The notes beneath the pieces are model-generated. The model searched no databases, was not told where the DNA came from, and worked only from the letters and a program-made list of their open reading frames with translations. DNA of 64,000 bases from a virus. Positions 1-64,000 of the stretch are shown in pieces (within the stretch, counting starts at the first letter, position 1; each line of letters starts with the position of its first letter). The stretch spans positions 2,414-66,413 of the IMG/VR virus record IMGVR_UViG_3300036791_000759; one strand, written 5' to 3'. The position numbers and the translations under genes were made by a program.

Positions 1-1503
1 TACGCCGCGTCTGGTCGATGCGCATCTATCGGCTTGTCCGAACGTTATCGCCGGGGAGGTGAAGAGTGGGAATGGCGTGTGACGGCGCGTCGTAAATCCC
101 TGATCGGGTTTACTCAGGCAAGTCAGCGGGCAACTCGCGCTATCACCAAGGAGCCGAGCCCCGACGGGTTTAAGTACTGCTTCATGGTGCCCAGCACGTT
201 CCTGCTGTTGCGGCGCAATGGTTGCATTTTCGTAACCGGGAATACCGGGAAGACCAGATCGGTGATCTGGGCGGCCGACTGGCTGAAGCGCAGCGCCAAT
301 ATCGGTCCGGTGCTGATCACCGCGCCGCTCTCGACCTTGACCCCGGTATGGGAGGCCGAGCTATTTAAACTACTGCCACGCGGCCGGGTCCAGGTGCTGC
401 ACGGCGACCGCGCCACCCGGCTCGAACGCCTGAAGCAAGATGCTGACTTTTATATCATCAACCACCACGGTCTAAAGCTGATCCAGAAGGAGCTGCTCGC
501 GAAGAAGTTCCGGGTGTTTGTCATCGATGAACTCGCGGTTTTCCGCAACCGGCGCACTGGCCTCTGGAAGGCAGCGGCGGCGATCGTCGCGCAGACCGAG
601 TGGGCCTGGGGCCTGACCGGCTCACCTACCCCCAAGGCGCCGACCGACGCCTGGGCGCAGATCCACATGCTGACCCCGGGCAACACGACGCGGACCTGGG
701 TCAGGTTTCGTGACCTGACCATGCGCCAGATCACCCAGTTCAAGTGGGTACGCCGGTCGGGCGCGCAGGAGCTGATCCACCAGCAGATGCAGCCGAGCGT
801 GCGGTTTGCACTGGAGGACGTGACCGAGCTGCCGCCCACCACCCACCGGCAGATCCCGGTGCCGCTGGAGCCCGAGGCCAAGCGAGCCTACGAGATTATG
901 TTTAATAAGATGCGACTGCTCTACGAGAACCATGAGATCACCGCCGTCAACGAGGGTGTGCTGCAATCCAAGCTTCTCCAGGTGGCGTGTGGGTCGATCT
1001 ACACCGATCGCGATGGCAAGGTTGAGCTGCCGGCGGCCGGGCGGCTCGACGCGTTAAAGGACATCGTCGAGAGCACCTCGCGCAAGGTGATCGTCTTTGT
1101 GCCGTTCATCCATGCGCTGGAGCGCGTGGCCGACTACCTGCGGGACACCGAGGAGGTAGCTGTGGTGCATGGCTCAACCCCCGTCGGGCAGCGCAACAAG
1201 ATTTTCTCGGGGTTTCAGAACGAAGAGAGACCCCGGGTTATCGTCGCGCACCCGGCCTGCATGTCGCATGGCCTGACCCTGACCGCCGCCAACACCATCG
1301 TCTGGTACTGTCCGACAAACAACTTCGAGACCTACGAGCAGGCGAACGCCCGCGTTCGCCGTCCGGGCCAGACCGCAAAAACCTTGATCGCCCACCTGGT
1401 GGGGACGCCGATTGAGCGGCTGTGCTACGCCAGGCTGCAGGACCGGGGGATCTTCCAGGGTGTGTTGCTCGATCTGTTCCACCAGCAGGAACTGGAGTTC
1501 TGA
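1..1503 (+). CDS. 3' part of the intein-containing SNF2-family helicase (full gene 59006-61486)
   Basis: Identical to 59984-61486; intein end FVTGN/TGKT, DELA motif II, LTGSP motif III, QANARVRRPGQ motif VI. Confidence 0.93.
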   Translation, partial: YAASGRCASIGLSERYRRGGEEWEWRVTARRKSLIGFTQASQRATRAITKEPSPDGFKYCFMVPSTFLLLRRNGCIFVTGNTGKTRSVIWAADWLKRSANIGPVLITAPLSTLTPVWEAELFKLLPRGRVQVLHGDRATRLERLKQDADFYIINHHGLKLIQKELLAKKFRVFVIDELAVFRNRRTGLWKAAAAIVAQTEWAWGLTGSPTPKAPTDAWAQIHMLTPGNTTRTWVRFRDLTMRQITQFKWVRRSGAQELIHQQMQPSVRFALEDVTELPPTTHRQIPVPLEPEAKRAYEIMFNKMRLLYENHEITAVNEGVLQSKLLQVACGSIYTDRDGKVELPAAGRLDALKDIVESTSRKVIVFVPFIHALERVADYLRDTEEVAVVHGSTPVGQRNKIFSGFQNEERPRVIVAHPACMSHGLTLTAANTIVWYCPTNNFETYEQANARVRRPGQTAKTLIAHLVGTPIERLCYARLQDRGIFQGVLLDLFHQQELEF

Positions 1504-1505
1504 TC

Positions 1506-1808
1506 ATGACACTACAAGTTGAATGGTTTGATGAGAGACGTGAGCCTCAACACCCGCCTGATCCGCGCTACCCCAATGGGATCGATATCGACACGACGAC
1601 CTTCACACAGATCGATATGAAGAGTGGCGCCGTGATCCCGCATGATGCAGATCGCAAAACGTGTTTTACTTTCTTGCGTCCGTACCCGGCACCGCGCATC
1701 GGCAAATTCCTTGTCAAGTGTGATGTGTGCGGTCAGCTAACGATGGTCACGACCGCTGGGCGACCCGACGATCCGCGCTCCGTGCGCATACCCTGCAAGG
1801 CCAACTAA
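1506..1808 (+). CDS. Hypothetical protein with Cys motifs (possible Zn-binding)
   Basis: ATG at 1506 right after helicase stop; C...CDVC...C residues. Confidence 0.7.
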   Translation: MTLQVEWFDERREPQHPPDPRYPNGIDIDTTTFTQIDMKSGAVIPHDADRKTCFTFLRPYPAPRIGKFLVKCDVCGQLTMVTTAGRPDDPRSVRIPCKAN

Positions 1809-1809
1809 G

Positions 1810-2190
1810 ATGACCCCGGCGAAACTGATCGAGGCGTATCTGCGGTTACGCATGAAAATGAAGGAAATCGAAGAGCACCACAAACAAGAGCTGATACCGT
1901 TCGTCAGCCTCAAGGTCGAGATCGAAACCGCGCTGCTCGCCCATCTTAACGAGGCCGGGACCGACAGCACCAAGTGCAAGGCTGGCACCGCGTACAAGTC
2001 GACCGTCTCCTCGGTGGTGGTGCGCGACTGGCCGGCGACACTCGACTTTATCAAGTCGCGCGAGGAGTGGGATCTGTTGGAAGCACGCGTCGGCAAGACC
2101 TATGCGCTTGATTTGATGGGTCAGCGCGGCGAGCCGATCCCCGGTGTCGAGGTGAGCCAGGCGACGGTCTTGCGGGTCCGTTCGACATAG
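1810..2190 (+). CDS. Conserved phage replication-module hypothetical protein
   Basis: 126 aa, N-terminal coiled coil, tightly packed in the operon between helicase and SSB-like gene. Confidence 0.8.
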   Translation: MTPAKLIEAYLRLRMKMKEIEEHHKQELIPFVSLKVEIETALLAHLNEAGTDSTKCKAGTAYKSTVSSVVVRDWPATLDFIKSREEWDLLEARVGKTYALDLMGQRGEPIPGVEVSQATVLRVRST

Positions 2191-2226
2191 GTCATTCTAT
2201 AGACCCTATAAATATGGAGATCCCCA

Positions 2227-3315
2227 ATGGCAGGTCAGTTGATCCCCCTTGACCGCCCGCCGCCTGCGCTCCGCAACCGCCGCTCCAACCTCCTCGCCGC
2301 CGCCAAGGCCGGTGTCCAGGGTGGCTTTGCCGTGGTCGGTTACAAAGGCCGCGCTTGGAAGCTGCGCTACCGTAGCGCCGACACGCTGCTGCGTGACGAT
2401 CGCGGGGCACCGATGCCCAACCTGGAGGTGGTCATCGTCGGGGTCGCCGAGGGGATATCCAAGCAGTACTACGAGAAGAACTATTCCGAGGGTGATGACA
2501 GCGCACCCGACTGCTGGTCGCTCGATGGGGTCAAGCCGGATGCCAGCGTGACTCGCAAGCAGAACGATCTCTGCGGCAACTGCCGCCACAATGCGTGGGG
2601 ATCGAAGATCACCGAGGGCGGCAAGCGTGCCAAGGCGTGCCAGGATACCCGGCGTCTCGCCATCGTCCCGTCGGGTGACATCGAGAACGAATCCTTTGGC
2701 GGTCCGATGATGCTGCGCCTCCCGCCGATGAGCCTCAACAACCTTGCCAACTATGCAGATCTGCTACAGCGCAAGGACGCATCCTTTGAGGTTGTCGCGA
2801 CACGGCTAGGATTTGACTATGACGTGGCGTACCCCCGGATCACCTTTGAGGCAATGGGCTGGCTCTCACCCGAGCAGCTTGCTCTGGTCCTCGGTCCCGA
2901 TGGTAACGGCGGTGTCTGCGCCGATCCGTTGATCGAGCGCATGCTGGGTGCTACGCCGGTAGCCGATCCTGACGAAGAGGCAGAGCCGGCACCGGCACCA
3001 AAATCCACACCAAAGAAGCGCGCTGCCGCGACACCGGAGCCACCGCCCGAGCAGCCGGGCGAAGAAGAGAGCGAAGAGACCGAGGTCGAAGAGGGCGAAG
3101 CCGACGATCTCGGCAACACGCCTCCGCCTCCGCCGCCACCGCCTCCTGCGGCCGCGCCAAAGAACCCGTTTGCCGCCGCGACCGCGAAGGCCGCGCCGGC
3201 CGCGCCAAAGCGCGGGCGTCCGCGTGCGAGCGGCGCTACCAACGGAGCCGCTGCTCAGCCGCAGCCCGCGCCGTCAAACATGGAAAGCGCGATCCACAAT
3301 CTGCTTGATGCCTAG
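2227..3315 (+). CDS. Putative single-stranded DNA-binding/annealing protein with acidic Pro-rich tail
   Basis: GGAG RBS; PDCWS..G..P and CxxCxxNAWGS motifs typical of phage SSB-like proteins beside Pol A/SNF2 genes; acidic low-complexity C-terminus. Confidence 0.65.
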   Translation: MAGQLIPLDRPPPALRNRRSNLLAAAKAGVQGGFAVVGYKGRAWKLRYRSADTLLRDDRGAPMPNLEVVIVGVAEGISKQYYEKNYSEGDDSAPDCWSLDGVKPDASVTRKQNDLCGNCRHNAWGSKITEGGKRAKACQDTRRLAIVPSGDIENESFGGPMMLRLPPMSLNNLANYADLLQRKDASFEVVATRLGFDYDVAYPRITFEAMGWLSPEQLALVLGPDGNGGVCADPLIERMLGATPVADPDEEAEPAPAPKSTPKKRAAATPEPPPEQPGEEESEETEVEEGEADDLGNTPPPPPPPPPAAAPKNPFAAATAKAAPAAPKRGRPRASGATNGAAAQPQPAPSNMESAIHNLLDA

Positions 3316-3323
3316 TTAAACTC

Positions 3324-3366
3324 AGGGGGTGCGACCGGGTCCAAACCGCGCCCCCTCTTTTTCTTT
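3324..3366 (+). terminator. Rho-independent terminator after SSB-like gene
   Basis: AGGGGG...CCCCCT stem followed by CTTTTTCTTT. Confidence 0.6.
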
Positions 3367-3380
3367 AGGCGGCGCGTGAG

Positions 3381-6299
3381 ATGCTCGATGCAGAAGAGTA
3401 TTTAAACCGCGTCATACCCGCCGGAAACTTCCTCTGCTTTGCCTACAAAGATCCAGCCTGGAAGTTTATGGCGCATCGGTTCTGGCCCCGCGATCAGGTC
3501 GCGGCGGCGGTCAGCTGGATGCGCTACCTCAGTCACAAGCTCGATGTCTGGATCGCTGTCGCGAGCTACCGGGAAGCACGACCCGACGGTACTGACCGCA
3601 TCAAGGTGCCAAAGTTTAAGGGGAGGCGCACGGCTGACAACGCGGCGGCGATCCAGTGTTTCTTTTACGACGCCGACATTAAGCGTGAGGGTGACGGCAA
3701 GCCCCCTGAGAAAGCCTATGCCGACGATGCCGAGCTGACCCTATGGCTCAAGAAGCTGCGCGACGAACACCAGGTGCCACTGCCCAATCTGTGGGTCCGC
3801 AGCGGTTACGGTGTGCATCTTTACTGGGTGATGGACAAGGCGCTGGAACGTGACCGCTGGGCACCCTACGCAGAGGCGTTCAAGCAGCTCCTGGTGCGGT
3901 CGGGCGCCAAGGGGGACATCGGGGTCAGCGGCGACATCGCGCGCATCCTGCGCACACCGGAGAGCTGGAACCACAAGGTGCCGGAGAACCCGGCCCAGTG
4001 CTACGACATGACCCCCGAGCAGCTAAACCTACCGGCGTTCTACCCGACGCAGGATATGCTGCAGCTACTCGATAACTACCGTAGCAACACTAAAAGCGAG
4101 GGGTTGAATGGCGCGGCGCCACCACGTGCCACTCCGCGCCTTGACTTATTGAACGCAGCCAGGGCCGGGCTCGAACGCAGCCCGCACGACATGGCGCGGA
4201 TCGCCGCGCACTGCCCCCAGGTCTGGCGCAGCCACGAGGAGCATGGCGCGGGTGATGGCCGCGAGCTGTGGCACCTGATGGTCAACCTGGCCTACGCCTG
4301 TCGCGACCGCGAGTGGGCCCACCGGCTGGGCGATGCGCACAAGACCTATTCGCGCGGGGACACCGACGCCAAGTACGACCAGACAGAGGCGGAGCACACC
4401 AAGAAGGATTTTGGGGCACCGTTCTGTACCAGCTTTAACACGGCGCGGACGGGGATCTGCACCACCTGCCCGCACTGGGGTCAGATCGACACCCCGTACT
4501 CGCTGGGGATCGAGACTGATGACACCGGGTTGCCGCCAGGTTACCGCCGGCACGACGGGTGGATCGAGGTCGAGGTCGAGCGCAAGGATGAAGGCACATT
4601 CTGGCAGCGGCTGATCCGTGGGGATGTCGGTGCGCCGCTGCTGCTGGCGCTGTCCGATGGAGCCTATCGGCTGCAGTTCGACTACACCCGCGCGGACCGG
4701 ACGAGCCGCGTCGTCGTCGACGAATCAGAGTTATCGCCCAAGGCCGACACCTTGATGCGATTTTTTGCGAAATGCGGCGTGTCTCTCAATCGAAGCAATG
4801 CTTCGGCATGGGGCGATTTTATGAAATCTTGGATCGAACACCTGCGCGACCAGTGCGCCGCGCAGGAAGCACCGCCATCGTTTGGCTGGATGCTCGATAC
4901 AGAAGAAGACGGTTATGCCGGCCTGGCCATCGGGGGCATTTTCTACGCCACCGACGGCACAACAAAGCCTGCCTTGCTGGGTGACCCAAAGATTCACCAG
5001 AGCTACGTCCCGCGCGGCACGCTGGCAGGATGGCAGGATGTCGCCAGCTTTGTCCTCGACGAGCGCCCCGAGCTGCAGGTCATCGTCGGCGCGGCGTTTG
5101 CCGCGCCGATCATGGAGTTTACCGGGGTCTCTGGGTGCATGAGTGTGTGGTCAAGACGGTCGGGAGCGCGCAAGTCGAGCGCCTTTGCGGTAGGCACCTC
5201 GGTGTGGTGCAACCCGCGCACCGGGATGTCGGCGCTGCGCGACACAACCAACGCGGTCCAGCACTCGCTCGCCGAGACCAAGTTTATGCCGGTCTACTGG
5301 GATGAGATCCACACCATCTCAAAGGATCACCTGGCCCAGATGATCGAGAATTTTTTTAACATCACGCAGGGCCGGGGCCGCGCCAGACTGGACTCGCGCA
5401 TTCAGGCCCGTGAGGTCGGGCAGTGGCGCACGCTCTTTCTCACCAGTTCCAACCGGCCGCTGGCTGAGCTGATCGAGCGCGACAGGGTAATGACCGACGC
5501 CGGCAGCGTGCGGGTGTTCGAGTATCAGATCGAGCCGCAGGGATTTGCCGTCGCCCATGCTGGCACGATCGTCCAGGGTGTCGAGCGGCACTATGGGCAG
5601 GTCGGCCGGGTCTATGCCGCCTGGGTCGCGCAGCACTGGCAAACGGTGCGTGATGCGATCCTCGGTACGATCCAGAGCATTGACCAAGATTGCGGCGGGG
5701 TTGAGCCGTCCGAGCGGTTCTATGTTGCTACGGTAGCAGCAATTATTGTTGGCACCGGCGTCGCTAAGAAGCTCAAGCTCTATGACTTTGATGTTCAAGG
5801 GATCTATCAGCTCCTGATCAATAAGCTCCTGGAGCAGCGCCGAGCACGCATCGAAGCAACCCCGTTGGATGATCGCGAGCAACTTGCCTTGACTTTTAAT
5901 CGCTTTTGTGAGGACAACACCGGGGCGCTGCTCGTCACCCAGGCTTTTGCCAAACCGGGCCCGAGAACAGCGACAACGATCAACGGCGAGAAGTTTATCC
6001 TGCATCAGCCACTGCCCAACGTCGCGGCGGCGATGATCCACATCGGGCTCGACGACACCGAGGTGCGCTTTAACCGCACGGCGTTTGAGAAGTGGTGCTT
6101 TGACCACCACATCCCCGCCAAGCCAATGCTCTCGCTCATGTATAAATGCTGGGGAGCCGTCGAGACCAGGGCGGAGATCGCACGCGGGACCAACTACACG
6201 ACGGGCAGTATTGTTTACCGTGTGTGTATCTCGCTTACTCAGCCGGAACTACAGCATCATTTATCAATGTGGGGGAAACCAAATGGTGGTGCCCCATGA
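3381..6299 (+). CDS. Primase-helicase (RepB/AEP-like primase, Cys-rich domain, DUF927-like helicase)
   Basis: SGYGVHLYW and DIARILRTP primase motifs; C..H..CxxC cluster; P-loop-like SGARKS, Walker B VYWDE, LTSSN sensor. Confidence 0.85.
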   Translation: MLDAEEYLNRVIPAGNFLCFAYKDPAWKFMAHRFWPRDQVAAAVSWMRYLSHKLDVWIAVASYREARPDGTDRIKVPKFKGRRTADNAAAIQCFFYDADIKREGDGKPPEKAYADDAELTLWLKKLRDEHQVPLPNLWVRSGYGVHLYWVMDKALERDRWAPYAEAFKQLLVRSGAKGDIGVSGDIARILRTPESWNHKVPENPAQCYDMTPEQLNLPAFYPTQDMLQLLDNYRSNTKSEGLNGAAPPRATPRLDLLNAARAGLERSPHDMARIAAHCPQVWRSHEEHGAGDGRELWHLMVNLAYACRDREWAHRLGDAHKTYSRGDTDAKYDQTEAEHTKKDFGAPFCTSFNTARTGICTTCPHWGQIDTPYSLGIETDDTGLPPGYRRHDGWIEVEVERKDEGTFWQRLIRGDVGAPLLLALSDGAYRLQFDYTRADRTSRVVVDESELSPKADTLMRFFAKCGVSLNRSNASAWGDFMKSWIEHLRDQCAAQEAPPSFGWMLDTEEDGYAGLAIGGIFYATDGTTKPALLGDPKIHQSYVPRGTLAGWQDVASFVLDERPELQVIVGAAFAAPIMEFTGVSGCMSVWSRRSGARKSSAFAVGTSVWCNPRTGMSALRDTTNAVQHSLAETKFMPVYWDEIHTISKDHLAQMIENFFNITQGRGRARLDSRIQAREVGQWRTLFLTSSNRPLAELIERDRVMTDAGSVRVFEYQIEPQGFAVAHAGTIVQGVERHYGQVGRVYAAWVAQHWQTVRDAILGTIQSIDQDCGGVEPSERFYVATVAAIIVGTGVAKKLKLYDFDVQGIYQLLINKLLEQRRARIEATPLDDREQLALTFNRFCEDNTGALLVTQAFAKPGPRTATTINGEKFILHQPLPNVAAAMIHIGLDDTEVRFNRTAFEKWCFDHHIPAKPMLSLMYKCWGAVETRAEIARGTNYTTGSIVYRVCISLTQPELQHHLSMWGKPNGGAP

Positions 6300-6694
6300 C
6301 TACTGAGATCCTCACCCTAAACGAAGTCGCAACAAAATATAAATTCAGCGAGCGTTGGGTCCGCGACTTCATCCGCGCTCGCAACATCCCTGTGCTGCGA
6401 AGCAAAAACTTTATCCGCTTTGATCAGCACGCCATCAACCGCTTTGAAGAGGAGCTGCGTACCCCATGTCGCACCTTAAAGTTAGAGAACGAGCCGATCG
6501 CCCCGGCACCTTCCAGATCACGGGAACGGTCCCAGGGTATGACCGCCTACGACAGACTGCTAAATCGACCACCAAGAAACTCGCCAACGAAGAAGCCGCC
6601 ATCCTCGAAGCCCGCATGCTCCGAGAAGCCTTCCACGGCAAGCCCAACGGTCGTGCCGATCGCTGGTTTGCCGAGATTGCCGAAGCTTACTTGA
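6296..6694 (+). CDS. xis: Excisionase-like HTH protein with long tail overlapping the integrase
   Basis: ATGA overlap with primase stop; LTLNEVA..YKFSERWVRDFI..IRFD is a MerR/HTH_17-like excisionase pattern; directly upstream of int. Confidence 0.7.
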   Translation: MTTEILTLNEVATKYKFSERWVRDFIRARNIPVLRSKNFIRFDQHAINRFEEELRTPCRTLKLENEPIAPAPSRSRERSQGMTAYDRLLNRPPRNSPTKKPPSSKPACSEKPSTASPTVVPIAGLPRLPKLT

Positions 6695-7578
6695 ACTTTG
6701 AAGATCGCCACCCGGCGCAGGAAGCACGGGTCGTGGCGGTCAGCAAGGCGCTAGGTGACATCAAAGCAAGTGCGGTGACCCAGGATGTCGTAGACGGGTT
6801 GCGCGCGACGATGTTCAAGCGAACCAGCAAGCCGGCACGTAACAGCATCAAAGCATTTATCGTGATGCCGATTAGCGTCGTCTTGAACTTTGGCTGGCGG
6901 CGTGGTTGGTGCAACAAGGTCGGGTTTGAGCTGCCAAAAGAGAGCGCCGAAGAGAAGGAATCTAAACGCCCGAAAGTCCTCCTGCCAGTCGAGGCATGGG
7001 CACTCGTCGACGCCGCCGTACCACATTTGCAGCCGATCCTCATGACCATGTTTGGGATTGGCTCGCGGGTCGCTGAGACGCTCAACATTGATTGGAAGAA
7101 TGTCGACCTGATGGCAGGGAGGGTATCTTATATCCAGAAGGGTGGGCGTTGGCGCCACGGCGTTTTGTTGCCGCCCGCCGTCGTTACCGCGCTGGCTAAT
7201 CTGCCCGGTCCCCGAGAAGGCAAAGTCTTTCTCAACACGCGCGGCCGGGGTACGCGCGGGCGCCATGCGTATAAGCCGCGCCTAACCGGCGGCCAGATCA
7301 GAAGCGGGTTTATCGGGGCACTAAAGCGAGCTGGTCTTTCCGGTCGGGATATCACCCCGCATGACTGCCGCCATAGCTATGCGAGCTGGCACATGGCGAT
7401 CTGGAAGAACCCACTCAAGCTAAAGGTTGATGGTGGATGGGACAGCACCGCGACGCTGGAAATTTATATGCACCTCATTCCCGAGGGGCACGAAGCCGAG
7501 ATCCTCAAATTTTGGGGCTATCGTGTCGATGACACCAAACTGGCACCAAGCATCCGGGAGATACTATTAAGTGCTTGA
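6466..7578 (+). CDS. int: Tyrosine integrase
   Basis: Catalytic residues R (GSRVAE), K (QKGG), HxxR (HDCRH), W (GGW), Y (LEIY). Confidence 0.93.
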   Translation: MSHLKVRERADRPGTFQITGTVPGYDRLRQTAKSTTKKLANEEAAILEARMLREAFHGKPNGRADRWFAEIAEAYLNFEDRHPAQEARVVAVSKALGDIKASAVTQDVVDGLRATMFKRTSKPARNSIKAFIVMPISVVLNFGWRRGWCNKVGFELPKESAEEKESKRPKVLLPVEAWALVDAAVPHLQPILMTMFGIGSRVAETLNIDWKNVDLMAGRVSYIQKGGRWRHGVLLPPAVVTALANLPGPREGKVFLNTRGRGTRGRHAYKPRLTGGQIRSGFIGALKRAGLSGRDITPHDCRHSYASWHMAIWKNPLKLKVDGGWDSTATLEIYMHLIPEGHEAEILKFWGYRVDDTKLAPSIREILLSA

Positions 7579-7761
7579 TTATACAATAGTAAATCAGACC
7601 TACCAACTTATCCTCCCGGTTTGGTAGTCGGCCAGGAGAAATGCCAGGGTTTCGTAGCCTTTGCAATAGTTTATTAGTAAGCAAGGGCTACGAACACCCA
7701 CCCAGAAAACCCCTAAAAAGCGTGAACAAACCGTGTCTTTCTACACCAGGCTGGCACCAGG
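7532..7761. other. Putative attP region
   Basis: AT-rich non-coding stretch downstream of int, flanked by direct repeats ACACCAAACTGGCACCA (7532) and ACACCAGGCTGGCACCA (7743); 14-bp-arm inverted repeat at 7651-7694. Confidence 0.55.
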
Positions 7762-7864
7762 TGTTCGCGCTGTGTACTCATGGTTGAATTTATAGGACTT
7801 ATATACACGCTAAGCAGTCCCCTTGATCTCCGGCTTCCCCTCGAACCGCGCGATCATCTCGGAG

Positions 7865-8062
7865 TCATTGGGGGGGCCGCGCCGGCTTTGGAATGCCGAA
7901 GGCTTCGCGGAACACGTCCCCCAGCCGCTTGAAGTCATAGATAGAGAGACGGCGTTTCAGATCGTCGGGCAGCCGAGCGTAGTAGCGATCCCAGCCCCCA
8001 GTGAGGCGCAAGGCTTCGCGCTCCTCCGCAGTCTCGGGAATGTCTAGTTCGATCTCTTTCAT
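7865..8062 (-). CDS. Hypothetical protein (MKEIELDIPE...)
   Basis: GAGGA RBS; ATG overlaps upstream stop codon. Confidence 0.65.
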   Translation of the reverse strand: MKEIELDIPETAEEREALRLTGGWDRYYARLPDDLKRRLSIYDFKRLGDVFREAFGIPKPARPPQ

Positions 8063-8208
8063 CAGAGGATCCTCAAGGTGTGGAGAACCAGAAACCAGAG
8101 CAGGAGCGAAAACACAAAGGCCCCGAGCAGACCCCATCTGCGGTGGGGCCTGTGCTCATGGTTGTTGTCTTCGTTGACGCTAGCCAGGTGGAGGGCGAGG
8201 CGGCTCAT
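8062..8208 (-). CDS. Small single-pass membrane protein, 48 aa (not in ORF track)
   Basis: AGGAGG RBS; MSRLALHLASVNEDNNHEHRPHRRWGLLGAFVFSLLLWFLVLHTLRIL. Confidence 0.6.
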   Translation of the reverse strand: MSRLALHLASVNEDNNHEHRPHRRWGLLGAFVFSLLLWFLVLHTLRIL

Positions 8209-8248
8209 GTGGATCCTCCTAGTGTAGGAGAACTATATTATAGGTCCA

Positions 8249-8433
8249 CTAGAATGACCGCAATGCAGAGCGTCGCCGGCGCCCAAAGAAGTTGTGGATC
8301 GATGGGCGCAGCTCGGCTTCGAGCATGCGCTCCCGCAGCTCGTCGCAATAGCGCCGCTCCTCCTCGATCTCCTCCTCGGTGAGGTCGTAGTAAGCCACCT
8401 CGGGAGGGCGGTTGCTACCGTAGCTACTGGGCA
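8249..8433 (-). CDS. Hypothetical charged protein (start uncertain)
   Basis: Open frame YYDLTEEEIEEERRY fills the gap downstream of the giant virion gene. Confidence 0.4.
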
Positions 8434-11400
8434 AAGCGGCCTGCTTGCTGCATGTCGCGCAGCTGCTTCGGCGGCACGCGCAGCCCATAAGTGCCGGGGG
8501 TCATCACGGCGCGCTGGCGCTGGGTCAGCGCGTCCTTGATCTGCGGCATGGTGATTGGGGTTGACGGGTGGTCGCGGTTGTATTGCCAGATCATCGTCAT
8601 CGCCGCGCCCCGGTCCTTCGGGTCGGCGTTGAGGTAGGCGTTCATCGCCCGGCTGCGCCCCTCCAGGGTCTCGTCGCGCAGGTCGATCTCAGCCTGGCGT
8701 GCCTCGCGACCCGAGGACACATCCGACGGGTTGAACCCAAGCCCCTTGGCGACCGCGTCATAGGCCGAGACCGGCGGCAGGATCTGCCGGCCCTGCGTGT
8801 CGGTGACCCCCTGATTATAAAACCGGTACGCCTGCATCACATCGTGGACCGGGCGCGGCATCAAACTCTCGGCCGCCTTCCCCCAGTTCCCGCCGTTGAG
8901 GATCTGGCTGAGCCCACTCGCGACCTGGGTCAGGTTATCACCCGCCGCGCCGGTCATCGCCGCACCCAGCGTCGCCATCAGGTCTTTCGACTTGAACGAT
9001 GTGATCTCTGGCAGGTCCACGGCGTTAGCCAGCTTAAGAGACCGATGCAAATCCACTCTTGCCAGTGTCGGCAAACCGCGAGCGATCACTTCGCTCGCGG
9101 TTTTTCCGTAATGGTCCCGGGTCCAGTTGCGCACCGCATTTTCCAGGTCAGCCGAAGTGTGCGGCTTCTGGTCGCCGCTAAAGAGATCGTAGAGCCCGAG
9201 GCCGACCGCGAGAGGCAGCGAGCCAAAGACGCTGGCGGTGACCCCCGAGAGCAGTGCATGGCTCGTCAGGATGGCGCCCAGCGCCTTGACCGCCTCGCTG
9301 CGGCCGCGCCCGCCACCCGTATAGATGTCGTGCGCCAGGTTGCCCATCAGCGAGTACATGTGCATCCCGTAGAGCTTGTACTGCAGGATGGGCCCGCCCA
9401 GCGCACCCAGCTTGCCGACCAGGCTCGGCCGGTTGTGCAGGTTGTAGTTGGGCATCGCCTCGCGCGCGGTCTGCACCGCGTAGTCAACCGCCTTTCCGAC
9501 ATCACCGTTTGATTTGCGCATCTCCAGGTCGAACGCCGCCTTGGCGATCGCCGTGCGGTTCATGCTGTCCACCGCGTGCTCGCCGGCGGCAAACATATTC
9601 ATCACGCCGGCGGGCAAGCCTACGGCTTTGCCGTACTTGCCGCCAAAGTCGAACGATCCCGAATCGCTCGCCATGCGCTGGATCTCGCGCACCATCGAGT
9701 GATCGACCAGGCCGGCGGCGTTGAGCGCGTTCATCAGCTGGTTGGCGTGGGCCTCGGGCATGCCGCGCTGAACCATGCGGTCCCGGTAGAGGGCGCTCGT
9801 GTTCCAGTCAGAGTTCTGGATCTCCTGCTTGATTGCTTTCATCGCGTTGCGGCCGCCGGTGCTGAGCGCGGTCCCAGCCAGGTCGCGAACGGCCTTACCC
9901 AACGAAACACTGGCGGCACCAAACCCGTGTCGCGCCCCCATGAGGCTCGTCGCGTTGGAGTGCGCGTCGGCGAGCTGCACCACCATGTGCGCCGGCCGCA
10001 TCAGGTTCATGATGAACGAGAAGGTGGAGAGCGCGTGCGGCGCGCGCCCAAGGATGCCGCCCGAGTTATCGACCGGCCGCAGCCGGTTGCGCATCTCGTC
10101 GCGGATCATGCCCGCCCGCTGCAGATCGGCGCTGTTCACGGTGTCGCCGCTCCGGCGCATTCCGTCGAGGTGCCGGTCCATCGCATCGAGCGCATTAACC
10201 TGGGTTGCGCCGTGCTTTAACCACCCCATCCGCGCGCTGTAGGCGAGGAAGTCGTTGGCCAGGTTCCTCGCCTGGTCGGTCGACGCACCCAGCACACCCT
10301 CGCGTCGGGCACGCAGCGCGTTGGATTGGTTCCGCGTGCCGGCGCGCAACTGCATCTCGGCATAGGCATCGAGCGCACGGTTGCGCTGCGCCTCGGTGAG
10401 CCCCGCCCGATCAAACGCATCGGAGAGCTGACCCAGCGACCCGGCGGAGTTGCGCACCTGGTCCTGCTGCGAACGCAGGAAGACCCGCGAGACTTCTTCC
10501 TCTTTATACCCCTCGCTGTTGAGGAGTTCCTGGCGTCGCGCCTGCGCCTGGCTCTCACGCTCGAAGAACTCGACGCCATAACGCGGACCGCCGCGCTCGC
10601 CATAGCGGACGATGTAGTCGCCGTACCGGCGCAGCGGGAAGTAATCCCCACGCACATAACCGGCCCGCTGCAAGCGGCCGATCTCGCGCACCACATTGCG
10701 CGAGTTCTGCCATCGCTCACCAAACGCCTGCGCCACCGGCGAGGCGTCGGGGTCGTCGATCATCTTCTGGATACCCTCGCGGGTGCGCACCTCGCCTGTG
10801 ATCGACGCGCGCTGCGCCGGTGTGCTGTCGGGCAGGAAACTCTGCATCGCGTGATCCAGCTCGGCCCGGCGCTCGGCGTTATAGGTCTCGCGGTAGTAAT
10901 CCCGCAGGTTCCGGTAGGTCTCCTGGCCACGCTGCCCCAACGCCTCATAGCGGTCGTTGAGCTGCTTGAGGCGCGCTTGGCTCTCCTCGGTCGTCAGGTG
11001 CGCGTTGGCGCGCGGGTCGCGATCCCCCAGCCTGGCCTCGGCCAGGGTCGCATCATTCATCAGCTGCGCAACCTTAGCGCCGTCGGCACCCTCGCGCAGC
11101 CGCCCGACCATGCGCTGGATAAAATTGCCGTATTTGTCGCGCTCGTCCTTGGTCGCCGCCGCCCTGGCTTCGACCGCCGTGCGGTAGTCGGTGAGGGAAT
11201 TACCCGGTGCTTCCTTGTCACGGCTCTCGAAGAGCCTCCGACCAAAAGAGTGGATCGCATCCAGATTCGCCACGTTGAGCGCACCCCGGAAGAGCGGGCG
11301 CGAGGCAAAGTCCCTGAGTATCTTCCGCCCCGCCGCTGTCGCCTCAGACGGCGCCATCAACGGGTCATCGACCGCAACCCGGTTCAGATCCTCGGTATGC

Positions 11401-14400
11401 GATTCGAGATGAGACCCAACAGCTCCCGACTCGGTTATCCCCAGATCACGCGCGTGGATATCCCGATAGAGCGCGCCCGTGCCAACCACCTGGGTTGTCG
11501 GGTCGAGGACGCGATCGAGAACCGAAGCGTTCTTTAGCCCGAAGATCCTGCCAACCCAGGTCTTGAACCCTTCCCAGGCATTGGTTATGCCCTTCGCGGG
11601 GCCAAACCCTTCGCGCGACAGCGCGTTACGCAGAATAGGAGACGCCTCGTTGCGCGCGAGCACGGCTTTCAGGCTGGGGTTGGTCATCAGCATGGAGACC
11701 AGCTCGCGCCGGTTCTGCATGGCGTAATTGAGCCAGTGCCGCTCGGTGCTGGTGAGCTTATCGGAAGCAGCAATGCGCCCTAGCTCACTGTGGATTGCGT
11801 CCAGCGCCCGTATGTGGCTGCGCTCCAGAGGCGACAGGGTTTCGGGGGGCTTACTCTCCAGCCGACGCAGGTAATGATCAGTCGCTCCATGAACCAGTTC
11901 ATGCAGCGCTGTCTCTATATTTGACTGAGACCGTACTCGCCCACCTGCCTGAAGCCTCGCGATGTCCTCAGGGGTGCCGTACTTTGTGTTTACTTCAATA
12001 GCATCCCGGCCGGGATAGTACGCCCCAGCAGCGGTGTCACCTGCCTTTGTCGCTTGGAACGGTATGTCAGGCAGGATGCGTCGCAGCCGCCGCGCCAGCG
12101 CCACCAGGTCAGGCGTGATCGCACGCGGCCCGGTGTGGCCGGTGATCGCATCAAGGACTTCGTGCGCTCCGACCCGCTCGCCGTTGGCAATGCGATCAAA
12201 GATGGCACGCACTGGCGCATTGACTTCCGGCCGCCGGGCAGAAACAGCCGGGTGCTCGGGAGCCGGCTCGGTGGTTGTTCCAGCCTCGGAGCGTTCCGTG
12301 TCGCCAAACTTGGCGAACTCATCCAGCATTCGCTGCTCGGCGGCGGCGCGCTCCTCGGCAGGGTCGGGTAACCGGTCGATAATGTCCCGCAGCCCCGACT
12401 CAGTGTACTTCATCACGTCGGAGCGGTTGATCTCGCGCTCCGCCGCCGACCGCTTGCGCCCGGTCAGCTCGCCGGCCTCGGCCGCGCGCTGCACCGACGC
12501 GATGCGCTCGGGCAGCGACTGACCGGGTGCGGTCATCTTATCGAGAACGTTCTGCACATAGTCGCGGAACGTGGCATGGAGGCGCGGCCGCCCGGCGCCC
12601 GCTGGCTGCTCGCCATAGGTGGCGTGCGCCTCCTCGGGGGTCATCTCACCACTCAAAACCTGGTCGAGATAGTCCTTGGCAAAGCGGGTTTTGTTGGTGG
12701 TCTGCTCGCTGCGCTCACCCACGCCCTCGGCGGTGGCCAGCTCGGGTATCCCTGCGGCCGCCGCTCTGGGCGCCTCTTCGCCCTTGACCGGGACCGTGCC
12801 CGGTTCGAGGCGTGCGGAGCTGGCTAAACCTTCGGCCTCGGCCCGCGCCTCGTCGGCCATGCCCGACGATCGCCCGCGTGCTGGCACTGGTGGTTCCTGC
12901 TCGGGTGTCGGCTCAGCGACAAACACATTGCCGCGCTTGGGCGCCGGCTGTGTCTTCTTGGCCTGGCGTGCCTTGAGCTGCTCGCCCACTGTCGGGCCAC
13001 CGGCCTTGGCTGCCTCGACACTCGGCGGTCCCTCGTAGCCCTCGACGTGCTTTTGCAACAGGTCGGTGATCCGCTGGGGGTAGTTGCGCCTGACAGCCTG
13101 TTCGAGCAGCTCGGCGGCGCGCTGCTGCGCGGCGTCGTTGGGTGCCTTCCACGCCTCCTTGCCCGACCCGGCGTCGGCAATCGTGCCATCGTCGGCGACA
13201 AATTTGCCCGTCGTCTTGCCGGTCTTGGCGTTGGTCATATCGGCCGCGACGGTGCCGTCGTCGTTCTGGCGCACAGAGTAATGCTCACCCAGCGGCTTGC
13301 TGGGGATCTGCTTTGGTTCCGAGGGTTCCTTGCCCGGAGTAACCCCCGGTGTCTCCGGCGCAGCCCCCTGGGGAGGAGACACCGTTGGCTGCGCCGGAGC
13401 CCGCTCTCCGGCCGGTTCCACCGCGCTGCTGGGTGTAACAGCTTCGGCCGGTGCCCCTTCGGCGGAGGCAAGCTGCACACCCGGTGCGCGCTGCCGGGCG
13501 AACGCCAGCGCCTGTTCGGGTGTGTCCCCCACCGCGATGACGTTGCCGTCGGTGTTCTTGACCACGACCGCACCAGGCGGGCCGGTGTGGTCGGGCTCGA
13601 CGGTGAAACCTTCTGGTGTTGCTACCGTAGCACCGGCCCCGCCACCGGGTCCGCCAGCTGTTGGAGGGGCGGGCGGTGGCGGGGACGGCGGCTCGCCGCC
13701 TGCGTCCGTAGGGGGTGGGGGAGGCGGCTCACCTGGGGGAACATCGGGACCGCCGCGAACATCCGGCCGCTGGCCGGCACGCACGGCGGCAAGGCTCAGA
13801 TCCGGCGCCTGGATCACCGGGGGTGCGGTCTGCGGCGAAGGCGGCGGGAGCGCCGGCTGCGCTGGTGGTGGCGCCTGATCGGGTGGCAGTGGCGGAACAC
13901 CTGGGGGTGATCCCGTCGGCTGCGCTGGCGGCTCGTAGGGAGTTGGGCCCGGCGCCATCTCGGTTGGGGAGACCTGACCGGGACCAGGCGGCACGTTGAC
14001 GACATCGGGGCGGTTGCCCGTGCCCGGCGGCGGCAGCTGCGGGGGTGCGGGTGGAGTCGGTGCCGGCGGGTAGCTCGGGACAATGTCGGACCCCGAGACC
14101 TGACCCGGCCCGGTTGGCGGCACATTGATCACATCGGGACGGTTGCCCGGGCCCGGCGCCGGTAACGCCAGCGTGAGCGCGGCCGTGTTGGCAGGATCAA
14201 CCGGTGGCGTGTTGTCGGCGGTGTTGGGCACCAGCTTGCCGCCGACATAACGATAGCCGGCGTGCGCTGCCTCGCCTGCCGCCGTGCCGGTGACTGCACC
14301 GATCGCCGCCGACGTTACGTCAGAGCCAATCTCGGCGGCCGTCTTGCCTTGGGAAACATCCTGCAGCGCCGTGCCAGTCGCCGCGATCCCGGGCTGCACC

Positions 14401-15467
14401 AGCCCGGCCTGCATAAAGACGTTTTTAATGACGCTCTTAAAGGGCGCAAAGCCAAAGGCGGCCTGCGCGACCGCGCCGATCGCACCCTCCTCGCCGGCTT
14501 GTTTTAGCGCGGCGTCAAAGGCCATGTCGGGGTTGTTGGGGTTCTTCTTGAGTTCGGCCGCATATATCGGCCCCAGCGCCTGAAACGCCGAGGTCAGCCC
14601 CGCACCGGCCGCCGCACCGATAAGCCCACCAGCTACCTCAGAGGTGCCAGTCTCGCCGGCCCCCGGTATCGCCGCACCGGCCGCCATGCCGGCACCGCCA
14701 GCTAATACCGTGCCGGCGATGGTTGGGTACGACTTGGCAAACTGAAAGAGCGTCTTGTCGAGCAGCGTCGAGGGGTGCCACAGATCGCTCAGGGTTGTCG
14801 GTTGCTCGTAGTCGGCCTGGGGCGTCTGGCTCTCGGTCGGTGTCCCGCCACTAACCGTCTGAGCCGATTGTTGCACATTCTCACTGCCACGCAGGATGCC
14901 GCGACCGAGGATTCCAAGATACGTCGCCGGTGGTTGCGGCGCTTCAGGACCGGTGCCATAGGTCATCGCCGACGATTCGCCCGGTGTAGCCTGCTGCGGG
15001 TCGTAGGGCATCGGCGGCGGCTTTTGCGCGTCGCGCAGCTGCTGCAGATTAAACTGGTGCGGCCGGTAACTCTTCAGGTCTTGGGTCGATACACCCGGCA
15101 GGTCACCGGCGTAGGGATCAATCGGCGCAGTCGTTAGTTGCTGTTGGGGTTGGGCAGCGTAGGGACTGGTGGCGCCATAGGGGTTTGGTGCGTCGGGGTC
15201 GTCGGTCACCATCTGGAACTCGGGCATCCCCGTCGACGGGTTGACGCCCTGCGCCGGCGAGCCGGCAGTGTATTGCGCAGCGCTGGCACCCTGAGTAGCA
15301 AAGGCGCGGTTGAGCGCGGTCATCACCTGCGGTGTCTGGATCTGCGGTGGGACCGCCATCTCGCCGGGTGTCATGTGCGCGACGAGTGTGTCACCACCAC
15401 GACCCTGCCGCGCCAGCTGCCGGGTCAGCGGGCCGTACTGCATGGTGTAGGTGTTGTTGACCGGCAT
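8424..15467 (-). CDS. Giant internal virion/ejection protein (about 2350 aa) with zincin HExxH and PLxRFG-like domains
   Basis: Last large gene of the virion operon; ALHELVH motif; YFPLRRYGDY motif; N-terminal GRGGDTLVAH..NPSTGMPEF; Pro-rich linkers; start likely MPVNN. Confidence 0.8.
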   Translation of the reverse strand: MPVNNTYTMQYGPLTRQLARQGRGGDTLVAHMTPGEMAVPPQIQTPQVMTALNRAFATQGASAAQYTAGSPAQGVNPSTGMPEFQMVTDDPDAPNPYGATSPYAAQPQQQLTTAPIDPYAGDLPGVSTQDLKSYRPHQFNLQQLRDAQKPPPMPYDPQQATPGESSAMTYGTGPEAPQPPATYLGILGRGILRGSENVQQSAQTVSGGTPTESQTPQADYEQPTTLSDLWHPSTLLDKTLFQFAKSYPTIAGTVLAGGAGMAAGAAIPGAGETGTSEVAGGLIGAAAGAGLTSAFQALGPIYAAELKKNPNNPDMAFDAALKQAGEEGAIGAVAQAAFGFAPFKSVIKNVFMQAGLVQPGIAATGTALQDVSQGKTAAEIGSDVTSAAIGAVTGTAAGEAAHAGYRYVGGKLVPNTADNTPPVDPANTAALTLALPAPGPGNRPDVINVPPTGPGQVSGSDIVPSYPPAPTPPAPPQLPPPGTGNRPDVVNVPPGPGQVSPTEMAPGPTPYEPPAQPTGSPPGVPPLPPDQAPPPAQPALPPPSPQTAPPVIQAPDLSLAAVRAGQRPDVRGGPDVPPGEPPPPPPTDAGGEPPSPPPPAPPTAGGPGGGAGATVATPEGFTVEPDHTGPPGAVVVKNTDGNVIAVGDTPEQALAFARQRAPGVQLASAEGAPAEAVTPSSAVEPAGERAPAQPTVSPPQGAAPETPGVTPGKEPSEPKQIPSKPLGEHYSVRQNDDGTVAADMTNAKTGKTTGKFVADDGTIADAGSGKEAWKAPNDAAQQRAAELLEQAVRRNYPQRITDLLQKHVEGYEGPPSVEAAKAGGPTVGEQLKARQAKKTQPAPKRGNVFVAEPTPEQEPPVPARGRSSGMADEARAEAEGLASSARLEPGTVPVKGEEAPRAAAAGIPELATAEGVGERSEQTTNKTRFAKDYLDQVLSGEMTPEEAHATYGEQPAGAGRPRLHATFRDYVQNVLDKMTAPGQSLPERIASVQRAAEAGELTGRKRSAAEREINRSDVMKYTESGLRDIIDRLPDPAEERAAAEQRMLDEFAKFGDTERSEAGTTTEPAPEHPAVSARRPEVNAPVRAIFDRIANGERVGAHEVLDAITGHTGPRAITPDLVALARRLRRILPDIPFQATKAGDTAAGAYYPGRDAIEVNTKYGTPEDIARLQAGGRVRSQSNIETALHELVHGATDHYLRRLESKPPETLSPLERSHIRALDAIHSELGRIAASDKLTSTERHWLNYAMQNRRELVSMLMTNPSLKAVLARNEASPILRNALSREGFGPAKGITNAWEGFKTWVGRIFGLKNASVLDRVLDPTTQVVGTGALYRDIHARDLGITESGAVGSHLESHTEDLNRVAVDDPLMAPSEATAAGRKILRDFASRPLFRGALNVANLDAIHSFGRRLFESRDKEAPGNSLTDYRTAVEARAAATKDERDKYGNFIQRMVGRLREGADGAKVAQLMNDATLAEARLGDRDPRANAHLTTEESQARLKQLNDRYEALGQRGQETYRNLRDYYRETYNAERRAELDHAMQSFLPDSTPAQRASITGEVRTREGIQKMIDDPDASPVAQAFGERWQNSRNVVREIGRLQRAGYVRGDYFPLRRYGDYIVRYGERGGPRYGVEFFERESQAQARRQELLNSEGYKEEEVSRVFLRSQQDQVRNSAGSLGQLSDAFDRAGLTEAQRNRALDAYAEMQLRAGTRNQSNALRARREGVLGASTDQARNLANDFLAYSARMGWLKHGATQVNALDAMDRHLDGMRRSGDTVNSADLQRAGMIRDEMRNRLRPVDNSGGILGRAPHALSTFSFIMNLMRPAHMVVQLADAHSNATSLMGARHGFGAASVSLGKAVRDLAGTALSTGGRNAMKAIKQEIQNSDWNTSALYRDRMVQRGMPEAHANQLMNALNAAGLVDHSMVREIQRMASDSGSFDFGGKYGKAVGLPAGVMNMFAAGEHAVDSMNRTAIAKAAFDLEMRKSNGDVGKAVDYAVQTAREAMPNYNLHNRPSLVGKLGALGGPILQYKLYGMHMYSLMGNLAHDIYTGGGRGRSEAVKALGAILTSHALLSGVTASVFGSLPLAVGLGLYDLFSGDQKPHTSADLENAVRNWTRDHYGKTASEVIARGLPTLARVDLHRSLKLANAVDLPEITSFKSKDLMATLGAAMTGAAGDNLTQVASGLSQILNGGNWGKAAESLMPRPVHDVMQAYRFYNQGVTDTQGRQILPPVSAYDAVAKGLGFNPSDVSSGREARQAEIDLRDETLEGRSRAMNAYLNADPKDRGAAMTMIWQYNRDHPSTPITMPQIKDALTQRQRAVMTPGTYGLRVPPKQLRDMQQAGRFAQ

Positions 15468-15471
15468 GGGC

Positions 15472-18402
15472 TCAACTCGGCGGAGTGATCGCGGTCGCTG
15501 GCATGGCACCCTGCGGCGGCCTCATCTGACCGGGCGGGATCTGCTGCGGCCCTGGCCGCCCCTGTGGTGCTTGCTGCTGTGGCGCGGGTGCCGCGATGAT
15601 CCCGTAATGCTGCGCGAGCGTCGTCGGCAGGTAGGCTTTCTGCTCGCCCGTGGTGCGGTCGATGATGTGGGTGTAACCGTCGGGCATCATCATCGGGCGA
15701 TACCGCGACGGTTGCTGCTGACCGCTTTGGTCTGTGCTCGGCATCAAACCTGTGGCTAGGTCGTGCGCCGTGACGCCGTTCATGCCGGGGTCGCTCTGCA
15801 TGATCCCCTTCATGTAGTTGGAAGCGACCGGCGCCGTCGCGGCGTAGGTTTGATCCTGCATTTGTAAATTGTTTGGGCCGTAGTACGAATTGATCGTGTC
15901 GTCGACCTGCTTTACCCGCGCCTGGCGCACCTGTTCCTGACCCTGCACAGCGAGTTCCAACCTCTGCGCCCGGTTCGCCTCCTGCTCTTGCAGCTGCGCC
16001 AGCTTGCGGGCGTTCTGCGCCTCGATCTGGCTTTGCCTATATTGGTTCAGCTCCTCGGCGCGCTGATGAGCTTCCGCGATGCGGGCTTGCACGTCCTGAT
16101 ACTGAATATCCTGGCCGCGCTGGGTGACATCGCGCCCCTCTTCCGCACCCTGCGCTGTGAGGATCTGACCCTGCTGGGTGATGTTCTGACCACGCGATGT
16201 CAGATATTCGTTCACCATATGCGAGCGCTGGGTCTCGACCTGCGCCTGCTCCTCACGCAGCGTCGAGAGGTACTTCTGCGGGTCGATGGTTTGGTTAAGC
16301 GCGGTGCGGATCGACGCCGGTGTTACCTGGAAGGGCTGCCCCATCGGCTGCCCAGTGTGCTCGTCAAAGCGCTCACCCCAGATCTGCCCATTGATCACCT
16401 GGAACCCGCCCGCCGTCCCGTCGGGAAAGAAGGTATGTGCCTTGGCCAACAACTGCGCGGCGCTGGTCAGATCGCCACCGCTCATCGCCGAGTACGCCTG
16501 CATGAGGGACTGCGTTGCCCCGACATGCGCCTGCTGAAAGACGTACTCCTGGGCGCGCTGCGCGCCCACCATGTCGCCCGACCGGATAAACGCGGCCGCC
16601 AGCAAGTTTGCCGAGTGCTGCCACATATCGGTCGTGTTCATACCCGACGGCGCGTTGTTGACCATGTAGGTCATGTAAGACTGCGGCCCACCACGGGCGG
16701 CAGTCACCAATCCCGTGGGCGTCATCGACCCGTTGCCGGTCAGCACATGCGGGGTCGCGTCTGGTGACGAGTAGGGCTGCATACCGGGGATCGGCGGCGC
16801 ACCTGGCGGCAGCACCCCCGGCGCGGGGAGACCCGGCGGGACCGTGGGCATCGGCGGGATCGGGTAACCGCGCTGCACCCGAGGGGGCAGCCCTCCCGGT
16901 TGGGCCGGCGCGGGTGCTGGCGCAGGCGCCGCACCCGGTTGAGCTGGCGCCGCCCCTGGTTGGGCAGCCGGTGCCGGCGCGGGCCCGGGCTGGCCTGCTG
17001 GGCCAGCTTGTCCAGCCGGCGCACCCGGTTGGGCCGGTGTAGTCGGTGCCGGTGCTGCAGTTGGCACCGGCGCCCCTTCATCACCGGATGGTGCGGCAGG
17101 TGCTGAAACTGGCGTGGCAGCTGGCGCAGGCGCGGTAGACGGCACAGCCGTCGCCGGCTTTACCGGTGCGTTGCCGCTCGCGAGATCGACAAAATCCCGA
17201 AAGCCGGGGAGAGCTTTTTCTTGGTCGTCGGGCTCGCCGGTGACGGGATCAGCTGGCGCGGTGGCCCGCCGCGACGCGGCATTGACCCTGTCGGCGCCGT
17301 ACTTATAGGCGGCGATCGACGACGCGACGCTGTTGCCAAACTGCCCCTGCAGCTGGTGCATCTTCGCGGCACCGAGTGCTATGTTGGCGACTAGGTTGCT
17401 TGGGTCGTGAGAGAAATGACCCTCCGGGTCGAGAGTGTTCATCTCCTGCGATGTCAGACCCATCAGGTTTGACTGGTCGATCTTAATCTTACCGTCATCG
17501 GTCGAGCCCGACTGGGCATACATCATATTAAAGAGCGCAACAGGCGATATGTTCTGAGCTTTGGCGGCACCGTTGACCAGGTTAAACAGGCTCTGATCTT
17601 CCGCGCTCTTTGACTGGCCCAGCTGGTTGTACCGCGTCGGGTTCTGCAGGACGCGCGGGGTCGCATCCGGGTAACCGTCGCGGTCGTTATCGCCGGCGAT
17701 ACCCGAAGGCTGGTCACCGCGCGCACCTTTTAGCCTGGCTATCGGCTCACCCGTGACGGGATCGCGCGCGCTATAAGGTGACGGTGGTGGCGCCGCAGTC
17801 GGTGGCTCGCTGACAGCGGTGGTTGGGGTCGGCGTCGTGACCGCCGCGCCACCGACAGCAGTCTGCTTTGGCTGCGGCACATTCGTGTCAGTGACCGGAG
17901 ATGGTGCTTCAGCAGGCGGGCTCGCCGCCATGCGCTCCTGGATCACCTGCTGCACCGGCACACCGCGCCTCGCTGCCTCCTGCGACGATGTTTCCGAAGG
18001 TGATGGCTGGCCCGACGCACCTGCAATAAACTCCTTACCGGCACCACCGATAGCCTGCCCTGCAGCTTGAGCGCTCTCTTGCTGCGCAGCAGATATATCA
18101 GCTTCGGACTGCCCCCCAGCCGACGTGACCGCGCCTATAGCCGAGCCAATAGCCTGGGTGCCTTCGCGAGCCGCTGCGCCGATCTGATAAGGCACCGACA
18201 TCTGCGACATCGTGCCCGCCGGCTGCAGCGCCGTCGATGCCTGCGATCCCTGCGGTGGCGCCGTCGGCGGCGCTGTCGGTATCGGCGTCGGTGTTGTCTC
18301 GGGATCCTGCAGCGCAGTCTGCGGGTACGCCATCGGTGCGTTTGGCGGCACCATCGGGTATGGCGCGACACCCGGATAGTTAGGATCCTGGTAGCCGGTC
18401 AT
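15472..18402 (-). CDS. Internal virion protein with SLT-like (lytic transglycosylase fold) domain
   Basis: MMYAQSG..NLMGL..NIALGAAKM..SIAAYKYG resembles SLT motifs; Gln-rich coiled coil C-terminus. Confidence 0.7.
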   Translation of the reverse strand: MTGYQDPNYPGVAPYPMVPPNAPMAYPQTALQDPETTPTPIPTAPPTAPPQGSQASTALQPAGTMSQMSVPYQIGAAAREGTQAIGSAIGAVTSAGGQSEADISAAQQESAQAAGQAIGGAGKEFIAGASGQPSPSETSSQEAARRGVPVQQVIQERMAASPPAEAPSPVTDTNVPQPKQTAVGGAAVTTPTPTTAVSEPPTAAPPPSPYSARDPVTGEPIARLKGARGDQPSGIAGDNDRDGYPDATPRVLQNPTRYNQLGQSKSAEDQSLFNLVNGAAKAQNISPVALFNMMYAQSGSTDDGKIKIDQSNLMGLTSQEMNTLDPEGHFSHDPSNLVANIALGAAKMHQLQGQFGNSVASSIAAYKYGADRVNAASRRATAPADPVTGEPDDQEKALPGFRDFVDLASGNAPVKPATAVPSTAPAPAATPVSAPAAPSGDEGAPVPTAAPAPTTPAQPGAPAGQAGPAGQPGPAPAPAAQPGAAPAQPGAAPAPAPAPAQPGGLPPRVQRGYPIPPMPTVPPGLPAPGVLPPGAPPIPGMQPYSSPDATPHVLTGNGSMTPTGLVTAARGGPQSYMTYMVNNAPSGMNTTDMWQHSANLLAAAFIRSGDMVGAQRAQEYVFQQAHVGATQSLMQAYSAMSGGDLTSAAQLLAKAHTFFPDGTAGGFQVINGQIWGERFDEHTGQPMGQPFQVTPASIRTALNQTIDPQKYLSTLREEQAQVETQRSHMVNEYLTSRGQNITQQGQILTAQGAEEGRDVTQRGQDIQYQDVQARIAEAHQRAEELNQYRQSQIEAQNARKLAQLQEQEANRAQRLELAVQGQEQVRQARVKQVDDTINSYYGPNNLQMQDQTYAATAPVASNYMKGIMQSDPGMNGVTAHDLATGLMPSTDQSGQQQPSRYRPMMMPDGYTHIIDRTTGEQKAYLPTTLAQHYGIIAAPAPQQQAPQGRPGPQQIPPGQMRPPQGAMPATAITPPS

Positions 18403-18405
18403 GAC

Positions 18406-20157
18406 TTAGCTCCCCCGCACATTGCTACCGTAGTAACCCACATCGGGATGCACGACGGCGGGGAGCGGGCCACCCCACTGAACACCCGTCTTGGCGGCGA
18501 TGCGCGCCAGCTGGGGATTGAGCGGCGCCAGGTTGTAGTGATGAGTGCCCTCGGACCCGGCCCGATTGCCAACACCCACCAGCCGGATGCGGTTAGCCGG
18601 GACACCGGCGCGCTTCAATTCGCCGATCTGCTTTTCAACCTCGCCAATCGCCCCCGGGCTGTTGCTCAAGCCGGTCGACAGCACGACACCGGGGACGCCG
18701 GCAAGCGACCCGTCGGGTATTTTTGCCAGACGCTTGGTCACATTGGCCGCCGACCGGCCGTCGGCCGTCGCGGCATCGGGATCGTTGGGGTTGCCGCTGG
18801 CGTTCCCGGCGAGGCCGCCGTGGCGGATAAAGCCGCCGCCGATGCTGTCGCCAAAGGCCAGTGATCCCTGGGGGATCGGAGCGGTGGACACAGGCGCCAT
18901 CGGCCCCTGATCGTAGCTGACCGGCTGTACCGCCGACCCCGGCACAACCCCGTTCGGGTTAGTGTTGGCACCTACCGGCCCTGGAGCCGCCGGAGCCTGC
19001 GAGCCGGCAGGGGCGACAGTCGGCCGTTGCTGCATAGAATCGCGCCACTCCTGCACCCCGGTGGGAGTTGCGGGATACCCAGCTCTGGCGGCGGCAGCGG
19101 CTTCCGCCGGCGACCCCACAGGCGGCAGAGCTGCTTGCTGCGGGGCTATCGCCGTTCGCGGTGCTGTCGGCGGTTGTGCAGGCGCTGGCTGTGCCGGTGC
19201 CGGTGCCGGTGCCGGTGCCGGTGCTGCTGGCGCCGGCACCATCGCGCCGCCTTCGCCCTGTACCATCTGCGGCGCGGCAGCGGGCGCCGACGGGACCACG
19301 ACCCCGCCTTCGCCAGTCACCGGGCCCGGCGCGTTGCCCTCAGACCCAGTTGGCATCTGGCCCTGTAGTCCCGGTGTCGCCAGCGCGGTCTGCGGCGGCG
19401 CCCCCGGGGTCGGTGGCGCGGCATAGCCGCCACCCTCGCCACCGTGCATGTAGCGCTGCACCGTCGCGAGTTGGCCATAGCGCGCACCGGGGTAATTATA
19501 CTGCGCCGCCGGGCGCTCGAACTGCGACAGAAACTGATCGGTCGCGGCCTTGGGATCCTGGATCTTCAGGTAATCCGGCATGTTGGTCTTGATCCAGTTG
19601 TCGAGATACTGCATCTGCGGCTGGAACTGGGTGTAGTCTTTGACGCCGTTTTGAGCTGCCCAGTTCTGATAAGGCCCCAGCTCGCCACCCTGGTGAAACT
19701 GCCACGGCCCAAAGCTCGCTTCCCCCTTGATGCCGCTAGGCGCCCACGAGGAATTAAACCCACCTTCGCCAAGACCGTTGGCCAGGATCCCCTGGATCGC
19801 TGCTTCGCTGTAGCCCTGGCCCCGAAAGTAGTCAGCCGCCTGATACGCTAGCGGTCCCCAACCTCCAGCACCGCTACCGCTACCGCTACCGCCACCGCCA
19901 CCACCGCCTCCACTTCCATCACCACCACCCCCGCCACCACCACTTCCATCACCAGTGCCAGTCGTACCAAACCCCGGCTGCTGCGTCCCCTGCGGCAGCG
20001 CAGTCTGTGGCTGCTGGTTCCCCTGCTTCATCAAATCAGCAGCGGCTTGGTCCCTCATAAACTGCGTCTGCAAATCGTCGTACTGTTTGCGCAGATCTCC
20101 CACCGACTTGGCGCCGCTGAACAGCCCATCGACAAAGGAACCAAACCCCGCACCCAT
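18406..20157 (-). CDS. Internal virion protein: phage tail lysozyme domain plus C-terminal SGNH/GDSL hydrolase-like domain
   Basis: AIQGILANGLGEGG..FGPWQF..QMQYL..FERP (Phage_lysozyme2 pattern); AFGDSIG..STGLSN..VHP (SGNH blocks). Confidence 0.75.
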   Translation of the reverse strand: MGAGFGSFVDGLFSGAKSVGDLRKQYDDLQTQFMRDQAAADLMKQGNQQPQTALPQGTQQPGFGTTGTGDGSGGGGGGGDGSGGGGGGGGSGSGSGAGGWGPLAYQAADYFRGQGYSEAAIQGILANGLGEGGFNSSWAPSGIKGEASFGPWQFHQGGELGPYQNWAAQNGVKDYTQFQPQMQYLDNWIKTNMPDYLKIQDPKAATDQFLSQFERPAAQYNYPGARYGQLATVQRYMHGGEGGGYAAPPTPGAPPQTALATPGLQGQMPTGSEGNAPGPVTGEGGVVVPSAPAAAPQMVQGEGGAMVPAPAAPAPAPAPAPAQPAPAQPPTAPRTAIAPQQAALPPVGSPAEAAAAARAGYPATPTGVQEWRDSMQQRPTVAPAGSQAPAAPGPVGANTNPNGVVPGSAVQPVSYDQGPMAPVSTAPIPQGSLAFGDSIGGGFIRHGGLAGNASGNPNDPDAATADGRSAANVTKRLAKIPDGSLAGVPGVVLSTGLSNSPGAIGEVEKQIGELKRAGVPANRIRLVGVGNRAGSEGTHHYNLAPLNPQLARIAAKTGVQWGGPLPAVVHPDVGYYGSNVRGS

Positions 20158-20177
20158 TCTCTATAGCTCCTATAGAA

Positions 20178-21305
20178 TTAGAATAATCCTCCAGCGCCCC
20201 CGCCAATGCCCGCGCCAACGCTCGCACCGGCCGGGCCACCAAGCGCAAACCCGACCCCACCACCCACCAGCTTGCCAACCCCACCCCACAGTGCCTGTTG
20301 CTGCTGGACCTGCGCGTTGTAGACCGACATCTGGTTCGAGAAGCTGTCGTTAAGCGCGCTAACACCAGGATAAAGCGCGGTGCCGGCATTACCCAACGCA
20401 GCATTGCCGCCGCTAAAGAGGCTGCCCGCGAGTGAGCCGTAGGTGCCGGAGAGTGACGTATAGGGGTTGGCCAGCGCCGCGTAGGAGGTGGGCGAGCCGA
20501 TCGCGTTAACGCCGGCCCCGATAGTTTGATTAGCCCCGCCAATACCAGCACCACCAACACTGCCGGTCTGAAGACCGGCAGTCGATGCCGTCGTCCCGGC
20601 GCCAAGCTGTGCGATCGCTGTTGGCGGCAGCTTCTGACCGACCTCGATCGCCGCCTGCTGCAGCGCGAGCCCGGTCTGCTCCTGCTGCCGCCTGGCCTGC
20701 GTGCCGGCGGCGGCCGAGGCAGCCGCCTGCTGCGACGACATGATGGCGTTGACACCCTGGTAGCGCGACTGGGATGGGTCGATGCCATAGCCGCGCAGGG
20801 CGTTCCGGTTGGCTTCGGCGATCCCGGCGAAGTTTGACGCGACATCGGCCTGTGCCGCCCCTGAGGCTGCCGCCGCCCGCGCCGGGGTGTTGTACCCCGT
20901 CGCCGTTGCCGCGAACTGGTTCTCGATCGGGGCAAACGTCCCCATGTAACGGTTGTAAGTATCAGTCGCTTCCTGGCGCTGCTGCTGCGCGGTGGCAAGC
21001 GCCTCGGTGGCGTTCTGCCCGGCAAGCTGGTTTAGCGAATCCTGTGACTGCAGGTAGTTCTGAGCGTAAGGCCATACCTGGTCAAACTGCTGCTTACCCC
21101 AATCCGCCTGCTGTTGGCTCAGATTGTAATAAGCATCGGCCCGGGCACCCGACTGCTGAGCGTATTGCTGTTGAGCTGCGAGCTGCTGCTGACCAAGGGA
21201 ATACTGAAGATCCGCCGCGTGTGCATCGGCCGCCGATGTCTGCAACGACGCCTGGGCAAAAGGCGTATAGTCAGGCGCTGGAGGAGGAGATTTGCCGCCA
21301 CCCAT
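20178..21305 (-). CDS. Internal virion (ejection/pilot) protein
   Basis: MGGGKSPPPAPDY N-terminus, Gln/Ala-rich helical body, Gly-zipper C-terminus typical of podovirus ejection proteins. Confidence 0.75.
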   Translation of the reverse strand: MGGGKSPPPAPDYTPFAQASLQTSAADAHAADLQYSLGQQQLAAQQQYAQQSGARADAYYNLSQQQADWGKQQFDQVWPYAQNYLQSQDSLNQLAGQNATEALATAQQQRQEATDTYNRYMGTFAPIENQFAATATGYNTPARAAAASGAAQADVASNFAGIAEANRNALRGYGIDPSQSRYQGVNAIMSSQQAAASAAAGTQARRQQEQTGLALQQAAIEVGQKLPPTAIAQLGAGTTASTAGLQTGSVGGAGIGGANQTIGAGVNAIGSPTSYAALANPYTSLSGTYGSLAGSLFSGGNAALGNAGTALYPGVSALNDSFSNQMSVYNAQVQQQQALWGGVGKLVGGGVGFALGGPAGASVGAGIGGGAGGLF

Positions 21306-21760
21306 CAGGCTGCCTCCTGCTTACCCGGTCTCCAGTGTTTCGGCTCGTAGTCAAGCCAGCGGCACTGCTCCTTGGTCATGGTGAGGACCATCATGTGGAT
21401 CCCCGGAGCAAACATATCACGAAGTACAGCTTCGAGCACCCACCCGCCGCGCAGATTAGTCGCCATCGCACGATGGTTATTTGACGGCACAAGACCAACC
21501 ACCTTAGTGCATTTGCACTGCTCGAAGGCGTAGTGAAACGCCAGCCATAATAATTCGCGCGAGCACCAGCGCGGGTCGATCCCCGCCTGGTGCATCGTCC
21601 AGCTCGCCCCAAAAAACCCCGCCAGCACAAACCCACCGATGATGTTGCCGTCCTTGTAGGACGCAAAGCAATGGTCACCAAAGGGGTTGAATGTCCCGCC
21701 CGAGCGGTCCATCACCCACTCACCGGCGCCCGGCGCGTCTATACGGATATCAAGCGTCAT
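21305..21760 (-). CDS. GNAT-family acetyltransferase-like protein
   Basis: AFHYAFEQCKCTKVVGLVPSNNHRAM..GGWVLEAVLR pattern; position before internal proteins as for T7 gp13-like genes. Confidence 0.8.
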   Translation of the reverse strand: MTLDIRIDAPGAGEWVMDRSGGTFNPFGDHCFASYKDGNIIGGFVLAGFFGASWTMHQAGIDPRWCSRELLWLAFHYAFEQCKCTKVVGLVPSNNHRAMATNLRGGWVLEAVLRDMFAPGIHMMVLTMTKEQCRWLDYEPKHWRPGKQEAA

Positions 21761-22234
21761 TTAACGCGGCATCGGCGGCATGAGCGGGATTGCCATCGTC
21801 GCTGGCCCGGTGCCGAGATCAGGCGGCAGCGGATAGCCGTTCGCGTCGCACCAATTGGCGACATCCTGATCGCTGACCATCGTGACGGCGACCTTCGGCA
21901 TCACCACCGCCAGAGCGCTGTCGATGTCCGCCACCAGATCGGTCTCCGTCGTCTCGTCATTCCAGGCGTTGAGGTGCGAGCGGATTTTCTGGGTGATCTG
22001 CGGCACCTGAACCACATAGGGCGAGACATAGAGCAGCGTGTTGTAGGCTTGCGATGGCAGCCTCTCGGCATAGAGACGCTGCTTTACCCACTCGATATCG
22101 GGCGCGGTATCGGTCGGCGGCATCGGCAGCGCCGTGATGTATCCCGACCAGGAAAGCAGGCGCGAATAGAGGCGATCGTTGCACACCGCCTGGCGCGGGA
22201 ACTGCGCGACGCACTCATCCTGTGATGCGGCCAT
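21761..22234 (-). CDS. Hypothetical protein downstream of tail fibre
   Basis: 157-aa ORF packed in the virion operon. Confidence 0.7.
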
Positions 22235-24287
22235 CTCTCAACTCCGCTACTTGGGTGGTTAGCTCTTGGACTGCCTTCCAGAGGACGGCGACCAGTTCGT
22301 TGTAATTAAGGCCTAACTCCGCTACTTGGGTGGTTAGCTCTTGGACTGCCTTCCAGAGGACGGCGACCAGTTCGTTGTAATTAAGGCCCTGCGAGATACC
22401 TCGGCGATCGGTTCGATGACCGCCAAAATTATGCTCTTTGAAAACTTCGCCGACATGCTGGGCGACAAAACCCCAGTGGACGATGCCCCTGTCCTCTCTC
22501 GGGCCGTTGTTGAAGCGGTAGCGTTTTGGCGCTAACGCCTGTACAAAATCGAGACAATCGGGCAGCTCAGCAATATCGGTCTTTTGGCTGATGTCGCTCA
22601 CCGTGTTGAAAGTATAAGCCGACACACCGTACCAAGAATTGCCGTTAGCCGGATAAGGCAGACCGCACCAATAGGTGTTGTTGGCGGCTGGCGTCAGATG
22701 CGGGTTGATGAATATTACATTACCATCTCTACTGTTCCATATAAGCGCTTGCCCGCCTGTCGCATAAAGTTGCCAATTGACCGGGGCTGCTCCGCCACGA
22801 TCGGCAAAAGTAAAGGAAGCGGTTCCCCCCGTCGTAGTTATTGCATTGAAGGCGGTCAGCGCGCCGTTATTAGCAATACTGACGAGCGTTGCCGCCCCGC
22901 CAGCATTATAAAAATAGTAAGCACCGTTACCCGAAGGTAGAAGAAACACATAGTTGGTATTAGTGCTCTCGACATAAATCTGTCCAGGTCCAGTTGCGCT
23001 TGGACCAAGATAAATAGGCAATTTCGCAACAAGCGCGCCCCCGACCGACAGCGAGCCAGTCATCGAGCTATTGCCGTTCACCGTCAGCGTGCCGGTAGTG
23101 CCGAGATTGCCACCCGACAGGTTGCCTGGAACGTTAAGTGCGCCTGCCCCGGTCAGGGAGAAAATTTGCAGTGGAGTGCCCGATGTATTCGGGAAGTCGT
23201 AAATATTCAGCCCGCCGCCACCGCCGCCGTTGCGGTTGATAAAGAAATCCGTTTCGCCGCCGCCAGCCGAGTAATTCCAGCCAATACCCATCGCGCCGCT
23301 GTTGGCGAGCGTGTTGAACGTCGTGTTGAGTTGCGCCCAAGTAAAGCTGCCGACATTGGCGGGGCCGCCGCTGGCGCGCAGCGTCCCGCCGGTTTGGGAG
23401 AACCCGCTAAATACCGCCGTGGTCCCGGCCAGCCCTCCCGAGAGTGTCCCGCCGGTTAGCGGCAGATACGGTCCGCCGGTCACGACGCCAGCCGGCAGAT
23501 CGGCCAGCACCAGGGCGCGAAATGTGGGCACCGAGCCGCCAGGACCGGTCGCCGGGCCAGCGTAGACGGTATTGAGGCCCTGGTTGTTCTTGCTGACCGT
23601 CAGCGTGCCGCTTGCTGTCACCGGGCTGTTGGTGACTTGAAACTCGCCGGGCATCGACAGCCCGACACTGGTGACCGTGCCGCTGCCCGTTCCAGGCGCC
23701 CCTGTAGCGCCGGTTGCCCCGGTCGGCCCCGCCGGTCCCTGCGGCCCTGTCCCGCCGGTTGGCCCTGCGACGCCCTGTGCGCCCGTGCTACCCGTGGGAC
23801 CAGCAGGCCCCGGCACGGTCGATGCTGCTCCCGTAGCGCCCGTTGGCCCGGTCGGCCCCGCCGGTCCTACGCTACCCGCCGTGCCAGTGTTACCCGTTGC
23901 GCCCGTTGGCCCGGTCGGCCCCGCCGGTCCTGCGCTACCCGTCGTGCCAGTGTTACCCGTTGCGCCCGTTGGCCCGGTCGGCCCGGTCGGCCCTGCCGGC
24001 CCCACCGGCCCACCACCGCCAACAAACTGACCGTTGCTGCTCTTCACCGCACTAGGCGACAACACCCCATAGCCTACCAAATCGGTAAACGTCACCGCAC
24101 GATCGGGCGGCGAACCACGCTGCCCGGTCAAGTTCTCGACATTCAGCTTTAATGCCATTACGCAAGCAGCGAGGTTTTCAAGGTTAGCCGCTGGCTGCGG
24201 AATCGGCTGGGTATAGGGATTGAGCGCGGGGAACTTAGCGCCGCTGAGGTTAGATGAGAAGGTCAACGCGGGTGAGCGCGTCTGCAT
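22215..24287 (-). CDS. Tail fibre 1 with collagen-like repeats and C-terminal intramolecular chaperone (peptidase S74-like)
   Basis: GPx/GAT triplet repeats; SDISQKTDI cleavage motif; [25 protein letters not shown]; start MQTRS coupled to upstream stop. Confidence 0.88.
22240..22388. repeat. Perfect tandem duplication, 75-bp period, in tail fibre chaperone
   Basis: AACTCCGCTAC...TAAGGCC at 22240-22313 and 22315-22388; encodes [25 protein letters not shown] twice. Confidence 0.95.
23695..24012 (-). repeat. Collagen-like Gly-X-Y coding repeats
   Basis: [13 protein letters not shown] units repeated in tail fibre 1. Confidence 0.9.
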
Positions 24288-26035
24288 CACACGCCCTTCA
24301 GTTCTTCGAGCGTCGTAGCCAGCTGGATCGAATAGATCTTGATGCAGCTCACGATCTCGCACTGATGATCAAACGCCTTAAACCCTGCTGGCAGGCGAAA
24401 GATCTCCTGCGGCCGGGTCAGGTTACGCGACATGATCAACTGAAAATTTGGCCCAGCATAATAATTAAACACCGCGTTTATACCCGACGGTAGCACCAAG
24501 GTCGGATCGCCGTTATCGAGTGGTGCCGGCGGCATCGAGTATGTTTCGAGGATCTCAGGATCGATCGTGATCTGAATTGCCCCAAGGCTAATCGGCAACG
24601 GCGTAAAGAACCGCTTTGAACGCCAACGAAAAATCAATGCCTGCGCCGTGACATCGTCCCACAGATAAATTTTCTTATCCGCGCAAATGTAAGTGTCACC
24701 ATAATACTCATCATTCCAGATACACACTGCGTCCTTGAACGTATTAAGATCGTGAAAACCTAACCGTTGCTCAGCATAATCAATAACAAAAGCCGAGTCT
24801 GTCTGATTGATCGCCATGAAATAAGTGCGGTGCCGGCAAGCGATGAGGTTTGGTGCCTTGTAGCGATTGAGCCAGTCGTCCTTCTCAACCATGCCCTGCG
24901 TCGCGTTGATGTACGAATACCCAGTAGTCTGGATAAGACCGTTCTGCGAGGCATAATAGATCCCACCGAGATCAACCACGACAGAGCCTCGGGCGATGCA
25001 CGGCTCCGAGACCTGGCTCTGCACCAGGATAAAATTAGCCGGGCTGTTCCCCGACCCAGTGGACGGATAACCCTTGGTCAACACCACCAGGTATTGCTGC
25101 AACACGGCGAGCGCGACGATGTCATAATGGACCGACAAATCGTAGATATCGGGCCAGGTATGTGGATGATCCGGTTCGCAGAAATGAACGGTGTTGCCGG
25201 TGAACCCAAGCATCATCCCGCCCTGCATCGCGACGAGCCCGTCAAGAAAATCAGGCGGGTTGGCCCATGCCTGCGATTCCAGCACCAGGTTGTTTACTAC
25301 CGTAGTATCAGGAATCGTGTCATTGTAGGTGACCGGTGGCGGAGAGCTAGCATAGTTGAACCGTGTCACCTCGTAGAACTGCGCCCCGGTCGTAGCGCCG
25401 GTCACCGTGCGGTAGAGAATAAGCCCGGTCGTTGGCGGGTAGTTGACACCGCCGGGATTGGGTGGGGCCGTCGCCGGCAAACCGGTGATCGTCCAAGTCG
25501 CATCGGGCGGCCCGTCAAGCGAATTACTAGGAGCACAAGGAGCCGTCTCCTCGCCATACTGATTGATAAAGGTATAGACGTAGACCCGGGTAATCTCCGG
25601 CACTGTCGTATCACCGCCGGTCGTGCTGATGATAGTCAGAGGCGTTGACGGCTGAACCGTGCCAAGGTCGTAAGGTGGCGTCCCCGCCTGAATGCCAGCG
25701 TAGGTGTTCCACTGCGGGCGCTGCTGACCAGGGGAGGTATAATAGATCCTTCCCAGGTCATCATTGGCCAGTGGCGAGCGCACGACCGAGCTGTACCGCG
25801 AGGGGAGGGGCAGCCAAACCTGGCCAGTGCCATTGGGATTGGGAAAGAGGTAGGCACGCTCGACGGGGTTAGGGTTGGAACTAAAATCCTGCTTTAAGGT
25901 CGGCTGGGTCAGCGGGTGGAGGTTGCCGTTGGTGAGGTCAGTATTGATCGCCTCCTCGGCCATGTTGTCCGCCAACAGCCGAAGATCGGTGCGGGGGATC
26001 ATGCCCCCCATAGCCTGGATCTGCCACGCCGGCAT
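24287..26035 (-). CDS. Tail nozzle / tubular protein B-like structural protein
   Basis: 582 aa, beta-rich; [35 protein letters not shown] motifs typical of podovirus nozzle proteins. Confidence 0.7.
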
Positions 26036-26040
26036 CTACC

Positions 26041-26268
26041 TCACTTCTTCCCAATGCCAGGGAACTTGCTTCTGACCTTGGCACGTACCGCCGCCTTCTC
26101 CGCCGGAGAACCATGCTGCGCGACCCTAGAGAGGGCGTTGCGTGCGTGGGAAGCGTCGGGAATGGGGTAAGACCCCGACCCCTTTCCCTGTGGCCCAGTG
26201 CCCTTACCAGGCAGCGCAAAGCTGGCTGACGGCAGCTTCTTGCGGCCACCTGCCGTCAGTCGGGCCAT
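26041..26268 (-). CDS. Small basic conserved phage protein
   Basis: RKKLPSASFALP..YPIPDASHARNALSRV motif, recurrent in phage virion modules. Confidence 0.8.
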   Translation of the reverse strand: MARLTAGGRKKLPSASFALPGKGTGPQGKGSGSYPIPDASHARNALSRVAQHGSPAEKAAVRAKVRSKFPGIGKK

Positions 26269-26489
26269 CAGGGTAGCCCGGTGCGCATCTTAGCGGTGCG
26301 GTTGGCCTTCACCTGACGAGCGATCTTCACCCGGTCGATGATGCCCTGGGTCGCATTGGCGGCGCCGGCAGCAGCACCCCTCTGAGCGCCCATCTGCGCA
26401 CCCATCAGGGCCCCAGCCCGCGCACCACCAACGGCACCGCCGGCGGCGCCGGCAGCGACCGCCCGCCGGGCCGGCGCCTTCCGCGCCAT
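26268..26489 (-). CDS. Small basic Gly/Ala-rich protein
   Basis: Coupled ORF, 73 aa. Confidence 0.7.
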   Translation of the reverse strand: MARKAPARRAVAAGAAGGAVGGARAGALMGAQMGAQRGAAAGAANATQGIIDRVKIARQVKANRTAKMRTGLP

Positions 26490-26695
26490 TACTGGATCCT
26501 CCCAGGGAAGTCCTTGCCTCCGCCGGTGATCGGCTTTTTGGCAAGCGCCTTCTTCATCGAGATCGGCAGCCCGGGGTTCTCCGGCCCGGGGATCGGGCGC
26601 TGCGGCATCGACCGGCCGGCGGTTCCCCCGCTGTTAAAGACCGTGTTGTTTGCCTCGGCACCCTTGATATCGGTGTCGTGACCACCCTTGGCCAT
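26489..26695 (-). CDS. Small hypothetical protein
   Basis: Coupled ORF with RBS, 68 aa. Confidence 0.7.
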   Translation of the reverse strand: MAKGGHDTDIKGAEANNTVFNSGGTAGRSMPQRPIPGPENPGLPISMKKALAKKPITGGGKDFPGRIQ

Positions 26696-26697
26696 AG

Positions 26698-27108
26698 CTA
26701 TTTCCTCTCCTGGCTTCGCGACGGCGTATGGGTCGTCGAAGCATGCGCCGTCGAAGCATGCTCGGCCGGCTTTGCCTCCGCTTTAGGTGTCGATGCCGGT
26801 GCCGGTGGCGACGTTGCTTCCAATACCGTTGGCGGAGGGTTATGGTATCCCGGCGGCAGCGAATCGAACATCGAACCGACCGCGATTTCGCCAGGCTTGA
26901 GAACAATCAGGTAACCGCCATCCGCAGGCGAAAGCCACGGATCGGCCTTGTTGCCCTGGGCATACCAATCCATGTAGTCATGCCAATCACTCTGCCCCGC
27001 CGGATGAAACGCGCAGGGGCACCAAGAGCCGTCGGATTTGATCACCCCCGAAAAGGCTTCGCCCCAAAACCCATCCGAAGCCAACTGAAACAGAGCAGTG
27101 CTAGCCAT
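26698..27108 (-). CDS. Tail-fibre-associated protein
   Basis: GGAGG RBS before MASTALF; SDWHDYMDWYAQGNKADP resembles small fibre-assembly proteins. Confidence 0.6.
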   Translation of the reverse strand: MASTALFQLASDGFWGEAFSGVIKSDGSWCPCAFHPAGQSDWHDYMDWYAQGNKADPWLSPADGGYLIVLKPGEIAVGSMFDSLPPGYHNPPPTVLEATSPPAPASTPKAEAKPAEHASTAHASTTHTPSRSQERK

Positions 27109-27110
27109 GA

Positions 27111-27350
27111 CTAACCTCCCGACAGAGAGTTGATAGATCCAGGTGGCCCAAGCTGCCCGTTGGGCGCCGGACCAGGCGCCAGACCAGGCGCCCCGGCTAG
27201 AGCTTCGGCCTGCTGAGCCTGCTGCGCCTGCTCCATAATCTTCTGGATGAGCGGGTTGGCGGCACGCCAAGGCCCGTTCATCAGTATCTCAATAGCCTGT
27301 TGCCACTCCTGCATCTGCAGAGTGATCGAGATAGGCGAAGTGGGTTCCAT
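27111..27350 (-). CDS. Small protein downstream of tail fibre 2
   Basis: Coupled ORF; PWRAANPLIQKIMEQAQ pattern common next to S74-type fibres. Confidence 0.7.
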   Translation of the reverse strand: MEPTSPISITLQMQEWQQAIEILMNGPWRAANPLIQKIMEQAQQAQQAEALAGAPGLAPGPAPNGQLGPPGSINSLSGG

Positions 27351-28939
27351 CAGTTCAATCTCCCTTTAAGCTCCTCGATCTCATCTTTCAGTTGTTGGAT
27401 CGCACGAAAAACATACGGGGTTAAATTCTGATCAAGGATATGCCTCATATCATTGGCAAGCGACGCTACGCCTACTCCGACAGATATCACCTCCTCAAGT
27501 TCCTGCGCGACAAGGCCGCATTCCACCGCTGGCTCAGCGTATGGCATCCGCTTACGGCCTTCCGCGTTCCACTCAAAAGCCCGTACCGGGGTCGCGCAGA
27601 TCATCGCCAGGGCATCAACCTCGCTATTGCGGATATTGTCCTTCAGCCGAGCGTCGGAGAAGTTGGTGCCAATGACATAAAAACCATCGGTTCCGCTGTC
27701 TGGGCTGAAGTACATCGCGCCGCCGCTTTCGGCGAATGAAAAGAAATCCCAGTCGCCACCATAGCATTCCATGCGAGCGCCCTTGACCCCGACGCCGACC
27801 GGGAAGCGGCGAAAGGCGCCGCGCGCATTGACATCATTCTGTACGTCGAGGTTCTGGGTAATAGCACCGCTGCCATTAAGTTGTAAGCCGGTGGCCGTGA
27901 GGCCACCAGTGATGGTCTCGCCTCCATTGACCTGGAGGGTGGTAGTCGTAAACGTACCAGTGACAGTCCCACCGCCGTTGACCTGCAGCCCAGTGGTCGT
28001 GATGCCGGCGCTGGCGGTATTGATGCCGCCCGGCGAGAACGTCATGCCAGCGACGTTCAGCGTGCCAGTGATGGCGGCGCTGCCGTTGACCTGCAGCCCA
28101 GTGGTCGTGATGCCAGCGCTGGCAGTATTGATACCGCTCGCCGAGAATGTTAAGCCGGCGACATTCAGCGTGCCGGTGACGGCGACATTGCCGTTGACCT
28201 GCAGGCCCGTGGTCGTGATACCGCCGCTGTTAAGGCTGCCGATAACGGTTAGGTTGCCGCTATTATCCACGGTCAGCAGATTGGTCGCGTTATAGCCCTC
28301 CACGACAAACCCGCCGATCCCGCCGCCCAGCCGGGCGATGAGGTAGTTGGGACCGCCATAGAAGAACGGCCCGCCGGACGACCCAGTGTTGCCGGTGCTG
28401 TTGGCAAAATAAAAATAATTACCGGCGAGCGTCATATCACCGGCGGTATCAATATTAAGCACTGCGCCAGTGCCAGAAAACGCCAGACGTGCCACACTGT
28501 TAGTATCGGCATACCAAGCCCAGTAAACACTGTTATTATTGCGATCTTCAAAAAATATGGCGGCAGTTGTACCCGTAAGGGTAATCTGGGGGGTATAAAT
28601 ATAACCTGCAACGTTCATACTGCCAGTTACGCCAAGATTACCAGTTATTGTACTACTTCCTGCCAATGGCACATAAACACCGGAACCTATCGTACTACCG
28701 CCGGGAACCGGACCAAAATTAAACCACTCGGCAGGGTTATAAACCGGGTTCGCCGAGGGCACCACGCACAGGCGTAACGCCGGAGGGGCCACACTGGTAT
28801 CGAGCCACAACTTACCAAGATGCGTATGGGCCAGGCCCGCTACGTCCGCCGGGGAAGTGCCCGGAGTGCTCTCCATGCCAAAATCGAGCTGTGCCGCGTA
28901 GAGGCGGTCCTGGGCTTGAAAGGGGTATTTGCCAGCCAT
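27350..28939 (-). CDS. Tail fibre 2 with C-terminal intramolecular chaperone (peptidase S74-like)
   Basis: FSDARLKDNI and GLVAQEL motifs; repeated GITTTGLQVNG units. Confidence 0.88.
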   Translation of the reverse strand: MAGKYPFQAQDRLYAAQLDFGMESTPGTSPADVAGLAHTHLGKLWLDTSVAPPALRLCVVPSANPVYNPAEWFNFGPVPGGSTIGSGVYVPLAGSSTITGNLGVTGSMNVAGYIYTPQITLTGTTAAIFFEDRNNNSVYWAWYADTNSVARLAFSGTGAVLNIDTAGDMTLAGNYFYFANSTGNTGSSGGPFFYGGPNYLIARLGGGIGGFVVEGYNATNLLTVDNSGNLTVIGSLNSGGITTTGLQVNGNVAVTGTLNVAGLTFSASGINTASAGITTTGLQVNGSAAITGTLNVAGMTFSPGGINTASAGITTTGLQVNGGGTVTGTFTTTTLQVNGGETITGGLTATGLQLNGSGAITQNLDVQNDVNARGAFRRFPVGVGVKGARMECYGGDWDFFSFAESGGAMYFSPDSGTDGFYVIGTNFSDARLKDNIRNSEVDALAMICATPVRAFEWNAEGRKRMPYAEPAVECGLVAQELEEVISVGVGVASLANDMRHILDQNLTPYVFRAIQQLKDEIEELKGRLN

Positions 28940-28946
28940 CAGCGCC

Positions 28947-29735
28947 TCACGCCAAGAATGTGTAACGGCTCGCCAGGACGATCCAGTGATCGCCTACCCA
29001 CTCGAAAATCAAATCGTCATAGTTGACGTCGCTGACAAACGACGGAGCTGTGTAAATCAAATCCCCCGTCGCAGCCGCGTAGGTGATGTGATAGGTCGCC
29101 GCATTGCCATTGATGTCCACCGGGGCAACACGCTGACCTTCAGTCGGCGTAATCGGGAGAGTAATGGTAATACCGGCACTTGAACCATTCTCCACATAGA
29201 CCCGGCCGTTAAAACCCAACGGCAGCGTCGTGTCCCCGCTCACCGTCATCGGCGGCGATACGTCGGTGATGTCAGGCGCCGACTGGGCGAGAAGATTGGG
29301 ATTAAGTGGCTCCTCAATCGTAACCAGAGTATCGACCTGCTTGCGCCGCTTTGTCGTCGCCGAGCTAGCAATCACCGAAACGACATAGGTAATCCCCGGC
29401 GTCCCTGCTGAAACCCTGACCTCAATCTCTGTGGCTGAACTGGCAATAGCTACGGACTGTATCGAAAGCGGATAATCATCAGAGATCGGCGTCGGTGTTG
29501 CATTGCTGCCAAGCGGATAATCAACTTGCCAGTCCCTACCCAAATTGCTTTCGACACCGACGATCGGATACGAGACGGCAGAGATCGGCTCGCTCGTCCC
29601 TTCATCTTCTTCGGCAAGCCAGCAAGTGAAATCATAAACTAATCTCGTTATGTCCAAGTTCTCCTTAAACACTGGACCAAACGGATCCATCGTGTCGGAC
29701 TCGACATAAAAGGTATAATCAGGATCCGCAGCCAT
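28947..29735 (-). CDS. Putative fibre-tail adaptor protein
   Basis: KENLDITRLVYDFTCWL..VSAGTPGITYVVS pattern; location in tail module. Confidence 0.6.
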   Translation of the reverse strand: MAADPDYTFYVESDTMDPFGPVFKENLDITRLVYDFTCWLAEEDEGTSEPISAVSYPIVGVESNLGRDWQVDYPLGSNATPTPISDDYPLSIQSVAIASSATEIEVRVSAGTPGITYVVSVIASSATTKRRKQVDTLVTIEEPLNPNLLAQSAPDITDVSPPMTVSGDTTLPLGFNGRVYVENGSSAGITITLPITPTEGQRVAPVDINGNAATYHITYAAATGDLIYTAPSFVSDVNYDDLIFEWVGDHWIVLASRYTFLA

Positions 29736-29742
29736 TCTCAGC

Positions 29743-30396
29743 TCACGAGTTTTTCACCCGGCCCGGCGCGAAGAGCGGATACCGCCACGACGCACCGTCG
29801 GTGATGTTGTTGGCCTGCACCAAAGCTCGCGCCCCAGCACAACCCGAGACGTATTGAACACCATAAAGATGCGCCGACTGCATGTTGGAATAGGGCTTCC
29901 CCGGCTGCATGCAGAGCCGGTACATCATCCCCGCCTGCAAGCACTCGAACCACATCGTCCAGACATCGTAAGGCAACTTTGTCGCCAAGCTCTCAGGCTT
30001 TAAAGCCAGCAGGATCTCACCGTTGCGCGTGCTGGGCGGCGGGGTCGCGTTCAGATCGCGAATCCGGCCGGGGGGCTCGAACTTGAAATTATCAGGACCA
30101 CGAAACCATAAAAACCGAAACGTTCGCCAGTCATTATCCCACGGATCAAAATTCAGCGTGTAGACCCCCGAATCCATCCGCCAATAAACATGCTCACGGC
30201 GATAAGTCGTTCGTTGGTAAAAATCCTGAATTGTATTCCACGCTACTAACGCAATCATATCGGTAGTGACGCCAGGCACCTGTGCCATGACGTTATCGTA
30301 GAGCCGCGCCAGATCGGGATCATCCGATAAAAACGGCGGAAGCTCGCACGGACCACCGGTGATCGCAGGTATCTGGATGGTTCGGGTGCGGGCCAT
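29743..30396 (-). CDS. Putative tail adaptor / tubular protein A-like
   Basis: AGMMYRLCMQPGKPYSN motif; position after capsid. Confidence 0.6.
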   Translation of the reverse strand: MARTRTIQIPAITGGPCELPPFLSDDPDLARLYDNVMAQVPGVTTDMIALVAWNTIQDFYQRTTYRREHVYWRMDSGVYTLNFDPWDNDWRTFRFLWFRGPDNFKFEPPGRIRDLNATPPPSTRNGEILLALKPESLATKLPYDVWTMWFECLQAGMMYRLCMQPGKPYSNMQSAHLYGVQYVSGCAGARALVQANNITDGASWRYPLFAPGRVKNS

Positions 30397-30788
30397 CACG
30401 CGGTCGCCGACATCAACATAGAAACAAACTTATTCATCAGCGTAATCGCGCGCCCACTATCCGAGAACGTATCCTCGACCAGCTCGCTGCGACCCACGAC
30501 ATAGAACAGAAGCGGCGAATAAAACTGATCGTCAAACGGCAACACCGTCCCCGTATCGGCCGGCATCTGATAGATCGGCATCGGGTTGCGCAGCCCAAAA
30601 AACAAGAATGCATCGGGGCGCTTTGAACGGATCTGCAGCATACCTTCGTTGAGCGTCGTAACCAGCGCAGCATCGGTAAACCGAGGCAGCCCGCTGATCG
30701 GCGTCGTGTCGTTCAGCAGCTGACGTGCTTCGGTCAGCAAACTGCCCACGCTGCGTGTGCTAACGATGTATGGCGTCGGCGCCGGCAT
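30396..30788 (-). CDS. Putative head-tail adaptor
   Basis: ARQLLND..RFTDAALVTTLNEG..RPDA motif. Confidence 0.65.
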   Translation of the reverse strand: MPAPTPYIVSTRSVGSLLTEARQLLNDTTPISGLPRFTDAALVTTLNEGMLQIRSKRPDAFLFFGLRNPMPIYQMPADTGTVLPFDDQFYSPLLFYVVGRSELVEDTFSDSGRAITLMNKFVSMLMSATA

Positions 30789-30953
30789 CTATTTCTTCCG
30801 GCGAGCATTCATCTTAGCCTGGCCGCGAGCATCCTGGCGCTTGTCGGCCGCGCTGCGCTCATAAGCTTTCAGGCTCTGACCTGACTTCTTAGCGCCGCGC
30901 GTATCCTCGCGGATATCAGCAGGCGAGCCCTCGTAACGCTTTCCTCGTGCCAT
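30789..30953 (-). CDS. Small highly basic protein, 54 aa (not in ORF track)
   Basis: GGAGG RBS; MARGKRYEGSPADIREDTRGAKKSGQSLKAYERSAADKRQDARGQAKMNARRKK. Confidence 0.7.
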   Translation of the reverse strand: MARGKRYEGSPADIREDTRGAKKSGQSLKAYERSAADKRQDARGQAKMNARRKK

Positions 30954-30966
30954 ATCAGCCTCCGGT

Positions 30967-31009
30967 AAAAAGGGTCAGCGGCGCAGCCCCATGATCCACT
31001 CCGCTGACC
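30967..31009 (-). terminator. Terminator downstream of major capsid gene
   Basis: GGTCAGCGG/CCGCTGACC stem followed by a T-run on the - strand. Confidence 0.6.
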
Positions 31010-31050
31010 AGTTACTACCGTAGCAACGGCTAATCTATAATACCTATAGA

Positions 31051-32022
31051 TTAGCTCGCCGCACAATAAAGCTCGACAAGCGTCTTGCCGTCGAGAACTT
31101 TTGTACCAAACACCTGCAACCCGCGCAGAATATTGCCAAAGGTCAGCTCGGAACGCAGTGTCTCGACATTGCTGATCTGACTGGCAAACGTCAGCCCAGC
31201 CGGATGTCCTGCGAAGATACGCGTACAGTGATGCGTACCGTCGGTCACCGCCGGCAGCAGATTCGAGCTGTAGAGCGTAAACCGGTCGATCATACCAAGC
31301 CGGCCATTTCTCGCGAGAGAAACACCGTCGCCCGAGATCGACGCATTACGCAGGTCAGACTTCTTGATCATCGACCCAAACCACGGCGGAATGACAAGCC
31401 AACGTCCCGTCTCCGGGATGTTATACTCATCGAGGCATTGACCCATATTGACGATCTGGTCAACGACGTTGCCTGCCGTGCCTGAAGCACCGCCAACAAC
31501 GATAACCGGCGTCCCCGTCACCCCCAGGTTGATGTTCTGCGAAATCGCCCCGGCTGTCGCCCCCTTGTTAAACGTATCGATGCCCGCATCGATCGTACCC
31601 AAGACGGTCGTGTCGATCTGGATCTTCATCTGCTCGGATGCATCGTCCGCCCACATCGACAGCAGCTCCATATCCGACTGGAACTTCATCACATCATCGA
31701 GCACCAGGTTGAAGTACTTGGCATAGTCGATGGTCAGCTCGACCGTCGAACCCGACGGGCGATCAACCGTCAACGCCATATCCAGCTGGTAATCGTGGAT
31801 GGTAATGGTCGGCTTGGTGCGGATCTTGACCTTGTCGCCCATGTTCCTGATCTCGCCCTCATAGTCGGTGTTTGAGATGGCGTTCAGAACAGTCGCGGCA
31901 TAGAACTTCTCGATCAGCTTGCCCGCCCAGATTTCTGGTACGAACACACCACCGGCCGGCGCCCCCGTATAGGCTGGGTTAGCCGCTACACCGGAATACG
32001 GTGTACCTTGTGAAATAGCCAT
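31051..32022 (-). CDS. Major capsid protein
   Basis: FVPEIWAGKLIEKFY..ISNTDYEGEI..GDKVKIR pattern; follows scaffold; strong RBS. Confidence 0.9.
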   Translation of the reverse strand: MAISQGTPYSGVAANPAYTGAPAGGVFVPEIWAGKLIEKFYAATVLNAISNTDYEGEIRNMGDKVKIRTKPTITIHDYQLDMALTVDRPSGSTVELTIDYAKYFNLVLDDVMKFQSDMELLSMWADDASEQMKIQIDTTVLGTIDAGIDTFNKGATAGAISQNINLGVTGTPVIVVGGASGTAGNVVDQIVNMGQCLDEYNIPETGRWLVIPPWFGSMIKKSDLRNASISGDGVSLARNGRLGMIDRFTLYSSNLLPAVTDGTHHCTRIFAGHPAGLTFASQISNVETLRSELTFGNILRGLQVFGTKVLDGKTLVELYCAAS

Positions 32023-32037
32023 CGCGGCCCTCCGAAG

Positions 32038-33075
32038 TTATGCATTGCGCACGCGCCCTTCGGAGGCCGCATCGAAGATATCCCGTTCTAGCCGCTCGGC
32101 TTCATCCTCCCGGCCCCGGTACTTTCCCCGCGTGCGATCTTCGTAGAACGCAGTGATGTCGCGGTTAGTCCAGATGCGCTTCTCGGGAGCGCCGCCACCG
32201 GGTGTCGCGCGTGATGCGCGGCCAGGTGCAGCAAAATCCTCCAACCTCGGCGGCTGCCCCGTGTCAACGTAGCCATTAGCTCCGTTGTACGTCTGGGGAG
32301 GTGACGAAGGTGGCGGATTGCGGTCGGTGTGCTCTCTCATATACGCTTTGAAGAATCTTCCGGTGCGGTCCGCATCCCCACCAGAATAGGCGTGGTTGAG
32401 CATCACATAACGTGACACCCCACTAAACGGATCGATCTCCTGTAGCCATTGAATAAAGTTCGGGTCGTGATTGAGCCGTTGCCAATTTCCATTGGCCAGC
32501 TCGGGATCACTATCAAGTTCACGCTCAAGACGGTTTGTCGCCGTCTGCGCCGTCTGTCGGTCCTGCCCGGCGCGCAAGTTCCTGATCTCACCACGCAGCT
32601 CATTCAGCTCAGCCTGAACCTCACCGCGCGCCCAGCGACGCGACGCCTCGATCAGCTCGGGCCCATATGCCTGCTGGTCCTCCTCCGACACCGGCGAATA
32701 CGCTGGCACCGATTCCGGCGCCGGCATCTGTGGTGGCGGCGGTGCCGTCCGCATCGTGGCAATAAGGTTCTCCAGGGACTGGACCTGCGCCCGCATCTGC
32801 GGAATTTCACGATCGTATTTGCCCTGCAGTGTCCGGTAACGCTGCTCCCATTCAGCCGGTGGCTGCGCATCCTGCGCCGGCGGTTCCTGGATCGGCGGAC
32901 GCTCGCTGCCCTCCTGCGGCGGCGTTTCCTGCGGCGCCTCACCACCCTCCGGCTGACCACCTTCCTGCTCGGCAATCTGCTTTTGCAGCTCCTCGGCCTG
33001 GCGTGCCCGTCGGCGCACCTGCGGCGGGATCGGCGGTGCGTAAGGATCGACTTCTGTCGTGCGCGGTTCAGCCAT
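32038..33075 (-). CDS. Putative scaffolding protein
   Basis: WEQRYRTLQGKY coiled coil; C-terminal IFDAASEGRV; immediately upstream of capsid. Confidence 0.75.
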   Translation of the reverse strand: MAEPRTTEVDPYAPPIPPQVRRRARQAEELQKQIAEQEGGQPEGGEAPQETPPQEGSERPPIQEPPAQDAQPPAEWEQRYRTLQGKYDREIPQMRAQVQSLENLIATMRTAPPPPQMPAPESVPAYSPVSEEDQQAYGPELIEASRRWARGEVQAELNELRGEIRNLRAGQDRQTAQTATNRLERELDSDPELANGNWQRLNHDPNFIQWLQEIDPFSGVSRYVMLNHAYSGGDADRTGRFFKAYMREHTDRNPPPSSPPQTYNGANGYVDTGQPPRLEDFAAPGRASRATPGGGAPEKRIWTNRDITAFYEDRTRGKYRGREDEAERLERDIFDAASEGRVRNA

Positions 33076-33340
33076 TGAACCGCCTCGCATGTTCGAGTGA
33101 CGGTGTTGGCTTACCCTTGCGCGGCCCGGTCGGCCCCGCCTCGGCGATCTCAATAAAGATGATCAGATCACGCAAGGCGCGCGCATAGCCACAGACATCG
33201 GGCGTGCCGGTCTCGACGGCGGCGTTCATAAACTTGCCCATCTGCTCAGTCAGCCCTGCCTTTACCTGCGCCCAGTCACTAGTCGTTCGCAGATTGAGGA
33301 TCGCCTCGACGGCGGCTGAACCGAGATTGACAATGCTCAT
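33068..33340 (-). CDS. Hypothetical protein (head module)
   Basis: Coupled ORF between portal and scaffold. Confidence 0.7.
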   Translation of the reverse strand: MSIVNLGSAAVEAILNLRTTSDWAQVKAGLTEQMGKFMNAAVETGTPDVCGYARALRDLIIFIEIAEAGPTGPRKGKPTPSLEHARRFNG

Positions 33341-33600
33341 CAGAACATCCCACCTCCACCACCATCGAGCCCGGGCAACCCACCCTTGCCGTAGTGGTTG
33401 AAGCTATGTGACAGCTGATTCTCGCCGGTGATGTTCGACATCCCGGCGCCGCGCCGGCCGACGATCGACCCGAGACGCTGGACGTGAATCGACTTACCCA
33501 GCGGGCGTAGCGCGCCCTTTACCGGCGGCTCCTCGCCCATCATCCCCATCGACCCACCCGACGACAGGTAGACCATCGAGGGCTGCGAAGAACGCGCCAT
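33340..33600 (-). CDS. Hypothetical protein
   Basis: Coupled ORF with GGAGG RBS. Confidence 0.65.
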   Translation of the reverse strand: MARSSQPSMVYLSSGGSMGMMGEEPPVKGALRPLGKSIHVQRLGSIVGRRGAGMSNITGENQLSHSFNHYGKGGLPGLDGGGGGMF

Positions 33601-33857
33601 CAGCCGCCCTCCTCCGGCCCGACACCACCGACATAAACATCAGTCGTTGGGCGGATAAAATCCGCCGACATATCGATCGCGGAACCCTTCGGATAGCTCC
33701 GATCCGACCCGGTCGGGCCAGTGTCCTCACCATGCGGCGGGCCGCCGCTGATACGGTCAGTTTCGGTATGCACCGAGGTCTGCTTGGTGCCAGGTGAAGC
33801 AGCACTCTTTGGGTAAGTGCGACGTTCGACACCGCTGTCAGGGCTCATCAAGGCCAT
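33600..33857 (-). CDS. Hypothetical protein
   Basis: GAGGAGG RBS before MALMSPDSG. Confidence 0.65.
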   Translation of the reverse strand: MALMSPDSGVERRTYPKSAASPGTKQTSVHTETDRISGGPPHGEDTGPTGSDRSYPKGSAIDMSADFIRPTTDVYVGGVGPEEGG

Positions 33858-33867
33858 AGAAACCTCC

Positions 33868-34371
33868 TCACTGCGGAGTTTTGTAGTACTTCGACCTGTC
33901 TGGCGGAGAATCGTCAGACAAAGTCGGACTGTAAAAATCGCCAAACAAAGTCTTTGGGTATTCGCGACTGCCAGGGAGAACCACGGTGTTGCCTGGCTCG
34001 GCACGCTGAAAGTAATCCTGCAGCGCATCAGGGCCCATCATGTTGGTTGGACCGGGAGTGAACGTCCAATTCTGGCCGTCCTGAGACCAATGCCCGCCAA
34101 CATAACCATCAGCGCTGCTATACTGTGACTGATCAGAAAACGTCGGGTGGTTTGGCTTCTTGAAAGTATCCGGGTAGTGCCCGTTTGCCGCCGCACCGGC
34201 GTCGTTCAAAAACGCGCCGCGCAAATCGTAATCGTAAGTGTCCCCACTCATGTCGCGGTTGTTTTGCGCTGACTGAGCCTGCAGCCATTGCTGATACTGC
34301 TGCTCCTGATCAGCCGTCAGGGCAGTGTTGTAGCGATCGCTAAAATCGTTGGGATCGTTCGGATCGGCCAT
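33868..34371 (-). CDS. Conserved phage hypothetical protein
   Basis: YNTALT..DYDLRGAF..GHYPDTFKKPNHPTFS motif. Confidence 0.75.
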   Translation of the reverse strand: MADPNDPNDFSDRYNTALTADQEQQYQQWLQAQSAQNNRDMSGDTYDYDLRGAFLNDAGAAANGHYPDTFKKPNHPTFSDQSQYSSADGYVGGHWSQDGQNWTFTPGPTNMMGPDALQDYFQRAEPGNTVVLPGSREYPKTLFGDFYSPTLSDDSPPDRSKYYKTPQ

Positions 34372-35864
34372 CACTGCGTCACCGTGTTGACCGGTTGCAC
34401 CATCGGCTGGTCCTGCGGCATCGGTGGCTGGTTGCCCTGCGCCTGCGCCGCCAGATCAGATGTCGACGTGATCGCCGTCGCCGGCATGACCGGAACGGGC
34501 ATCTGCGACTGCGAAGGCAGCGACGTGTTTGGCATCGCGAAGGGGTCTTGATCGACCGGGGTCAGCGTCACCGGACCCGGCGGCGCAGACTGGGTGAAGG
34601 GATCGTGGCCGACCGGGGTGAGCTGGATCGACGAGCCGGCAGGCGCAGCAAAAGGGTCGTGGTCGACCGAGACCAGGTCGTACTGTTTGCCAGGAGTCGT
34701 CAGGATCGGTTGATGATACGGGGCACTGGGATCGCGGATCAGTTGCTGATTACCCGGCACAAAACCCGGCATGTCCGGTGGATACTGGTCCCAGTTCTGC
34801 CCTTCATATTCTGCCTGAACCTTCCGGGACTGCGTCTCACCGGCAAGATTTTGGTATTTCTGAAATGCGCTATCTTCATCAAGCTCAAGCGGATACTGTG
34901 CAGCAGCCGCTTTCGTCGCCTGGTCATACACATCCGCCGGTAATTTAGAACGAAGCCGATTTAGATTTTCTTGAATACTTGGGTCGTTATCGCTGTAAAC
35001 CAATTTTCTCCGCAGGTAATACATCAAGTAATTAGCATCATCCTGACCCAGCGTCTTAGCAGCTTCAGCTTTCGCAGTGTCTTGGCTTTTCAGCACAGCA
35101 TCCAACTGGCTGTAATGGCCGGTTGGCAGGAACATTGAATCGCCACCGCCGGGAGCAAACCCCTCAATCTTCTGCACCCCATGCTCCAACTCGTGCAGTA
35201 ACGTCGATGTCAGTTCCTGCTCGCTACGGCCGGACGCCAACCGGACCTTGTTGGTCGCAGGGTTGTAGTCAGCCATAAGAGAACCCTTGTCCTCCCTGGC
35301 AGGCAGCGGTGAAACAGTCGCATCCGCCAGCTTTGGGTAAGCCTGATAAAGAGCAGGATGCTGAAGCACGTCGGGGAGCTTGTACTCCCCGGGACGTAGC
35401 GCCAGCGTCTCCGGTGTCCCCGGTCTGGTGTAACCCGAGTCCATCGCACCCGAAGCATGCTTGTAAGGGGCGACGATGACTTTCGGCGGCACTGCCGGTG
35501 TGACATCAAAATTACTACGATTGAGCGCAGCCCCCCGATCGGGCAGCACCCACTGCCACGTCCCGTCAGCCCCGCGAAACCACCCGGTCTGATAGAAAAT
35601 ATTCTTGTCGGGCACACCCTGCGACGCCAACTGCTTCGCCGCCGTCACCGGCATCCCCGGCCCAACTTGAGTGGGTGGACCGGCAACAGTAGCTGTCCCC
35701 GCCAATGCCGAAGCCCATGTAGGGGTATCATTAGCACCCGCTGAAGCCACCGAAGTCGGCGGAATCAAAACTGTCGGGCTAACCCGCGCCGCACCCTGCT
35801 CGCCGCCAAACATGACCGGCTGAAGCGCGGTCCTCGGCTGTGTGGGTATGGAGATGCCGCGCAT
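34371..35864 (-). CDS. LPD23-like polyvalent-protein domain with zincin metallopeptidase motif
   Basis: TGWFRGADGTW, HPALYQAYPKL, LLHELEHGVQKIEGFAPGG, YQNLAGETQSR motifs. Confidence 0.75.
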   Translation of the reverse strand: MRGISIPTQPRTALQPVMFGGEQGAARVSPTVLIPPTSVASAGANDTPTWASALAGTATVAGPPTQVGPGMPVTAAKQLASQGVPDKNIFYQTGWFRGADGTWQWVLPDRGAALNRSNFDVTPAVPPKVIVAPYKHASGAMDSGYTRPGTPETLALRPGEYKLPDVLQHPALYQAYPKLADATVSPLPAREDKGSLMADYNPATNKVRLASGRSEQELTSTLLHELEHGVQKIEGFAPGGGDSMFLPTGHYSQLDAVLKSQDTAKAEAAKTLGQDDANYLMYYLRRKLVYSDNDPSIQENLNRLRSKLPADVYDQATKAAAAQYPLELDEDSAFQKYQNLAGETQSRKVQAEYEGQNWDQYPPDMPGFVPGNQQLIRDPSAPYHQPILTTPGKQYDLVSVDHDPFAAPAGSSIQLTPVGHDPFTQSAPPGPVTLTPVDQDPFAMPNTSLPSQSQMPVPVMPATAITSTSDLAAQAQGNQPPMPQDQPMVQPVNTVTQ

Positions 35865-35865
35865 C

Positions 35866-38082
35866 TCACTGCACCATCAGGTACTTCCCCTGCCGCCCAG
35901 GACGGGGGTCAGGGACATAGTGATTGCCGTCTGGTGCCATGCGGGCACCGGGAAGCGGCGGCTGACCGGACGGTGCCTGCGGCGGCTGCGGCGGCTGCGG
36001 TGGCTGCGGTGGCTGCGGGCCTGCCGCTGCGGCAGGCCCGATCTGACCGCCGGCCTGGTTGCGCGCCATCGCCTGCTGCGCCTCCATCGCCAGCTGTGCC
36101 GCCTGCTGTGCCTTCTGCTGCTCGGCCTGCTGCTGCACCGTGTCGTCGTCGGGCACGATGTCGTCGGGCAACCCCAGCCCCTTGGCCAAGGCACGCAGCA
36201 CACGACCCCGGCCGACCTCGCCGACAATCTGCGAGTCGAGCGGGTTCATCGTAATCTGGAGGAACTGCAGCTGCTTCTGCTGCTCGGTCTCTTTTTGCAG
36301 CGCCACGACGACGCCATTGACCTCGATCTGCTCGTTACCGGTCAGCAGTCCTGACCGGTCGGTCAGCATGATCATGTCGTAGAGCCGGTCGAGCACACCG
36401 CGCAGCACATCGTCATCGATGTTGGCGGCGACCGTTTGTAAGACCTTCTGAGCGTTGCCCATCAGCATCGAAAGACCGGAAGCGGTGCGGCCAGCGCCGC
36501 CCTTCAAGCTCTCGCCGGTGATGTAGCGCGGGATCGCCGAGATATCGTCGGCGAGGCCCGTCACCGCCTGGTAGATGCCGATCAGCTCCTGGGCGTTGGA
36601 CGACGGCTGAAAGAAGGTCACCGGCTCCCGGGTCGAGCCCAACGGGTCCGACAGGATCTTCCAGCGCTTCCAAGGATAGAGATTGTCTTCGTTAGTCGTC
36701 GGGTCGAGGAGTTCAGTATTGACGACAACCTGGGGACCGCTAGCGATCGACATATTGTTGACCAATGCTCGGAGCGTCGCATTAGCGACTTCCTGCAGAT
36801 CTTCAAGGATGTCAGTCAGCCCGTGCCCAGCGACGGTGCCCGGCACCTTCTCAAAACTGGTCAGGTAATAGGGGTGCCGCTGGCGCGGGCTCGGGCTGAT
36901 CTGGGTCTTGAGCGTGTGCTGCCCGACGACCCAGCTCTCCACCAGGTAATCCCGATCAAGGTCGGGCACCTGTTGTCGCGCAACACCGTTCTCCAGGAGC
37001 ATCCGCCCCTGGATGTGTCCGTGGTACTCGATGCAGTCAATCAGCTGCGAATAGTTCATAAACGGCGATTCGCGGTTGCGCAGCAGTGCCGCCTCGGTAT
37101 CCGGCGCGTCGAGCCAGTCTCTGAGGCCATGCGCGTAGTCTTCGAGCGAAGCGAGCACCGCCGCGTTGTTGTAGCCGGGCAGCCCGATCAGCGCGTTGAG
37201 GTCGGCCCGGGTTAATTTTTTGCGCTCGATGATCTCGGCGCTTTCCAGCGAGACCGCACCGGGATCCCAGTAGAGGTTAAAGGGGTCAACCCGCTCCCAG
37301 AACATCTGCGGGATGTTCTGGATCGACGGTGTGTTGCCCTGCCACTGCAGCTTGGGCACCATCCGAACCGTCGGCCCCTTGATGCAGGCGAAAGGGTAGA
37401 GCGGCAGATCGACCAGGAACTCCGCCAGGGCATCGTAGAAATGCCCCTGCATCAGGATGTCGTCGATCTTGTTAGAGGCGGCCTCGGCCTGGTTCTGCGC
37501 CTGACGCAACGCTGTCTGCTGCGCCTGGTGAACCAGGTTGACGTAGCGCATATGCGCCGAGTCGGGGTCAGGCGGGGTGCCCATCGCGTGTTGCTGCGCC
37601 GCCTCGGACGCGACAACCTGGGCAATCGCCGACATGATCTGTGGCGGGATCGGCGGGTCGGGCTGCGACTCGATCGTCCACGGCCGGTCGCCCCCAAGAT
37701 AGACATCACGCAGCAGTGATGTCGCGCCGCGACACTTGACCGCCACCAGGCGAGAATACACCACCGACCCGCCGAACTTTAAAATCTCCTGGCGCTTATC
37801 GGGATCGTATTGACCCTCGAACACACGCTGCGCCCGTAGTAATCTCTGATTCAGGGGATTGTTACCGGTGTTCCGATGATTGCGGAACATCTGCCAGCGA
37901 TTGCGTATGTACTTGGATAGGTCTTCGACTGTCGGTGGACGGTTTCTTTGCGACTGCGCAGCCAGATTGTCGGCGTCTTGTTGATCCAACTCAGCGGGGG
38001 AGACAACGCGCAGGAAGCCCGGCGCCATCCGATTAGCGGCGGGCGGCGAGGAGGAGGTTCTCCCCGGTATCGCCTGCGGCAC
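35866..38082 (-). CDS. Portal protein
   Basis: 738 aa, first gene of virion operon; NATLRALVNNMSIASGPQV and GRTASGLSMLM motifs. Confidence 0.88.
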   Translation of the reverse strand: MPQAIPGRTSSSPPAANRMAPGFLRVVSPAELDQQDADNLAAQSQRNRPPTVEDLSKYIRNRWQMFRNHRNTGNNPLNQRLLRAQRVFEGQYDPDKRQEILKFGGSVVYSRLVAVKCRGATSLLRDVYLGGDRPWTIESQPDPPIPPQIMSAIAQVVASEAAQQHAMGTPPDPDSAHMRYVNLVHQAQQTALRQAQNQAEAASNKIDDILMQGHFYDALAEFLVDLPLYPFACIKGPTVRMVPKLQWQGNTPSIQNIPQMFWERVDPFNLYWDPGAVSLESAEIIERKKLTRADLNALIGLPGYNNAAVLASLEDYAHGLRDWLDAPDTEAALLRNRESPFMNYSQLIDCIEYHGHIQGRMLLENGVARQQVPDLDRDYLVESWVVGQHTLKTQISPSPRQRHPYYLTSFEKVPGTVAGHGLTDILEDLQEVANATLRALVNNMSIASGPQVVVNTELLDPTTNEDNLYPWKRWKILSDPLGSTREPVTFFQPSSNAQELIGIYQAVTGLADDISAIPRYITGESLKGGAGRTASGLSMLMGNAQKVLQTVAANIDDDVLRGVLDRLYDMIMLTDRSGLLTGNEQIEVNGVVVALQKETEQQKQLQFLQITMNPLDSQIVGEVGRGRVLRALAKGLGLPDDIVPDDDTVQQQAEQQKAQQAAQLAMEAQQAMARNQAGGQIGPAAAAGPQPPQPPQPPQPPQAPSGQPPLPGARMAPDGNHYVPDPRPGRQGKYLMVQ

Positions 38083-38136
38083 TTTTATGTTCCCCTATGA
38101 GTTTATAGGCCCTATAGATATACCACAGGTCAGGAA

Positions 38137-38742
38137 ATGCGCAATACCCCAGGAAATTCGCGCGTGAATGGCTCCTCAATCGACGCCCTGATCGACGAAG
38201 TTATCGTGCTGGATGACAACCCGGCAGTCGATGACGCGCTGATCCTCAAACTACAATATGACCTGGCACTGCAGCTCCACCCATTTGACGAGATCGCCAT
38301 CCGCTACGGGCTCAGAACACCGGAGCGGCTTTACAAATATCTCAAGGGCCACCCCAACATCGTCGCCGGTGTAAAGAAGCTCCGCGCCAACCTCGAAAGC
38401 GAAGAGGGTGTCGAAGCCCGGGTGCGCCTAAAAGCCCTCGCCGCCACCGAGAACCTCATCATCCCCACCGCGTCGATCGCCGCCGATCCCCGGATCCCGG
38501 CGCAGCAACGGATCGATGCGTTTAAGCAGCTCAACCGCGTCGGCGGTGTCGATGGCAGTCAGGCCGCCAATAAAAACGCCAGCACGATCGGCGCAAACTT
38601 TGTTCTTAATATTCACTTCCGCAACGGTAGTGACGAAACCATCGTTGCTACGGTAGCACCCCCCGACGAACCTCGTAAGACCACAAGGTCACCAACCCTC
38701 GAAGACGATGATGATCCAGAGTTCGAGGACGAGGACATCTAG
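38137..38742 (+). CDS. Putative terminase small subunit
   Basis: Immediately upstream of TerL; HTH-like N-terminus, helical core, FVLNIHF strand. Confidence 0.65.
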   Translation: MRNTPGNSRVNGSSIDALIDEVIVLDDNPAVDDALILKLQYDLALQLHPFDEIAIRYGLRTPERLYKYLKGHPNIVAGVKKLRANLESEEGVEARVRLKALAATENLIIPTASIAADPRIPAQQRIDAFKQLNRVGGVDGSQAANKNASTIGANFVLNIHFRNGSDETIVATVAPPDEPRKTTRSPTLEDDDDPEFEDEDI

Positions 38743-40938
38743 GTGGAATACGTTCCACCACCCACCGTCGAAGCCTTTATGCGGGACACGCACCGCATCC
38801 GCGTCATCGTCGGGCCCTTGGGCTCCGGCAAGACGATGGGTTGTATTATGGAGCTGGTGCGCTGGGCCTGTGCCCAGCCGGCGTGGAACAAGACGCGCTA
38901 TACCCGCTTCGCCCTCATAAGAAACACCCTGCAACAACTCCGCCAGACCGTGCTCGCCGACGCGGTGAGCTATCTCCAGGGTGTGGTGCATTTCTACACC
39001 ACCGACTCGACCCTGCAGCTGCGATTAAATCTCCCCGACGGGACGCATGTCCACTCGGACTGGCCGCTCATCCCGCTCGACAGCAAGGAAGACGTTCGGC
39101 GCTTGCTATCCATGCAACTCACCGGCGCCTACATCAACGAGCTGCGCGAAGTCCCGTTTGACATCATCCGGCCGCTGCTTGGTAGGTGCGGCCGCTACCC
39201 CTCCAAGGCAATGGGCGGCGCCGCCAAGCGCGGGATCATCGCCGATACCAACCCGTGGGACACCGACGCGCCCTACCACGACCGTCTGGTGCTCAATCCC
39301 CACCCGGCGTGGAAGCTCTTTCACCAGCCCTCGGGTCTGAGCCCCCTGGCGGAGAACATCGAAAACCTCGCCGAGGGTTATTACGACGAGCTGATGGACG
39401 ATAAGGATCTCGACTGGGCAGCGGTCCACGTCGAATCGCAGTGGGGCACGTCCAACGCCGGCCAGGCGGTTTTTAGAAAGAGCTTTCACGCCCCCAGCCA
39501 CGTCCGCGACATGAAGGTGGTGGTCAACCCGGCCAAGCCGATCATGGTTGGTCTCGATTTTGGCCGCACCCCCTGCGCGGTCATTGGCCAGCACGACAAT
39601 TACGGCCGCGCGATCATCATGAAGGAGGTGGTCACCGAGGGGATGGGGCTCATCCAGATGGTGGAGGAGCACCTCAAACCAGTCCTCTTAGCGCCACCCT
39701 TTGCCGGAAAGCGAGTTTTTATCGTTGGCGACCCCGCCGGCCGGGCACGCAGCCAGGTCTCCGAGTCGACCCCGTTTGACGATCTCAATGATCTCGGGTT
39801 TCTGGCTTATCCGGCATCGACCAACGCGATCGACGCACGTTTGACTGCTGTCGAGAAGCTGATGCGCTCGACAATCATGGAGCAGCCGGCGCTGCAGATC
39901 TCGCGCGAGGGCTGCCCCATCCTGGTGCAGTCCCTCGGAAATAAATATCGCTATCGCCGCCGGCGCGACGGCCAGCTCGACGATCTGCCCGACAAGCAGC
40001 ACCCGTGGTCGGACGTATGTTTTGTCGCCGGGACACCGATCGCGACGCCTATGGGCGATGTACCCATCGAGACACTGCGTCCCGGCCATCTAGTAGCAAC
40101 GCCGGCCGGGGCGCGCCGGATCGAAGTCACTGGCGCCCGCGAAGTGGCCGTTACGGTGGAAGTTAAATTAAGCGACGGACGCACTGTGCGCTGCACGCCC
40201 GAGCACCCGTTTGCCTGTCAAGGGCAGTGGGTTCCGGCATTCATGCTCCGGCAGGGAGACGTATTAGAATGCCAACAACGAAACAGAAGTTCCTCGGTAA
40301 ATGGTATTACCGATACGGCGGTAACCAATACTTCTGGAACAAAAACGGCGGCAAATCGACCTCGCTGCACCGGGCCGTCTGGGAACACCATAACGGACCG
40401 CCTCCGCCAGGCTGCCACGTCCATCACAAGGACGGTGACCCAGCTAACAACGACATTGCCAACCTGGAAATTTACACGGCTAGCGACCACGCCCGCAAAC
40501 ATTGGGCCGGCACTATTCCAGAGGAGTTTACCTGCGTTCGCTGTGGGAAGCCCTACAAGGTCATTGCTCAAGCCCGCAAGCGGGGGTTCTGCTCACCGTA
40601 TTGTCAATCCAGGACACGACTCGAAAGCGGGATCGACCACGAAGCCAGGATCTGCGTCCAATGCGGCGTACCTTTTTTCGTCAACAAATACACCCCGATT
40701 AAAACCTGTTCCCGTCGTTGCGGAACTAAAATATCTGCAAGAAAGCGTAATAGTAATAAATCTAAGAGTAGCTAACACTCATTGCTATTATGCCAACTCA
40801 TTACTTGTTCATAACTGTGACGCCCTACAATACTTCTGTTTAGGCACCCAGTCTAACTACACCGCGCGGGTCATGCGGCGCGACCGGCCGCGTGTCACCC
40901 AATCCCGAGAACTCGTCACCGCCGCCGGGTGGACCTGA
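38743..40938 (+). CDS. terL: Terminase large subunit containing an intein
   Basis: GPLGSGKT Walker A, YINE Walker B, VGLDFG nuclease motif, HPWSDV/CDALQY split by the intein. Confidence 0.93.
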   Translation: MEYVPPPTVEAFMRDTHRIRVIVGPLGSGKTMGCIMELVRWACAQPAWNKTRYTRFALIRNTLQQLRQTVLADAVSYLQGVVHFYTTDSTLQLRLNLPDGTHVHSDWPLIPLDSKEDVRRLLSMQLTGAYINELREVPFDIIRPLLGRCGRYPSKAMGGAAKRGIIADTNPWDTDAPYHDRLVLNPHPAWKLFHQPSGLSPLAENIENLAEGYYDELMDDKDLDWAAVHVESQWGTSNAGQAVFRKSFHAPSHVRDMKVVVNPAKPIMVGLDFGRTPCAVIGQHDNYGRAIIMKEVVTEGMGLIQMVEEHLKPVLLAPPFAGKRVFIVGDPAGRARSQVSESTPFDDLNDLGFLAYPASTNAIDARLTAVEKLMRSTIMEQPALQISREGCPILVQSLGNKYRYRRRRDGQLDDLPDKQHPWSDVCFVAGTPIATPMGDVPIETLRPGHLVATPAGARRIEVTGAREVAVTVEVKLSDGRTVRCTPEHPFACQGQWVPAFMLRQGDVLECQQRNRSSSVNGITDTAVTNTSGTKTAANRPRCTGPSGNTITDRLRQAATSITRTVTQLTTTLPTWKFTRLATTPANIGPALFQRSLPAFAVGSPTRSLLKPASGGSAHRIVNPGHDSKAGSTTKPGSASNAAYLFSSTNTPRLKPVPVVAELKYLQESVIVINLRVANTHCYYANSLLVHNCDALQYFCLGTQSNYTARVMRRDRPRVTQSRELVTAAGWT
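40018..40815 (+). mobile_element. Intein (266 aa) in the TerL nuclease domain
   Basis: Block A CFVAGTPI, block B TPEHPF, block F/G VINLRVANTHCYYANSLLVHN, +1 Cys. Confidence 0.93.
40269..40775 (+). CDS. HNH homing endonuclease with zinc fingers, encoded in an alternative frame inside the intein
   Basis: GGAG RBS near 40254; LHRAVW..VHHKDGDPANNDIANL..H HNH motif; CxxC..CSxxC repeats. Confidence 0.9.
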   Translation: MPTTKQKFLGKWYYRYGGNQYFWNKNGGKSTSLHRAVWEHHNGPPPPGCHVHHKDGDPANNDIANLEIYTASDHARKHWAGTIPEEFTCVRCGKPYKVIAQARKRGFCSPYCQSRTRLESGIDHEARICVQCGVPFFVNKYTPIKTCSRRCGTKISARKRNSNKSKSS

Positions 40939-41141
40939 TGTTTACCGTCACCAAACAGATGCGCCAGGAACTGCGGAAGCAGGTCGGCGACATCATGCGC
41001 GGCGAGCGCAAGCTAGCACGCCCGCTGCGGATCCCGACCTATCTCGGCGGGGATTTTGTCAGGCCGGGGAAGAACCCGCGCTCGACGGAAGCCCTGCTCA
41101 ACCCCGTCGACCCTAAACCGGGCCCGCCAATGGAGGACTGA
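40938..41141 (+). CDS. Hypothetical protein
   Basis: TGATG coupling to TerL. Confidence 0.6.
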   Translation: MFTVTKQMRQELRKQVGDIMRGERKLARPLRIPTYLGGDFVRPGKNPRSTEALLNPVDPKPGPPMED

Positions 41142-41147
41142 ACAACG

Positions 41148-41393
41148 GTGACAACCCTCGCCGCCACAGCGGTGTGCATGTTGACATTCCACAGCCCGGA
41201 CGGCGGCGCGTTGCTGATCTCAAGCGACGCCATCAAGGCCATCAAGCCAGCGGCGGTTGAGCATCACAAGCATCTCACCGAGGGGACAAACGCGGTGATC
41301 TATATCGGTGTTCGGTCAAGCGGGTTTGGCGTCCACGAGACACTGGAGCAAGCCATGCAGATCATCCGGGATTGCGAGGCTCACGGTCCATGA
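41148..41393 (+). CDS. Hypothetical protein
   Basis: GGAGG RBS, GTG start. Confidence 0.6.
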   Translation: MTTLAATAVCMLTFHSPDGGALLISSDAIKAIKPAAVEHHKHLTEGTNAVIYIGVRSSGFGVHETLEQAMQIIRDCEAHGP

Positions 41394-41599
41394 CACACCC
41401 TGACCGCAACCGCGCACGCGCGCGGATCATCATCACCGACCCCGAGGAAGTGATCCACGTTACCATCTACCGCGACGGCGAGCTTCCGGTCAGGGTCGAG
41501 CAGACCGCACTGCAAAGTCTGATAATCGCCAAACAGCTGCTCGACGCCGCGCTGCGCCGGCTGGTGCGCGACCCCTGCGTGCGAACCCAGTACCTATAA
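41390..41599 (+). CDS. Hypothetical protein
   Basis: ATGA coupling to upstream gene. Confidence 0.55.
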   Translation: MTHPDRNRARARIIITDPEEVIHVTIYRDGELPVRVEQTALQSLIIAKQLLDAALRRLVRDPCVRTQYL

Positions 41600-41601
41600 G
41601 A

Positions 41602-41916
41602 TCAGGGCTGCACCGCCAGCCTGCGTTCAAGTTCCTCAATGGCGCGCTGGTGACCGGCGAGTGCATCTTCCCGACTGGTGTAACGCTCGCACGCAATATC
41701 ACCATAGTCGTTAAACACCATCGTCTCCCACAGCACCGGCGGTCCCGACCCAAAACTGTGGTTGAGCCCAAGGAACACCGTGGAGACGCGGTGCCCCTGT
41801 GCAAACACATCAAGCGCGACCTGGCGATCGGCATGCTCGAACCATAGCGCCCATTTTAACAAACTGGGTTCGCGGACCGGGTTGCCATCGGAATCGAGAA
41901 CATATTTGTCGTTCAC
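41602..41916 (-). CDS. Conserved phage hypothetical protein
   Basis: VSTVFLGLNHSFG..PVLWETMVF..ERY..ALAGH motif. Confidence 0.75.
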   Translation of the reverse strand: MNDKYVLDSDGNPVREPSLLKWALWFEHADRQVALDVFAQGHRVSTVFLGLNHSFGSGPPVLWETMVFNDYGDIACERYTSREDALAGHQRAIEELERRLAVQP

Positions 41917-42149
41917 GGGCAGCCTGCGTACCAACGCCAAACCATGTAGCCGAGATTGATCGCACCCATGACGAAGCAGAAGATCGCGCTCAGCCTGGCG
42001 AAACGCTGCAAGTCGCGCAGCCGCCGGCGCTCCTCCTCGACAACCAGACGCAGCTCGGCTTCGGTCCGATTGTAGTGCCCCAGCAGGTCGATGCTGGCTT
42101 GCTTGTAGGCACCCACCACATCGATCTCGCTGAGGTGGATCCCGTTCAT
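41913..42149 (-). CDS. Small membrane protein
   Basis: Coiled coil plus C-terminal hydrophobic helix. Confidence 0.6.
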   Translation of the reverse strand: MNGIHLSEIDVVGAYKQASIDLLGHYNRTEAELRLVVEEERRRLRDLQRFARLSAIFCFVMGAINLGYMVWRWYAGCP

Positions 42150-42277
42150 CGGCGCACGATGTCCATATGCTTGAGCGTCATCGCCCGCTTAAGCCGATCG
42201 CGCATCGGCACCGCCCTGGAGAACGGCATGCTGGGTGGTAGAAACACACCCCACCATAATATGAAAACACCCGCAGA

Positions 42278-42631
42278 TCAGATTTTCCTGATCAATTCAG
42301 CCATGAGGTTTGTTTTGCCGCCGCCGGTGTCCGCGCGGACCGTGTACGGCCCCACCCTGGCAAGCGCCTCCATGAAATGCTCGAAGATCGGCCGCATATC
42401 CGGCTCGGTGCGGATCGTGCCGTCGGGGTATTGGTAAACCGCAAACACCTGCTCGGGCTCGACCAGGTCCAGGATATCCACCGCGAACTCGCCCCCGCAC
42501 GCGGCACAATCCCAGATATCGTCGTCGATCGTCGGGTAGGCCGGGACGATCAACCCATCCTTGAAGCGGTTGTACCAGACCTGGCGCACATCGGTCGAAC
42601 CGCAGCGCGGACACACTAGCTCAACCGCCAT
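42278..42631 (-). CDS. Zn-ribbon protein
   Basis: CPRCGS and CAACG motifs. Confidence 0.65.
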   Translation of the reverse strand: MAVELVCPRCGSTDVRQVWYNRFKDGLIVPAYPTIDDDIWDCAACGGEFAVDILDLVEPEQVFAVYQYPDGTIRTEPDMRPIFEHFMEALARVGPYTVRADTGGGKTNLMAELIRKI

Positions 42632-42751
42632 CTCGCACCCCGCAAAATTTCGCGACGACAACCCCTACGATAGCAGCAAAACATTCACACATGACATAAA
42701 AAACCCAACGAGTTGTCTCCAACGCCCGAATCATGCGTTGAGATATCCGAG

Positions 42752-42985
42752 ATGATCACCGGCGCCCAGATCCGCGCGGCCCGTGCCCTCCTGGGGTGGA
42801 CCGCCGCTAAATTAGCAGAACAGTCCGGTCTGAGCAGTTCATCGATCCAACGAGCGGAAGCCGGAGCGGTGGGCGCGATGCGTGCCGAAAACCTCTTCCG
42901 CATCCAGCGCGCGCTCGAACAGGCAGGGATCATCTTTCTGTACCCCGGCGACACCGGGGGTGCGGGGGTACGGCTCAGCGCCTAA
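42752..42985 (+). CDS. XRE-family HTH transcriptional regulator
   Basis: MITGAQIRAARALLGWTAAKLAEQSGLSSSSIQRAE, classic Cro/C1-type HTH. Confidence 0.88.
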   Translation: MITGAQIRAARALLGWTAAKLAEQSGLSSSSIQRAEAGAVGAMRAENLFRIQRALEQAGIIFLYPGDTGGAGVRLSA

Positions 42986-43470
42986 ACTTCCTCCCTGCGA
43001 CGGCGCCGTGGCTTCATCGCGGCCTGGGCGGCGCGGTCTTCCTCGACCGCGCCCAGCACCAACTTGATCATCTCCTTGTTGGTCGGGATCACGATGCGGA
43101 ACTTGATGGTGGACACACGCTGCTGGACGTTGCCTTTTTTGAGGCGGGAGACGATGCGAATGTCCTTGGTGCCTTGACGTTGTGATAACACAACGTCAAC
43201 CGAGGGCACACTGATCCCGAGATGAGCAGCCAGCTGCGGCCTGGTGGGAAAGGGCAACCGCTTCTCATACGCCAGTATGATAAACGCCAGCACCTTTGCC
43301 GTGGCCTCCGGCGGGCGCTGCATCTGCTCCCGGTCCTTTAGCCAGTCGACCAACTTCTGCACGACGTGGTTGGAAACCACCGGCAGATTTGTGCCCCCCT
43401 CAGGCACCCCAAAATGTCCTTTTGCCACGCGCAGCTCCACGATCATTTTATTTATCCACCGGTTATCCAC
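42982..43470 (-). CDS. Putative winged-helix DNA-binding protein
   Basis: PFPTRPQLAAHLGISVPSV resembles a LexA-like N-terminal HTH. Confidence 0.6.
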   Translation of the reverse strand: MDNRWINKMIVELRVAKGHFGVPEGGTNLPVVSNHVVQKLVDWLKDREQMQRPPEATAKVLAFIILAYEKRLPFPTRPQLAAHLGISVPSVDVVLSQRQGTKDIRIVSRLKKGNVQQRVSTIKFRIVIPTNKEMIKLVLGAVEEDRAAQAAMKPRRRRREEV

Positions 43471-43630
43471 AGTCAGCCCGTGGACCGATTATATATCACC
43501 TATAATTACAAAATGCCAGCATTAGGGTTAAAGTTCCATGAACGGGTATATCGGATCAGGGGATATTTTTTCAACAACAGTATAGTAACGATTTAGGGCG
43601 GTTTTGTTAAGAGTTCGCGGGTTATCCACA
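43452..43630 (+). promoter_or_regulatory. DnaA-box cluster in AT-rich region
   Basis: Perfect TTATCCACA at 43463 and 43622; TTATCCACC at 43452. Confidence 0.55.
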
Positions 43631-43676
43631 GTGGTTTCCCTATAACAGCATGAAAACAAACCGGGAAGCAACAGCT

Positions 43677-43701
43677 CCCCTGCGACAGCCCGTCGCAGGG
43701 G
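43677..43701. terminator. GC-rich hairpin downstream of the 43747-44466 gene
   Basis: CCCCTGCGAC-AGCCC-GTCGCAGGGG perfect 10-bp stem. Confidence 0.45.
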
Positions 43702-43746
43702 ATACAAAATAAATTTTATTAAATGAGCCTGACCGTAAGGTCGATA

Positions 43747-44466
43747 TCAGCAACCGGCTAAACGGCGCAGATCGGTCCCGTTAAAATCCCAGACATCACA
43801 CGGATGATAAGCCTGTTCGAGCGACAGACCTGGATTGTGCAGCCGCAGCTCCAGTATCACCGGCCCGACGGGATCCTCCAACAACTCCGAGCCGTGGAAC
43901 AACCCCGGGCTCACCAATAAACAACCCCCGTCCCACTGGTAATCATGCCGGCGCCGGCCGCCAACGACGATCACCCCATCGGTAAAACCAGGACTGCGGT
44001 AACGCACAAAATCAATATCGTCAGAAGCAGCGCCATTGCCGGCTGCCGTATCATCCCAGACAAACACCAGCGGCACACCCGACGATGAACCAGGCCGGCG
44101 CAGCTGCACGACCGCCGCAGCCGTATCCGGTCCTGCGGCAAAATCAAGCCAGTCCACCCGCCCGGCGGCGCGCATCGCCGCTTCCGCCTGGCTGTTATGC
44201 CCGACCAGGGCATGTGTCACCACCCCCACTTCGTGGGGGTAATTATCCGCCAGGTAGCGCAGCCGCTGCCCTTTGCTCAAATTTGCGTGAGGATCAAACA
44301 AGGGCCCGATGACAATCACATTCCCGACCCGCTCAAACACCAACTCGCGATAGAACAAGGCCAGATCCGCCCGCCGCTCCTCCGCACCCCCCAGCATCGG
44401 CGCGGCGATCACCGCGACCCGGATATGGCCAAACTCGTCGGTAAACAGCTCCCTGCTCTCACTCAT
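43747..44466 (-). CDS. Degenerate calcineurin-like metallophosphoesterase-fold protein
   Basis: Motif order VAVIAAPMLG / VIVIGPLFD / LVGHN / IVVGG..H / LLVSPG matches the MPP fold with most metal ligands substituted; start MSESREL. Confidence 0.55.
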   Translation of the reverse strand: MSESRELFTDEFGHIRVAVIAAPMLGGAEERRADLALFYRELVFERVGNVIVIGPLFDPHANLSKGQRLRYLADNYPHEVGVVTHALVGHNSQAEAAMRAAGRVDWLDFAAGPDTAAAVVQLRRPGSSSGVPLVFVWDDTAAGNGAASDDIDFVRYRSPGFTDGVIVVGGRRRHDYQWDGGCLLVSPGLFHGSELLEDPVGPVILELRLHNPGLSLEQAYHPCDVWDFNGTDLRRLAGC

Positions 44467-44980
44467 TCTTGGCCTCGGCGGCGGGTATGTGCTTGTCCCC
44501 CAAAGCACGTCTTTTTGCAGAGATAGTAAGCTAGCTGTACGATTCGGGGTCGTCAACCCGAAATGATAGCTGCTATAATTACAGCGACCGCAACGAGCGG
44601 TCGCTGTAAACGCCCCGACGTGCCAGGGCGTTCCTCGCCAGTCGCTTCGCAATCGTTAATTTTCATTTCGTTGAGGGGCTGTGTGTTCGCTAACAGGCTA
44701 AAAGTTAATTTTGCTCGGGGTCATCTTCCCCACGATACACCAAGGGGTAATGCCAGTGAGGCAAAGGTTAATTTTTCCTACGAGTGTAGTCACGGCGTGG
44801 CCTTACGTGGGCGCCGGGCTGGCCGCCCACCCTTGGACAGCTACCCCGCCCGGTTGGCCGCTCGGCCGCTTGGCCATCCGCGCGTTGCTACGGTAGCACG
44901 CTGGCCATGCTGTAGCAGTAATAACAACCGCCGTTCCCTATGAGTGCGCATGGGCGCGCTAGTCACATAGGAGTACCAAA

Positions 44981-45787
44981 ATGTCAGTTATCATCGCAGA
45001 GCAAAAGGCAGCGGCCGCGCAAAGCGTGGCCAGTTTCCTGGCGCAGTTCTCCGATATCGCTGGCCAGCAAAAGGTTGCCAATGACGCGTTGGTAGAAGCG
45101 TCGAACGCCACCAATTCCAAGCGCGAAGCCTTGCTTCGTGGCGCGGCGCAGATTGCGTTCGCGAGCAATTGGGTTGATGACGCGTGCGACGGAGCGGTTG
45201 ATGTGGCGTTAGCCGCGCGGAACGATCAGAAATCCGCGACGCTCAAAACGTTCGCCTCACAGCTGCGGCTCGCGATGCATTCCCAGGTTCGGCAGGTTCT
45301 GCCGTCAATTTTCGACCTGGGAACGGCAGCATGGGATAAGGAACGCGAGGCAGTCGCGGCGAACGATGAAGCGCCGCAGCCGCTCGCCAAAGCGTTCCGC
45401 CGTCGGACGCATATGCTCGTAACACTGTTGCGGCAGGTTCGCGAGCATGGTGCGTCGTTTCCTGATCAGGAAAGCATCGTGCGCTTTGGCATGGCGAGCG
45501 ATCCTACCAAGGATGACGCGAAGATCGCTGCGAAGCTGAAGGCAATGCGGAAGGTGTTCAGTGCGTTCCACGCTGAGTTCCCTGTTGAAGCGTTCAAGTC
45601 GATCGACGCGTTCCTAGGCAAGATCGACGCTAAGACGCTTCGCGAGGCGCGCGACGCGGCGAACAAAAAGCCGGAACCCGCGCCTAGCAACCTGCGCAAG
45701 CCAGAACCTGCGCCGGCGCCGGAGCCAGCGAACGACGCGGCCAGCGACGTGCTAACCGATGCTATCGCAGAGTTCAACGCAGCCTAA
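44981..45787 (+). CDS. Early hypothetical alpha-helical protein
   Basis: AGGAG RBS; first gene of the early arm; followed by a terminator. Confidence 0.8.
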   Translation: MSVIIAEQKAAAAQSVASFLAQFSDIAGQQKVANDALVEASNATNSKREALLRGAAQIAFASNWVDDACDGAVDVALAARNDQKSATLKTFASQLRLAMHSQVRQVLPSIFDLGTAAWDKEREAVAANDEAPQPLAKAFRRRTHMLVTLLRQVREHGASFPDQESIVRFGMASDPTKDDAKIAAKLKAMRKVFSAFHAEFPVEAFKSIDAFLGKIDAKTLREARDAANKKPEPAPSNLRKPEPAPAPEPANDAASDVLTDAIAEFNAA

Positions 45788-45805
45788 GCGCCGCACACTT
45801 CCATA

Positions 45806-45842
45806 AGCAAAACGCCAGCGCGCTGCGCTGGCGTTTTCTTTT
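45806..45842 (+). terminator. Rho-independent terminator
   Basis: AAAACGCCAGCGC/GCGCTGGCGTTTT stem plus T-run; second hairpin at 45857-45890. Confidence 0.75.
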
Positions 45843-46136
45843 GCCTACCGTACGCTAAACGGCCGCGCCAGTGCTCTGGCGCGGCCGTTTGCCGTGCGCA
45901 CATACCTACAAAGCTAGTGCGCCGTGCGCCAGTGCGCGAGCGATTACAACGCGTTAGCCTAGCGTCCCGCTGGCTTGGTGCCAGTATGGTGTCAGATAGT
46001 GCGCGGCGACTGCCCGACAATTCCACAGCGATAGCAACGCTTTAATCTGGTTATGCGCCGCGATTTCTCGACCGGTAGCAAGGATTGCTACCGTAGTAAT
46101 ACACTTACTGTAGTACATAAAGCGCTAACCTCTTCT

Positions 46137-46210
46137 AAACACATATAGAAAGATATATATAATATAATATAATAATAATAATAATAATTAATTACATATA
46201 TATCATGATT
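46137..46210. repeat. Very AT-rich low-complexity tract with (AAT)n
   Basis: ATATATATAATATAATATAATAATAATAATAATAATTAATTAC in an otherwise GC-rich genome. Confidence 0.85.
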
Positions 46211-46454
46211 CAAACAGGACCATGAGTGTTTTGGCCAACGCGAGACGCTAGACTTCGCGCCCGCTACACTCTCCGTCTCACCCGCGAAAAAAACCGCGCA
46301 AATCATGAAATTAATTATAACCTGTTGATATAACGCGACAATTCACGCTAATCTCGTCGCGACCGTCAGCAATTTTTGCACTAAAACAGATTGCTACGGT
46401 AGTAAGCCAAGATTATAGTTCCTATACAACAGTGTGTCTTATTAGGAGGGTAAT

Positions 46455-46691
46455 ATGCGCCGCATACAGATCTCGCTTTCAGCCGATTTGGAACGTCGCG
46501 CCCGCTTAGCAAAGGCTTCTGTCGGGAACACAAAGCCGTTTTCACGATTTCTGATCCTGCTTATCGAGCGCGGTTTGGCGGAACTCGATAGGGAAATCTT
46601 GCTCGGGATCAAAGCGGACGCCGTAGCGGAACACCTAGACGGCCTCGCGGAACACCTAGAGGAGTTACTCGATGTAGAAGACAGTGAATAA
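46455..46691 (+). CDS. Putative ribbon-helix-helix regulator
   Basis: AGGAGG RBS; MRRIQISLSADLERR..FSRFLILLIERGL RHH-like pattern; upstream carries both palindrome types. Confidence 0.6.
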   Translation: MRRIQISLSADLERRARLAKASVGNTKPFSRFLILLIERGLAELDREILLGIKADAVAEHLDGLAEHLEELLDVEDSE

Positions 46692-46742
46692 AAACCAGCA
46701 CACAACAGTGTAACTACGGTAGCAACCTAATGAGGTGAAAAA

Positions 46743-47003
46743 ATGACGTCAAAACGATATGCAGACGCACTGATGATCGACAATGGTGCGTGTAACCCGT
46801 CGGGAATTGCCCATGCGATCATCGAAGCATGCAATGAAATGCGCAGCGAAGAGGGGTTCGCCGGCACCGATGCGCTACGCCACGACCCCGCCATACGCCT
46901 GATGGTCAACCAATTGTCGTTTCTGATGGGCGGCAAGGAGATATCACCGGTCGAGCACATGAAATACGTGCTTCTCTGCGAAAAACTGAAAGGTGCGAAA
47001 TGA
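46743..47003 (+). CDS. Conserved phage hypothetical protein
   Basis: GAGG RBS; DAL..GACNPSGIA..DPAIRLMVNQL. Confidence 0.75.
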   Translation: MTSKRYADALMIDNGACNPSGIAHAIIEACNEMRSEEGFAGTDALRHDPAIRLMVNQLSFLMGGKEISPVEHMKYVLLCEKLKGAK

Positions 47004-47092
47004 ACGACATTCTGCATTACGCCGGCTTGTGCATGTTCGCGCTATGGGTGGTGTTCACAGCCACCCTCTTCGCAATCTTATAGGAGGCGAAA

Positions 47093-47368
47093 TTGAGAAC
47101 AAGTGACTGTTCCTGCGGGTCGGGCCTGTTGATCGCTGTCGGGCTCACGCTGGCGCTAGTGACACCAGCGCACGCGTCGTGTCTGACCGAAGAAGGCGAT
47201 ATCTGGGCATGTCACGAGCGCGAGCATCGCGAGAGCCAGCAGCGCATATACCAGCAGGACCAGCTAAACGCCTTGCGCGACCTGCAATGGCAGCAACAGC
47301 AGCAGATGCAGGAGCAGCAGAACCAGTTTAACCAGCTGCAATGGCAGCTGCAGCAGCTTGGGAGGTGA
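47093..47368 (+). CDS. Secreted Gln-rich small protein
   Basis: AGGAGG RBS; signal peptide ending PAHA; poly-Gln coiled coil. Confidence 0.65.
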   Translation: MRTSDCSCGSGLLIAVGLTLALVTPAHASCLTEEGDIWACHEREHRESQQRIYQQDQLNALRDLQWQQQQQMQEQQNQFNQLQWQLQQLGR

Positions 47369-47371
47369 ATT

Positions 47372-47551
47372 ATGAAGCATGTTTATCTGGTTTATGCCGA
47401 GTTCGATCCCGGCGAATACGAGATCGTCGGCGCCTACAGCACGCGTGAGTTGGCCGAGGCCGGTCGCGACAAGCTGGCCAATGATCCCGATGGGGCTCAT
47501 AGCCGTGACCGTATGCGCATCGAGTCATTCCGGCTTGACGCCGAGGATTAA
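47372..47551 (+). CDS. Small hypothetical protein, 59 aa (not in ORF track)
   Basis: GGAGG RBS; MKHVYLVYAEFDPGEYEIVGAYSTRELAEA. Confidence 0.7.
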   Translation: MKHVYLVYAEFDPGEYEIVGAYSTRELAEAGRDKLANDPDGAHSRDRMRIESFRLDAED

Positions 47552-47672
47552 TCGCAGAGGACAGCGCGCAAGCGCTGTAATGCGGCAGACAGGTTCCAAG
47601 CCCTGTCAGAAGGCATAATAAAAACGACCGCACATTAGTACTACCGTAGCAACAGGAAAGGAAGTATTTAAC

Positions 47673-48854
47673 ATGAACTTGGAACAAGCCAAGCGGGTGC
47701 TGCTGCGCACCCATGTGTCGGCGTTAGCTCTGGGTGAGCGTGCGTCGGGCATGGTGCTGCAGTCATCACCGGGCGTCGGCAAAACCGAGGGTGGGTTTCA
47801 GTATGTTGAGGATTTGTGCCTCACCCTGAATGAGCCCGTTGGGATGACGCAGTTTATGCTGGCGACGATCCAGTCAGCCGATGTTCGCGGGTTCGGCATT
47901 CCGGTCAAAGCCGCCGATGGCGGGTCCATACCGGACTTTGTGTTCTCGCGGCCGCCATGGGCGCCGGTGCGTGCCAATACGTGGGTGTGTGAACCCACGG
48001 GCAACCCGGAGAAGCCGGTGCGCTGGTACGCCGAGGGCGAGTGGACCGGCGAGATGCCCAGGGTGGGTGTGCTGTTCCTCGATGAGTTTGGCCAGGCGGA
48101 GGAAGATGTTAAAAAACCTGCGGCTGAGCTGATCTACAAGGGGAACGTCGGCGCGTGGAAGCTGCCGGTCGGCTGGCGGGTGATCGCGGCGACGAACCGG
48201 GTGTCGGATCGTAGCGGCGTCATGCGCGAGCTGATGTTTATCGTCAACCGGCGGTGCTTGCTCAATATCCAGCCGCAGCTGCAACCGTGGCTCGACTGGG
48301 CCGCGCGAAAGAAGATTCACTATATGAGCGTGTCGTTCGCGCGGCAGCATCCTGGGGTCGTCTTTCATGAGGATGTTCCCGAGGGTACCGATCCGTTCTG
48401 CACACCGCGATCGTTGGTTTTGATGGATCGCGATCTGCAGGCCATACGTGGGCCCGAGGAGATCGCCAACGACAAGATGCCCATCGACGAGGTCGCGCGC
48501 GAGGTCTGCGCCGGCTGGGTCGGGAACGCGACGATGGGGCAGTATTTTACCCATCTGAAGTATTCCGACTTGTTGCCGGACCCTGACGATATCGCCAGTG
48601 ATCCGGGTCGGGCAAAACTGCCCGACACGATGGACGCGCAGATGGTGACGGCGTTTATGCTCTCACATCATGTGAGAGAAGAAACTTCCGCTCAGTTCCA
48701 GCGCTACATCAACCGCATGCACATCGAGATGCAGCATCTTGCCGTGCGCACGATCAAGGGCGATCCCCTAAAGGCCAAGTTCTTCACGCTGACCCAGGAG
48801 CACCGCGACTGGCTGATGAAGAACAAGGATACGTTCATCGCATCGCGTTCGTAA
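47673..48854 (+). CDS. MoxR-like AAA+ ATPase
   Basis: SSPGVGKT Walker A, LFLDE Walker B, IAATN sensor 1, TPRS. Confidence 0.88.
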   Translation: MNLEQAKRVLLRTHVSALALGERASGMVLQSSPGVGKTEGGFQYVEDLCLTLNEPVGMTQFMLATIQSADVRGFGIPVKAADGGSIPDFVFSRPPWAPVRANTWVCEPTGNPEKPVRWYAEGEWTGEMPRVGVLFLDEFGQAEEDVKKPAAELIYKGNVGAWKLPVGWRVIAATNRVSDRSGVMRELMFIVNRRCLLNIQPQLQPWLDWAARKKIHYMSVSFARQHPGVVFHEDVPEGTDPFCTPRSLVLMDRDLQAIRGPEEIANDKMPIDEVAREVCAGWVGNATMGQYFTHLKYSDLLPDPDDIASDPGRAKLPDTMDAQMVTAFMLSHHVREETSAQFQRYINRMHIEMQHLAVRTIKGDPLKAKFFTLTQEHRDWLMKNKDTFIASRS

Positions 48855-49013
48855 TCTATAGCTGCTATAGTATGAGCATCGCCGGGTGCGTTCGCGCCCG
48901 GCGGTGATCAGCCTCAGACGTAGCCGAGGTTACGCCTGAGGGTGATCACCCCCGATCACCTTAATGCTACCGTAGCAACGCTGCGCCCGGTAGGCGCAGT
49001 AGAGAGGGAGAAC

Positions 49014-49910
49014 ATGAACGACATAGCAGTACATACGCAGGATGTCGGCGACGCGGTGCGCAACGCCGGGCTTCTCGCCAGTGTCCAGATTTCGGTCTGG
49101 GAGGGCATGAAGCTCGACAAGAAATCCTTGGAGGAACTTAAGAAACTCCACGGCGCATCGGGTGATATCGGCCGGGTCAACATTAACCTGTTGACCGGGC
49201 ACGATGGCTTGCTGAGGGACACGCACAGCGCGTTCTTTAGTGTCCGCACCCGCCACTACGAGCTGACGCTGCCGTGGGTGAGCGATCCCCACGCACCGCG
49301 CCAGCGCGGTCCCCGGCTGTTGTCTCATCTGCTGTTCGAGCAATATGTCAAGGAGCTGAGCGTGCTCAAAAAGAGCGCGATCGACCTGTTGGAGGGTAGT
49401 TTCCTTCCGGCGTATCCCGGGCTCGTGCAGGGCGCGCAGGGCAATTTGGGGACCATCGCCCAAGGGTTCCACTACCCGACGGTGGATGAGATTAGGAAAG
49501 CCTTCCGCGTGCATTTCGACTTCGAGCCGATCCCCGAGGGCGCCGGCTTTCGCGGGTTGGACGGGCACACGCTCGACCAGCTGGGTAAGCTGCTCGCCAA
49601 GAAGCAGGAGCGCCAGGTTGCGGAGGCAACGCGTGCCATGTGGATCGAGACCCGCGCGCGGATCGAGGCATTGATCGCCGCCACCAAGAAGCCCAACGCG
49701 GCGACGGTGGGCAACGTGCGCGAGCTGTTGACGCTCTTGCCGGGGTGGAACATCACCGGCAACCCGGTGGTGAGCGAGGTGGCGCAGGATATCGACGAGC
49801 TGCTCATGGGCATCGAGGCCGAGGATCTGCGCAAGGATGAAAAGCTGCGCAGCGATACCGCCGCGAGCGCGCAGAAGATCGTCGATAAGATGGCCCGATG
49901 GGGGCTGTGA
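49014..49910 (+). CDS. Conserved phage protein (DUF3150-like) of the AAA-vWA module
   Basis: GGGAG RBS; ISVWEGMKLDK..TLPW..GPRLL..YPT motif. Confidence 0.7.
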   Translation: MNDIAVHTQDVGDAVRNAGLLASVQISVWEGMKLDKKSLEELKKLHGASGDIGRVNINLLTGHDGLLRDTHSAFFSVRTRHYELTLPWVSDPHAPRQRGPRLLSHLLFEQYVKELSVLKKSAIDLLEGSFLPAYPGLVQGAQGNLGTIAQGFHYPTVDEIRKAFRVHFDFEPIPEGAGFRGLDGHTLDQLGKLLAKKQERQVAEATRAMWIETRARIEALIAATKKPNAATVGNVRELLTLLPGWNITGNPVVSEVAQDIDELLMGIEAEDLRKDEKLRSDTAASAQKIVDKMARWGL

Positions 49911-50307
49911 CAACACCAGGGCAGGGGCTGTGACGCAGGGAACCCCGAAGGCGAATTATGTCTTTATCACCCACGCCAAGCCCTACGACGATGGCCAGCT
50001 GCGTGTGGTTATCGAGGTCGGGCGACTTGCCCGGGTCAATTATCGCTGGGGTCCATTTTATCAGTCGGAGCTGATGCTGTGGATTGAAGCCGAGCCCATC
50101 GTCGAGCGCGCCGAGCGGGTGTGCGAGAGGCTAAACCGCTCGATACTCGCCGTCGCGGCCGCCGAGCTAAAGCGCGCCGGGTTGAAGCGTCTCTTTAAAC
50201 ATTGTTGGGAGGAGGATGAGCATGACTATGAGAATGGTGATTAGCGCCGTAGTGCTGATTGCGAGCCAAGCGACGGCTCATGCCTGCACGTTGGGATGGG
50301 GTGCGCT

Positions 50308-50538
50308 ATGAGCGCGCGCACGCTGACCCTCTATCGCGACGACAGCACCGTACAGGTGGTCTACGAGCGCGTGAAGGCGGTCTTTTGGACAGCCAACAAC
50401 ACTGTGCTCGTGGTGTCTCAGTTCACCGACGAGGCAAGCGGCGCACATCGCTACATCCACTGGCCGCGCGAACGGTTCTGCTGGTTCAAAGACGAGCCTG
50501 GCAAGGCTGATGCGCTGGCCGATGGAGGGGCGGCATAA
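50308..50538 (+). CDS. Hypothetical protein
   Basis: Compact ORF in early arm. Confidence 0.55.
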   Translation: MSARTLTLYRDDSTVQVVYERVKAVFWTANNTVLVVSQFTDEASGAHRYIHWPRERFCWFKDEPGKADALADGGAA

Positions 50539-50576
50539 CAACCGTCCTGATTCATCGCCATTGGAAGGAAACGGAC

Positions 50577-50855
50577 ATGACCGCAATTGATGATCTGAAA
50601 AACAAAGTGACGCGCCTCAGGGATGAGCTTCAAGACGCCGAAACAAAATTGATTAATGCAGTCCGCGAAACCGCACCGTTTAAAGTCGGCGATGTATGGG
50701 TCGACAATCGACGTCGCCAAGGCAAAATAACGAGAATTTTGGTTTCCTATAACTTCAAGCCAGAAGCGCATCTGACACTATACAAGAAAGACGGCAGCCT
50801 CGGCGTTCGCGAAATACCCGCTTTCTCGTGGGATGGCTGGAAGCCACTGCCATGA
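50577..50855 (+). CDS. Hypothetical protein
   Basis: AAGGA RBS; PFKVGD..KKDGS SH3-like pattern. Confidence 0.7.
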   Translation: MTAIDDLKNKVTRLRDELQDAETKLINAVRETAPFKVGDVWVDNRRRQGKITRILVSYNFKPEAHLTLYKKDGSLGVREIPAFSWDGWKPLP

Positions 50856-51006
50856 CCGCCTCTATCACCGGGCGACAGACTGAGCAAGCCTATCGGCGTT
50901 AGTTCTGCTGAACTGCCCATCCATAGTGGTGGGCAGCTAGCAGCACTAAAGACTGCGAATAAAAACCGCCACACATAAGTACTACCGTAGCAACTGGAGA
51001 AACAAA

Positions 51007-52362
51007 ATGGAGAGGTTACCAAAGTTGGCGAAGCTAACGCCAGCTCAGGAACAGGCAATGGTCGAGGGCCGCATGGCCTTTATGGATGATTGCCCGTTCT
51101 TTGCCCATTATTACTGGGACCAGCTGAAGGAATATCCGACGTATGACTTTGATACGGCGGCGACCGACAGCCGGCGGGTGTTCTTTAACCCCGAGTATAT
51201 GGCCAAGCTCACGCCGCTCGAACGGGCGTTTGTGCTGGCGCATGAAACCGATCATGCGATCAGCAATCACCCGACGCGGATGAAGTATTACCGTGAGACG
51301 ACGATCCTGCGCGGATTGCCGTTTGATGGTCAGTTCTTCAATGTCTGCGCCGACTATTCGATCAACGCCCGTCTGATCACAGCCAAGGTCGGGTCGTGCA
51401 ATCCCGAGTGGCTCTACGCGCCCGATGTGGACGGCACAGAGCTGCCCGAGGATGTCTACGTCAAGAAGTGGCAGAAGCCGCCACCGCAGCAGCCGCAGCA
51501 GCCGACACAGCCCGGTCAGGGACAAGGCGGCGGCGGTCAGTCGGGACAGGGACAAGGCGGTAGTTCTCAACCGCCAGGCCAGACCTATGGCCAGGTTAAG
51601 AAGGGCGCCAACCCCGACAAAATCGCCAAGGCCAATGGCGGCAGCTTTGATCAGGTGCTCGAACCGTTCACCGATCCGGTGACCGGCGCGGAGGATATCC
51701 CGGGAGAGACCGAGTTCAAGGAAGCCATCGGCAGGGCCGCTGCGGCGGCCAAGGCGGTGGGAAAGATGCCCGGGGTGTTCCAGACGATGGTGGACGAGAT
51801 ACTCGAACCACAGGTTACCTGGACCGAGCATATCCGCATGCTGCTGACCGGCACCATCGGCCGGCGCAACGAGACCTGGAACACGCCCAACCGCAGATAT
51901 CTGCCGCTGGGGGCGCCGTTCCCGGGTCGGCCGCCGATGATCTTTCTGCCGAGTAAGCGCGGGTATGGCGCGGACTTGGTAGCAGTGGCGATCGATTGTT
52001 CGGGATCGGTCAGCAACGACGAGCTGCGGGTGTTTCTCTCCGAGGTCGGTGGGGTGATCGCCGACTGCAAGCCGCGCCGGGTCATGCTGATCTGGTGCGA
52101 TGCGCGGATCCAGCGGATCGACGAAGCCAGATCATTGGACGATCTCGCGGATATCCGGGTCAAGGGTGCGCCGGGTCGTGGGGGAACGAGCTTTCATCCA
52201 CCGTTCGCGTATCTCGACGAAGAGGGGATCGTGCCCGACACGATGATCTACCTCACCGACATGATGGGTAGCTTTCCCGAGGAGCCGAGGTATCCAACAG
52301 TGTGGTGCGCGACCAGCGACATCAAGGCGCCGTTTGGTGAAACCGTAAGGGTAAAGGTGTGA
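51007..52362 (+). CDS. DUF2201-type metallopeptidase plus vWA domain protein
   Basis: TAATD, VLAHETDH (HExxH), AIDCSGS MIDAS, GGTSF, YLTD. Confidence 0.88.
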   Translation: MERLPKLAKLTPAQEQAMVEGRMAFMDDCPFFAHYYWDQLKEYPTYDFDTAATDSRRVFFNPEYMAKLTPLERAFVLAHETDHAISNHPTRMKYYRETTILRGLPFDGQFFNVCADYSINARLITAKVGSCNPEWLYAPDVDGTELPEDVYVKKWQKPPPQQPQQPTQPGQGQGGGGQSGQGQGGSSQPPGQTYGQVKKGANPDKIAKANGGSFDQVLEPFTDPVTGAEDIPGETEFKEAIGRAAAAAKAVGKMPGVFQTMVDEILEPQVTWTEHIRMLLTGTIGRRNETWNTPNRRYLPLGAPFPGRPPMIFLPSKRGYGADLVAVAIDCSGSVSNDELRVFLSEVGGVIADCKPRRVMLIWCDARIQRIDEARSLDDLADIRVKGAPGRGGTSFHPPFAYLDEEGIVPDTMIYLTDMMGSFPEEPRYPTVWCATSDIKAPFGETVRVKV

Positions 52363-52363
52363 G

Positions 52364-53170
52364 ATGCCGAATTTCGAGCTGAGCGACGACCATCGGTCGT
52401 CGCTGCGAGGTGTGTGCCGCCGTCTGTGCGAGGTGCGTACCCTGACAATGGAGCAGGGATTTCCACTATCACAGGAGGATGTCCAGCAGGGGATCTTACC
52501 AGCGGAGATGCGCGATCTGTTTAACAGGCTGAAGGCGATGGGCGCCGAGTCGGTGCGAAACACCAGGAGCCCGTCGTTCTTTGTCGGTGGCGAGGGGATC
52601 GATCGCGAGGTGGCGATCAATATCACCGGTGTGCAAAACCTGTGGTATGCCTACGAAATCCAGGATGGCGCCTATGTGGCCGGGGAACAGATCAAGCAGC
52701 GAAACGAGAAGTTTGACAAAAAGCTGTTCTTCAACAACGCGGTGTTAGCTCCCGAGACCTATAAGAAACTGGTCAGGTGGATTAACTTAGGTGTTCGCGA
52801 GCATCGCCAGGCGGCACTGTTGAACGAAACCCTGGTTAGATTTCTGCATCATTCAGGCATGACACTGGGGCACATCATCGCGCGCTGGCCGGGGTTGACC
52901 CTGGTGTTCGACGAGATGGACCGGGGGGGCTATATTAGCAGCCGCTCAAAGAACAGCTGGCGCGACCGGGTACGCCAGCTCCCGGCCACTAAGAACCGCT
53001 GGGGCTGGCCGGCTTACGGCGATGCTGCAGTGTGGTACGAGAAGAACAAAAAGATACTGGCGGTGTGCGATGAGATGCTGGTCGGCGCGGCGCAGCTCGA
53101 CCGCCCCCACACGCCGGGCATGGCGGCGCGGATCGTCGGTTGGCGCCGCAAGGAGGGAGAAAAGATATGA
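52364..53170 (+). CDS. Hypothetical protein
   Basis: 268-aa ORF immediately after the vWA gene. Confidence 0.75.
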   Translation: MPNFELSDDHRSSLRGVCRRLCEVRTLTMEQGFPLSQEDVQQGILPAEMRDLFNRLKAMGAESVRNTRSPSFFVGGEGIDREVAINITGVQNLWYAYEIQDGAYVAGEQIKQRNEKFDKKLFFNNAVLAPETYKKLVRWINLGVREHRQAALLNETLVRFLHHSGMTLGHIIARWPGLTLVFDEMDRGGYISSRSKNSWRDRVRQLPATKNRWGWPAYGDAAVWYEKNKKILAVCDEMLVGAAQLDRPHTPGMAARIVGWRRKEGEKI

Positions 53171-53373
53171 CGGCAAATGAAGAGGACTATCTCAAACGCG
53201 AGCTGCTGCGGCTCGACGTGCTGCTGCGCAAGAAGCAAGCCTGGTGGGAGCATCCGCGCAACGCCGCACTGATCCTCGGCGTCGTCATCGCCGCTGCTGG
53301 CCTGCTCGGCTACAAGATCGGCTCGACGCCGCAGCAGATCATTGTCCACCTCGATCAGCCACTAAAGCCATGA
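53167..53373 (+). CDS. Small membrane protein
   Basis: ATGA coupling; one hydrophobic helix. Confidence 0.65.
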   Translation: MTANEEDYLKRELLRLDVLLRKKQAWWEHPRNAALILGVVIAAAGLLGYKIGSTPQQIIVHLDQPLKP

Positions 53374-53502
53374 GAACCCACGAATGAGCACCTCGCGTGG
53401 TGCCGCTCGAATATCGACGGGTTTCGCTAGTTTTCTCTCGACGCCGAAATTATAGGTCGTATAGACTGGGGGCCTGACCAAGCGAGCGCGGAGCCCCCTA
53501 CC

Positions 53503-53970
53503 GTGGCTGTGTCTGGTGATCTACTCATAGACCATGACGGGTACTACGCGCCGGCTTGGCGTGGGTCAGCAGGCGCCAGGCCGCCGCTTTACCGGCTTTG
53601 GACTAATATCAGGAACCGCTGCAATAACATGCGTACCCACGATTACCGTTATTACGGTGGTCGTGGGATTAAAGTCTGTGCCCGATGGGACAACTTTGAT
53701 GCGTTCGCGCACGACGTAGGTGACTATCCCGGTAAAGGGTGGACGCTCGATCGCATTAACAACGACGGCAACTATGAACTGGGCAATGTGCGCTGGGCAA
53801 CGCGGCGTACTCAGGCGCGCAATAGAAATTATTGTGTATTAACTAAATATGACGCAGACAAAATACGTAGATTGTATGATGAAGGTATAATTCAAACTGA
53901 ACTTGCAGTAATGTTTAATGTGCATCAAGCACATATTAGTGCTATTATTAGAAGGATTATTTGGAAATGA
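53503..53970 (+). CDS. Free-standing HNH endonuclease with C-terminal HTH
   Basis: YRLW..NRC..YGGRGIKVCARW..TLDRINNDGNYE..NVRWAT; lower GC than flanks. Confidence 0.88.
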   Translation: MAVSGDLLIDHDGYYAPAWRGSAGARPPLYRLWTNIRNRCNNMRTHDYRYYGGRGIKVCARWDNFDAFAHDVGDYPGKGWTLDRINNDGNYELGNVRWATRRTQARNRNYCVLTKYDADKIRRLYDEGIIQTELAVMFNVHQAHISAIIRRIIWK

Positions 53971-55847
53971 TAATCAGTGGGGATTTCGAGACGACTTTTA
54001 CAAAAGAGTATTCGCTCTCGAAACTCTCCGAGGTCGAGTACATCCTCGACCCCCGCTTTCAAGCGATCATGCTCAGCCTCAAGTTTGGTGATCGTCCTTC
54101 GCAGGTGCATATCGGCGAAGCAGCGATCGCCAAAGCGCTTGCAGAGATCGACTGGGCCAACGTTGCCTGGCTTTCTCACAACACCAGATTTGATGGCGCC
54201 ATCCTCGCATGGCGCTTTGGCCATGTGCCCAAGATGTACCTGGACACGCTGTCGATGGCGCGGGCCACGACGCACTGGTATCTCGGCAGCTCCAGCCTCC
54301 GCCGGGTCAGCGACTGCCTTGGCTTGCCGCCCAAGGGCAACGAGGTTGAGAACGCCATCGGCAAGCGGCTGGAGGATTTCACCCCCGCCGAGCTGGACCG
54401 CTACGCGATGTACTGCATGCGGGATAACGATAACTGCCGGGAGATCTTTGACCAGCTGCGGGCGTATTTCTGCGGCGAGGAACTGCGTCTTATCGACCTG
54501 GTGATGCGCATGTTTATCCTGCCGCAGATCCAGCTCGATACCGAGATCCTCAAGGATCACCACGCCCATGTCGTGCGCGAGAAGCAGAAGCTCTTAGCCT
54601 ATGTGGAGACCATCGATCCGATAAGGTTTAGCTCGAACCAGCAGTTTAAGCAGCTGCTCGAAGAATACGGCGTCGAGGTGCCGATGAAAACCTCGCCCAC
54701 CACCGGCGAGGCAATCCCGGCGTTGGCGCGGGGCGACTGGCAGTTTAAGGAATTACTGGCCGACCAGTCTCAGCCTCATGAGGTTCAGGCCATCCTGGCA
54801 GCGCGTGTCGCGGTCAAATCAACATTGGAAGAGACCCGCAGCTTCAAGCTGTGGGAGTTGTCTAAGACCGACTGGCCGCGTCAGGGACGGGGCTGGGCCC
54901 CGGTGCCGCTAAAGTATTATGGCGCGCGGCCGGGCCGGCTCGCCGGCGACGGCGGGATGAACTGGCAGAACATCATGCGCGGCTCGCCCATACGTAAGGC
55001 GATCAAGGCGCCCCCGGGCATGCGCATAATCCACCGTGATGCGTCGCAGATCGAAGCCAGGATGGTGGCCTGGCTGGCGGTGTGCATCCCCCTCGTCGAG
55101 GCGTTCGCCGCCAGGCGCGATGTCTACTGCGAGTTCGCGTCGATCGTCTACCAGCGCCCGATTACCCCTAAGGATGTGAAGGAGCGCTTTGTCGGCAAGA
55201 CCTGCATCCTGGGGCTGGGCTATGGCTGCGGGCCGCCACGCTTTCGCCACATGCTCTTTATCGGTAACGGCGGCATATCGGTGGCGATCGAGCCCGAGGA
55301 GGCTCAGCGGATCGTCTATAGCTACCGTAGCAACTACCCCGAGATACCGGATCTGTGGGGCCAGGCGCAGACCCTGCTGCGCCTCATGGCCGAGAACGAC
55401 CGGGCCGATCCCAAGACGCTTGAGCGGTTGCTGTTTGGCCGGGCCAAGCTGACACCGCTTGAGGCGATGCTGCAGCTGCCCAACCGGATGAAGATCTACT
55501 ACCCCGAGCTGCACTGGCAGGACGACCAGATGGTCTACAAGAGCGCGCACGGGGCATGGCGCAAGATCTATGGCGCCAAAGCTATCGAGAACATCTGCCA
55601 GGCGCTGGCGCGGATCGTCGTGACCGACGCTGCGGTGCGCGTCTACGAAGAGACTGGCTACTACCCGTTCCTCACCACCCACGACAGCTTGGACTACTGC
55701 GTACCCTTGGACGAGGCCGAGGCAATGGATGCCGAGCTGGAGCGCCAGTTCGCGCTGGTGCCGACATGGGCCCAGGGGCTGCCGCTGGCCAGCGAGGGCG
55801 GTTGGGGCGCGACACTGCACGATGCCGAGCAGAAGGTGAACGCATGA
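53967..55847 (+). CDS. DNA polymerase family A with 3'-5' exonuclease
   Basis: DFET ExoI, HNTRFD ExoII, YCMRD ExoIII; DASQIEAR motif A, RFVGKTCILGLGYG motif B, THDS motif C. Confidence 0.93.
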   Translation: MIISGDFETTFTKEYSLSKLSEVEYILDPRFQAIMLSLKFGDRPSQVHIGEAAIAKALAEIDWANVAWLSHNTRFDGAILAWRFGHVPKMYLDTLSMARATTHWYLGSSSLRRVSDCLGLPPKGNEVENAIGKRLEDFTPAELDRYAMYCMRDNDNCREIFDQLRAYFCGEELRLIDLVMRMFILPQIQLDTEILKDHHAHVVREKQKLLAYVETIDPIRFSSNQQFKQLLEEYGVEVPMKTSPTTGEAIPALARGDWQFKELLADQSQPHEVQAILAARVAVKSTLEETRSFKLWELSKTDWPRQGRGWAPVPLKYYGARPGRLAGDGGMNWQNIMRGSPIRKAIKAPPGMRIIHRDASQIEARMVAWLAVCIPLVEAFAARRDVYCEFASIVYQRPITPKDVKERFVGKTCILGLGYGCGPPRFRHMLFIGNGGISVAIEPEEAQRIVYSYRSNYPEIPDLWGQAQTLLRLMAENDRADPKTLERLLFGRAKLTPLEAMLQLPNRMKIYYPELHWQDDQMVYKSAHGAWRKIYGAKAIENICQALARIVVTDAAVRVYEETGYYPFLTTHDSLDYCVPLDEAEAMDAELERQFALVPTWAQGLPLASEGGWGATLHDAEQKVNA

Positions 55848-56332
55848 GCGACGATTACGACCCCAATACGACGGACGACGAGTTTAAGCTGGTCGCTGTC
55901 CGTAAGGCGGCGGCGAACGACATCAACGATGAAATTTATACTGGCACGCTCGAAGACAAAGGATTTACCCACCAACAATGCGAGGAAGTATTCGAGTATT
56001 TCCGAGAGATCATTGGTGCGTACAAGTTAGAATTTGACTGGGGCTGTAGCCTTTGGGTTGACAACGACCATACTAAACATGAGGGATTTAGCTACACAGG
56101 TTTTAAAGATTACGACGACAATGCGCTGACTGTGTGGTGGCAAGACCCGCCGGTCAGTATAAGGTTTGGCATGGACGACATGCGTCGGGCAGTTCGTGAG
56201 TACGCCACTTCTTATGATGAGGATAAAGACGGATCCGAAATACTAGTGCGACGCGAAACATTACAGATGCTTAGGTCATGGTATGACTGCATTAATACTT
56301 TGATAGTCGAGATTGAGGATGAACTGAAATGA
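55844..56332 (+). CDS. Acidic hypothetical protein
   Basis: ATGA coupling; lower GC. Confidence 0.65.
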   Translation: MSDDYDPNTTDDEFKLVAVRKAAANDINDEIYTGTLEDKGFTHQQCEEVFEYFREIIGAYKLEFDWGCSLWVDNDHTKHEGFSYTGFKDYDDNALTVWWQDPPVSIRFGMDDMRRAVREYATSYDEDKDGSEILVRRETLQMLRSWYDCINTLIVEIEDELK

Positions 56333-56541
56333 TATCGATGGAAGAGTGGGAAGCGCGCATCAACGCAGTCGCGGAGCAGCTCCAGGGGCTCTCGGTGATC
56401 GACGCGGTGGCTGTGCTCAACACCATGCTGGTGCGTCTGATCAACACCGCGCCGCCCGAGCTGCAGCACATCCTGTCGATGAAGGTGGCGGCGCTGATGA
56501 TCGGCGCCAAATCAGAGGAAGAATCAAGGGAGCTGCACTGA
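56329..56541 (+). CDS. Hypothetical protein
   Basis: Coupled ORF. Confidence 0.65.
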   Translation: MISMEEWEARINAVAEQLQGLSVIDAVAVLNTMLVRLINTAPPELQHILSMKVAALMIGAKSEEESRELH

Positions 56542-57083
56542 TGGCGTGCTACGCGGATGATCTGACAACGCAAATTCGCAAACTAGCCGAAACCTTCGCA
56601 TACCCTCTCCTCAGCGGGCGTGATGGACAATGGACGGCCGAGGAACTTGAGCCTGTTTTGAGCGAGTTCGTGACCGCCGTCCGCGCCGCACCCGGCCCGC
56701 CGAGTGAGGCAGATGTCGAGCGCGTCAGAAGTGCCATCATGGGGGTGGGCGGTTGGTATCCGGCACAGGAAACCAATGTTGCAGTGGCAACCCGTATAGC
56801 CCGCGCCGCCATCGCTGCTATGGGGCAAGTAACAGACCCGACCCCGCCAGCGAGTGATCTGAGTGATGCCGCAAAGGCTTGGTACACATACATTGATCTT
56901 GAGCCGACCGTTCACGGGAAAATCCAAGGTCTTGCCGCCGTCCGCGCCGAAGCCAAGGCCGAGCAGCACGCAGCGGATGTGAAGATGCTGCGAGACAATA
57001 TGCACCTGTTCCTTCCCATTCATGAGGGCCTGGATGTGGCGCGGCGCATCGCCGACTTCCTCGAACAGAGAGGGCCAAAATGA
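56541..57083 (+). CDS. Hypothetical protein
   Basis: TGATG coupling. Confidence 0.6.
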   Translation: MACYADDLTTQIRKLAETFAYPLLSGRDGQWTAEELEPVLSEFVTAVRAAPGPPSEADVERVRSAIMGVGGWYPAQETNVAVATRIARAAIAAMGQVTDPTPPASDLSDAAKAWYTYIDLEPTVHGKIQGLAAVRAEAKAEQHAADVKMLRDNMHLFLPIHEGLDVARRIADFLEQRGPK

Positions 57084-57742
57084 GTTTCGCCTGGAGCTAC
57101 TCGCGCCTCAAAAATTTCGAGACCTGCCCGAAGCGGCACTACCACTACGACATCGCCAAGGATATCACCGAGGAGGAGTCGGGCGCGCTGCTCGAAGGGC
57201 ACGACACCCACAAAGCGTTTGAGCTGCGGGTCTCACGCAAGCAGAAGCTGCCACCAAACCTGGCGCGGCACGAGAGCTGGATCCAGATGCTGGTGAAGCC
57301 ACCGGGTTTTGCCTATGCCGAGCAGAAGCTGGCACTCAACAGCTTTTTTGAGCCGGTCGGGTTCTTTGCCGACAATGTGTGGTTCCGCTGCGTGCTCGAC
57401 TTCACCAAGGTGATGGACAGCTTTGCCGTGGTCGTCGACTACAAGACCGGCAAGGTGGGCGACGACGACACCCAGCTGTCGCTGCAGGCGGCGACGGTCT
57501 TTCACACCATCCCGGCGATCAACCGGGTGCGATCGGGGATGGCCTTTGTCAACTACGATAAAGTTGTCAGCAAGGTTTATCATCGTAGCGATATCCCGTT
57601 GATCTGGAACAAGATGTTGCCGCGCGTCAAGAAGTACGAAGCGGCGATGCACCATAAGGAATACCCACCCACCCCGTCGGGTCTCTGCGTCAAATACTGC
57701 GGGGTGGTGAGCTGTCCCTATCATGGGAAAGGAACGCGGTGA
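57080..57742 (+). CDS. PD-(D/E)XK (Cas4/RecB-like) exonuclease
   Basis: WSYSRL..CP..G..H..E..D..DYKTG..Q..CxxCxxxxC. Confidence 0.88.
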   Translation: MSFAWSYSRLKNFETCPKRHYHYDIAKDITEEESGALLEGHDTHKAFELRVSRKQKLPPNLARHESWIQMLVKPPGFAYAEQKLALNSFFEPVGFFADNVWFRCVLDFTKVMDSFAVVVDYKTGKVGDDDTQLSLQAATVFHTIPAINRVRSGMAFVNYDKVVSKVYHRSDIPLIWNKMLPRVKKYEAAMHHKEYPPTPSGLCVKYCGVVSCPYHGKGTR

Positions 57743-57900
57743 TGATAATCGAGGTGATTCTGATCGTTGATCTATTTTTGTGGTTCCTCACCTTGTTGCC
57801 GGTGCCGCCGGCGGCGCAGTTTAGCTGGGCGTCGAGCTGGTTTGCCTGGATCGCCGCTGTGCTGCTGGCACTCTTCCTCTTTATCCCTGGCCTTAGATGA
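57742..57900 (+). CDS. Two-helix membrane protein, 52 aa (not in ORF track)
   Basis: MIIEVILIVDLFLWFLTLLPVPPAAQFSWASSWFAWIAAVLLALFLFIPGLR; coupled on both sides. Confidence 0.7.
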   Translation: MIIEVILIVDLFLWFLTLLPVPPAAQFSWASSWFAWIAAVLLALFLFIPGLR

Positions 57901-58064
57901 AGGCGCCTGACCGCATGGTCTCAAAGACCGAGGCTGCGTTCGAGCACCCGGCCAAGGGGCCACACCACTGTTCGCAGTGTACTCACTTCAAGGTCGGGCG
58001 CTGCGAAGTGGTGCGCGGGTTTATCTCGCCGCTTGACTGGTGCAAGTACTGGCAACGGAAATGA
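57897..58064 (+). CDS. HiPIP-like 4-Cys putative Fe-S protein, 55 aa (not in ORF track)
   Basis: MKAPDRMVSKTEAAFEHPAKGPHHCSQCTHFKVGRCEVVRGFISPLDWCKYWQRK; ATGA overlaps at both ends. Confidence 0.75.
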   Translation: MKAPDRMVSKTEAAFEHPAKGPHHCSQCTHFKVGRCEVVRGFISPLDWCKYWQRK

Positions 58065-58243
58065 TGCACGATGCACTACCGATAGAAGCTACGCTTATCC
58101 GCGCAGCAAAGGCGCGGATTCTCTCGCTTGAAAGTGAGATTGAGAGTTACCGTGTCGATGACCCTGAGCGACGCCGATTACAAACTCGTTTGACTGAAGA
58201 ACGAAATAATCTCACCTGGCAACTTCGGAGACTCCAGGTATGA
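58061..58243 (+). CDS. Small coiled-coil protein
   Basis: ATGA coupling. Confidence 0.6.
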   Translation: MMHDALPIEATLIRAAKARILSLESEIESYRVDDPERRRLQTRLTEERNNLTWQLRRLQV

Positions 58244-58581
58244 AAACCGTCGTTTCCGAGGCGAGAGTAAAAGTTAAAATCAAAAAAGTCCTCGATAATT
58301 ATAGGAGCTATATATATTATTACATGCCCGTACCAGGTGGGTACGGGCGATCGACACTGGATTACTTGGGGTTCTGCTGCGGCTTGGGGTTTGCCATTGA
58401 GGCAAAGAGCAGTGTTGGCAACCCGACAGAGCGCCAGCTGGCAATCATGCAGCAGATCACGGCGGTACACGTCCCGGTGTTTATCGTGCGCGATGACGCA
58501 TCACTGGCGCAGTTGGATCAATGGCTCAACACGGTCACGACCAAATGGCGGGGGCGACATGAACCAAATAATGCTGCGTGA
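58240..58581 (+). CDS. VRR-NUC nuclease
   Basis: E..VK..GYGRSTLD..FAIEAK..PTERQ motif. Confidence 0.85.
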   Translation: MKTVVSEARVKVKIKKVLDNYRSYIYYYMPVPGGYGRSTLDYLGFCCGLGFAIEAKSSVGNPTERQLAIMQQITAVHVPVFIVRDDASLAQLDQWLNTVTTKWRGRHEPNNAA

Positions 58582-58774
58582 GCAGCTGCAGATTGCGATT
58601 GACTGGCCGTGGTGTCTGCATCCGGTCTACCGGATCCAGTGGACACGGGGGTTTCACGGTGGGCTGGAGCATCGCGCCGGCACCCGCAACGACCGCAGGT
58701 TCAAGCGGGTTGCTACCGTAGCAAAGGAAGCGAGCAATGAAGCCGAGACAGGTGAGCATCGTTCCGCTGCCTAA
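58559..58774 (+). CDS. Hypothetical protein
   Basis: Fills gap between VRR-NUC and next gene. Confidence 0.45.
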   Translation: MNQIMLREQLQIAIDWPWCLHPVYRIQWTRGFHGGLEHRAGTRNDRRFKRVATVAKEASNEAETGEHRSAA

Positions 58775-59009
58775 GCCCGAGATCGACGAGATGGTCAAAG
58801 GGCTCGAAGAGATGACCAAGCAGGTAAAGGCCGGCGAGTTTGTCTCTTACATCATCGGCGCCTTTAGAGAGGACGCCAAGTTTATTAGCGTCGAGCGCGG
58901 CCGGGCGATGAGCCGCCTGCAGATCATCGGGATTTTAGAGTGCTGGAAGGCCGATATGCTCGACACGATGCCATCCGTCAGTGAGATGAAACTGCCAGAC
59001 CCTGAATGA
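58737..59009 (+). CDS. Hypothetical protein
   Basis: AAGGA RBS; coupled to helicase. Confidence 0.7.
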   Translation: MKPRQVSIVPLPKPEIDEMVKGLEEMTKQVKAGEFVSYIIGAFREDAKFISVERGRAMSRLQIIGILECWKADMLDTMPSVSEMKLPDPE

Positions 59010-61486
59010 TGTTTCTCACCGCTGACGCACGACACCTCGTTATGCCGTGGCGACCCGATGTCGCCCGGTTAATCCCCCATGCACGGGAGTTCACCCATGA
59101 AGGACAACGCATGTTAGTACTGCCAAACAAACACGACGAAACCAGACTGGTGCGCAACCTCGGGCTCGCGGTCCCGCCGCCGGTGCTGACCCGTTATGAC
59201 TGGCTGGGTCAGACCCCGTGGGCGATCCAGCGCACGACGACAGCGATGCTGACCGAGAACCAGCGGGCCTTTGTGCTGAACGAGTTTGGTTGTGTCGATG
59301 GCAGCACGGAGTATCTGTCGCCCGAAGGGTGGCGACATATATCTGACTATCAAGGCGGCTTAGTTGCGGAGTATCGCCCCGAGACAGGCTCAATCGGGTT
59401 TGTCGAGGCTGAGTATGTAAAGCAGCCATGCGATGAGATGATCCGGTTCAAGACGCGCTATGGCATCGACCAGCTTCTGTCGCCCGAGCACCGCGTGCTT
59501 TATGTGGATCGTGCTGGCGAGACAAAAGTAGCCTCGGCGCAGTCTCTCTATGACCGCTACGACCGGATGCGTAACAAAGACGTGAGGTTCATTACGACCT
59601 TCCGGGTTGACGATGGCCGTGTCATACCCATGACTGACGCGGAGTTGCGGGTGCATGTCGCACTCACCGCCGATGGTTATACGCCTTACAACGAGCGCGT
59701 AGATGTCCGGCTAAAGAAGCCCCGCAAGATTGCCCGCATGGAGCAACTGCTTAACGATGCCAGCATAACTTTTACCAGTGTCCCAGTACAACCTGTTGGC
59801 TTCTTTAAGTTCACTTTTAACTGGCCCCATAAGAAAGGTTTCCAGTTTGGCTACGACATTTGCCAACATCAACTCGAAGTCATTGCCGACGAAGTAGTTC
59901 ATTGGGATGGGTCGCAGCGCAAGGCCGGACTGTTTGAGTTCTCGTCGAGCAAATACGACGAGGCTAACTTTATCCAATTTGCCTACGCCGCGTCTGGTCG
60001 ATGCGCATCTATCGGCTTGTCCGAACGTTATCGCCGGGGAGGTGAAGAGTGGGAATGGCGTGTGACGGCGCGTCGTAAATCCCTGATCGGGTTTACTCAG
60101 GCAAGTCAGCGGGCAACTCGCGCTATCACCAAGGAGCCGAGCCCCGACGGGTTTAAGTACTGCTTCATGGTGCCCAGCACGTTCCTGCTGTTGCGGCGCA
60201 ATGGTTGCATTTTCGTAACCGGGAATACCGGGAAGACCAGATCGGTGATCTGGGCGGCCGACTGGCTGAAGCGCAGCGCCAATATCGGTCCGGTGCTGAT
60301 CACCGCGCCGCTCTCGACCTTGACCCCGGTATGGGAGGCCGAGCTATTTAAACTACTGCCACGCGGCCGGGTCCAGGTGCTGCACGGCGACCGCGCCACC
60401 CGGCTCGAACGCCTGAAGCAAGATGCTGACTTTTATATCATCAACCACCACGGTCTAAAGCTGATCCAGAAGGAGCTGCTCGCGAAGAAGTTCCGGGTGT
60501 TTGTCATCGATGAACTCGCGGTTTTCCGCAACCGGCGCACTGGCCTCTGGAAGGCAGCGGCGGCGATCGTCGCGCAGACCGAGTGGGCCTGGGGCCTGAC
60601 CGGCTCACCTACCCCCAAGGCGCCGACCGACGCCTGGGCGCAGATCCACATGCTGACCCCGGGCAACACGACGCGGACCTGGGTCAGGTTTCGTGACCTG
60701 ACCATGCGCCAGATCACCCAGTTCAAGTGGGTACGCCGGTCGGGCGCGCAGGAGCTGATCCACCAGCAGATGCAGCCGAGCGTGCGGTTTGCACTGGAGG
60801 ACGTGACCGAGCTGCCGCCCACCACCCACCGGCAGATCCCGGTGCCGCTGGAGCCCGAGGCCAAGCGAGCCTACGAGATTATGTTTAATAAGATGCGACT
60901 GCTCTACGAGAACCATGAGATCACCGCCGTCAACGAGGGTGTGCTGCAATCCAAGCTTCTCCAGGTGGCGTGTGGGTCGATCTACACCGATCGCGATGGC
61001 AAGGTTGAGCTGCCGGCGGCCGGGCGGCTCGACGCGTTAAAGGACATCGTCGAGAGCACCTCGCGCAAGGTGATCGTCTTTGTGCCGTTCATCCATGCGC
61101 TGGAGCGCGTGGCCGACTACCTGCGGGACACCGAGGAGGTAGCTGTGGTGCATGGCTCAACCCCCGTCGGGCAGCGCAACAAGATTTTCTCGGGGTTTCA
61201 GAACGAAGAGAGACCCCGGGTTATCGTCGCGCACCCGGCCTGCATGTCGCATGGCCTGACCCTGACCGCCGCCAACACCATCGTCTGGTACTGTCCGACA
61301 AACAACTTCGAGACCTACGAGCAGGCGAACGCCCGCGTTCGCCGTCCGGGCCAGACCGCAAAAACCTTGATCGCCCACCTGGTGGGGACGCCGATTGAGC
61401 GGCTGTGCTACGCCAGGCTGCAGGACCGGGGGATCTTCCAGGGTGTGTTGCTCGATCTGTTCCACCAGCAGGAACTGGAGTTCTGA
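59006..61486 (+). CDS. SNF2-family helicase containing an intein
   Basis: Q motif PWAIQ; motif I NEFG/TGKT split by intein; DELA, LTGSP, SHGLTLT, QANAR..RPGQ. Confidence 0.93.
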   Translation: MMFLTADARHLVMPWRPDVARLIPHAREFTHEGQRMLVLPNKHDETRLVRNLGLAVPPPVLTRYDWLGQTPWAIQRTTTAMLTENQRAFVLNEFGCVDGSTEYLSPEGWRHISDYQGGLVAEYRPETGSIGFVEAEYVKQPCDEMIRFKTRYGIDQLLSPEHRVLYVDRAGETKVASAQSLYDRYDRMRNKDVRFITTFRVDDGRVIPMTDAELRVHVALTADGYTPYNERVDVRLKKPRKIARMEQLLNDASITFTSVPVQPVGFFKFTFNWPHKKGFQFGYDICQHQLEVIADEVVHWDGSQRKAGLFEFSSSKYDEANFIQFAYAASGRCASIGLSERYRRGGEEWEWRVTARRKSLIGFTQASQRATRAITKEPSPDGFKYCFMVPSTFLLLRRNGCIFVTGNTGKTRSVIWAADWLKRSANIGPVLITAPLSTLTPVWEAELFKLLPRGRVQVLHGDRATRLERLKQDADFYIINHHGLKLIQKELLAKKFRVFVIDELAVFRNRRTGLWKAAAAIVAQTEWAWGLTGSPTPKAPTDAWAQIHMLTPGNTTRTWVRFRDLTMRQITQFKWVRRSGAQELIHQQMQPSVRFALEDVTELPPTTHRQIPVPLEPEAKRAYEIMFNKMRLLYENHEITAVNEGVLQSKLLQVACGSIYTDRDGKVELPAAGRLDALKDIVESTSRKVIVFVPFIHALERVADYLRDTEEVAVVHGSTPVGQRNKIFSGFQNEERPRVIVAHPACMSHGLTLTAANTIVWYCPTNNFETYEQANARVRRPGQTAKTLIAHLVGTPIERLCYARLQDRGIFQGVLLDLFHQQELEF
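59291..60226 (+). mobile_element. Intein (312 aa) with LAGLIDADG-type endonuclease in the helicase P-loop
   Basis: CVDGSTEYL block A, SPEHRV block B, VALTADG and VHWDGS dodecapeptide-like motifs, YCFMVPS..VTGN end, +1 Thr. Confidence 0.92.
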
Positions 61487-64000
61487 TCATGACACTACAA
61501 GTTGAATGGTTTGATGAGAGACGTGAGCCTCAACACCCGCCTGATCCGCGCTACCCCAATGGGATCGATATCGACACGACGACCTTCACACAGATCGATA
61601 TGAAGAGTGGCGCCGTGATCCCGCATGATGCAGATCGCAAAACGTGTTTTACTTTCTTGCGTCCGTACCCGGCACCGCGCATCGGCAAATTCCTTGTCAA
61701 GTGTGATGTGTGCGGTCAGCTAACGATGGTCACGACCGCTGGGCGACCCGACGATCCGCGCTCCGTGCGCATACCCTGCAAGGCCAACTAAGATGACCCC
61801 GGCGAAACTGATCGAGGCGTATCTGCGGTTACGCATGAAAATGAAGGAAATCGAAGAGCACCACAAACAAGAGCTGATACCGTTCGTCAGCCTCAAGGTC
61901 GAGATCGAAACCGCGCTGCTCGCCCATCTTAACGAGGCCGGGACCGACAGCACCAAGTGCAAGGCTGGCACCGCGTACAAGTCGACCGTCTCCTCGGTGG
62001 TGGTGCGCGACTGGCCGGCGACACTCGACTTTATCAAGTCGCGCGAGGAGTGGGATCTGTTGGAAGCACGCGTCGGCAAGACCTATGCGCTTGATTTGAT
62101 GGGTCAGCGCGGCGAGCCGATCCCCGGTGTCGAGGTGAGCCAGGCGACGGTCTTGCGGGTCCGTTCGACATAGGTCATTCTATAGACCCTATAAATATGG
62201 AGATCCCCAATGGCAGGTCAGTTGATCCCCCTTGACCGCCCGCCGCCTGCGCTCCGCAACCGCCGCTCCAACCTCCTCGCCGCCGCCAAGGCCGGTGTCC
62301 AGGGTGGCTTTGCCGTGGTCGGTTACAAAGGCCGCGCTTGGAAGCTGCGCTACCGTAGCGCCGACACGCTGCTGCGTGACGATCGCGGGGCACCGATGCC
62401 CAACCTGGAGGTGGTCATCGTCGGGGTCGCCGAGGGGATATCCAAGCAGTACTACGAGAAGAACTATTCCGAGGGTGATGACAGCGCACCCGACTGCTGG
62501 TCGCTCGATGGGGTCAAGCCGGATGCCAGCGTGACTCGCAAGCAGAACGATCTCTGCGGCAACTGCCGCCACAATGCGTGGGGATCGAAGATCACCGAGG
62601 GCGGCAAGCGTGCCAAGGCGTGCCAGGATACCCGGCGTCTCGCCATCGTCCCGTCGGGTGACATCGAGAACGAATCCTTTGGCGGTCCGATGATGCTGCG
62701 CCTCCCGCCGATGAGCCTCAACAACCTTGCCAACTATGCAGATCTGCTACAGCGCAAGGACGCATCCTTTGAGGTTGTCGCGACACGGCTAGGATTTGAC
62801 TATGACGTGGCGTACCCCCGGATCACCTTTGAGGCAATGGGCTGGCTCTCACCCGAGCAGCTTGCTCTGGTCCTCGGTCCCGATGGTAACGGCGGTGTCT
62901 GCGCCGATCCGTTGATCGAGCGCATGCTGGGTGCTACGCCGGTAGCCGATCCTGACGAAGAGGCAGAGCCGGCACCGGCACCAAAATCCACACCAAAGAA
63001 GCGCGCTGCCGCGACACCGGAGCCACCGCCCGAGCAGCCGGGCGAAGAAGAGAGCGAAGAGACCGAGGTCGAAGAGGGCGAAGCCGACGATCTCGGCAAC
63101 ACGCCTCCGCCTCCGCCGCCACCGCCTCCTGCGGCCGCGCCAAAGAACCCGTTTGCCGCCGCGACCGCGAAGGCCGCGCCGGCCGCGCCAAAGCGCGGGC
63201 GTCCGCGTGCGAGCGGCGCTACCAACGGAGCCGCTGCTCAGCCGCAGCCCGCGCCGTCAAACATGGAAAGCGCGATCCACAATCTGCTTGATGCCTAGTT
63301 AAACTCAGGGGGTGCGACCGGGTCCAAACCGCGCCCCCTCTTTTTCTTTAGGCGGCGCGTGAGATGCTCGATGCAGAAGAGTATTTAAACCGCGTCATAC
63401 CCGCCGGAAACTTCCTCTGCTTTGCCTACAAAGATCCAGCCTGGAAGTTTATGGCGCATCGGTTCTGGCCCCGCGATCAGGTCGCGGCGGCGGTCAGCTG
63501 GATGCGCTACCTCAGTCACAAGCTCGATGTCTGGATCGCTGTCGCGAGCTACCGGGAAGCACGACCCGACGGTACTGACCGCATCAAGGTGCCAAAGTTT
63601 AAGGGGAGGCGCACGGCTGACAACGCGGCGGCGATCCAGTGTTTCTTTTACGACGCCGACATTAAGCGTGAGGGTGACGGCAAGCCCCCTGAGAAAGCCT
63701 ATGCCGACGATGCCGAGCTGACCCTATGGCTCAAGAAGCTGCGCGACGAACACCAGGTGCCACTGCCCAATCTGTGGGTCCGCAGCGGTTACGGTGTGCA
63801 TCTTTACTGGGTGATGGACAAGGCGCTGGAACGTGACCGCTGGGCACCCTACGCAGAGGCGTTCAAGCAGCTCCTGGTGCGGTCGGGCGCCAAGGGGGAC
63901 ATCGGGGTCAGCGGCGACATCGCGCGCATCCTGCGCACACCGGAGAGCTGGAACCACAAGGTGCCGGAGAACCCGGCCCAGTGCTACGACATGACCCCCG
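59984..64000. repeat. Second copy of bases 1-4017 (helicase 3' part, 61489-61791, 61793-62173, 62210-63298 and start of primase)
   Basis: Sequence and ORFs match the window start. Confidence 0.97.

Follow-up and report, generated by a model that had tools for sequence, protein, structure and literature searches.

Dispersed, invariant palindromes have already been described in phage genomes, and the closest published analogue of the array reported here is the set of 17-bp palindromes of the Cluster O mycobacteriophages (TGTTCGG-N3-CCGAACA, 34 copies in Corndog), whose function is left unexplained in the part of the source that deals with these repeats (PMC4351075). As portrayed there, the likeness extends to dozens of copies with invariant inverted arms, a genome-wide distribution that is denser in one region, many intergenic copies next to about one third that are intragenic in Cluster O, and no meaningful orientation (PMC4351075). 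The Cluster O phages are siphoviruses of Mycobacterium, of another lineage and with another sequence; they are five closely related phages sharing one motif, whereas here the motif varies between relatives while its positions are kept; a close link to start codons is absent from their sites but present in many of ours; and the host rarity and even spacing that we measured go beyond the Cluster O description in that part of the source (PMC4351075). As features of this class, we found 18 copies in the phage studied here, with an invariant 9-bp core and 9 copies fully within coding sequence (CDS).

In Cluster A mycobacteriophages (L5 gp71), too, one short site, the stoperator, recurs across a temperate phage genome, in and between genes, with a presumed silencing of transcription throughout that genome; in the passages of the source devoted to them stoperators are asymmetric and oriented with transcription, whereas the sites here are dyad-symmetric and without consistent polarity (PMC4351075). 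KorB of plasmid RK2 is a ParB-family CTPase clamp that silences genes globally from OB sites, and in the sections of the source on these sites their 13-bp core TTTAGC-G-GCTAAA is palindromic around a central S, like the sites here, and is dispersed over a replicon of similar size with some copies far from promoters (PMC11790492). The parS/OB-type trait of a short palindrome dispersed over a replicon is present here in 18 copies; KorB, however, belongs to the ParB family, and a Pfam scan of 41 proteins of this phage, which left about two dozen small ORFs outside and which divergent ParB members could escape, showed no ParB-like domain. RK2, a 60-kb plasmid, carries 12 OB sites.

The window, the 64,000-nucleotide stretch of viral DNA that we analysed, holds the genome of a soil phage, 59,983 bp long and circular or permuted, followed by 4,017 further bases that copy the first 4,017 with 0 mismatches (period 59,983). 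The phage genome holds 18 unique CTAC-S-GTAG cores. Scanning the window for RCTACSGTAGY returned 19 matches, the 19th of which (62349) repeats 2366 across the wrap-around; the corresponding 15-bp element at 62347-62361 duplicates site 1 and is no extra copy (each 15-bp site starts at its centre minus 7). All 18 coordinates given in the original prediction, which had been made by eye, proved correct in this motif scan. Its rough estimate of under one chance copy also holds: dinucleotide shuffles (n = 100) gave 0.06 expected copies with a maximum of 1, and a codon-preserving shuffle, in which curated genes kept their codons and intergenic DNA was shuffled too, gave 0.296 with a maximum of 3 and at least one copy in 258 of 1000 shuffles. 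Set against the 18 copies seen, this enrichment confirmed that the palindrome array is real and under selection.

The site consensus is G-TTGCTAC-S-GTAGCAA-C, a 15-17 bp palindrome with a central S of which only the central 9 nt are invariant, the outer arms being imperfect in 17 of the 18 sites. Both arms share the same half-site matrix, giving dyad symmetry; taking the better arm as orientation, nine sites point downstream and five upstream with respect to local transcription, so that polarity is inconsistent. The central base is S in every copy and CTAC-W-GTAG occurs 0 times in the window, while cores with one mismatch (n = 10) stay within background (29 matches in total, 19 of them exact, vs 11.65 expected). 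The palindrome class is thus all-or-none.

Seven copies lie deep within genes, and six stand 15-38 nt ahead of a Shine-Dalgarno sequence (SD) and start codon. Site 1 (GCGCTAC-C-GTAGCGC, 2364-2378) falls on codons LRYRSAD of gene 2227-3315, where orthologues are gap-free; the 'SSB' label previously given to this gene was not borne out, since its only matches are to PHROG families without a known function. The primase/helicase gene contains site 2 (TAACTAC-C-GTAGCAA, 4073-4087, residues ~232-236) and site 3 (TTGCTAC-G-GTAGCAG, 5725-5739, residues ~782-786). Site 4 (TTGCTAC-C-GTAGCTA, 8412-8426) is at the stop codon of the giant gene (8424-15509, minus strand), which encodes a polyvalent virion protein and has site 5 (TTGCTAC-C-GTAGCAC, 13619-13633) in its interior. 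The final codons of gene 18406-20157 hold site 6 (TTGCTAC-C-GTAGTAA, 18422-18436), which is also 22 nt ahead of the start of gene 15472-18402 (minus strand). Site 7 (TTACTAC-C-GTAGTAT, 25294-25308) is within the internal virion protein gene 24287-26035, and site 8 (TTACTAC-C-GTAGCAA, 31012-31026) is intergenic, directly 3' of the major capsid gene and abutting a near-copy of a second palindrome (motif 2). Site 9 (TTGCTAC-G-GTAGCAC, 38645-38659) occupies TerS residues ~170-174, 90 nt ahead of TerL.

The following sites are largely found around the early genes. Site 10 (TTGCTAC-G-GTAGCAC, 44885-44899) is in a divergent intergenic region, 89-93 nt upstream of gene g44981; site 11 (TTGCTAC-C-GTAGTAA, 46085-46099), with half-sites on its flanks, is in a non-coding 660-bp region (45790-46454). 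Site 12 (TTGCTAC-G-GTAGTAA, 46391-46405) stands ahead of the rightward early operon, and its TTGCTA forms the -35 of a sigma-70-like promoter (TTGCTA-17-TATAGT, 46391-46419, plus strand); it is kept in L005, a 96%-identical relative. Site 13 (TAACTAC-G-GTAGCAA, 46711-46725), whose centre base is T in L005, is in the gap between the stop of a ribbon-helix-helix (RHH)-like gene and gene 46743, 20 nt ahead of the ATG. Site 14 (GTACTAC-C-GTAGCAA, 47638-47652) comes right after a twister-P5 ribozyme and 23 nt ahead of the start of an ATPase gene, site 15 (ATGCTAC-C-GTAGCAA, 48964-48978) is at the 5' end of gene 48942-49910 (g48942) or 38 nt upstream of an alternative start, and site 16 (GTACTAC-C-GTAGCAA, 50979-50993) is 16 nt ahead of the start of a DUF2201 (metallopeptidase + VWA) gene. 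Site 17 (TAGCTAC-C-GTAGCAA, 55319-55333) covers residues ~454-458 (Y-R-S) of the family-A DNA polymerase (PolA), and site 18 (TTGCTAC-C-GTAGCAA, 58710-58724), the sole perfect 15-mer, is 15 nt ahead of gene 58737-59009.

The different reading frames proposed earlier for the intragenic copies were all recovered, namely VATVA in primase and TerS, GATVAT in the giant protein, YRS in the 2227 gene, primase and PolA, YGSN in the lysozyme-domain gene and TTVV in the internal virion protein. The count of ten coding copies stood in part: nine of the 18 cores are fully within CDS of the curated gene set, against ~0.3 expected genome-wide, and two of the ten rest on overlapping ORFs of doubtful validity (8249-8488 and 58337-58774). 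The other nine cores are not fully in CDS, in a genome whose non-coding share is 11.5% (P = 6e-5). Spacing had a coefficient of variation (CV) of 0.68 over the phage genome (18 sites), which supports the proposed whole-genome coverage, and 13 of 14 genomes space their sites more evenly than the median of random placements. Of 5000 random trials, no more than 0.7% gave a CV as low as or lower than that observed in G010, G018 and G007; for this phage the share was 6.3%. The sites tile genomes and prefer intercistronic gaps and gene junctions.

The array is a feature of the clade. Altogether 488 IMG/VR stretches encode a relative of the portal protein, of which 16 contigs were examined in full, and the clade takes in cultured Rhizobium phages as well as prophages in Bradyrhizobium assemblies. 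Lineage-specific dyad arrays of 9-46 copies were found in 15 of the 18 related ~60-kb genomes examined, this phage (18 copies) included: RHph_TM27A (hereafter TM27A) has 46, G014 43, G018 39, G012 38, G004 27, G013 23, G019 22, G007 and G010 21 each, G011 18, G021 15, G009 11, G008 10 and G003 9. The sites of G008 bridge motif types, and the G004 motif has no spacer. The three array-less genomes (G005, G006 and G020) are close kin of each other.

Relatives hold homologous arrays of different sequence at the same positions. TerS residues ~170-175 carry their own motif in G007 (35206) and G004 (20204), as do the 5' end of g48942 (23555 and 9212, respectively) and the position upstream of the ATPase gene in both genomes; G007 site 18695 is on the same PolA codons as site 17 (residue ~453), and primase residues ~190-290, the region of site 2, contain sites in G003, G004 and TM27A as well. 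Further equivalents are found at residue ~640 of the giant protein of G004 (compare site 5), at the position of site 8 in TM27A (5845) and nearby in G004 (27969), and at 6964 in G004 for site 16. With cultured Rhizobium phages, Bradyrhizobium prophages and these natural 'specificity swaps', the large clade makes the question of function easier to approach: changes of motif at constant positions allow a search for the reader by co-variation and a functional test by exchange of motif and reader.

Several observations argue that the DNA sequence itself is selected. At variable mirrored positions, complementarity matched the prediction from marginal frequencies in this phage, G007, G004 and TM27A, and the inner spacer positions of 11 GTTAC-type genomes behaved likewise. 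The arms thus lack covariation, which indicates selection on sequence rather than on a stem, and their independent variation is most simply matched by a reader of double-stranded DNA that has two-fold symmetry; a spacer of N7 or N8 within single GTAAC-type genomes is unusual for a rigid dimer. All four testable intragenic sites, those with aligned orthologues spanning the site codons, are on gap-free conserved protein with no indel, so these copies arose by substitution and not by insertion. Together with the excess of cores in CDS, this upholds the original claim of selection on DNA and not protein. The five 15-bp sites aligned with L005 show 1 difference vs 3.0 expected, too few for significance. 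No Rfam family was found at the sites, and none of the terminator-like matches in the genome coincides with a palindrome site.

The words are rare in host-type genomes, where the original prediction had proposed looking for them. In a 7.9-Mb Bradyrhizobium assembly CTACNGTAG occurred 9 times vs 337 for a control word, and in two other host-type assemblies the counts were 12 vs 185 and 39 vs 331. GTTAC-N7/8-GTAAC dyads numbered 11 in the 7.9-Mb assembly, ten of them on two contigs with phage capsid and polymerase genes, which makes the motif a compact signature for spotting such prophages in host assemblies. Because relatives' motifs differ at the same positions and host-type genomes seldom contain the words, the putative reader should be encoded by the phage and not by the host, as had been proposed. 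A temperate setting is indicated by a tyrosine integrase gene (6466-7578), by the classification of G009 as a provirus and by relatives on contigs of bacterial assemblies; TM27A, with its 46 sites, has no recognisable integrase, so a lysogeny-specific role is not secure.

Since copies occur genome-wide, related phages hold versions of their own at corresponding places and host DNA nearly lacks the word, a putative phage protein probably reads the palindrome to control or mark the whole genome. Protein binding, a dimeric reader, an effect on transcription and a link to lysogeny are what we infer from these patterns. Our main reading, to which we give a probability of roughly 45%, is that the sites are operators for a phage-encoded, symmetric, co-evolving putative DNA-binding protein acting genome-wide, like stoperators or KorB-OB. 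The 18 sites would be double-stranded DNA recognition sites for a two-fold symmetric phage protein that co-evolves with them, and together they would make up an operator set spanning the genome. Bound to promoter-proximal and intercistronic copies, the protein may occlude or block RNA polymerase, while copies within long genes may keep coverage continuous; the whole phage or prophage would thereby be controlled, most likely silenced, through a word nearly missing from the host chromosome. If so, stoperator/KorB logic would extend to symmetric sites in proteobacterial podoviruses. Against operators speak the symmetry without polarity, unlike true stoperators, the seven deep-genic copies, where a promoter operator is needless, and the even spacing, which suits DNA-metabolic roles equally.

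As to the identity of such a reader, the original interpretation stood in its selection on DNA, its symmetric phage-encoded putative reader and its whole-genome coverage, and fell short in the three binders that it named. The RHH-like gene (46455-46691, plus strand, 78 aa), first of the rightward operon, gave RHH_5 at E 0.08 over the full profile, below cut-off, and its positional equivalent in G004 gave the same family at E 0.083. In L005 its product shows only 42% identity across 48 aligned residues, whereas the six sites there are all preserved and every other protein found in the same stretch is 87-100% identical (the doubtful overlapping ORF 44563-44943, 69%); a swapped allele with unchanged sites weakens this candidate. 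The protein had no PDB sequence match, a word-based search found only itself, a three-seed HMM recovered only its own seeds, and its all-helical monomer model is uninformative, a strand being expected only in the dimer. The winged-helix protein (wHTH, 42982-43470) has homologues in array-less G005 and G006 and co-occurs instead with the second palindrome, TATAG-N3-CTATA, and the XRE protein (42713-42985) has no homologue in the 17 other genomes, though the array is clade-wide.

A further candidate reader is g44981 (44981-45787, plus strand), a helical protein of 268 aa that is 100% identical in L005; its gene stands alone, flanked by site 10 and by a strong terminator-like hairpin (45809-45837). 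The model of the protein (pLDDT 79) gave no Foldseek match at E <= 0.001, and its best VIA Z score of 7.8 is in the range common for helical models; similarity to sigma-factor chains (E > 1, TM ~0.17) was taken as noise. Repressor c of phiC31 is a temperate phage repressor that recognises one inverted repeat at many loci; here, in contrast, we found no homology to it (PF25746), the g44981 family profile reaching an hhalign probability of 0.15% and Pfam giving no match at E up to 5, while an Atlas hint to this repressor (0.80) was at chance level and rejected by hhalign. The first early gene of TM27A (18372-19100) has no similarity to g44981, and the family HMM found no member in GTTAC-type genomes. 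The primase was set aside as a reader, its N-terminal domain being present in array-less genomes, as was a 104-aa TM27A protein that by eye resembled an OmpR-type winged helix, without Pfam support. Among 63 proteins in family searches there was no ParB/KorB domain and no repressor family beyond the small XRE protein.

Unlikely, yet deserving attention beside the operator reading, is that the sites are recognition or loading points, every few kb and on both strands, for a DNA-metabolic machine acting in site-specific priming, nicking, recombination or packaging, and do not serve transcription control. The even spacing in 13 of 14 genomes fits it, as do the intragenic copies in the longest genes, which offer no intergenic slot, the all-or-none class, which resembles enzyme recognition sites, and the conserved-position site within TerS, the gene in which pac sites of headful phages often reside. 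A small HNH-like protein (Pfam HNH E 0.015, below threshold) is common to GTTAC-type genomes but undetectable in genomes of this phage's type. The array-less genomes retain the primase N-terminal domain (43% identity, residues 1-205), helicase, PolA, exonuclease and TerS/TerL, so none of these replication and packaging proteins tracks the arrays, and the preference for start-codon-proximal gaps and the -35 overlap would stay unexplained.

The co-occurrence of an early module (47673-53170, plus strand) with the arrays suggests another role. The module comprises an AAA_5-like ATPase, g48942, small ORFs, the DUF2201 protein and g52364; ATPase and DUF2201 were both detected in 11 of 15 array-bearing and 0 of 3 array-less genomes. 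At least one of the two occurs in 12 of the 15, and both in all nine records at least 90% complete, in TM27A and in G008; the four array-bearing genomes in which the pair went undetected, which count against a link, are incomplete contigs (G018 has DUF2201 only, G019 and G021 neither). The array may then be a self-mark by which a phage machine, possibly this MoxR-type AAA+/VWA-metallopeptidase module, separates phage from host DNA for protection, exclusion or takeover, which we regard as doubtful. In its fuller form, which we rate as improbable, the arrays would be a genome-tiling 'self' mark and not classical operators: a fast-evolving reader and the co-inherited module would load at a host-rare dyad every 1-3 kb, distinguishing phage DNA for protection, compaction or takeover, and motif and reader would turn over together between lineages at fixed positions. 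Should the sites prove to be a self-mark or a loading array, they would reveal a new principle in how phage genomes are organised. The near-exclusivity of the words to phage contigs in the host assembly (10/11), their rarity in host-type genomes and the AAA_5-type neighbours of the ATPase agree with it. The array-less genomes are, however, close kin and amount to a single evolutionary contrast, family searches detected no DNA-binding domain in the early-module proteins, and we know of no comparable self-mark system. PDB sequence searches returned nothing for the ATPase or g48942, nor did NCBIfam and PADLOC for 10 early proteins.

Equally doubtful is a promoter-associated role, in which an activator or an RNA-polymerase-appropriating factor would use the sites to turn on early or middle genes one by one. 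Six sites here and many in G003, G004 and G007 are 9-47 nt ahead of an SD and start codon, near-consensus -10-like hexamers (TATAAT, TAAAAT, TATAAA) stand, as judged by eye, a few bases upstream of several of them, with -10-like hexamers close upstream of many junction sites, and the motif is lineage-specific, as in phage promoter sets; no phage RNA polymerase was found, so the host polymerase must be directed. Palindromic symmetry is nevertheless unexpected in a promoter, and the tiling, the mid-gene copies in primase, PolA, giant protein and internal virion protein and the TM27A copies at convergent gene ends (12720, 45686) would not be accounted for.

We hold a role in RNA to be very unlikely; the element would then form a hairpin where cistrons meet and serve processing, stability or the control of translation. 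Intercistronic sites do occur right ahead of ribosome-binding sites, the TM27A-type 3' arm (AGGTAAC) can hold the SD, and the twister ribozyme directly upstream of site 14 implies mRNA processing there. The arms do not covary, though; the invariant 9 nt minus a minimal 3-nt loop guarantee three pairs, the outer arms being mostly imperfect; a motif without spacer, as in G004, and sites at convergent gene ends or deep in genes on either strand do not suit a hairpin; and Rfam found no ribozyme in G003 or G007.

Disfavoured, and the least probable reading, is that the palindromes are selfish mobile mini-elements (REP/MITE-like) or host-protein sites: they are dispersed, identical and short, and REP elements are also marked by a GTAG/CTAC tetranucleotide, but there is no insertion signature at the four testable intragenic sites, positions are conserved across genomes of differing motif, the word is depleted in host-type genomes and no transposase family was found among the 63 proteins in family searches.

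Outside the clade genomes, blastn of 8 kb against GenBank phages gave 0 matches. Among the listed sequencing runs holding the stretch there is no RNA run, and three soil-metagenome DNA runs (contigs) hold it. Matches in an exact 15-mer scan of IMG/VR were mostly single and at chance level; the only kin was L072, which is the same contig as L005, and L090 showed a separate cluster of four palindromes.

The array of 15-bp palindromes is real, strongly selected and clade-wide. The window's final 4,017 bases repeat its first with 0 mismatches (period 59,983), and the source IMG/VR virus record (66,413 bases) has redundant ends, so the window represents a single genome of 59,983 bp (G+C 60.5%), either circular or circularly permuted. 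A motif search for RCTACSGTAGY, the core of TTGCTAC-S-GTAGCAA, returned 19 matches in the window, equal to 18 unique copies, and all 18 coordinates of the original prediction proved exact. Dinucleotide shuffling predicts 0.06 copies. The comparison with codon-shuffled genomes that had been proposed gave a similar picture: when synonymous codons were shuffled within each curated gene and intergenic DNA was shuffled as well, 0.296 copies were expected, with at most 3 in 1000 shuffles. The palindrome is the most over-represented 9- or 10-base word of the genome and forms a sharply bounded class, as one-mismatch cores number 10, the chance level, and exact CTAC-N-GTAG cores always carry C or G at the centre. 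A half-site matrix (36 half-sites) extended the consensus to G-TTGCTAC-S-GTAGCAA-C, with an invariant central 9 bp and outer positions conserved at 60-85%; exactly one arm is perfect in 15 of the 18 sites, and the sole perfect 15-mer is that at 58710-58724. Viewed post hoc, the perfect arm is the right one in the block running from the site centred at 46718 via 58717 round to 4080, and the left one from 5732 to 46398 (31019 being the exception); it changes sides at 46.4-46.7 kb, where the early promoter and an AT-rich region lie. Four palindromes built in the same way (TTGCTAC-S-GTAGCAA twice and TTCCTAC-S-GTAGGAA twice) also lie within 470 bp (11619-12090) of a non-coding stretch at the end of L090, an IMG/VR contig (12,667 b, 61% G+C) with apparently no relation to our genome.

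Relatives were retrieved by portal alignment, yielding 488 stretches in IMG/VR (the analysis kept the 80 best loci) and 7 portal relatives in bacterial assemblies, including Bradyrhizobium twice and a Xanthobacteraceae MAG. The nearest named phages are the Rhizobium phages RHph_TM27A/B, TM29 and TM3_14A (portal 50% identical, syntenic). Our set of 18 genomes comprised the present one, 16 IMG/VR contigs analysed in full (G numbers) and RHph_TM27A (TM27A); of the 17 others, 11 are complete or almost complete. Over-represented dyads, sought de novo and by direct listing, were CTACTAC-N-GTAGTRG in G007 (21 copies), CCACTAG/CTAGTGG in G004 (27), CACTAC-N1-2-GTAGTG in G003 (9) and TTAC-TAC-S-GTM-GTAA in G008 (10). 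The GTTAC-type dyad, (G)TTAC-N7/8-GTAA(C), is repeated in TM27A (46), G014 (43), G018 (39), G012 (38), G013 (23), G019 (22), G010 (21), G011 (18), G021 (15) and G009 (11). Because the G008 form bridges the two motif types, all dyads look like diverged forms of one ancestral dyad. Our core itself is scarce in relatives (0-4 copies), and three mutually close relatives, G005, G006 and G020, showed no array, with 3, 4 and 0 GTTAC-type matches and no other enriched word.

Dyad positions are kept while the words change. Each genome's own motif is found at TerS residues ~170-175 in ours (V-A-T-V-A), G007 (T-T-V-V) and G004, and the same three genomes share sites at the 5' end of g48942, in the gap upstream of the ATPase gene and at the VRR-NUC/helicase junction. 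Further shared sites lie near PolA residue ~453 (ours and G007), within primase residues ~190-290 (ours, G003, G004 and TM27A) and in the gap downstream of the capsid gene (ours and TM27A, with a G004 site nearby). This pattern points to a conserved function and to a reader, the presumed site-binding protein, that would change with the word and would thus be phage-encoded. As far as sequence comparison goes, the core of the original prediction, a symmetric reader encoded by the phage, stands, and the three binders it named do not. Its whole-genome coverage also holds: in 13 of 14 array genomes the inter-site gaps have a coefficient of variation (CV) of 0.40-0.88, G012 being the exception (1.12). 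Random placement matched or undercut the observed CV in none of 5000 trials for G010, and did so at a frequency of 0.001 for G018, 0.007 for G007 and 0.063 for ours.

The curated gene set covers 88.5% of the genome, and 9 cores lie fully within coding sequence and 9 do not, a non-coding excess with binomial P = 6e-5. The coding cores fall in gene 2227, the primase (two), the giant protein, the lysozyme-domain gene, an internal virion protein, TerS, the g48942 5' end and PolA. Six sites are placed 15-38 nt upstream of a Shine-Dalgarno sequence and start codon, and by eye several sites at cistron heads sit just downstream of a -10-like hexamer. In a sigma-70-like promoter upstream of the rightward early operon (TTGCTA-17-TATAGT), the -35 hexamer is contributed by site 12 (46391). 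This site shares a 660-bp non-coding stretch with site 11 (46085), with hairpins resembling terminators and with a low-complexity, AT-rich tract of ATA/TAA runs (46100-46330) that separates the g44981 terminator from the early promoter. Cumulative GC skew reaches its minimum near this tract (44-48 kb), and the tract could be a replication origin or attachment region. Sites 13, 14 and 16 (46711, 47638 and 50979) have in common an A-rich, CA-rich context, AATAAAAAC-N3-5-CACA, 12-15 nt upstream (46681-46710, 47612-47637 and 50953-50978), and a comparable A-rich tract precedes site 6964 of G004.

In bacterial assemblies that hold relatives, and serve as stand-ins for the host of the window's phage, CTACNGTAG is rare: 9 copies against 337 of a reversed control word in a 7.9-Mb Bradyrhizobium assembly, and 12 against 185 and 39 against 331 in two others. 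The Bradyrhizobium assembly contains 11 strict GTTAC-N7/8-GTAAC dyads (control 19), of which 5 are on a contig with a capsid homologue, 5 on a contig with a PolA homologue and 1 elsewhere. We favour, with a probability of about 0.45, an array of operators that serves a symmetric phage regulator throughout the genome, because the word is confined to phage DNA in a temperate setting (tyrosine integrase, 6466-7578), site 12 overlaps a -35 hexamer and many sites head cistrons. Such a regulator would bind sites across the whole genome as operators, with continuous coverage as for stoperators and KorB-OB; its binding, oligomeric state and effect on transcription are all predicted. Recognition of the sites in DNA metabolism is a possible but weaker reading. 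The genome encodes a primase-polymerase/helicase (3381-6299), a helicase (59006-61486), a family-A DNA polymerase (PolA, 53961-55847) and a RecB-type exonuclease (57080-57742). We consider it unlikely that the sites are activator or promoter elements. The same holds for a self-mark tied to a MoxR/VWA module, comprising an AAA_5-like ATPase (47673-48854; PHROG 1297, with AAA_5-type Atlas neighbours) and a DUF2201 metallopeptidase and VWA protein (51007-52362). Among the proteins that could be detected, only these two are shared by array genomes of the two motif types and missing from the three array-less ones, but the pattern amounts to one evolutionary contrast, and domain searches found no DNA-binding domain in either.

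An RNA element is improbable. At variable mirrored positions (ours, G007, G004 and TM27A), complementary pairs are as frequent as marginal frequencies predict, as are those at inner spacer positions of 11 GTTAC-type genomes; our invariant CTAC-S-GTAG allows a hairpin of at most 3 pairs with a 3-nt loop, and the G004 motif has no spacer. Together, these features argue against a selected RNA or DNA hairpin and favour a reader recognising the half-sites individually in double-stranded DNA. Least probable is a mobile element or host-factor site, as the 4 of 4 intragenic sites with orthologues aligned across the site codons (centres 2371, 5732, 25301 and 55326) show no insertion, for example Y-R-S in our PolA against Y-R-N/G/T. 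Around sites 4080, 13626, 18429 and 48971 the sequence is too divergent for alignment across the site, and at 38652 the G003 and G007 alignments enter the site gap-free and end within it. Gap-free alignment excludes a mobile 15-mer in the testable cases and demonstrates selection on DNA exerted through codon choice, in agreement with the earlier claim that selection acts on DNA and not on protein.

As reader of the putative operators, the g44981 family is a tentative candidate. g44981 encodes a 268-aa helical protein, is the single gene between site 10 (44885) and a strong terminator-like hairpin, and is 100% identical in L005, a relative with 4.0% divergence from ours across 9.7 kb. A 1.84-billion-protein library contains 323 representatives of the family; its HMM found members in 5 of 5 genomes of our motif type and none in GTTAC-type or array-less genomes, and a motif copy lies 9-93 nt upstream of the gene in 4 of the 5. 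In G003, where 574 nt separate the gene start from the contig end, the 400 nt scanned upstream contain no motif. Family and structure searches assigned g44981 to no fold or family. The RHH gene (46455-46691), named in the original prediction, is the first of the early operon, with sites on both sides, and G007 and G004 have RHH-like genes at the equivalent place. Its product matches L005:8149-8292 at 42% identity over 48 aligned residues, and every other protein found in the L005 stretch is 87-100% identical (69% for a doubtful overlapping ORF, 44563-44943); all six sites are kept there, one with a central T. Its candidacy is weakened because the regulator is swapped while the genome-wide motif is unchanged, and we regard it as doubtful. 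The gene is a hot spot of allele replacement, with the flanking putative operators retained. The small XRE HTH protein (42713-42985), with a homologue in 0 of the 17 other genomes, is less likely still, and the wHTH protein g42982 (42982-43470) is very improbable, having homologues in the array-less G005 and G006 and co-occurring instead with a second palindrome, TATAG-N3-CTATA. The primase was rejected as reader, its N-terminal domain being present in array-less genomes. Some other protein is the likeliest reader, at somewhat under even odds.

Copies of ATAG-N3-CTAT number 7 in ours, 5 in G005, 6 in G006 and 5 in G020, and 0-1 elsewhere. In the window they lie at 2199, 20163, 38105, 44566, 46415, 48858 and 58301, with a near-copy at ~31033, and the form with 5-bp arms, (TC)TATAG-N3-CTATA(GA), has 6 copies against 0.013 expected. 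This second palindrome occupies gene starts and divergent intergenic regions, two copies adjoin the 15-bp palindrome, and L005 has an additional copy in an insertion upstream of its RHH gene.

Known dispersed sites include the conserved inverted repeats of the phiC31 repressor, the C1 operators of P1 and the dispersed centromere sites of N15. Our array is a variant of a known but unexplained kind of dispersed palindrome, and a narrow literature search found no description of dyad arrays in this phage group. The closest published description concerns a 17-bp palindrome in Cluster O mycobacteriophages, present in 34 copies with invariant arms in Corndog, one third of them in genes; its function is given as unknown, the phages are not obviously temperate, and it is contrasted with asymmetric, oriented Cluster A stoperators and start-associated Cluster K sequences (PMC4351075). 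The OB operator of RK2 KorB is a 13-bp palindrome with a central S, the architecture of ours (PMC11790492), but no ParB-like protein was seen among the scanned proteins of our phage. The repeated motifs of Nostoc phages A-1 and N-1 are described as asymmetric (PMC4916379).

The genome also encodes a virion set (large terminase, portal, major capsid, tail fibre and internal virion proteins) and, on the minus strand, a giant polyvalent virion protein of 2,361 aa (8424-15509) that carries an LPD39 domain and whose C-terminal region matches DarB-like antirestriction PHROGs. The giant protein was rejected as an RNA polymerase, and annotation of the window proteins found none. An HNH homing-type endonuclease with a C-terminal HTH (53503-53970, plus strand) lies directly upstream of PolA, overlapping its start, and has homologues in G005, G006, G009 and G010 only. 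In TM27A (L121), the GenBank 'putative integrase protein' (42248-45331) is a homologue of our primase/helicase (27% identity, 94% of query), and no integrase was recognised in the record's annotation table. A Twister-P5 self-cleaving ribozyme (Rfam RF02684) lies at 47553-47605 on the plus strand, in the gap that separates ORF 47372-47551 from the ATPase gene, with ATAATAAAAAC and site 14 directly after it. It scores 59.3 bits, above the gathering threshold of 37.6, with E 8.7e-10 over the full model. Rfam found no ribozyme in G003 or G007, and the ORFs overlapping ours are 100% identical in L005.

Follow-up and report, generated by a model that had tools for sequence, protein, structure and literature searches.

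An HNH endonuclease gene encoded out of frame within a terminase intein of a soil phage, and the recurrence of this layout in other viruses

The gene for the large terminase subunit (TerL) of an uncultivated soil phage contains an intein, and within the intein an HNH endonuclease is encoded in a different reading frame. In textbooks the homing endonuclease of an intein is carried in frame. Here it lies in the -1 frame, whereas in the canonical bifunctional intein it shares the frame of the splicing domain. The out-of-frame HNH is a real feature of the DNA, confirming what an earlier note had drawn from the letters alone. We consider it probable, at roughly 0.8, that this is a composite selfish element, in which a contiguous terL intein accommodates an HNH_3 gene of the free-standing type on the same strand, one base out of frame. 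Because the same double-coding layout recurs in dozens of unrelated phages, it appears to be a real and recently recognized kind of mobile element, of which the phage described here is one more member.

The window analysed is a stretch of 64,000 nucleotides from the 66.4-kb IMG/VR record IMGVR_UViG_3300036791_000759, and all the features described lie on its plus strand. TerL is encoded by one open frame of 731 amino acids with a GTG start in the ORF list (38743–40938); it is not divided into two ORFs around the HNH, and it matches phrog_2, terminase large subunit, in PHROGs (E 3.8e-21). The N-extein (425 aa, 38743–40017) covers the ATPase domain and the greater part of the RNaseH-like nuclease domain, and its last residues are HPWSDV. 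The class-1 intein (266 aa, C1 to HN266, 40018–40815) is placed exactly between V424 and the +1 cysteine of TerL, and the C-extein runs from CDALQY to the stop codon (40816–40938, alignment A2). The insertion point, HPWSDV/CDALQY, falls at the final catalytic motif of the nuclease domain of TerL.

All the elements of a splicing domain are present. The N-terminal lobe (residues 1 to ~88, 40018–40281) contains block A (CFVAG) and block B, and the C-terminal lobe (residues ~230–266, 40705–40815) contains blocks F and G. C1 (TGT at 40018), T60, H63 and N266 are invariant across 57 relatives (alignment A3); T60-P-E-H63 forms the TxxH of block B, and VHN266 closes the intein, followed by cysteine at +1. 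Thus the ORF calls and the alignment bear out the claim of a 266-aa intein with intact CFVAG, TPEHPF (residues 60–65) and VHN/C in an open TerL frame. This frame matches Hint_2, Intein_splicing, PT-HINT and Vint in Pfam and no nuclease family there, while a home-made HMM of the C-part matches the C-lobe. AlphaFold models the lobes confidently (pLDDT 86–97), with a beta-rich N-lobe and, in the C-lobe (pLDDT 88–97), beta strands at 233–265. In Foldseek the modelled lobes superpose on the gp41-1 mini-intein (6qaz; TM-target 0.87, rmsd 1.8), MchDnaB-1 (E 4e-6) and the Mtu RecA mini-intein also match, and 21 PDB chains are matched at E <= 0.001. Since the splicing blocks are intact and TerL is essential, we infer a class-1 intein that is capable of splicing.

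Between the lobes the TerL frame has a quite different character. The linker (residues 87–232, 40276–40713) is Ser/Thr-rich, with 28.8% Ser+Thr compared to 10% in the remaining intein, and is modelled as disordered, with pLDDT of 42–56 and no secondary structure. No column of the linker is conserved in alignment A3 of the relatives. The central segment had been described as ~170 aa, Thr/Ser-rich and devoid of a nuclease motif; its composition and the lack of a nuclease-family match hold, but the length is 146 aa. Judging from these sequences, the linker is a by-product of the overlapping HNH gene, merely kept free of stop codons.

The HNH ORF (168 aa plus stop) runs from an ATG at 40269 to 40775, in the -1 frame of TerL ((40269-38743) mod 3 = 2, an offset of +2), and its C-terminal tail overlaps the C-lobe of the intein by ~70 nt. 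The GC content drops to 0.39–0.45 across the C-lobe. The product scores 59.5 bits with Pfam HNH_3 (cut-off 24.8) over residues 33–76, and matches phrog_15471 (HNH endonuclease, PHROGs) over almost its full length (E 1.4e-25); there is no match to Endonuclease_7 in Pfam at E up to 0.1. It consists of N-terminal beta-hairpins, the HNH core and two zinc ribbons of the form CxxC...C...C, and is modelled by AlphaFold with a mean pLDDT of 93.5. Ten residues are invariant in 57 HNH relatives, i.e. H34, H52, H53, N61, N65, H74, C89, C92, C108 and C112. The HNH_3 score and the invariant cysteines leave the description of a clean HNH with CxxC zinc fingers intact. I-HmuI is the intron-encoded HNH homing endonuclease of phage SPO1, and its structure (PDB 1u3e) is the best PDB match of the model (probability 0.96), albeit weakly so (E 0.03, TM 0.30), with no PDB match at E <= 0.001 in Foldseek. 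Both proteins are modular, with N-terminal beta-hairpins followed by the HNH core, but the C-terminal DNA-binding part of the window HNH is formed by the two zinc ribbons, unlike that of I-HmuI.

Could the layout be an artefact, with two compensating indels concealing a canonical in-frame HNH intein, or with a terL that is dead? We regard this as extremely improbable. One Logan contig of 2320 nt from run X1 spans 39610–41600 with 0 differences and 0 gaps, and three Logan contigs from run X2 tile 39682–41600 with 0 differences; the runs were compared as assembled contigs, not raw reads, and the window itself may stem from the samples behind X1 and X2. Run X3, from another study, contains a diverged intein allele with an HNH region of the same length: at 85% likeness there is no cover at 40392–40652, and one contig bridges this interval as a diverged sequence of equal length. 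Moreover, the +2 offset recurs in 95 sequences from three collections, and the IMG/VR record, which is rated 100% complete, holds no second HNH match. Compensating frameshifts in the assembly, which the earlier note had held out as a possible refutation, are excluded because independent contigs lack indels and the layout recurs.

Substitutions among the relatives follow the codon phase of the HNH gene. In 27 pairs at 80–99.9% identity the substitutions per site at HNH codon positions 1, 2 and 3 are 0.027, 0.022 and 0.075, and in 36 pairs at 60–80% they are 0.211, 0.171 and 0.461; the ranking is unchanged in two deeper identity bins, the pairs being phylogenetically non-independent. Amino acid identity is higher in the HNH frame than in the TerL frame (71.6 versus 45.0, and 39.9 versus 20.4). 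With the catalytic and zinc residues invariant as well, the comparison argues that the HNH frame is under purifying selection, as the earlier reading required, whereas for the linker in the TerL frame only openness is maintained.

The TerL frame is indeed kept open. Across the HNH the host frame has 0 stops in 60 of 61 cluster representatives, compared with a median of 6 in non-embedded relatives. For the window alone the stop avoidance is not significant, with P(0 stops) = 0.32 by shuffling of synonymous codons within the gene and 0.25 on re-coding with the phage's own codon usage. Over the representatives the median under shuffling is 0.021; in the AT-rich relatives L002 and L003 none of 1000 shuffles is stop-free, and in L028 one of 1000. 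It is therefore the family that argues against chance, since an open frame in the window alone is not improbable. The ~500 nt of dual-coding DNA proposed for this essential gene is upheld in that both frames are open, the HNH appears selected and the linker is stop-free; this is natural dual coding in which one frame would be selected for its sequence and the other for openness only.

How general is the layout? We analysed 150 sequences. Besides the window these comprise 149 loci drawn from phages in GenBank, genomes in GTDB and IMG/VR, the last represented by the best 80 of at least 559 matches. In 96 of the 150 the HNH is spanned by an open frame on its own strand, in 95 of them HNH+1 and in one HNH+2. 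Using intein-lobe HMMs built from the same family that they classify, we find both N and C lobes flanking an overprinted HNH in 91 of the 150 loci, which form 61 clusters at 70% HNH identity. In 23 further loci terL is split into two genes around the same HNH, and among the 114 loci with both intein lobes there is no in-frame HNH. Overprinting is thus the main layout in this terminase-intein family.

The layout is carried by bacterial and archaeal viruses and prophages, and the family extends over Bacteroidota, Bacillota, Chloroflexota, Planctomycetota, Patescibacteria and archaeal contigs. A tblastn search with the HNH finds matches within the annotated terL of Tetrasphaera phage TJE1, Acinetobacter phage Highwayman and Clostridium phage phiCDHM19, all at an offset of +2. 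TJE1 is the only actinobacterial phage among the matches listed (60 for the TJE1 HNH and 30 for P0002). A blastn search of 39900–40950 in distant mode against GenBank phages gave no match. Pfam terminase matches are present in 8 of 10 sampled host N-exteins, and include both the Terminase_3 and Terminase_6 types. The closest HNH relatives are at most 45% identical to that of the window, so that no donor or recent transfer can be named. In a poorly resolved FastTree of 101 HNH proteins (52 of 98 inner branches open) the embedded and non-embedded states change 19 times, at least 6 of these forced by starred branches. On this tree the two states are interspersed, and we do not take the order of events from it.

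The location of the HNH inside terL might suggest a protein domesticated as a helper of packaging, in the way that some HNH proteins aid terminases at cos sites, rather than a homing enzyme; HNH endonucleases adjoining terminase genes are indeed reported as common in phages (PMC3592412). We think this very unlikely. The 119 intein-less proteins among the 120 closest TerLs work without the HNH, the HNH_3 domain and its best structural match are of the homing-enzyme type, and the HNH, in TerL families that are unrelated, is always found with an intein or split intein at a single site.

The HNH of the composite element has its own putative signals for translation. A GGAG Shine-Dalgarno-like core (40255–40258) is embedded in the TerL codons cag-gga-gac (Q-G-D), 10 nt 5′ to the ATG at 40269, just as had been noted; the spacing is long. 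Elsewhere a comparable 4-nt core lies upstream of the HNH in 34 of 60 representatives, and the start codon is ATG in 52, GTG in 7 and TTG in 1. Sigma-70-type promoters (0 sites in 37900–41300 compared to 1.0 expected) and terminator-like sites (3 compared to 3.0) are uninformative, and no RNA run was found to contain the stretch. Both the GGAG and the ATG of the window are predicted to be paired within an RNA hairpin (40236–40273) with a minimum free energy of -17.5 kcal/mol and a z of -3.14, and none of 200 dinucleotide shuffles folds as well. This could possibly act as a translational brake that is opened by ribosomes translating terL. A masking hairpin as a rule for the family was considered and rejected: the median z is ~0, and just 10 of the 60 representatives fall below -2. 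Full pairing of the start codon is predicted for 19 of the 60, and a significant hairpin is found in the window only.

An alternative is that the HNH is made by programmed -1 ribosomal frameshifting, as a fusion to the N-extein and the N-terminal part of the intein. The HNH lies in the -1 frame in 95 of the 96 open-frame loci, and in the window its frame is already free of stops from 40167, ~100 nt before the ATG, both of which would suit such a mechanism. Yet there is no X_XXY_YYZ slippery heptamer in the TerL frame between 40018 and 40300. In 46 of 60 representatives a stop in the HNH frame lies within 10 codons upstream of the start (within 3 codons in 18), an ATG stands exactly at the start in 52 of 60, and in the 23 split relatives this HNH has a gene to itself, flanked by the halves of terL. 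Frameshifting is therefore highly improbable, and these features point to translation of the HNH as a separate protein from its own start.

The intein is sporadic among its nearest relatives. Of 1598 TerL relatives found, 119 of the best 120 are intein-less, the sole carrier being the window's own protein; the 119 are proteins of 435–476 aa that are 62–86% identical to the N-extein. When five intein-less alleles are aligned with it (alignment A2), the insertion measures exactly 266 aa, and at the +1 position these alleles have C (P0005, P0006 and P0030), V (P0004) or S (P0010). In a contig of run X3, position 40013 is followed after 7 different letters by 40819, so that a net 798 nt are absent, which corresponds exactly to the intein; this run therefore contains an intein-less allele beside the diverged intein allele. 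In two pairs of loci the HNH proteins are 55–57% identical while the N-exteins are unalignable; over all comparisons of extein and HNH identity, clear discordance is seen in only 2 of 1176 pairs. Together the family to which the HNH belongs and the sporadic distribution suggest that it is a homing enzyme.

It may be asked whether the window HNH is instead a decaying relic, in an element that has become fixed and immobile and whose intein still splices but has in effect become a long-looped mini-intein. In alignment A4 a block of 51 columns that separates the nuclease core from the zinc ribbons is retained in 55 of 57 aligned relatives but is mostly missing from the window HNH, a gap shared by L005 alone; the enzyme may therefore be impaired. 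The burial of its GGAG and ATG in a stable hairpin, the want of a relative of intein or HNH closer than 45%, and an open frame that in the window alone needs no special selection would all fit a relic. However, the 168-codon ORF is intact, its ten invariant catalytic and zinc residues are all present and its fold is confidently predicted. That 119 of the 120 nearest TerLs are intein-less is more easily reconciled with a recent gain than with long residence, and in run X3 a diverged intein allele of equal length occurs together with an intein-less one. We thus regard the relic as unlikely, although less so than the other alternatives.

The composite selfish element could work as follows. The mRNA of terL would be read through the whole 266-aa intein, with the ~146 codons overlapping the HNH producing a Ser/Thr-rich, disordered loop at the site where insertions are tolerated in mini-inteins. 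The two HINT lobes would fold together and splice, generating a TerL of 465 aa. Internal initiation at the ATG of 40269, with its GGAG 10 nt upstream, would yield the separate 168-aa HNH; in the window this start is probably masked by the hairpin, which would be melted by ribosomes translating terL. In a mixed infection the HNH would cut an intein-less terL at or near the insertion site, and repair would copy intein and HNH together into the cut allele, i.e. homing. Selection would then maintain the protein sequence of the HNH, and in the other frame only the splicing lobes and the absence of stops. The element would stay out of frame because a move into frame needs two simultaneous frameshifts in an essential gene. 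Alternatively, stops may arise in the linker, so dividing terL into two genes with a split intein, the state that is seen in relatives.

Out-of-frame endonucleases within inteins have been described before, and were called rare in 2025–2026 (a 2025 preprint; bioRxiv 10.64898/2026.09.14.751524). The caution that this may not be the first example was well placed, since the preprint reports frame-3 Endo VII-like endonucleases in inteins of actinophages, with TerL among the hosts. As far as its account goes, those inteins share with the present one the same-strand endonuclease gene in the endonuclease region of a contiguous intein, the offset of +2, a TerL host and an unstructured in-frame linker, and in its authors' proposal they arose when a free-standing endonuclease gene invaded. 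Two things differ here, the nuclease family and a far wider spread. The preprint describes IPR004211 with a structural match to T4 endo VII, whereas we find HNH_3 with a possibly I-HmuI-like fold and two zinc ribbons. Its set is given as actinophages of PhagesDB only, and may overlap with ours at TJE1-like cases. That preprint also cites a 1997 intein with a homing nuclease of the HNH superfamily; the combination of intein and superfamily is shared, but here the nuclease is outside the intein polypeptide, none of 114 loci having it in frame. In the cyanobacterial dnaX intein (Phillips et al. 2026, bioRxiv 10.64898/2026.09.14.751524) the endonuclease gene similarly overlaps the linker, is under purifying selection and is sporadic, yet according to the 2025 preprint it is a LAGLIDADG enzyme encoded on the opposite strand, and its host is a cellular gene.

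The fractured genes of Dassa et al. 2009 (PMC2677866) are close in organization. There, too, the endonuclease gene lies between the intein lobes and overlaps the downstream lobe; our 23 split relatives have exactly this organization in terL, and gp41-1, on which the window lobes superpose, is a split intein from that study. In contrast, the host frame of the window is uninterrupted and its intein contiguous. The endonucleases described in that work are GIY-YIG and Vsr-like, with HNH only predicted as a possible gene breaker. ShiLan, in DNA methylases of phages (Arsenault et al. 2025, PMC11855218), resembles the present case as a hidden HNH ORF on a stop-free in-frame insertion in a phage gene. 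It is however described as lacking a splicing domain and being retained in the host protein, where here intact lobes flank the HNH, and as starting at GTG with no RBS, where here ATG predominates. Literature searches for terminase inteins with an overprinting or overlapping-frame endonuclease, by those words, gave nothing relevant; a search on split inteins, terminase large subunit and HNH found no such arrangement described, and none was found for inteins in TJE1 or phiCDHM19.

The family provides material for how inteins gain endonucleases and how split inteins arise, as it includes all the stages, i.e. free-standing, overprinted and fractured, and the split relatives may prove to be useful new split inteins. 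A broader proposal, to which we would give even odds, is that the composite element is old, remains mobile and has overprinting as its usual condition rather than as a rare accident. It would hit the same catalytic motif in unrelated TerL proteins across many bacterial phyla and archaea, be unable to reach the in-frame state, and decay repeatedly into split inteins that cut terL in two. If so, it would be a long-sought living intermediate on the route by which a free-standing endonuclease gene invades a mini-intein to give bifunctional and split inteins, and would offer a large reservoir of natural split inteins that is so far untapped.

As a rule the nuclease goes unnoticed by gene callers, and in public records the region is labelled 'terminase large subunit' only.

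The terL ORF (38743–40938, plus strand, 731 codons) matches PHROG 2, terminase large subunit (PHROGs search, E 3.8e-21), and Hint-type Pfam families match residues 425–691 of its product (Hint_2, 36–38 bits against a cut-off of 28.4). Translation of 40018–40815 (plus strand) bears out the intein of the earlier note: 266 residues that begin with CFVAG, carry T-P-E-H at positions 60–63 and end with V-H-N, with Cys as the next residue. Alignment of 57 inteins leaves C1, T60, H63 and N266 as the only invariant residues; no linker column is conserved. The middle had been described as Thr/Ser-rich, about 170 residues long and devoid of a nuclease motif; the composition stands (28.8% Ser+Thr against 10% elsewhere), but the linker comprises 146 residues (87–232). 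In an AlphaFold2 model based on a 57-row alignment, residues 1 to ~88 and ~230 to 266 have pLDDT values of 86–97, and residues ~90–225 have values of 42–56 and lack secondary structure. A PDB structure search superposes the gp41-1 mini-intein on the two modelled lobes (TM-target 0.87, rmsd 1.8), as well as MchDnaB-1 and the splicing domain of Mtu RecA. The loop exits the HINT fold at the usual place of endonuclease domains and natural split sites in inteins.

The HNH ORF runs on the plus strand from an ATG at 40269 to a stop at 40773–40775, and encodes 168 residues in the −1 frame of terL ((40269−38743) mod 3 = 2). It overlies structured intein sequence at its ends only, by ~4 codons at the 5′ end and ~23 at the 3′ end. 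The product matches Pfam HNH_3 (59.5 bits against a cut-off of 24.8) and, over nearly its full length, PHROG 15471 (HNH endonuclease), so that the clean −1-frame nuclease reported at 40269–40775 is upheld, as are its own ATG and the GGAG (40255–40258) within the intein codons Q-G-D. Ten residues are invariant among 57 aligned HNH proteins (H34, H52, H53, N61, N65, H74, C89, C92, C108 and C112). The AlphaFold2 model (57-row alignment, mean pLDDT 93.5) comprises beta-hairpins, a helix, the HNH core, two zinc-ribbon units similar to YacG-type zinc fingers, and a C-terminal helix; its top PDB match is the homing endonuclease I-HmuI (probability 0.96, with a weak E of 0.03). Its nearest relatives are at most 45% identical. 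The window HNH may be crippled, because it lacks most of a 51-column block (columns 97–148 of the HNH protein alignment) that is kept by 55 of 57 relatives. The missing segment, which separates the nuclease core from the zinc ribbons, is helical and has an almost invariant W-H pair; among the 57 relatives only one, L005, has the same gap.

Could the two frames be an artefact of assembly? Independent Logan assemblies of two soil runs reproduce the region with zero differences, one (X1) as a 2320-nt contig spanning 39610–41600 and the other (X2) as three contigs tiling 39682–41600. This agreement is weak alone, because both runs are possibly the source samples. A run from another study (X3) contains a diverged copy, in which a 675-nt contig matches 40198–40342 and 40681–40872 with the intervening 338 nt diverged and of the same length; an additional contig crosses the extein/intein junction. 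Much stronger evidence is the recurrence of the layout elsewhere. Taken with the indel-free independent contigs it rules out an assembly artefact, including the compensating frameshifts that had been a concern.

How widespread is the layout? A tblastn search with the HNH matched 49 of 50,697 GenBank phage records. The matches in Tetrasphaera phage TJE1, Acinetobacter phage vB_AbaM_Highwayman and Clostridium phage phiCDHM19 fall inside genes annotated plainly as terminase large subunit. In all three the match begins at offset +2 to the terL CDS, and terL is open across an intein in the corresponding position (...H / C...HN or SN / C-D-A), in phiCDHM19 despite 31% GC. The alignment of four HNH proteins was then used as query, and the best 80 of at least 559 IMG/VR matches were fetched with 75 loci from GTDB genomes; the analysed set is 150 sequences (the window and 149 loci) with a plus-strand tblastn match. 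A second same-strand frame is open over the whole HNH, in a stretch of at least 250 codons, in 96 of the 150. This is the HNH+1 frame in 95 and HNH+2 in one, and the remaining frame has 4–37 stops. Home-made HMMs of the intein lobes, seeded with the four phages and iterated on the same locus set, each match 93 of the 96 loci, and both lobes flank the HNH in 91. These embedded loci represent 78 distinct HNH nucleotide sequences (66 clusters at 90% and 61 at 70% HNH identity), and comprise 3/3 from GenBank, 63/80 from IMG/VR (the best 80 of at least 559) and 24/66 from GTDB, where contig labels include Bacteroides, Coprococcus, Chloroflexia, Phycisphaeraceae, Patescibacteria, Acidobacteria, Methanomethylophilaceae, Thermoplasmatales, Woesearchaeota and others. 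The sole locus with its intein frame at HNH+2 is on a Planctomycetota MAG contig (L124:2787–3551), and its offset may reflect an independent origin or a double frameshift.

Pfam terminase families are found in 8 of 10 sampled host N-exteins, of both the Terminase_3/3C and Terminase_6N/6C types. Their nuclease-domain match stops at profile positions 129–140 of 155. The element therefore occupies the same homologous catalytic motif in TerLs that differ greatly.

Selection was analysed by pairwise comparison of the 78 distinct embedded sequences in HNH-protein-guided codon alignments. Per-site differences at the first, second and third HNH codon positions are 0.027/0.022/0.075 (27 pairs of 80–99.9% identity), 0.211/0.171/0.461 (36 pairs, 60–80%), 0.411/0.361/0.613 (643 pairs, 45–60%) and 0.476/0.427/0.656 (2276 pairs, 30–45%), so that the ranking is identical in all four bins, though the pairs are non-independent. 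Variation is greatest at the HNH wobble base, which corresponds to codon position 2 in the TerL frame. Amino-acid identities encoded by the same DNA in the HNH and TerL frames are, from the closest bin, 95.3/90.6, 71.6/45.0, 48.3/25.5 and 39.9/20.4%. Both measures confirm purifying selection in the HNH frame. Of the 61 cluster representatives, 60 are free of TerL-frame stops across the HNH; the remaining one, L124, uses the other frame. With synonymous codons shuffled gene by gene, the medians for the cluster representatives are 2.41 expected stops and a P(0) of 0.021. The window has a high GC content and few xTA and xTG codons, and its P(0) is 0.32 by shuffling and 0.25 with the phage's own codon usage; taken alone, its open TerL frame is unremarkable. 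Among the 41 non-embedded relatives the median number of stops is 6 for the HNH+1 frame and 16 for the other, and it is plausible that the HNH+1 offset became established preferentially through its lower natural stop load.

Splicing, translation of the HNH and cleavage are activities that we infer. The HNH might be made by −1 frameshifting from terL, and the comparison favours independent initiation instead. Candidate starts in 60 representatives (ATG in 52, GTG in 7 and TTG in one) lie just upstream of the conserved N-terminal hairpin, with a stop in the HNH frame at most 10 codons upstream in 46 and at most 3 codons in 18; a 4-nt Shine–Dalgarno core is present in 34, and many others have A-rich leaders without such a core. 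Frameshifting is further disfavoured by the lack of a slippery heptamer in the window, and by 23 relatives in which the HNH is a separate gene. A predicted RNA hairpin in the window (40236–40273; −17.5 kcal/mol, z −3.14, 0 of 200 shuffles as stable) pairs the GGAG and ATG of the HNH. Ribosomes translating terL would melt it and would thereby couple HNH synthesis to the expression of late genes. As a family trait the hairpin was rejected, being absent as a conserved feature across relatives.

The 59 non-embedded loci consist of 23 that are split, 6 with one lobe (4 of these at a contig end), 16 free-standing, 12 short matches and 2 at contig edges. At the split loci the intein N lobe ends an upstream ORF piece of 0.8–2.4 kb (mostly 1.1–1.7 kb), the C lobe opens a short downstream ORF and the HNH ORF lies in between; either the frames of the two lobes differ, or stops interrupt a frame that they share. 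Such terminase genes appear to contain natural split inteins associated with an HNH. The arrangement is that of the fractured genes described by Dassa et al. 2009 (PMC2677866), from which it differs in having an HNH and in residing in terL. Examples, each encoding N-extein plus N lobe and then C lobe plus C-extein, include L009, L011, L084 (Staphylococcus intermedius NCTC 11048), L088/L091 (Peptococcus simiae), L094, L102, L107, L108 and L111 (Limosilactobacillus gastricus). At L101, L109 and L111 the HNH match continues past stops in its own frame, leaving an open stretch far shorter than the tblastn match, and these endonucleases look like decaying copies. None of the 114 loci having both lobes has the HNH in frame with both. 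A quick, poorly resolved HNH tree mixes embedded and non-embedded states (19 changes, at least 6 of them forced). We read the overprinted form as a stable state: reaching the in-frame state would require two simultaneous frameshifts in an essential gene, and stops gained in the linker would give rise to split inteins.

An N-extein search found 1598 relatives at E ≤1e-10. Among the best 120 of these, 119 have 435–476 residues and 62–86% identity, and Hint domains occur solely in the protein of the window itself (721 aa as called). Aligned with five intein-less TerLs, the window protein has exactly 266 additional residues between ...HPWSDV and (C/V/S)DALQY, with Cys native at +1 in three of the five. 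In X3, on a contig ~88% identical to the window terL, 7 other letters separate 40013 from 40819; the net loss, 798 nt, is exactly the intein, and this allele has Val at +1. Also in this run are a diverged intein-and-HNH allele whose length is unchanged and stretches that match the window exactly; filled and empty alleles seem to coexist in this soil metagenome. In two locus pairs the HNH is 55–57% and the intein N lobe 49% identical, and the TerL N-exteins are unalignable. Such distributions would fit a homing element. The GC content of the intein N lobe is host-like (0.65; phage ~0.60–0.65), against 0.39–0.45 at 40625–40850, which comprises the HNH tail and the C lobe; this dip is possibly a hint of foreign, perhaps recent, or mosaic origin.

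An out-of-frame endonuclease in an intein is an already known kind of arrangement, because of reports in 2025 and 2026, and the earlier caution that this might not be the first example was well placed. Gosselin, Arsenault and Gogarten (bioRxiv 2025) cite anti-sense LAGLIDADG genes in inteins as known from 1998 onwards. They describe 63 actinophage inteins with non-canonical endonucleases; TerL is one of the four host proteins of a frame-3, Endo VII-like case that they call not previously reported, and they propose that free-standing HEGs invade inteins. Arsenault et al. 2025 (PMC11855218) report an out-of-frame HNH in a methylase insertion without a splicing domain, and a 2026 preprint on a dnaX intein (bioRxiv 10.64898/2026.09.14.751524) states that few broadly distributed examples are documented. 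Our literature searches did not find this HNH_3/zinc-ribbon family, its spread beyond actinophages, the lack of in-frame forms or HNH-split terL genes; the supplementary tables of the 2025 preprint may list related cases.

The virus record has 66,413 bases (CheckV completeness 100%), of which the window is bases 2414–66413. An ORF of 201 codons (38137–38742, plus strand) directly before terL ends one base ahead of its GTG, in the small-terminase position and without a PHROG match. The portal gene (35866–38082, minus strand; portal and head–tail adaptor families) is head to head with terL, and it and the head genes are transcribed divergently from that ORF; the major head protein gene is at 31051–32022, near terL. 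Annotation conceals the overprinted architecture. In cultured-phage GenBank records (H33, H34, H38, H43–H47 and H53–H57 in our list) the related HNH is labelled inconsistently, among others as ‘terminase large subunit’, ‘HNH endonuclease’, ‘hypothetical protein’ or, in Vibrio phages 1.238 and 1.245, ‘hedgehog/hint domain protein’ together with ‘terminase large subunit’.
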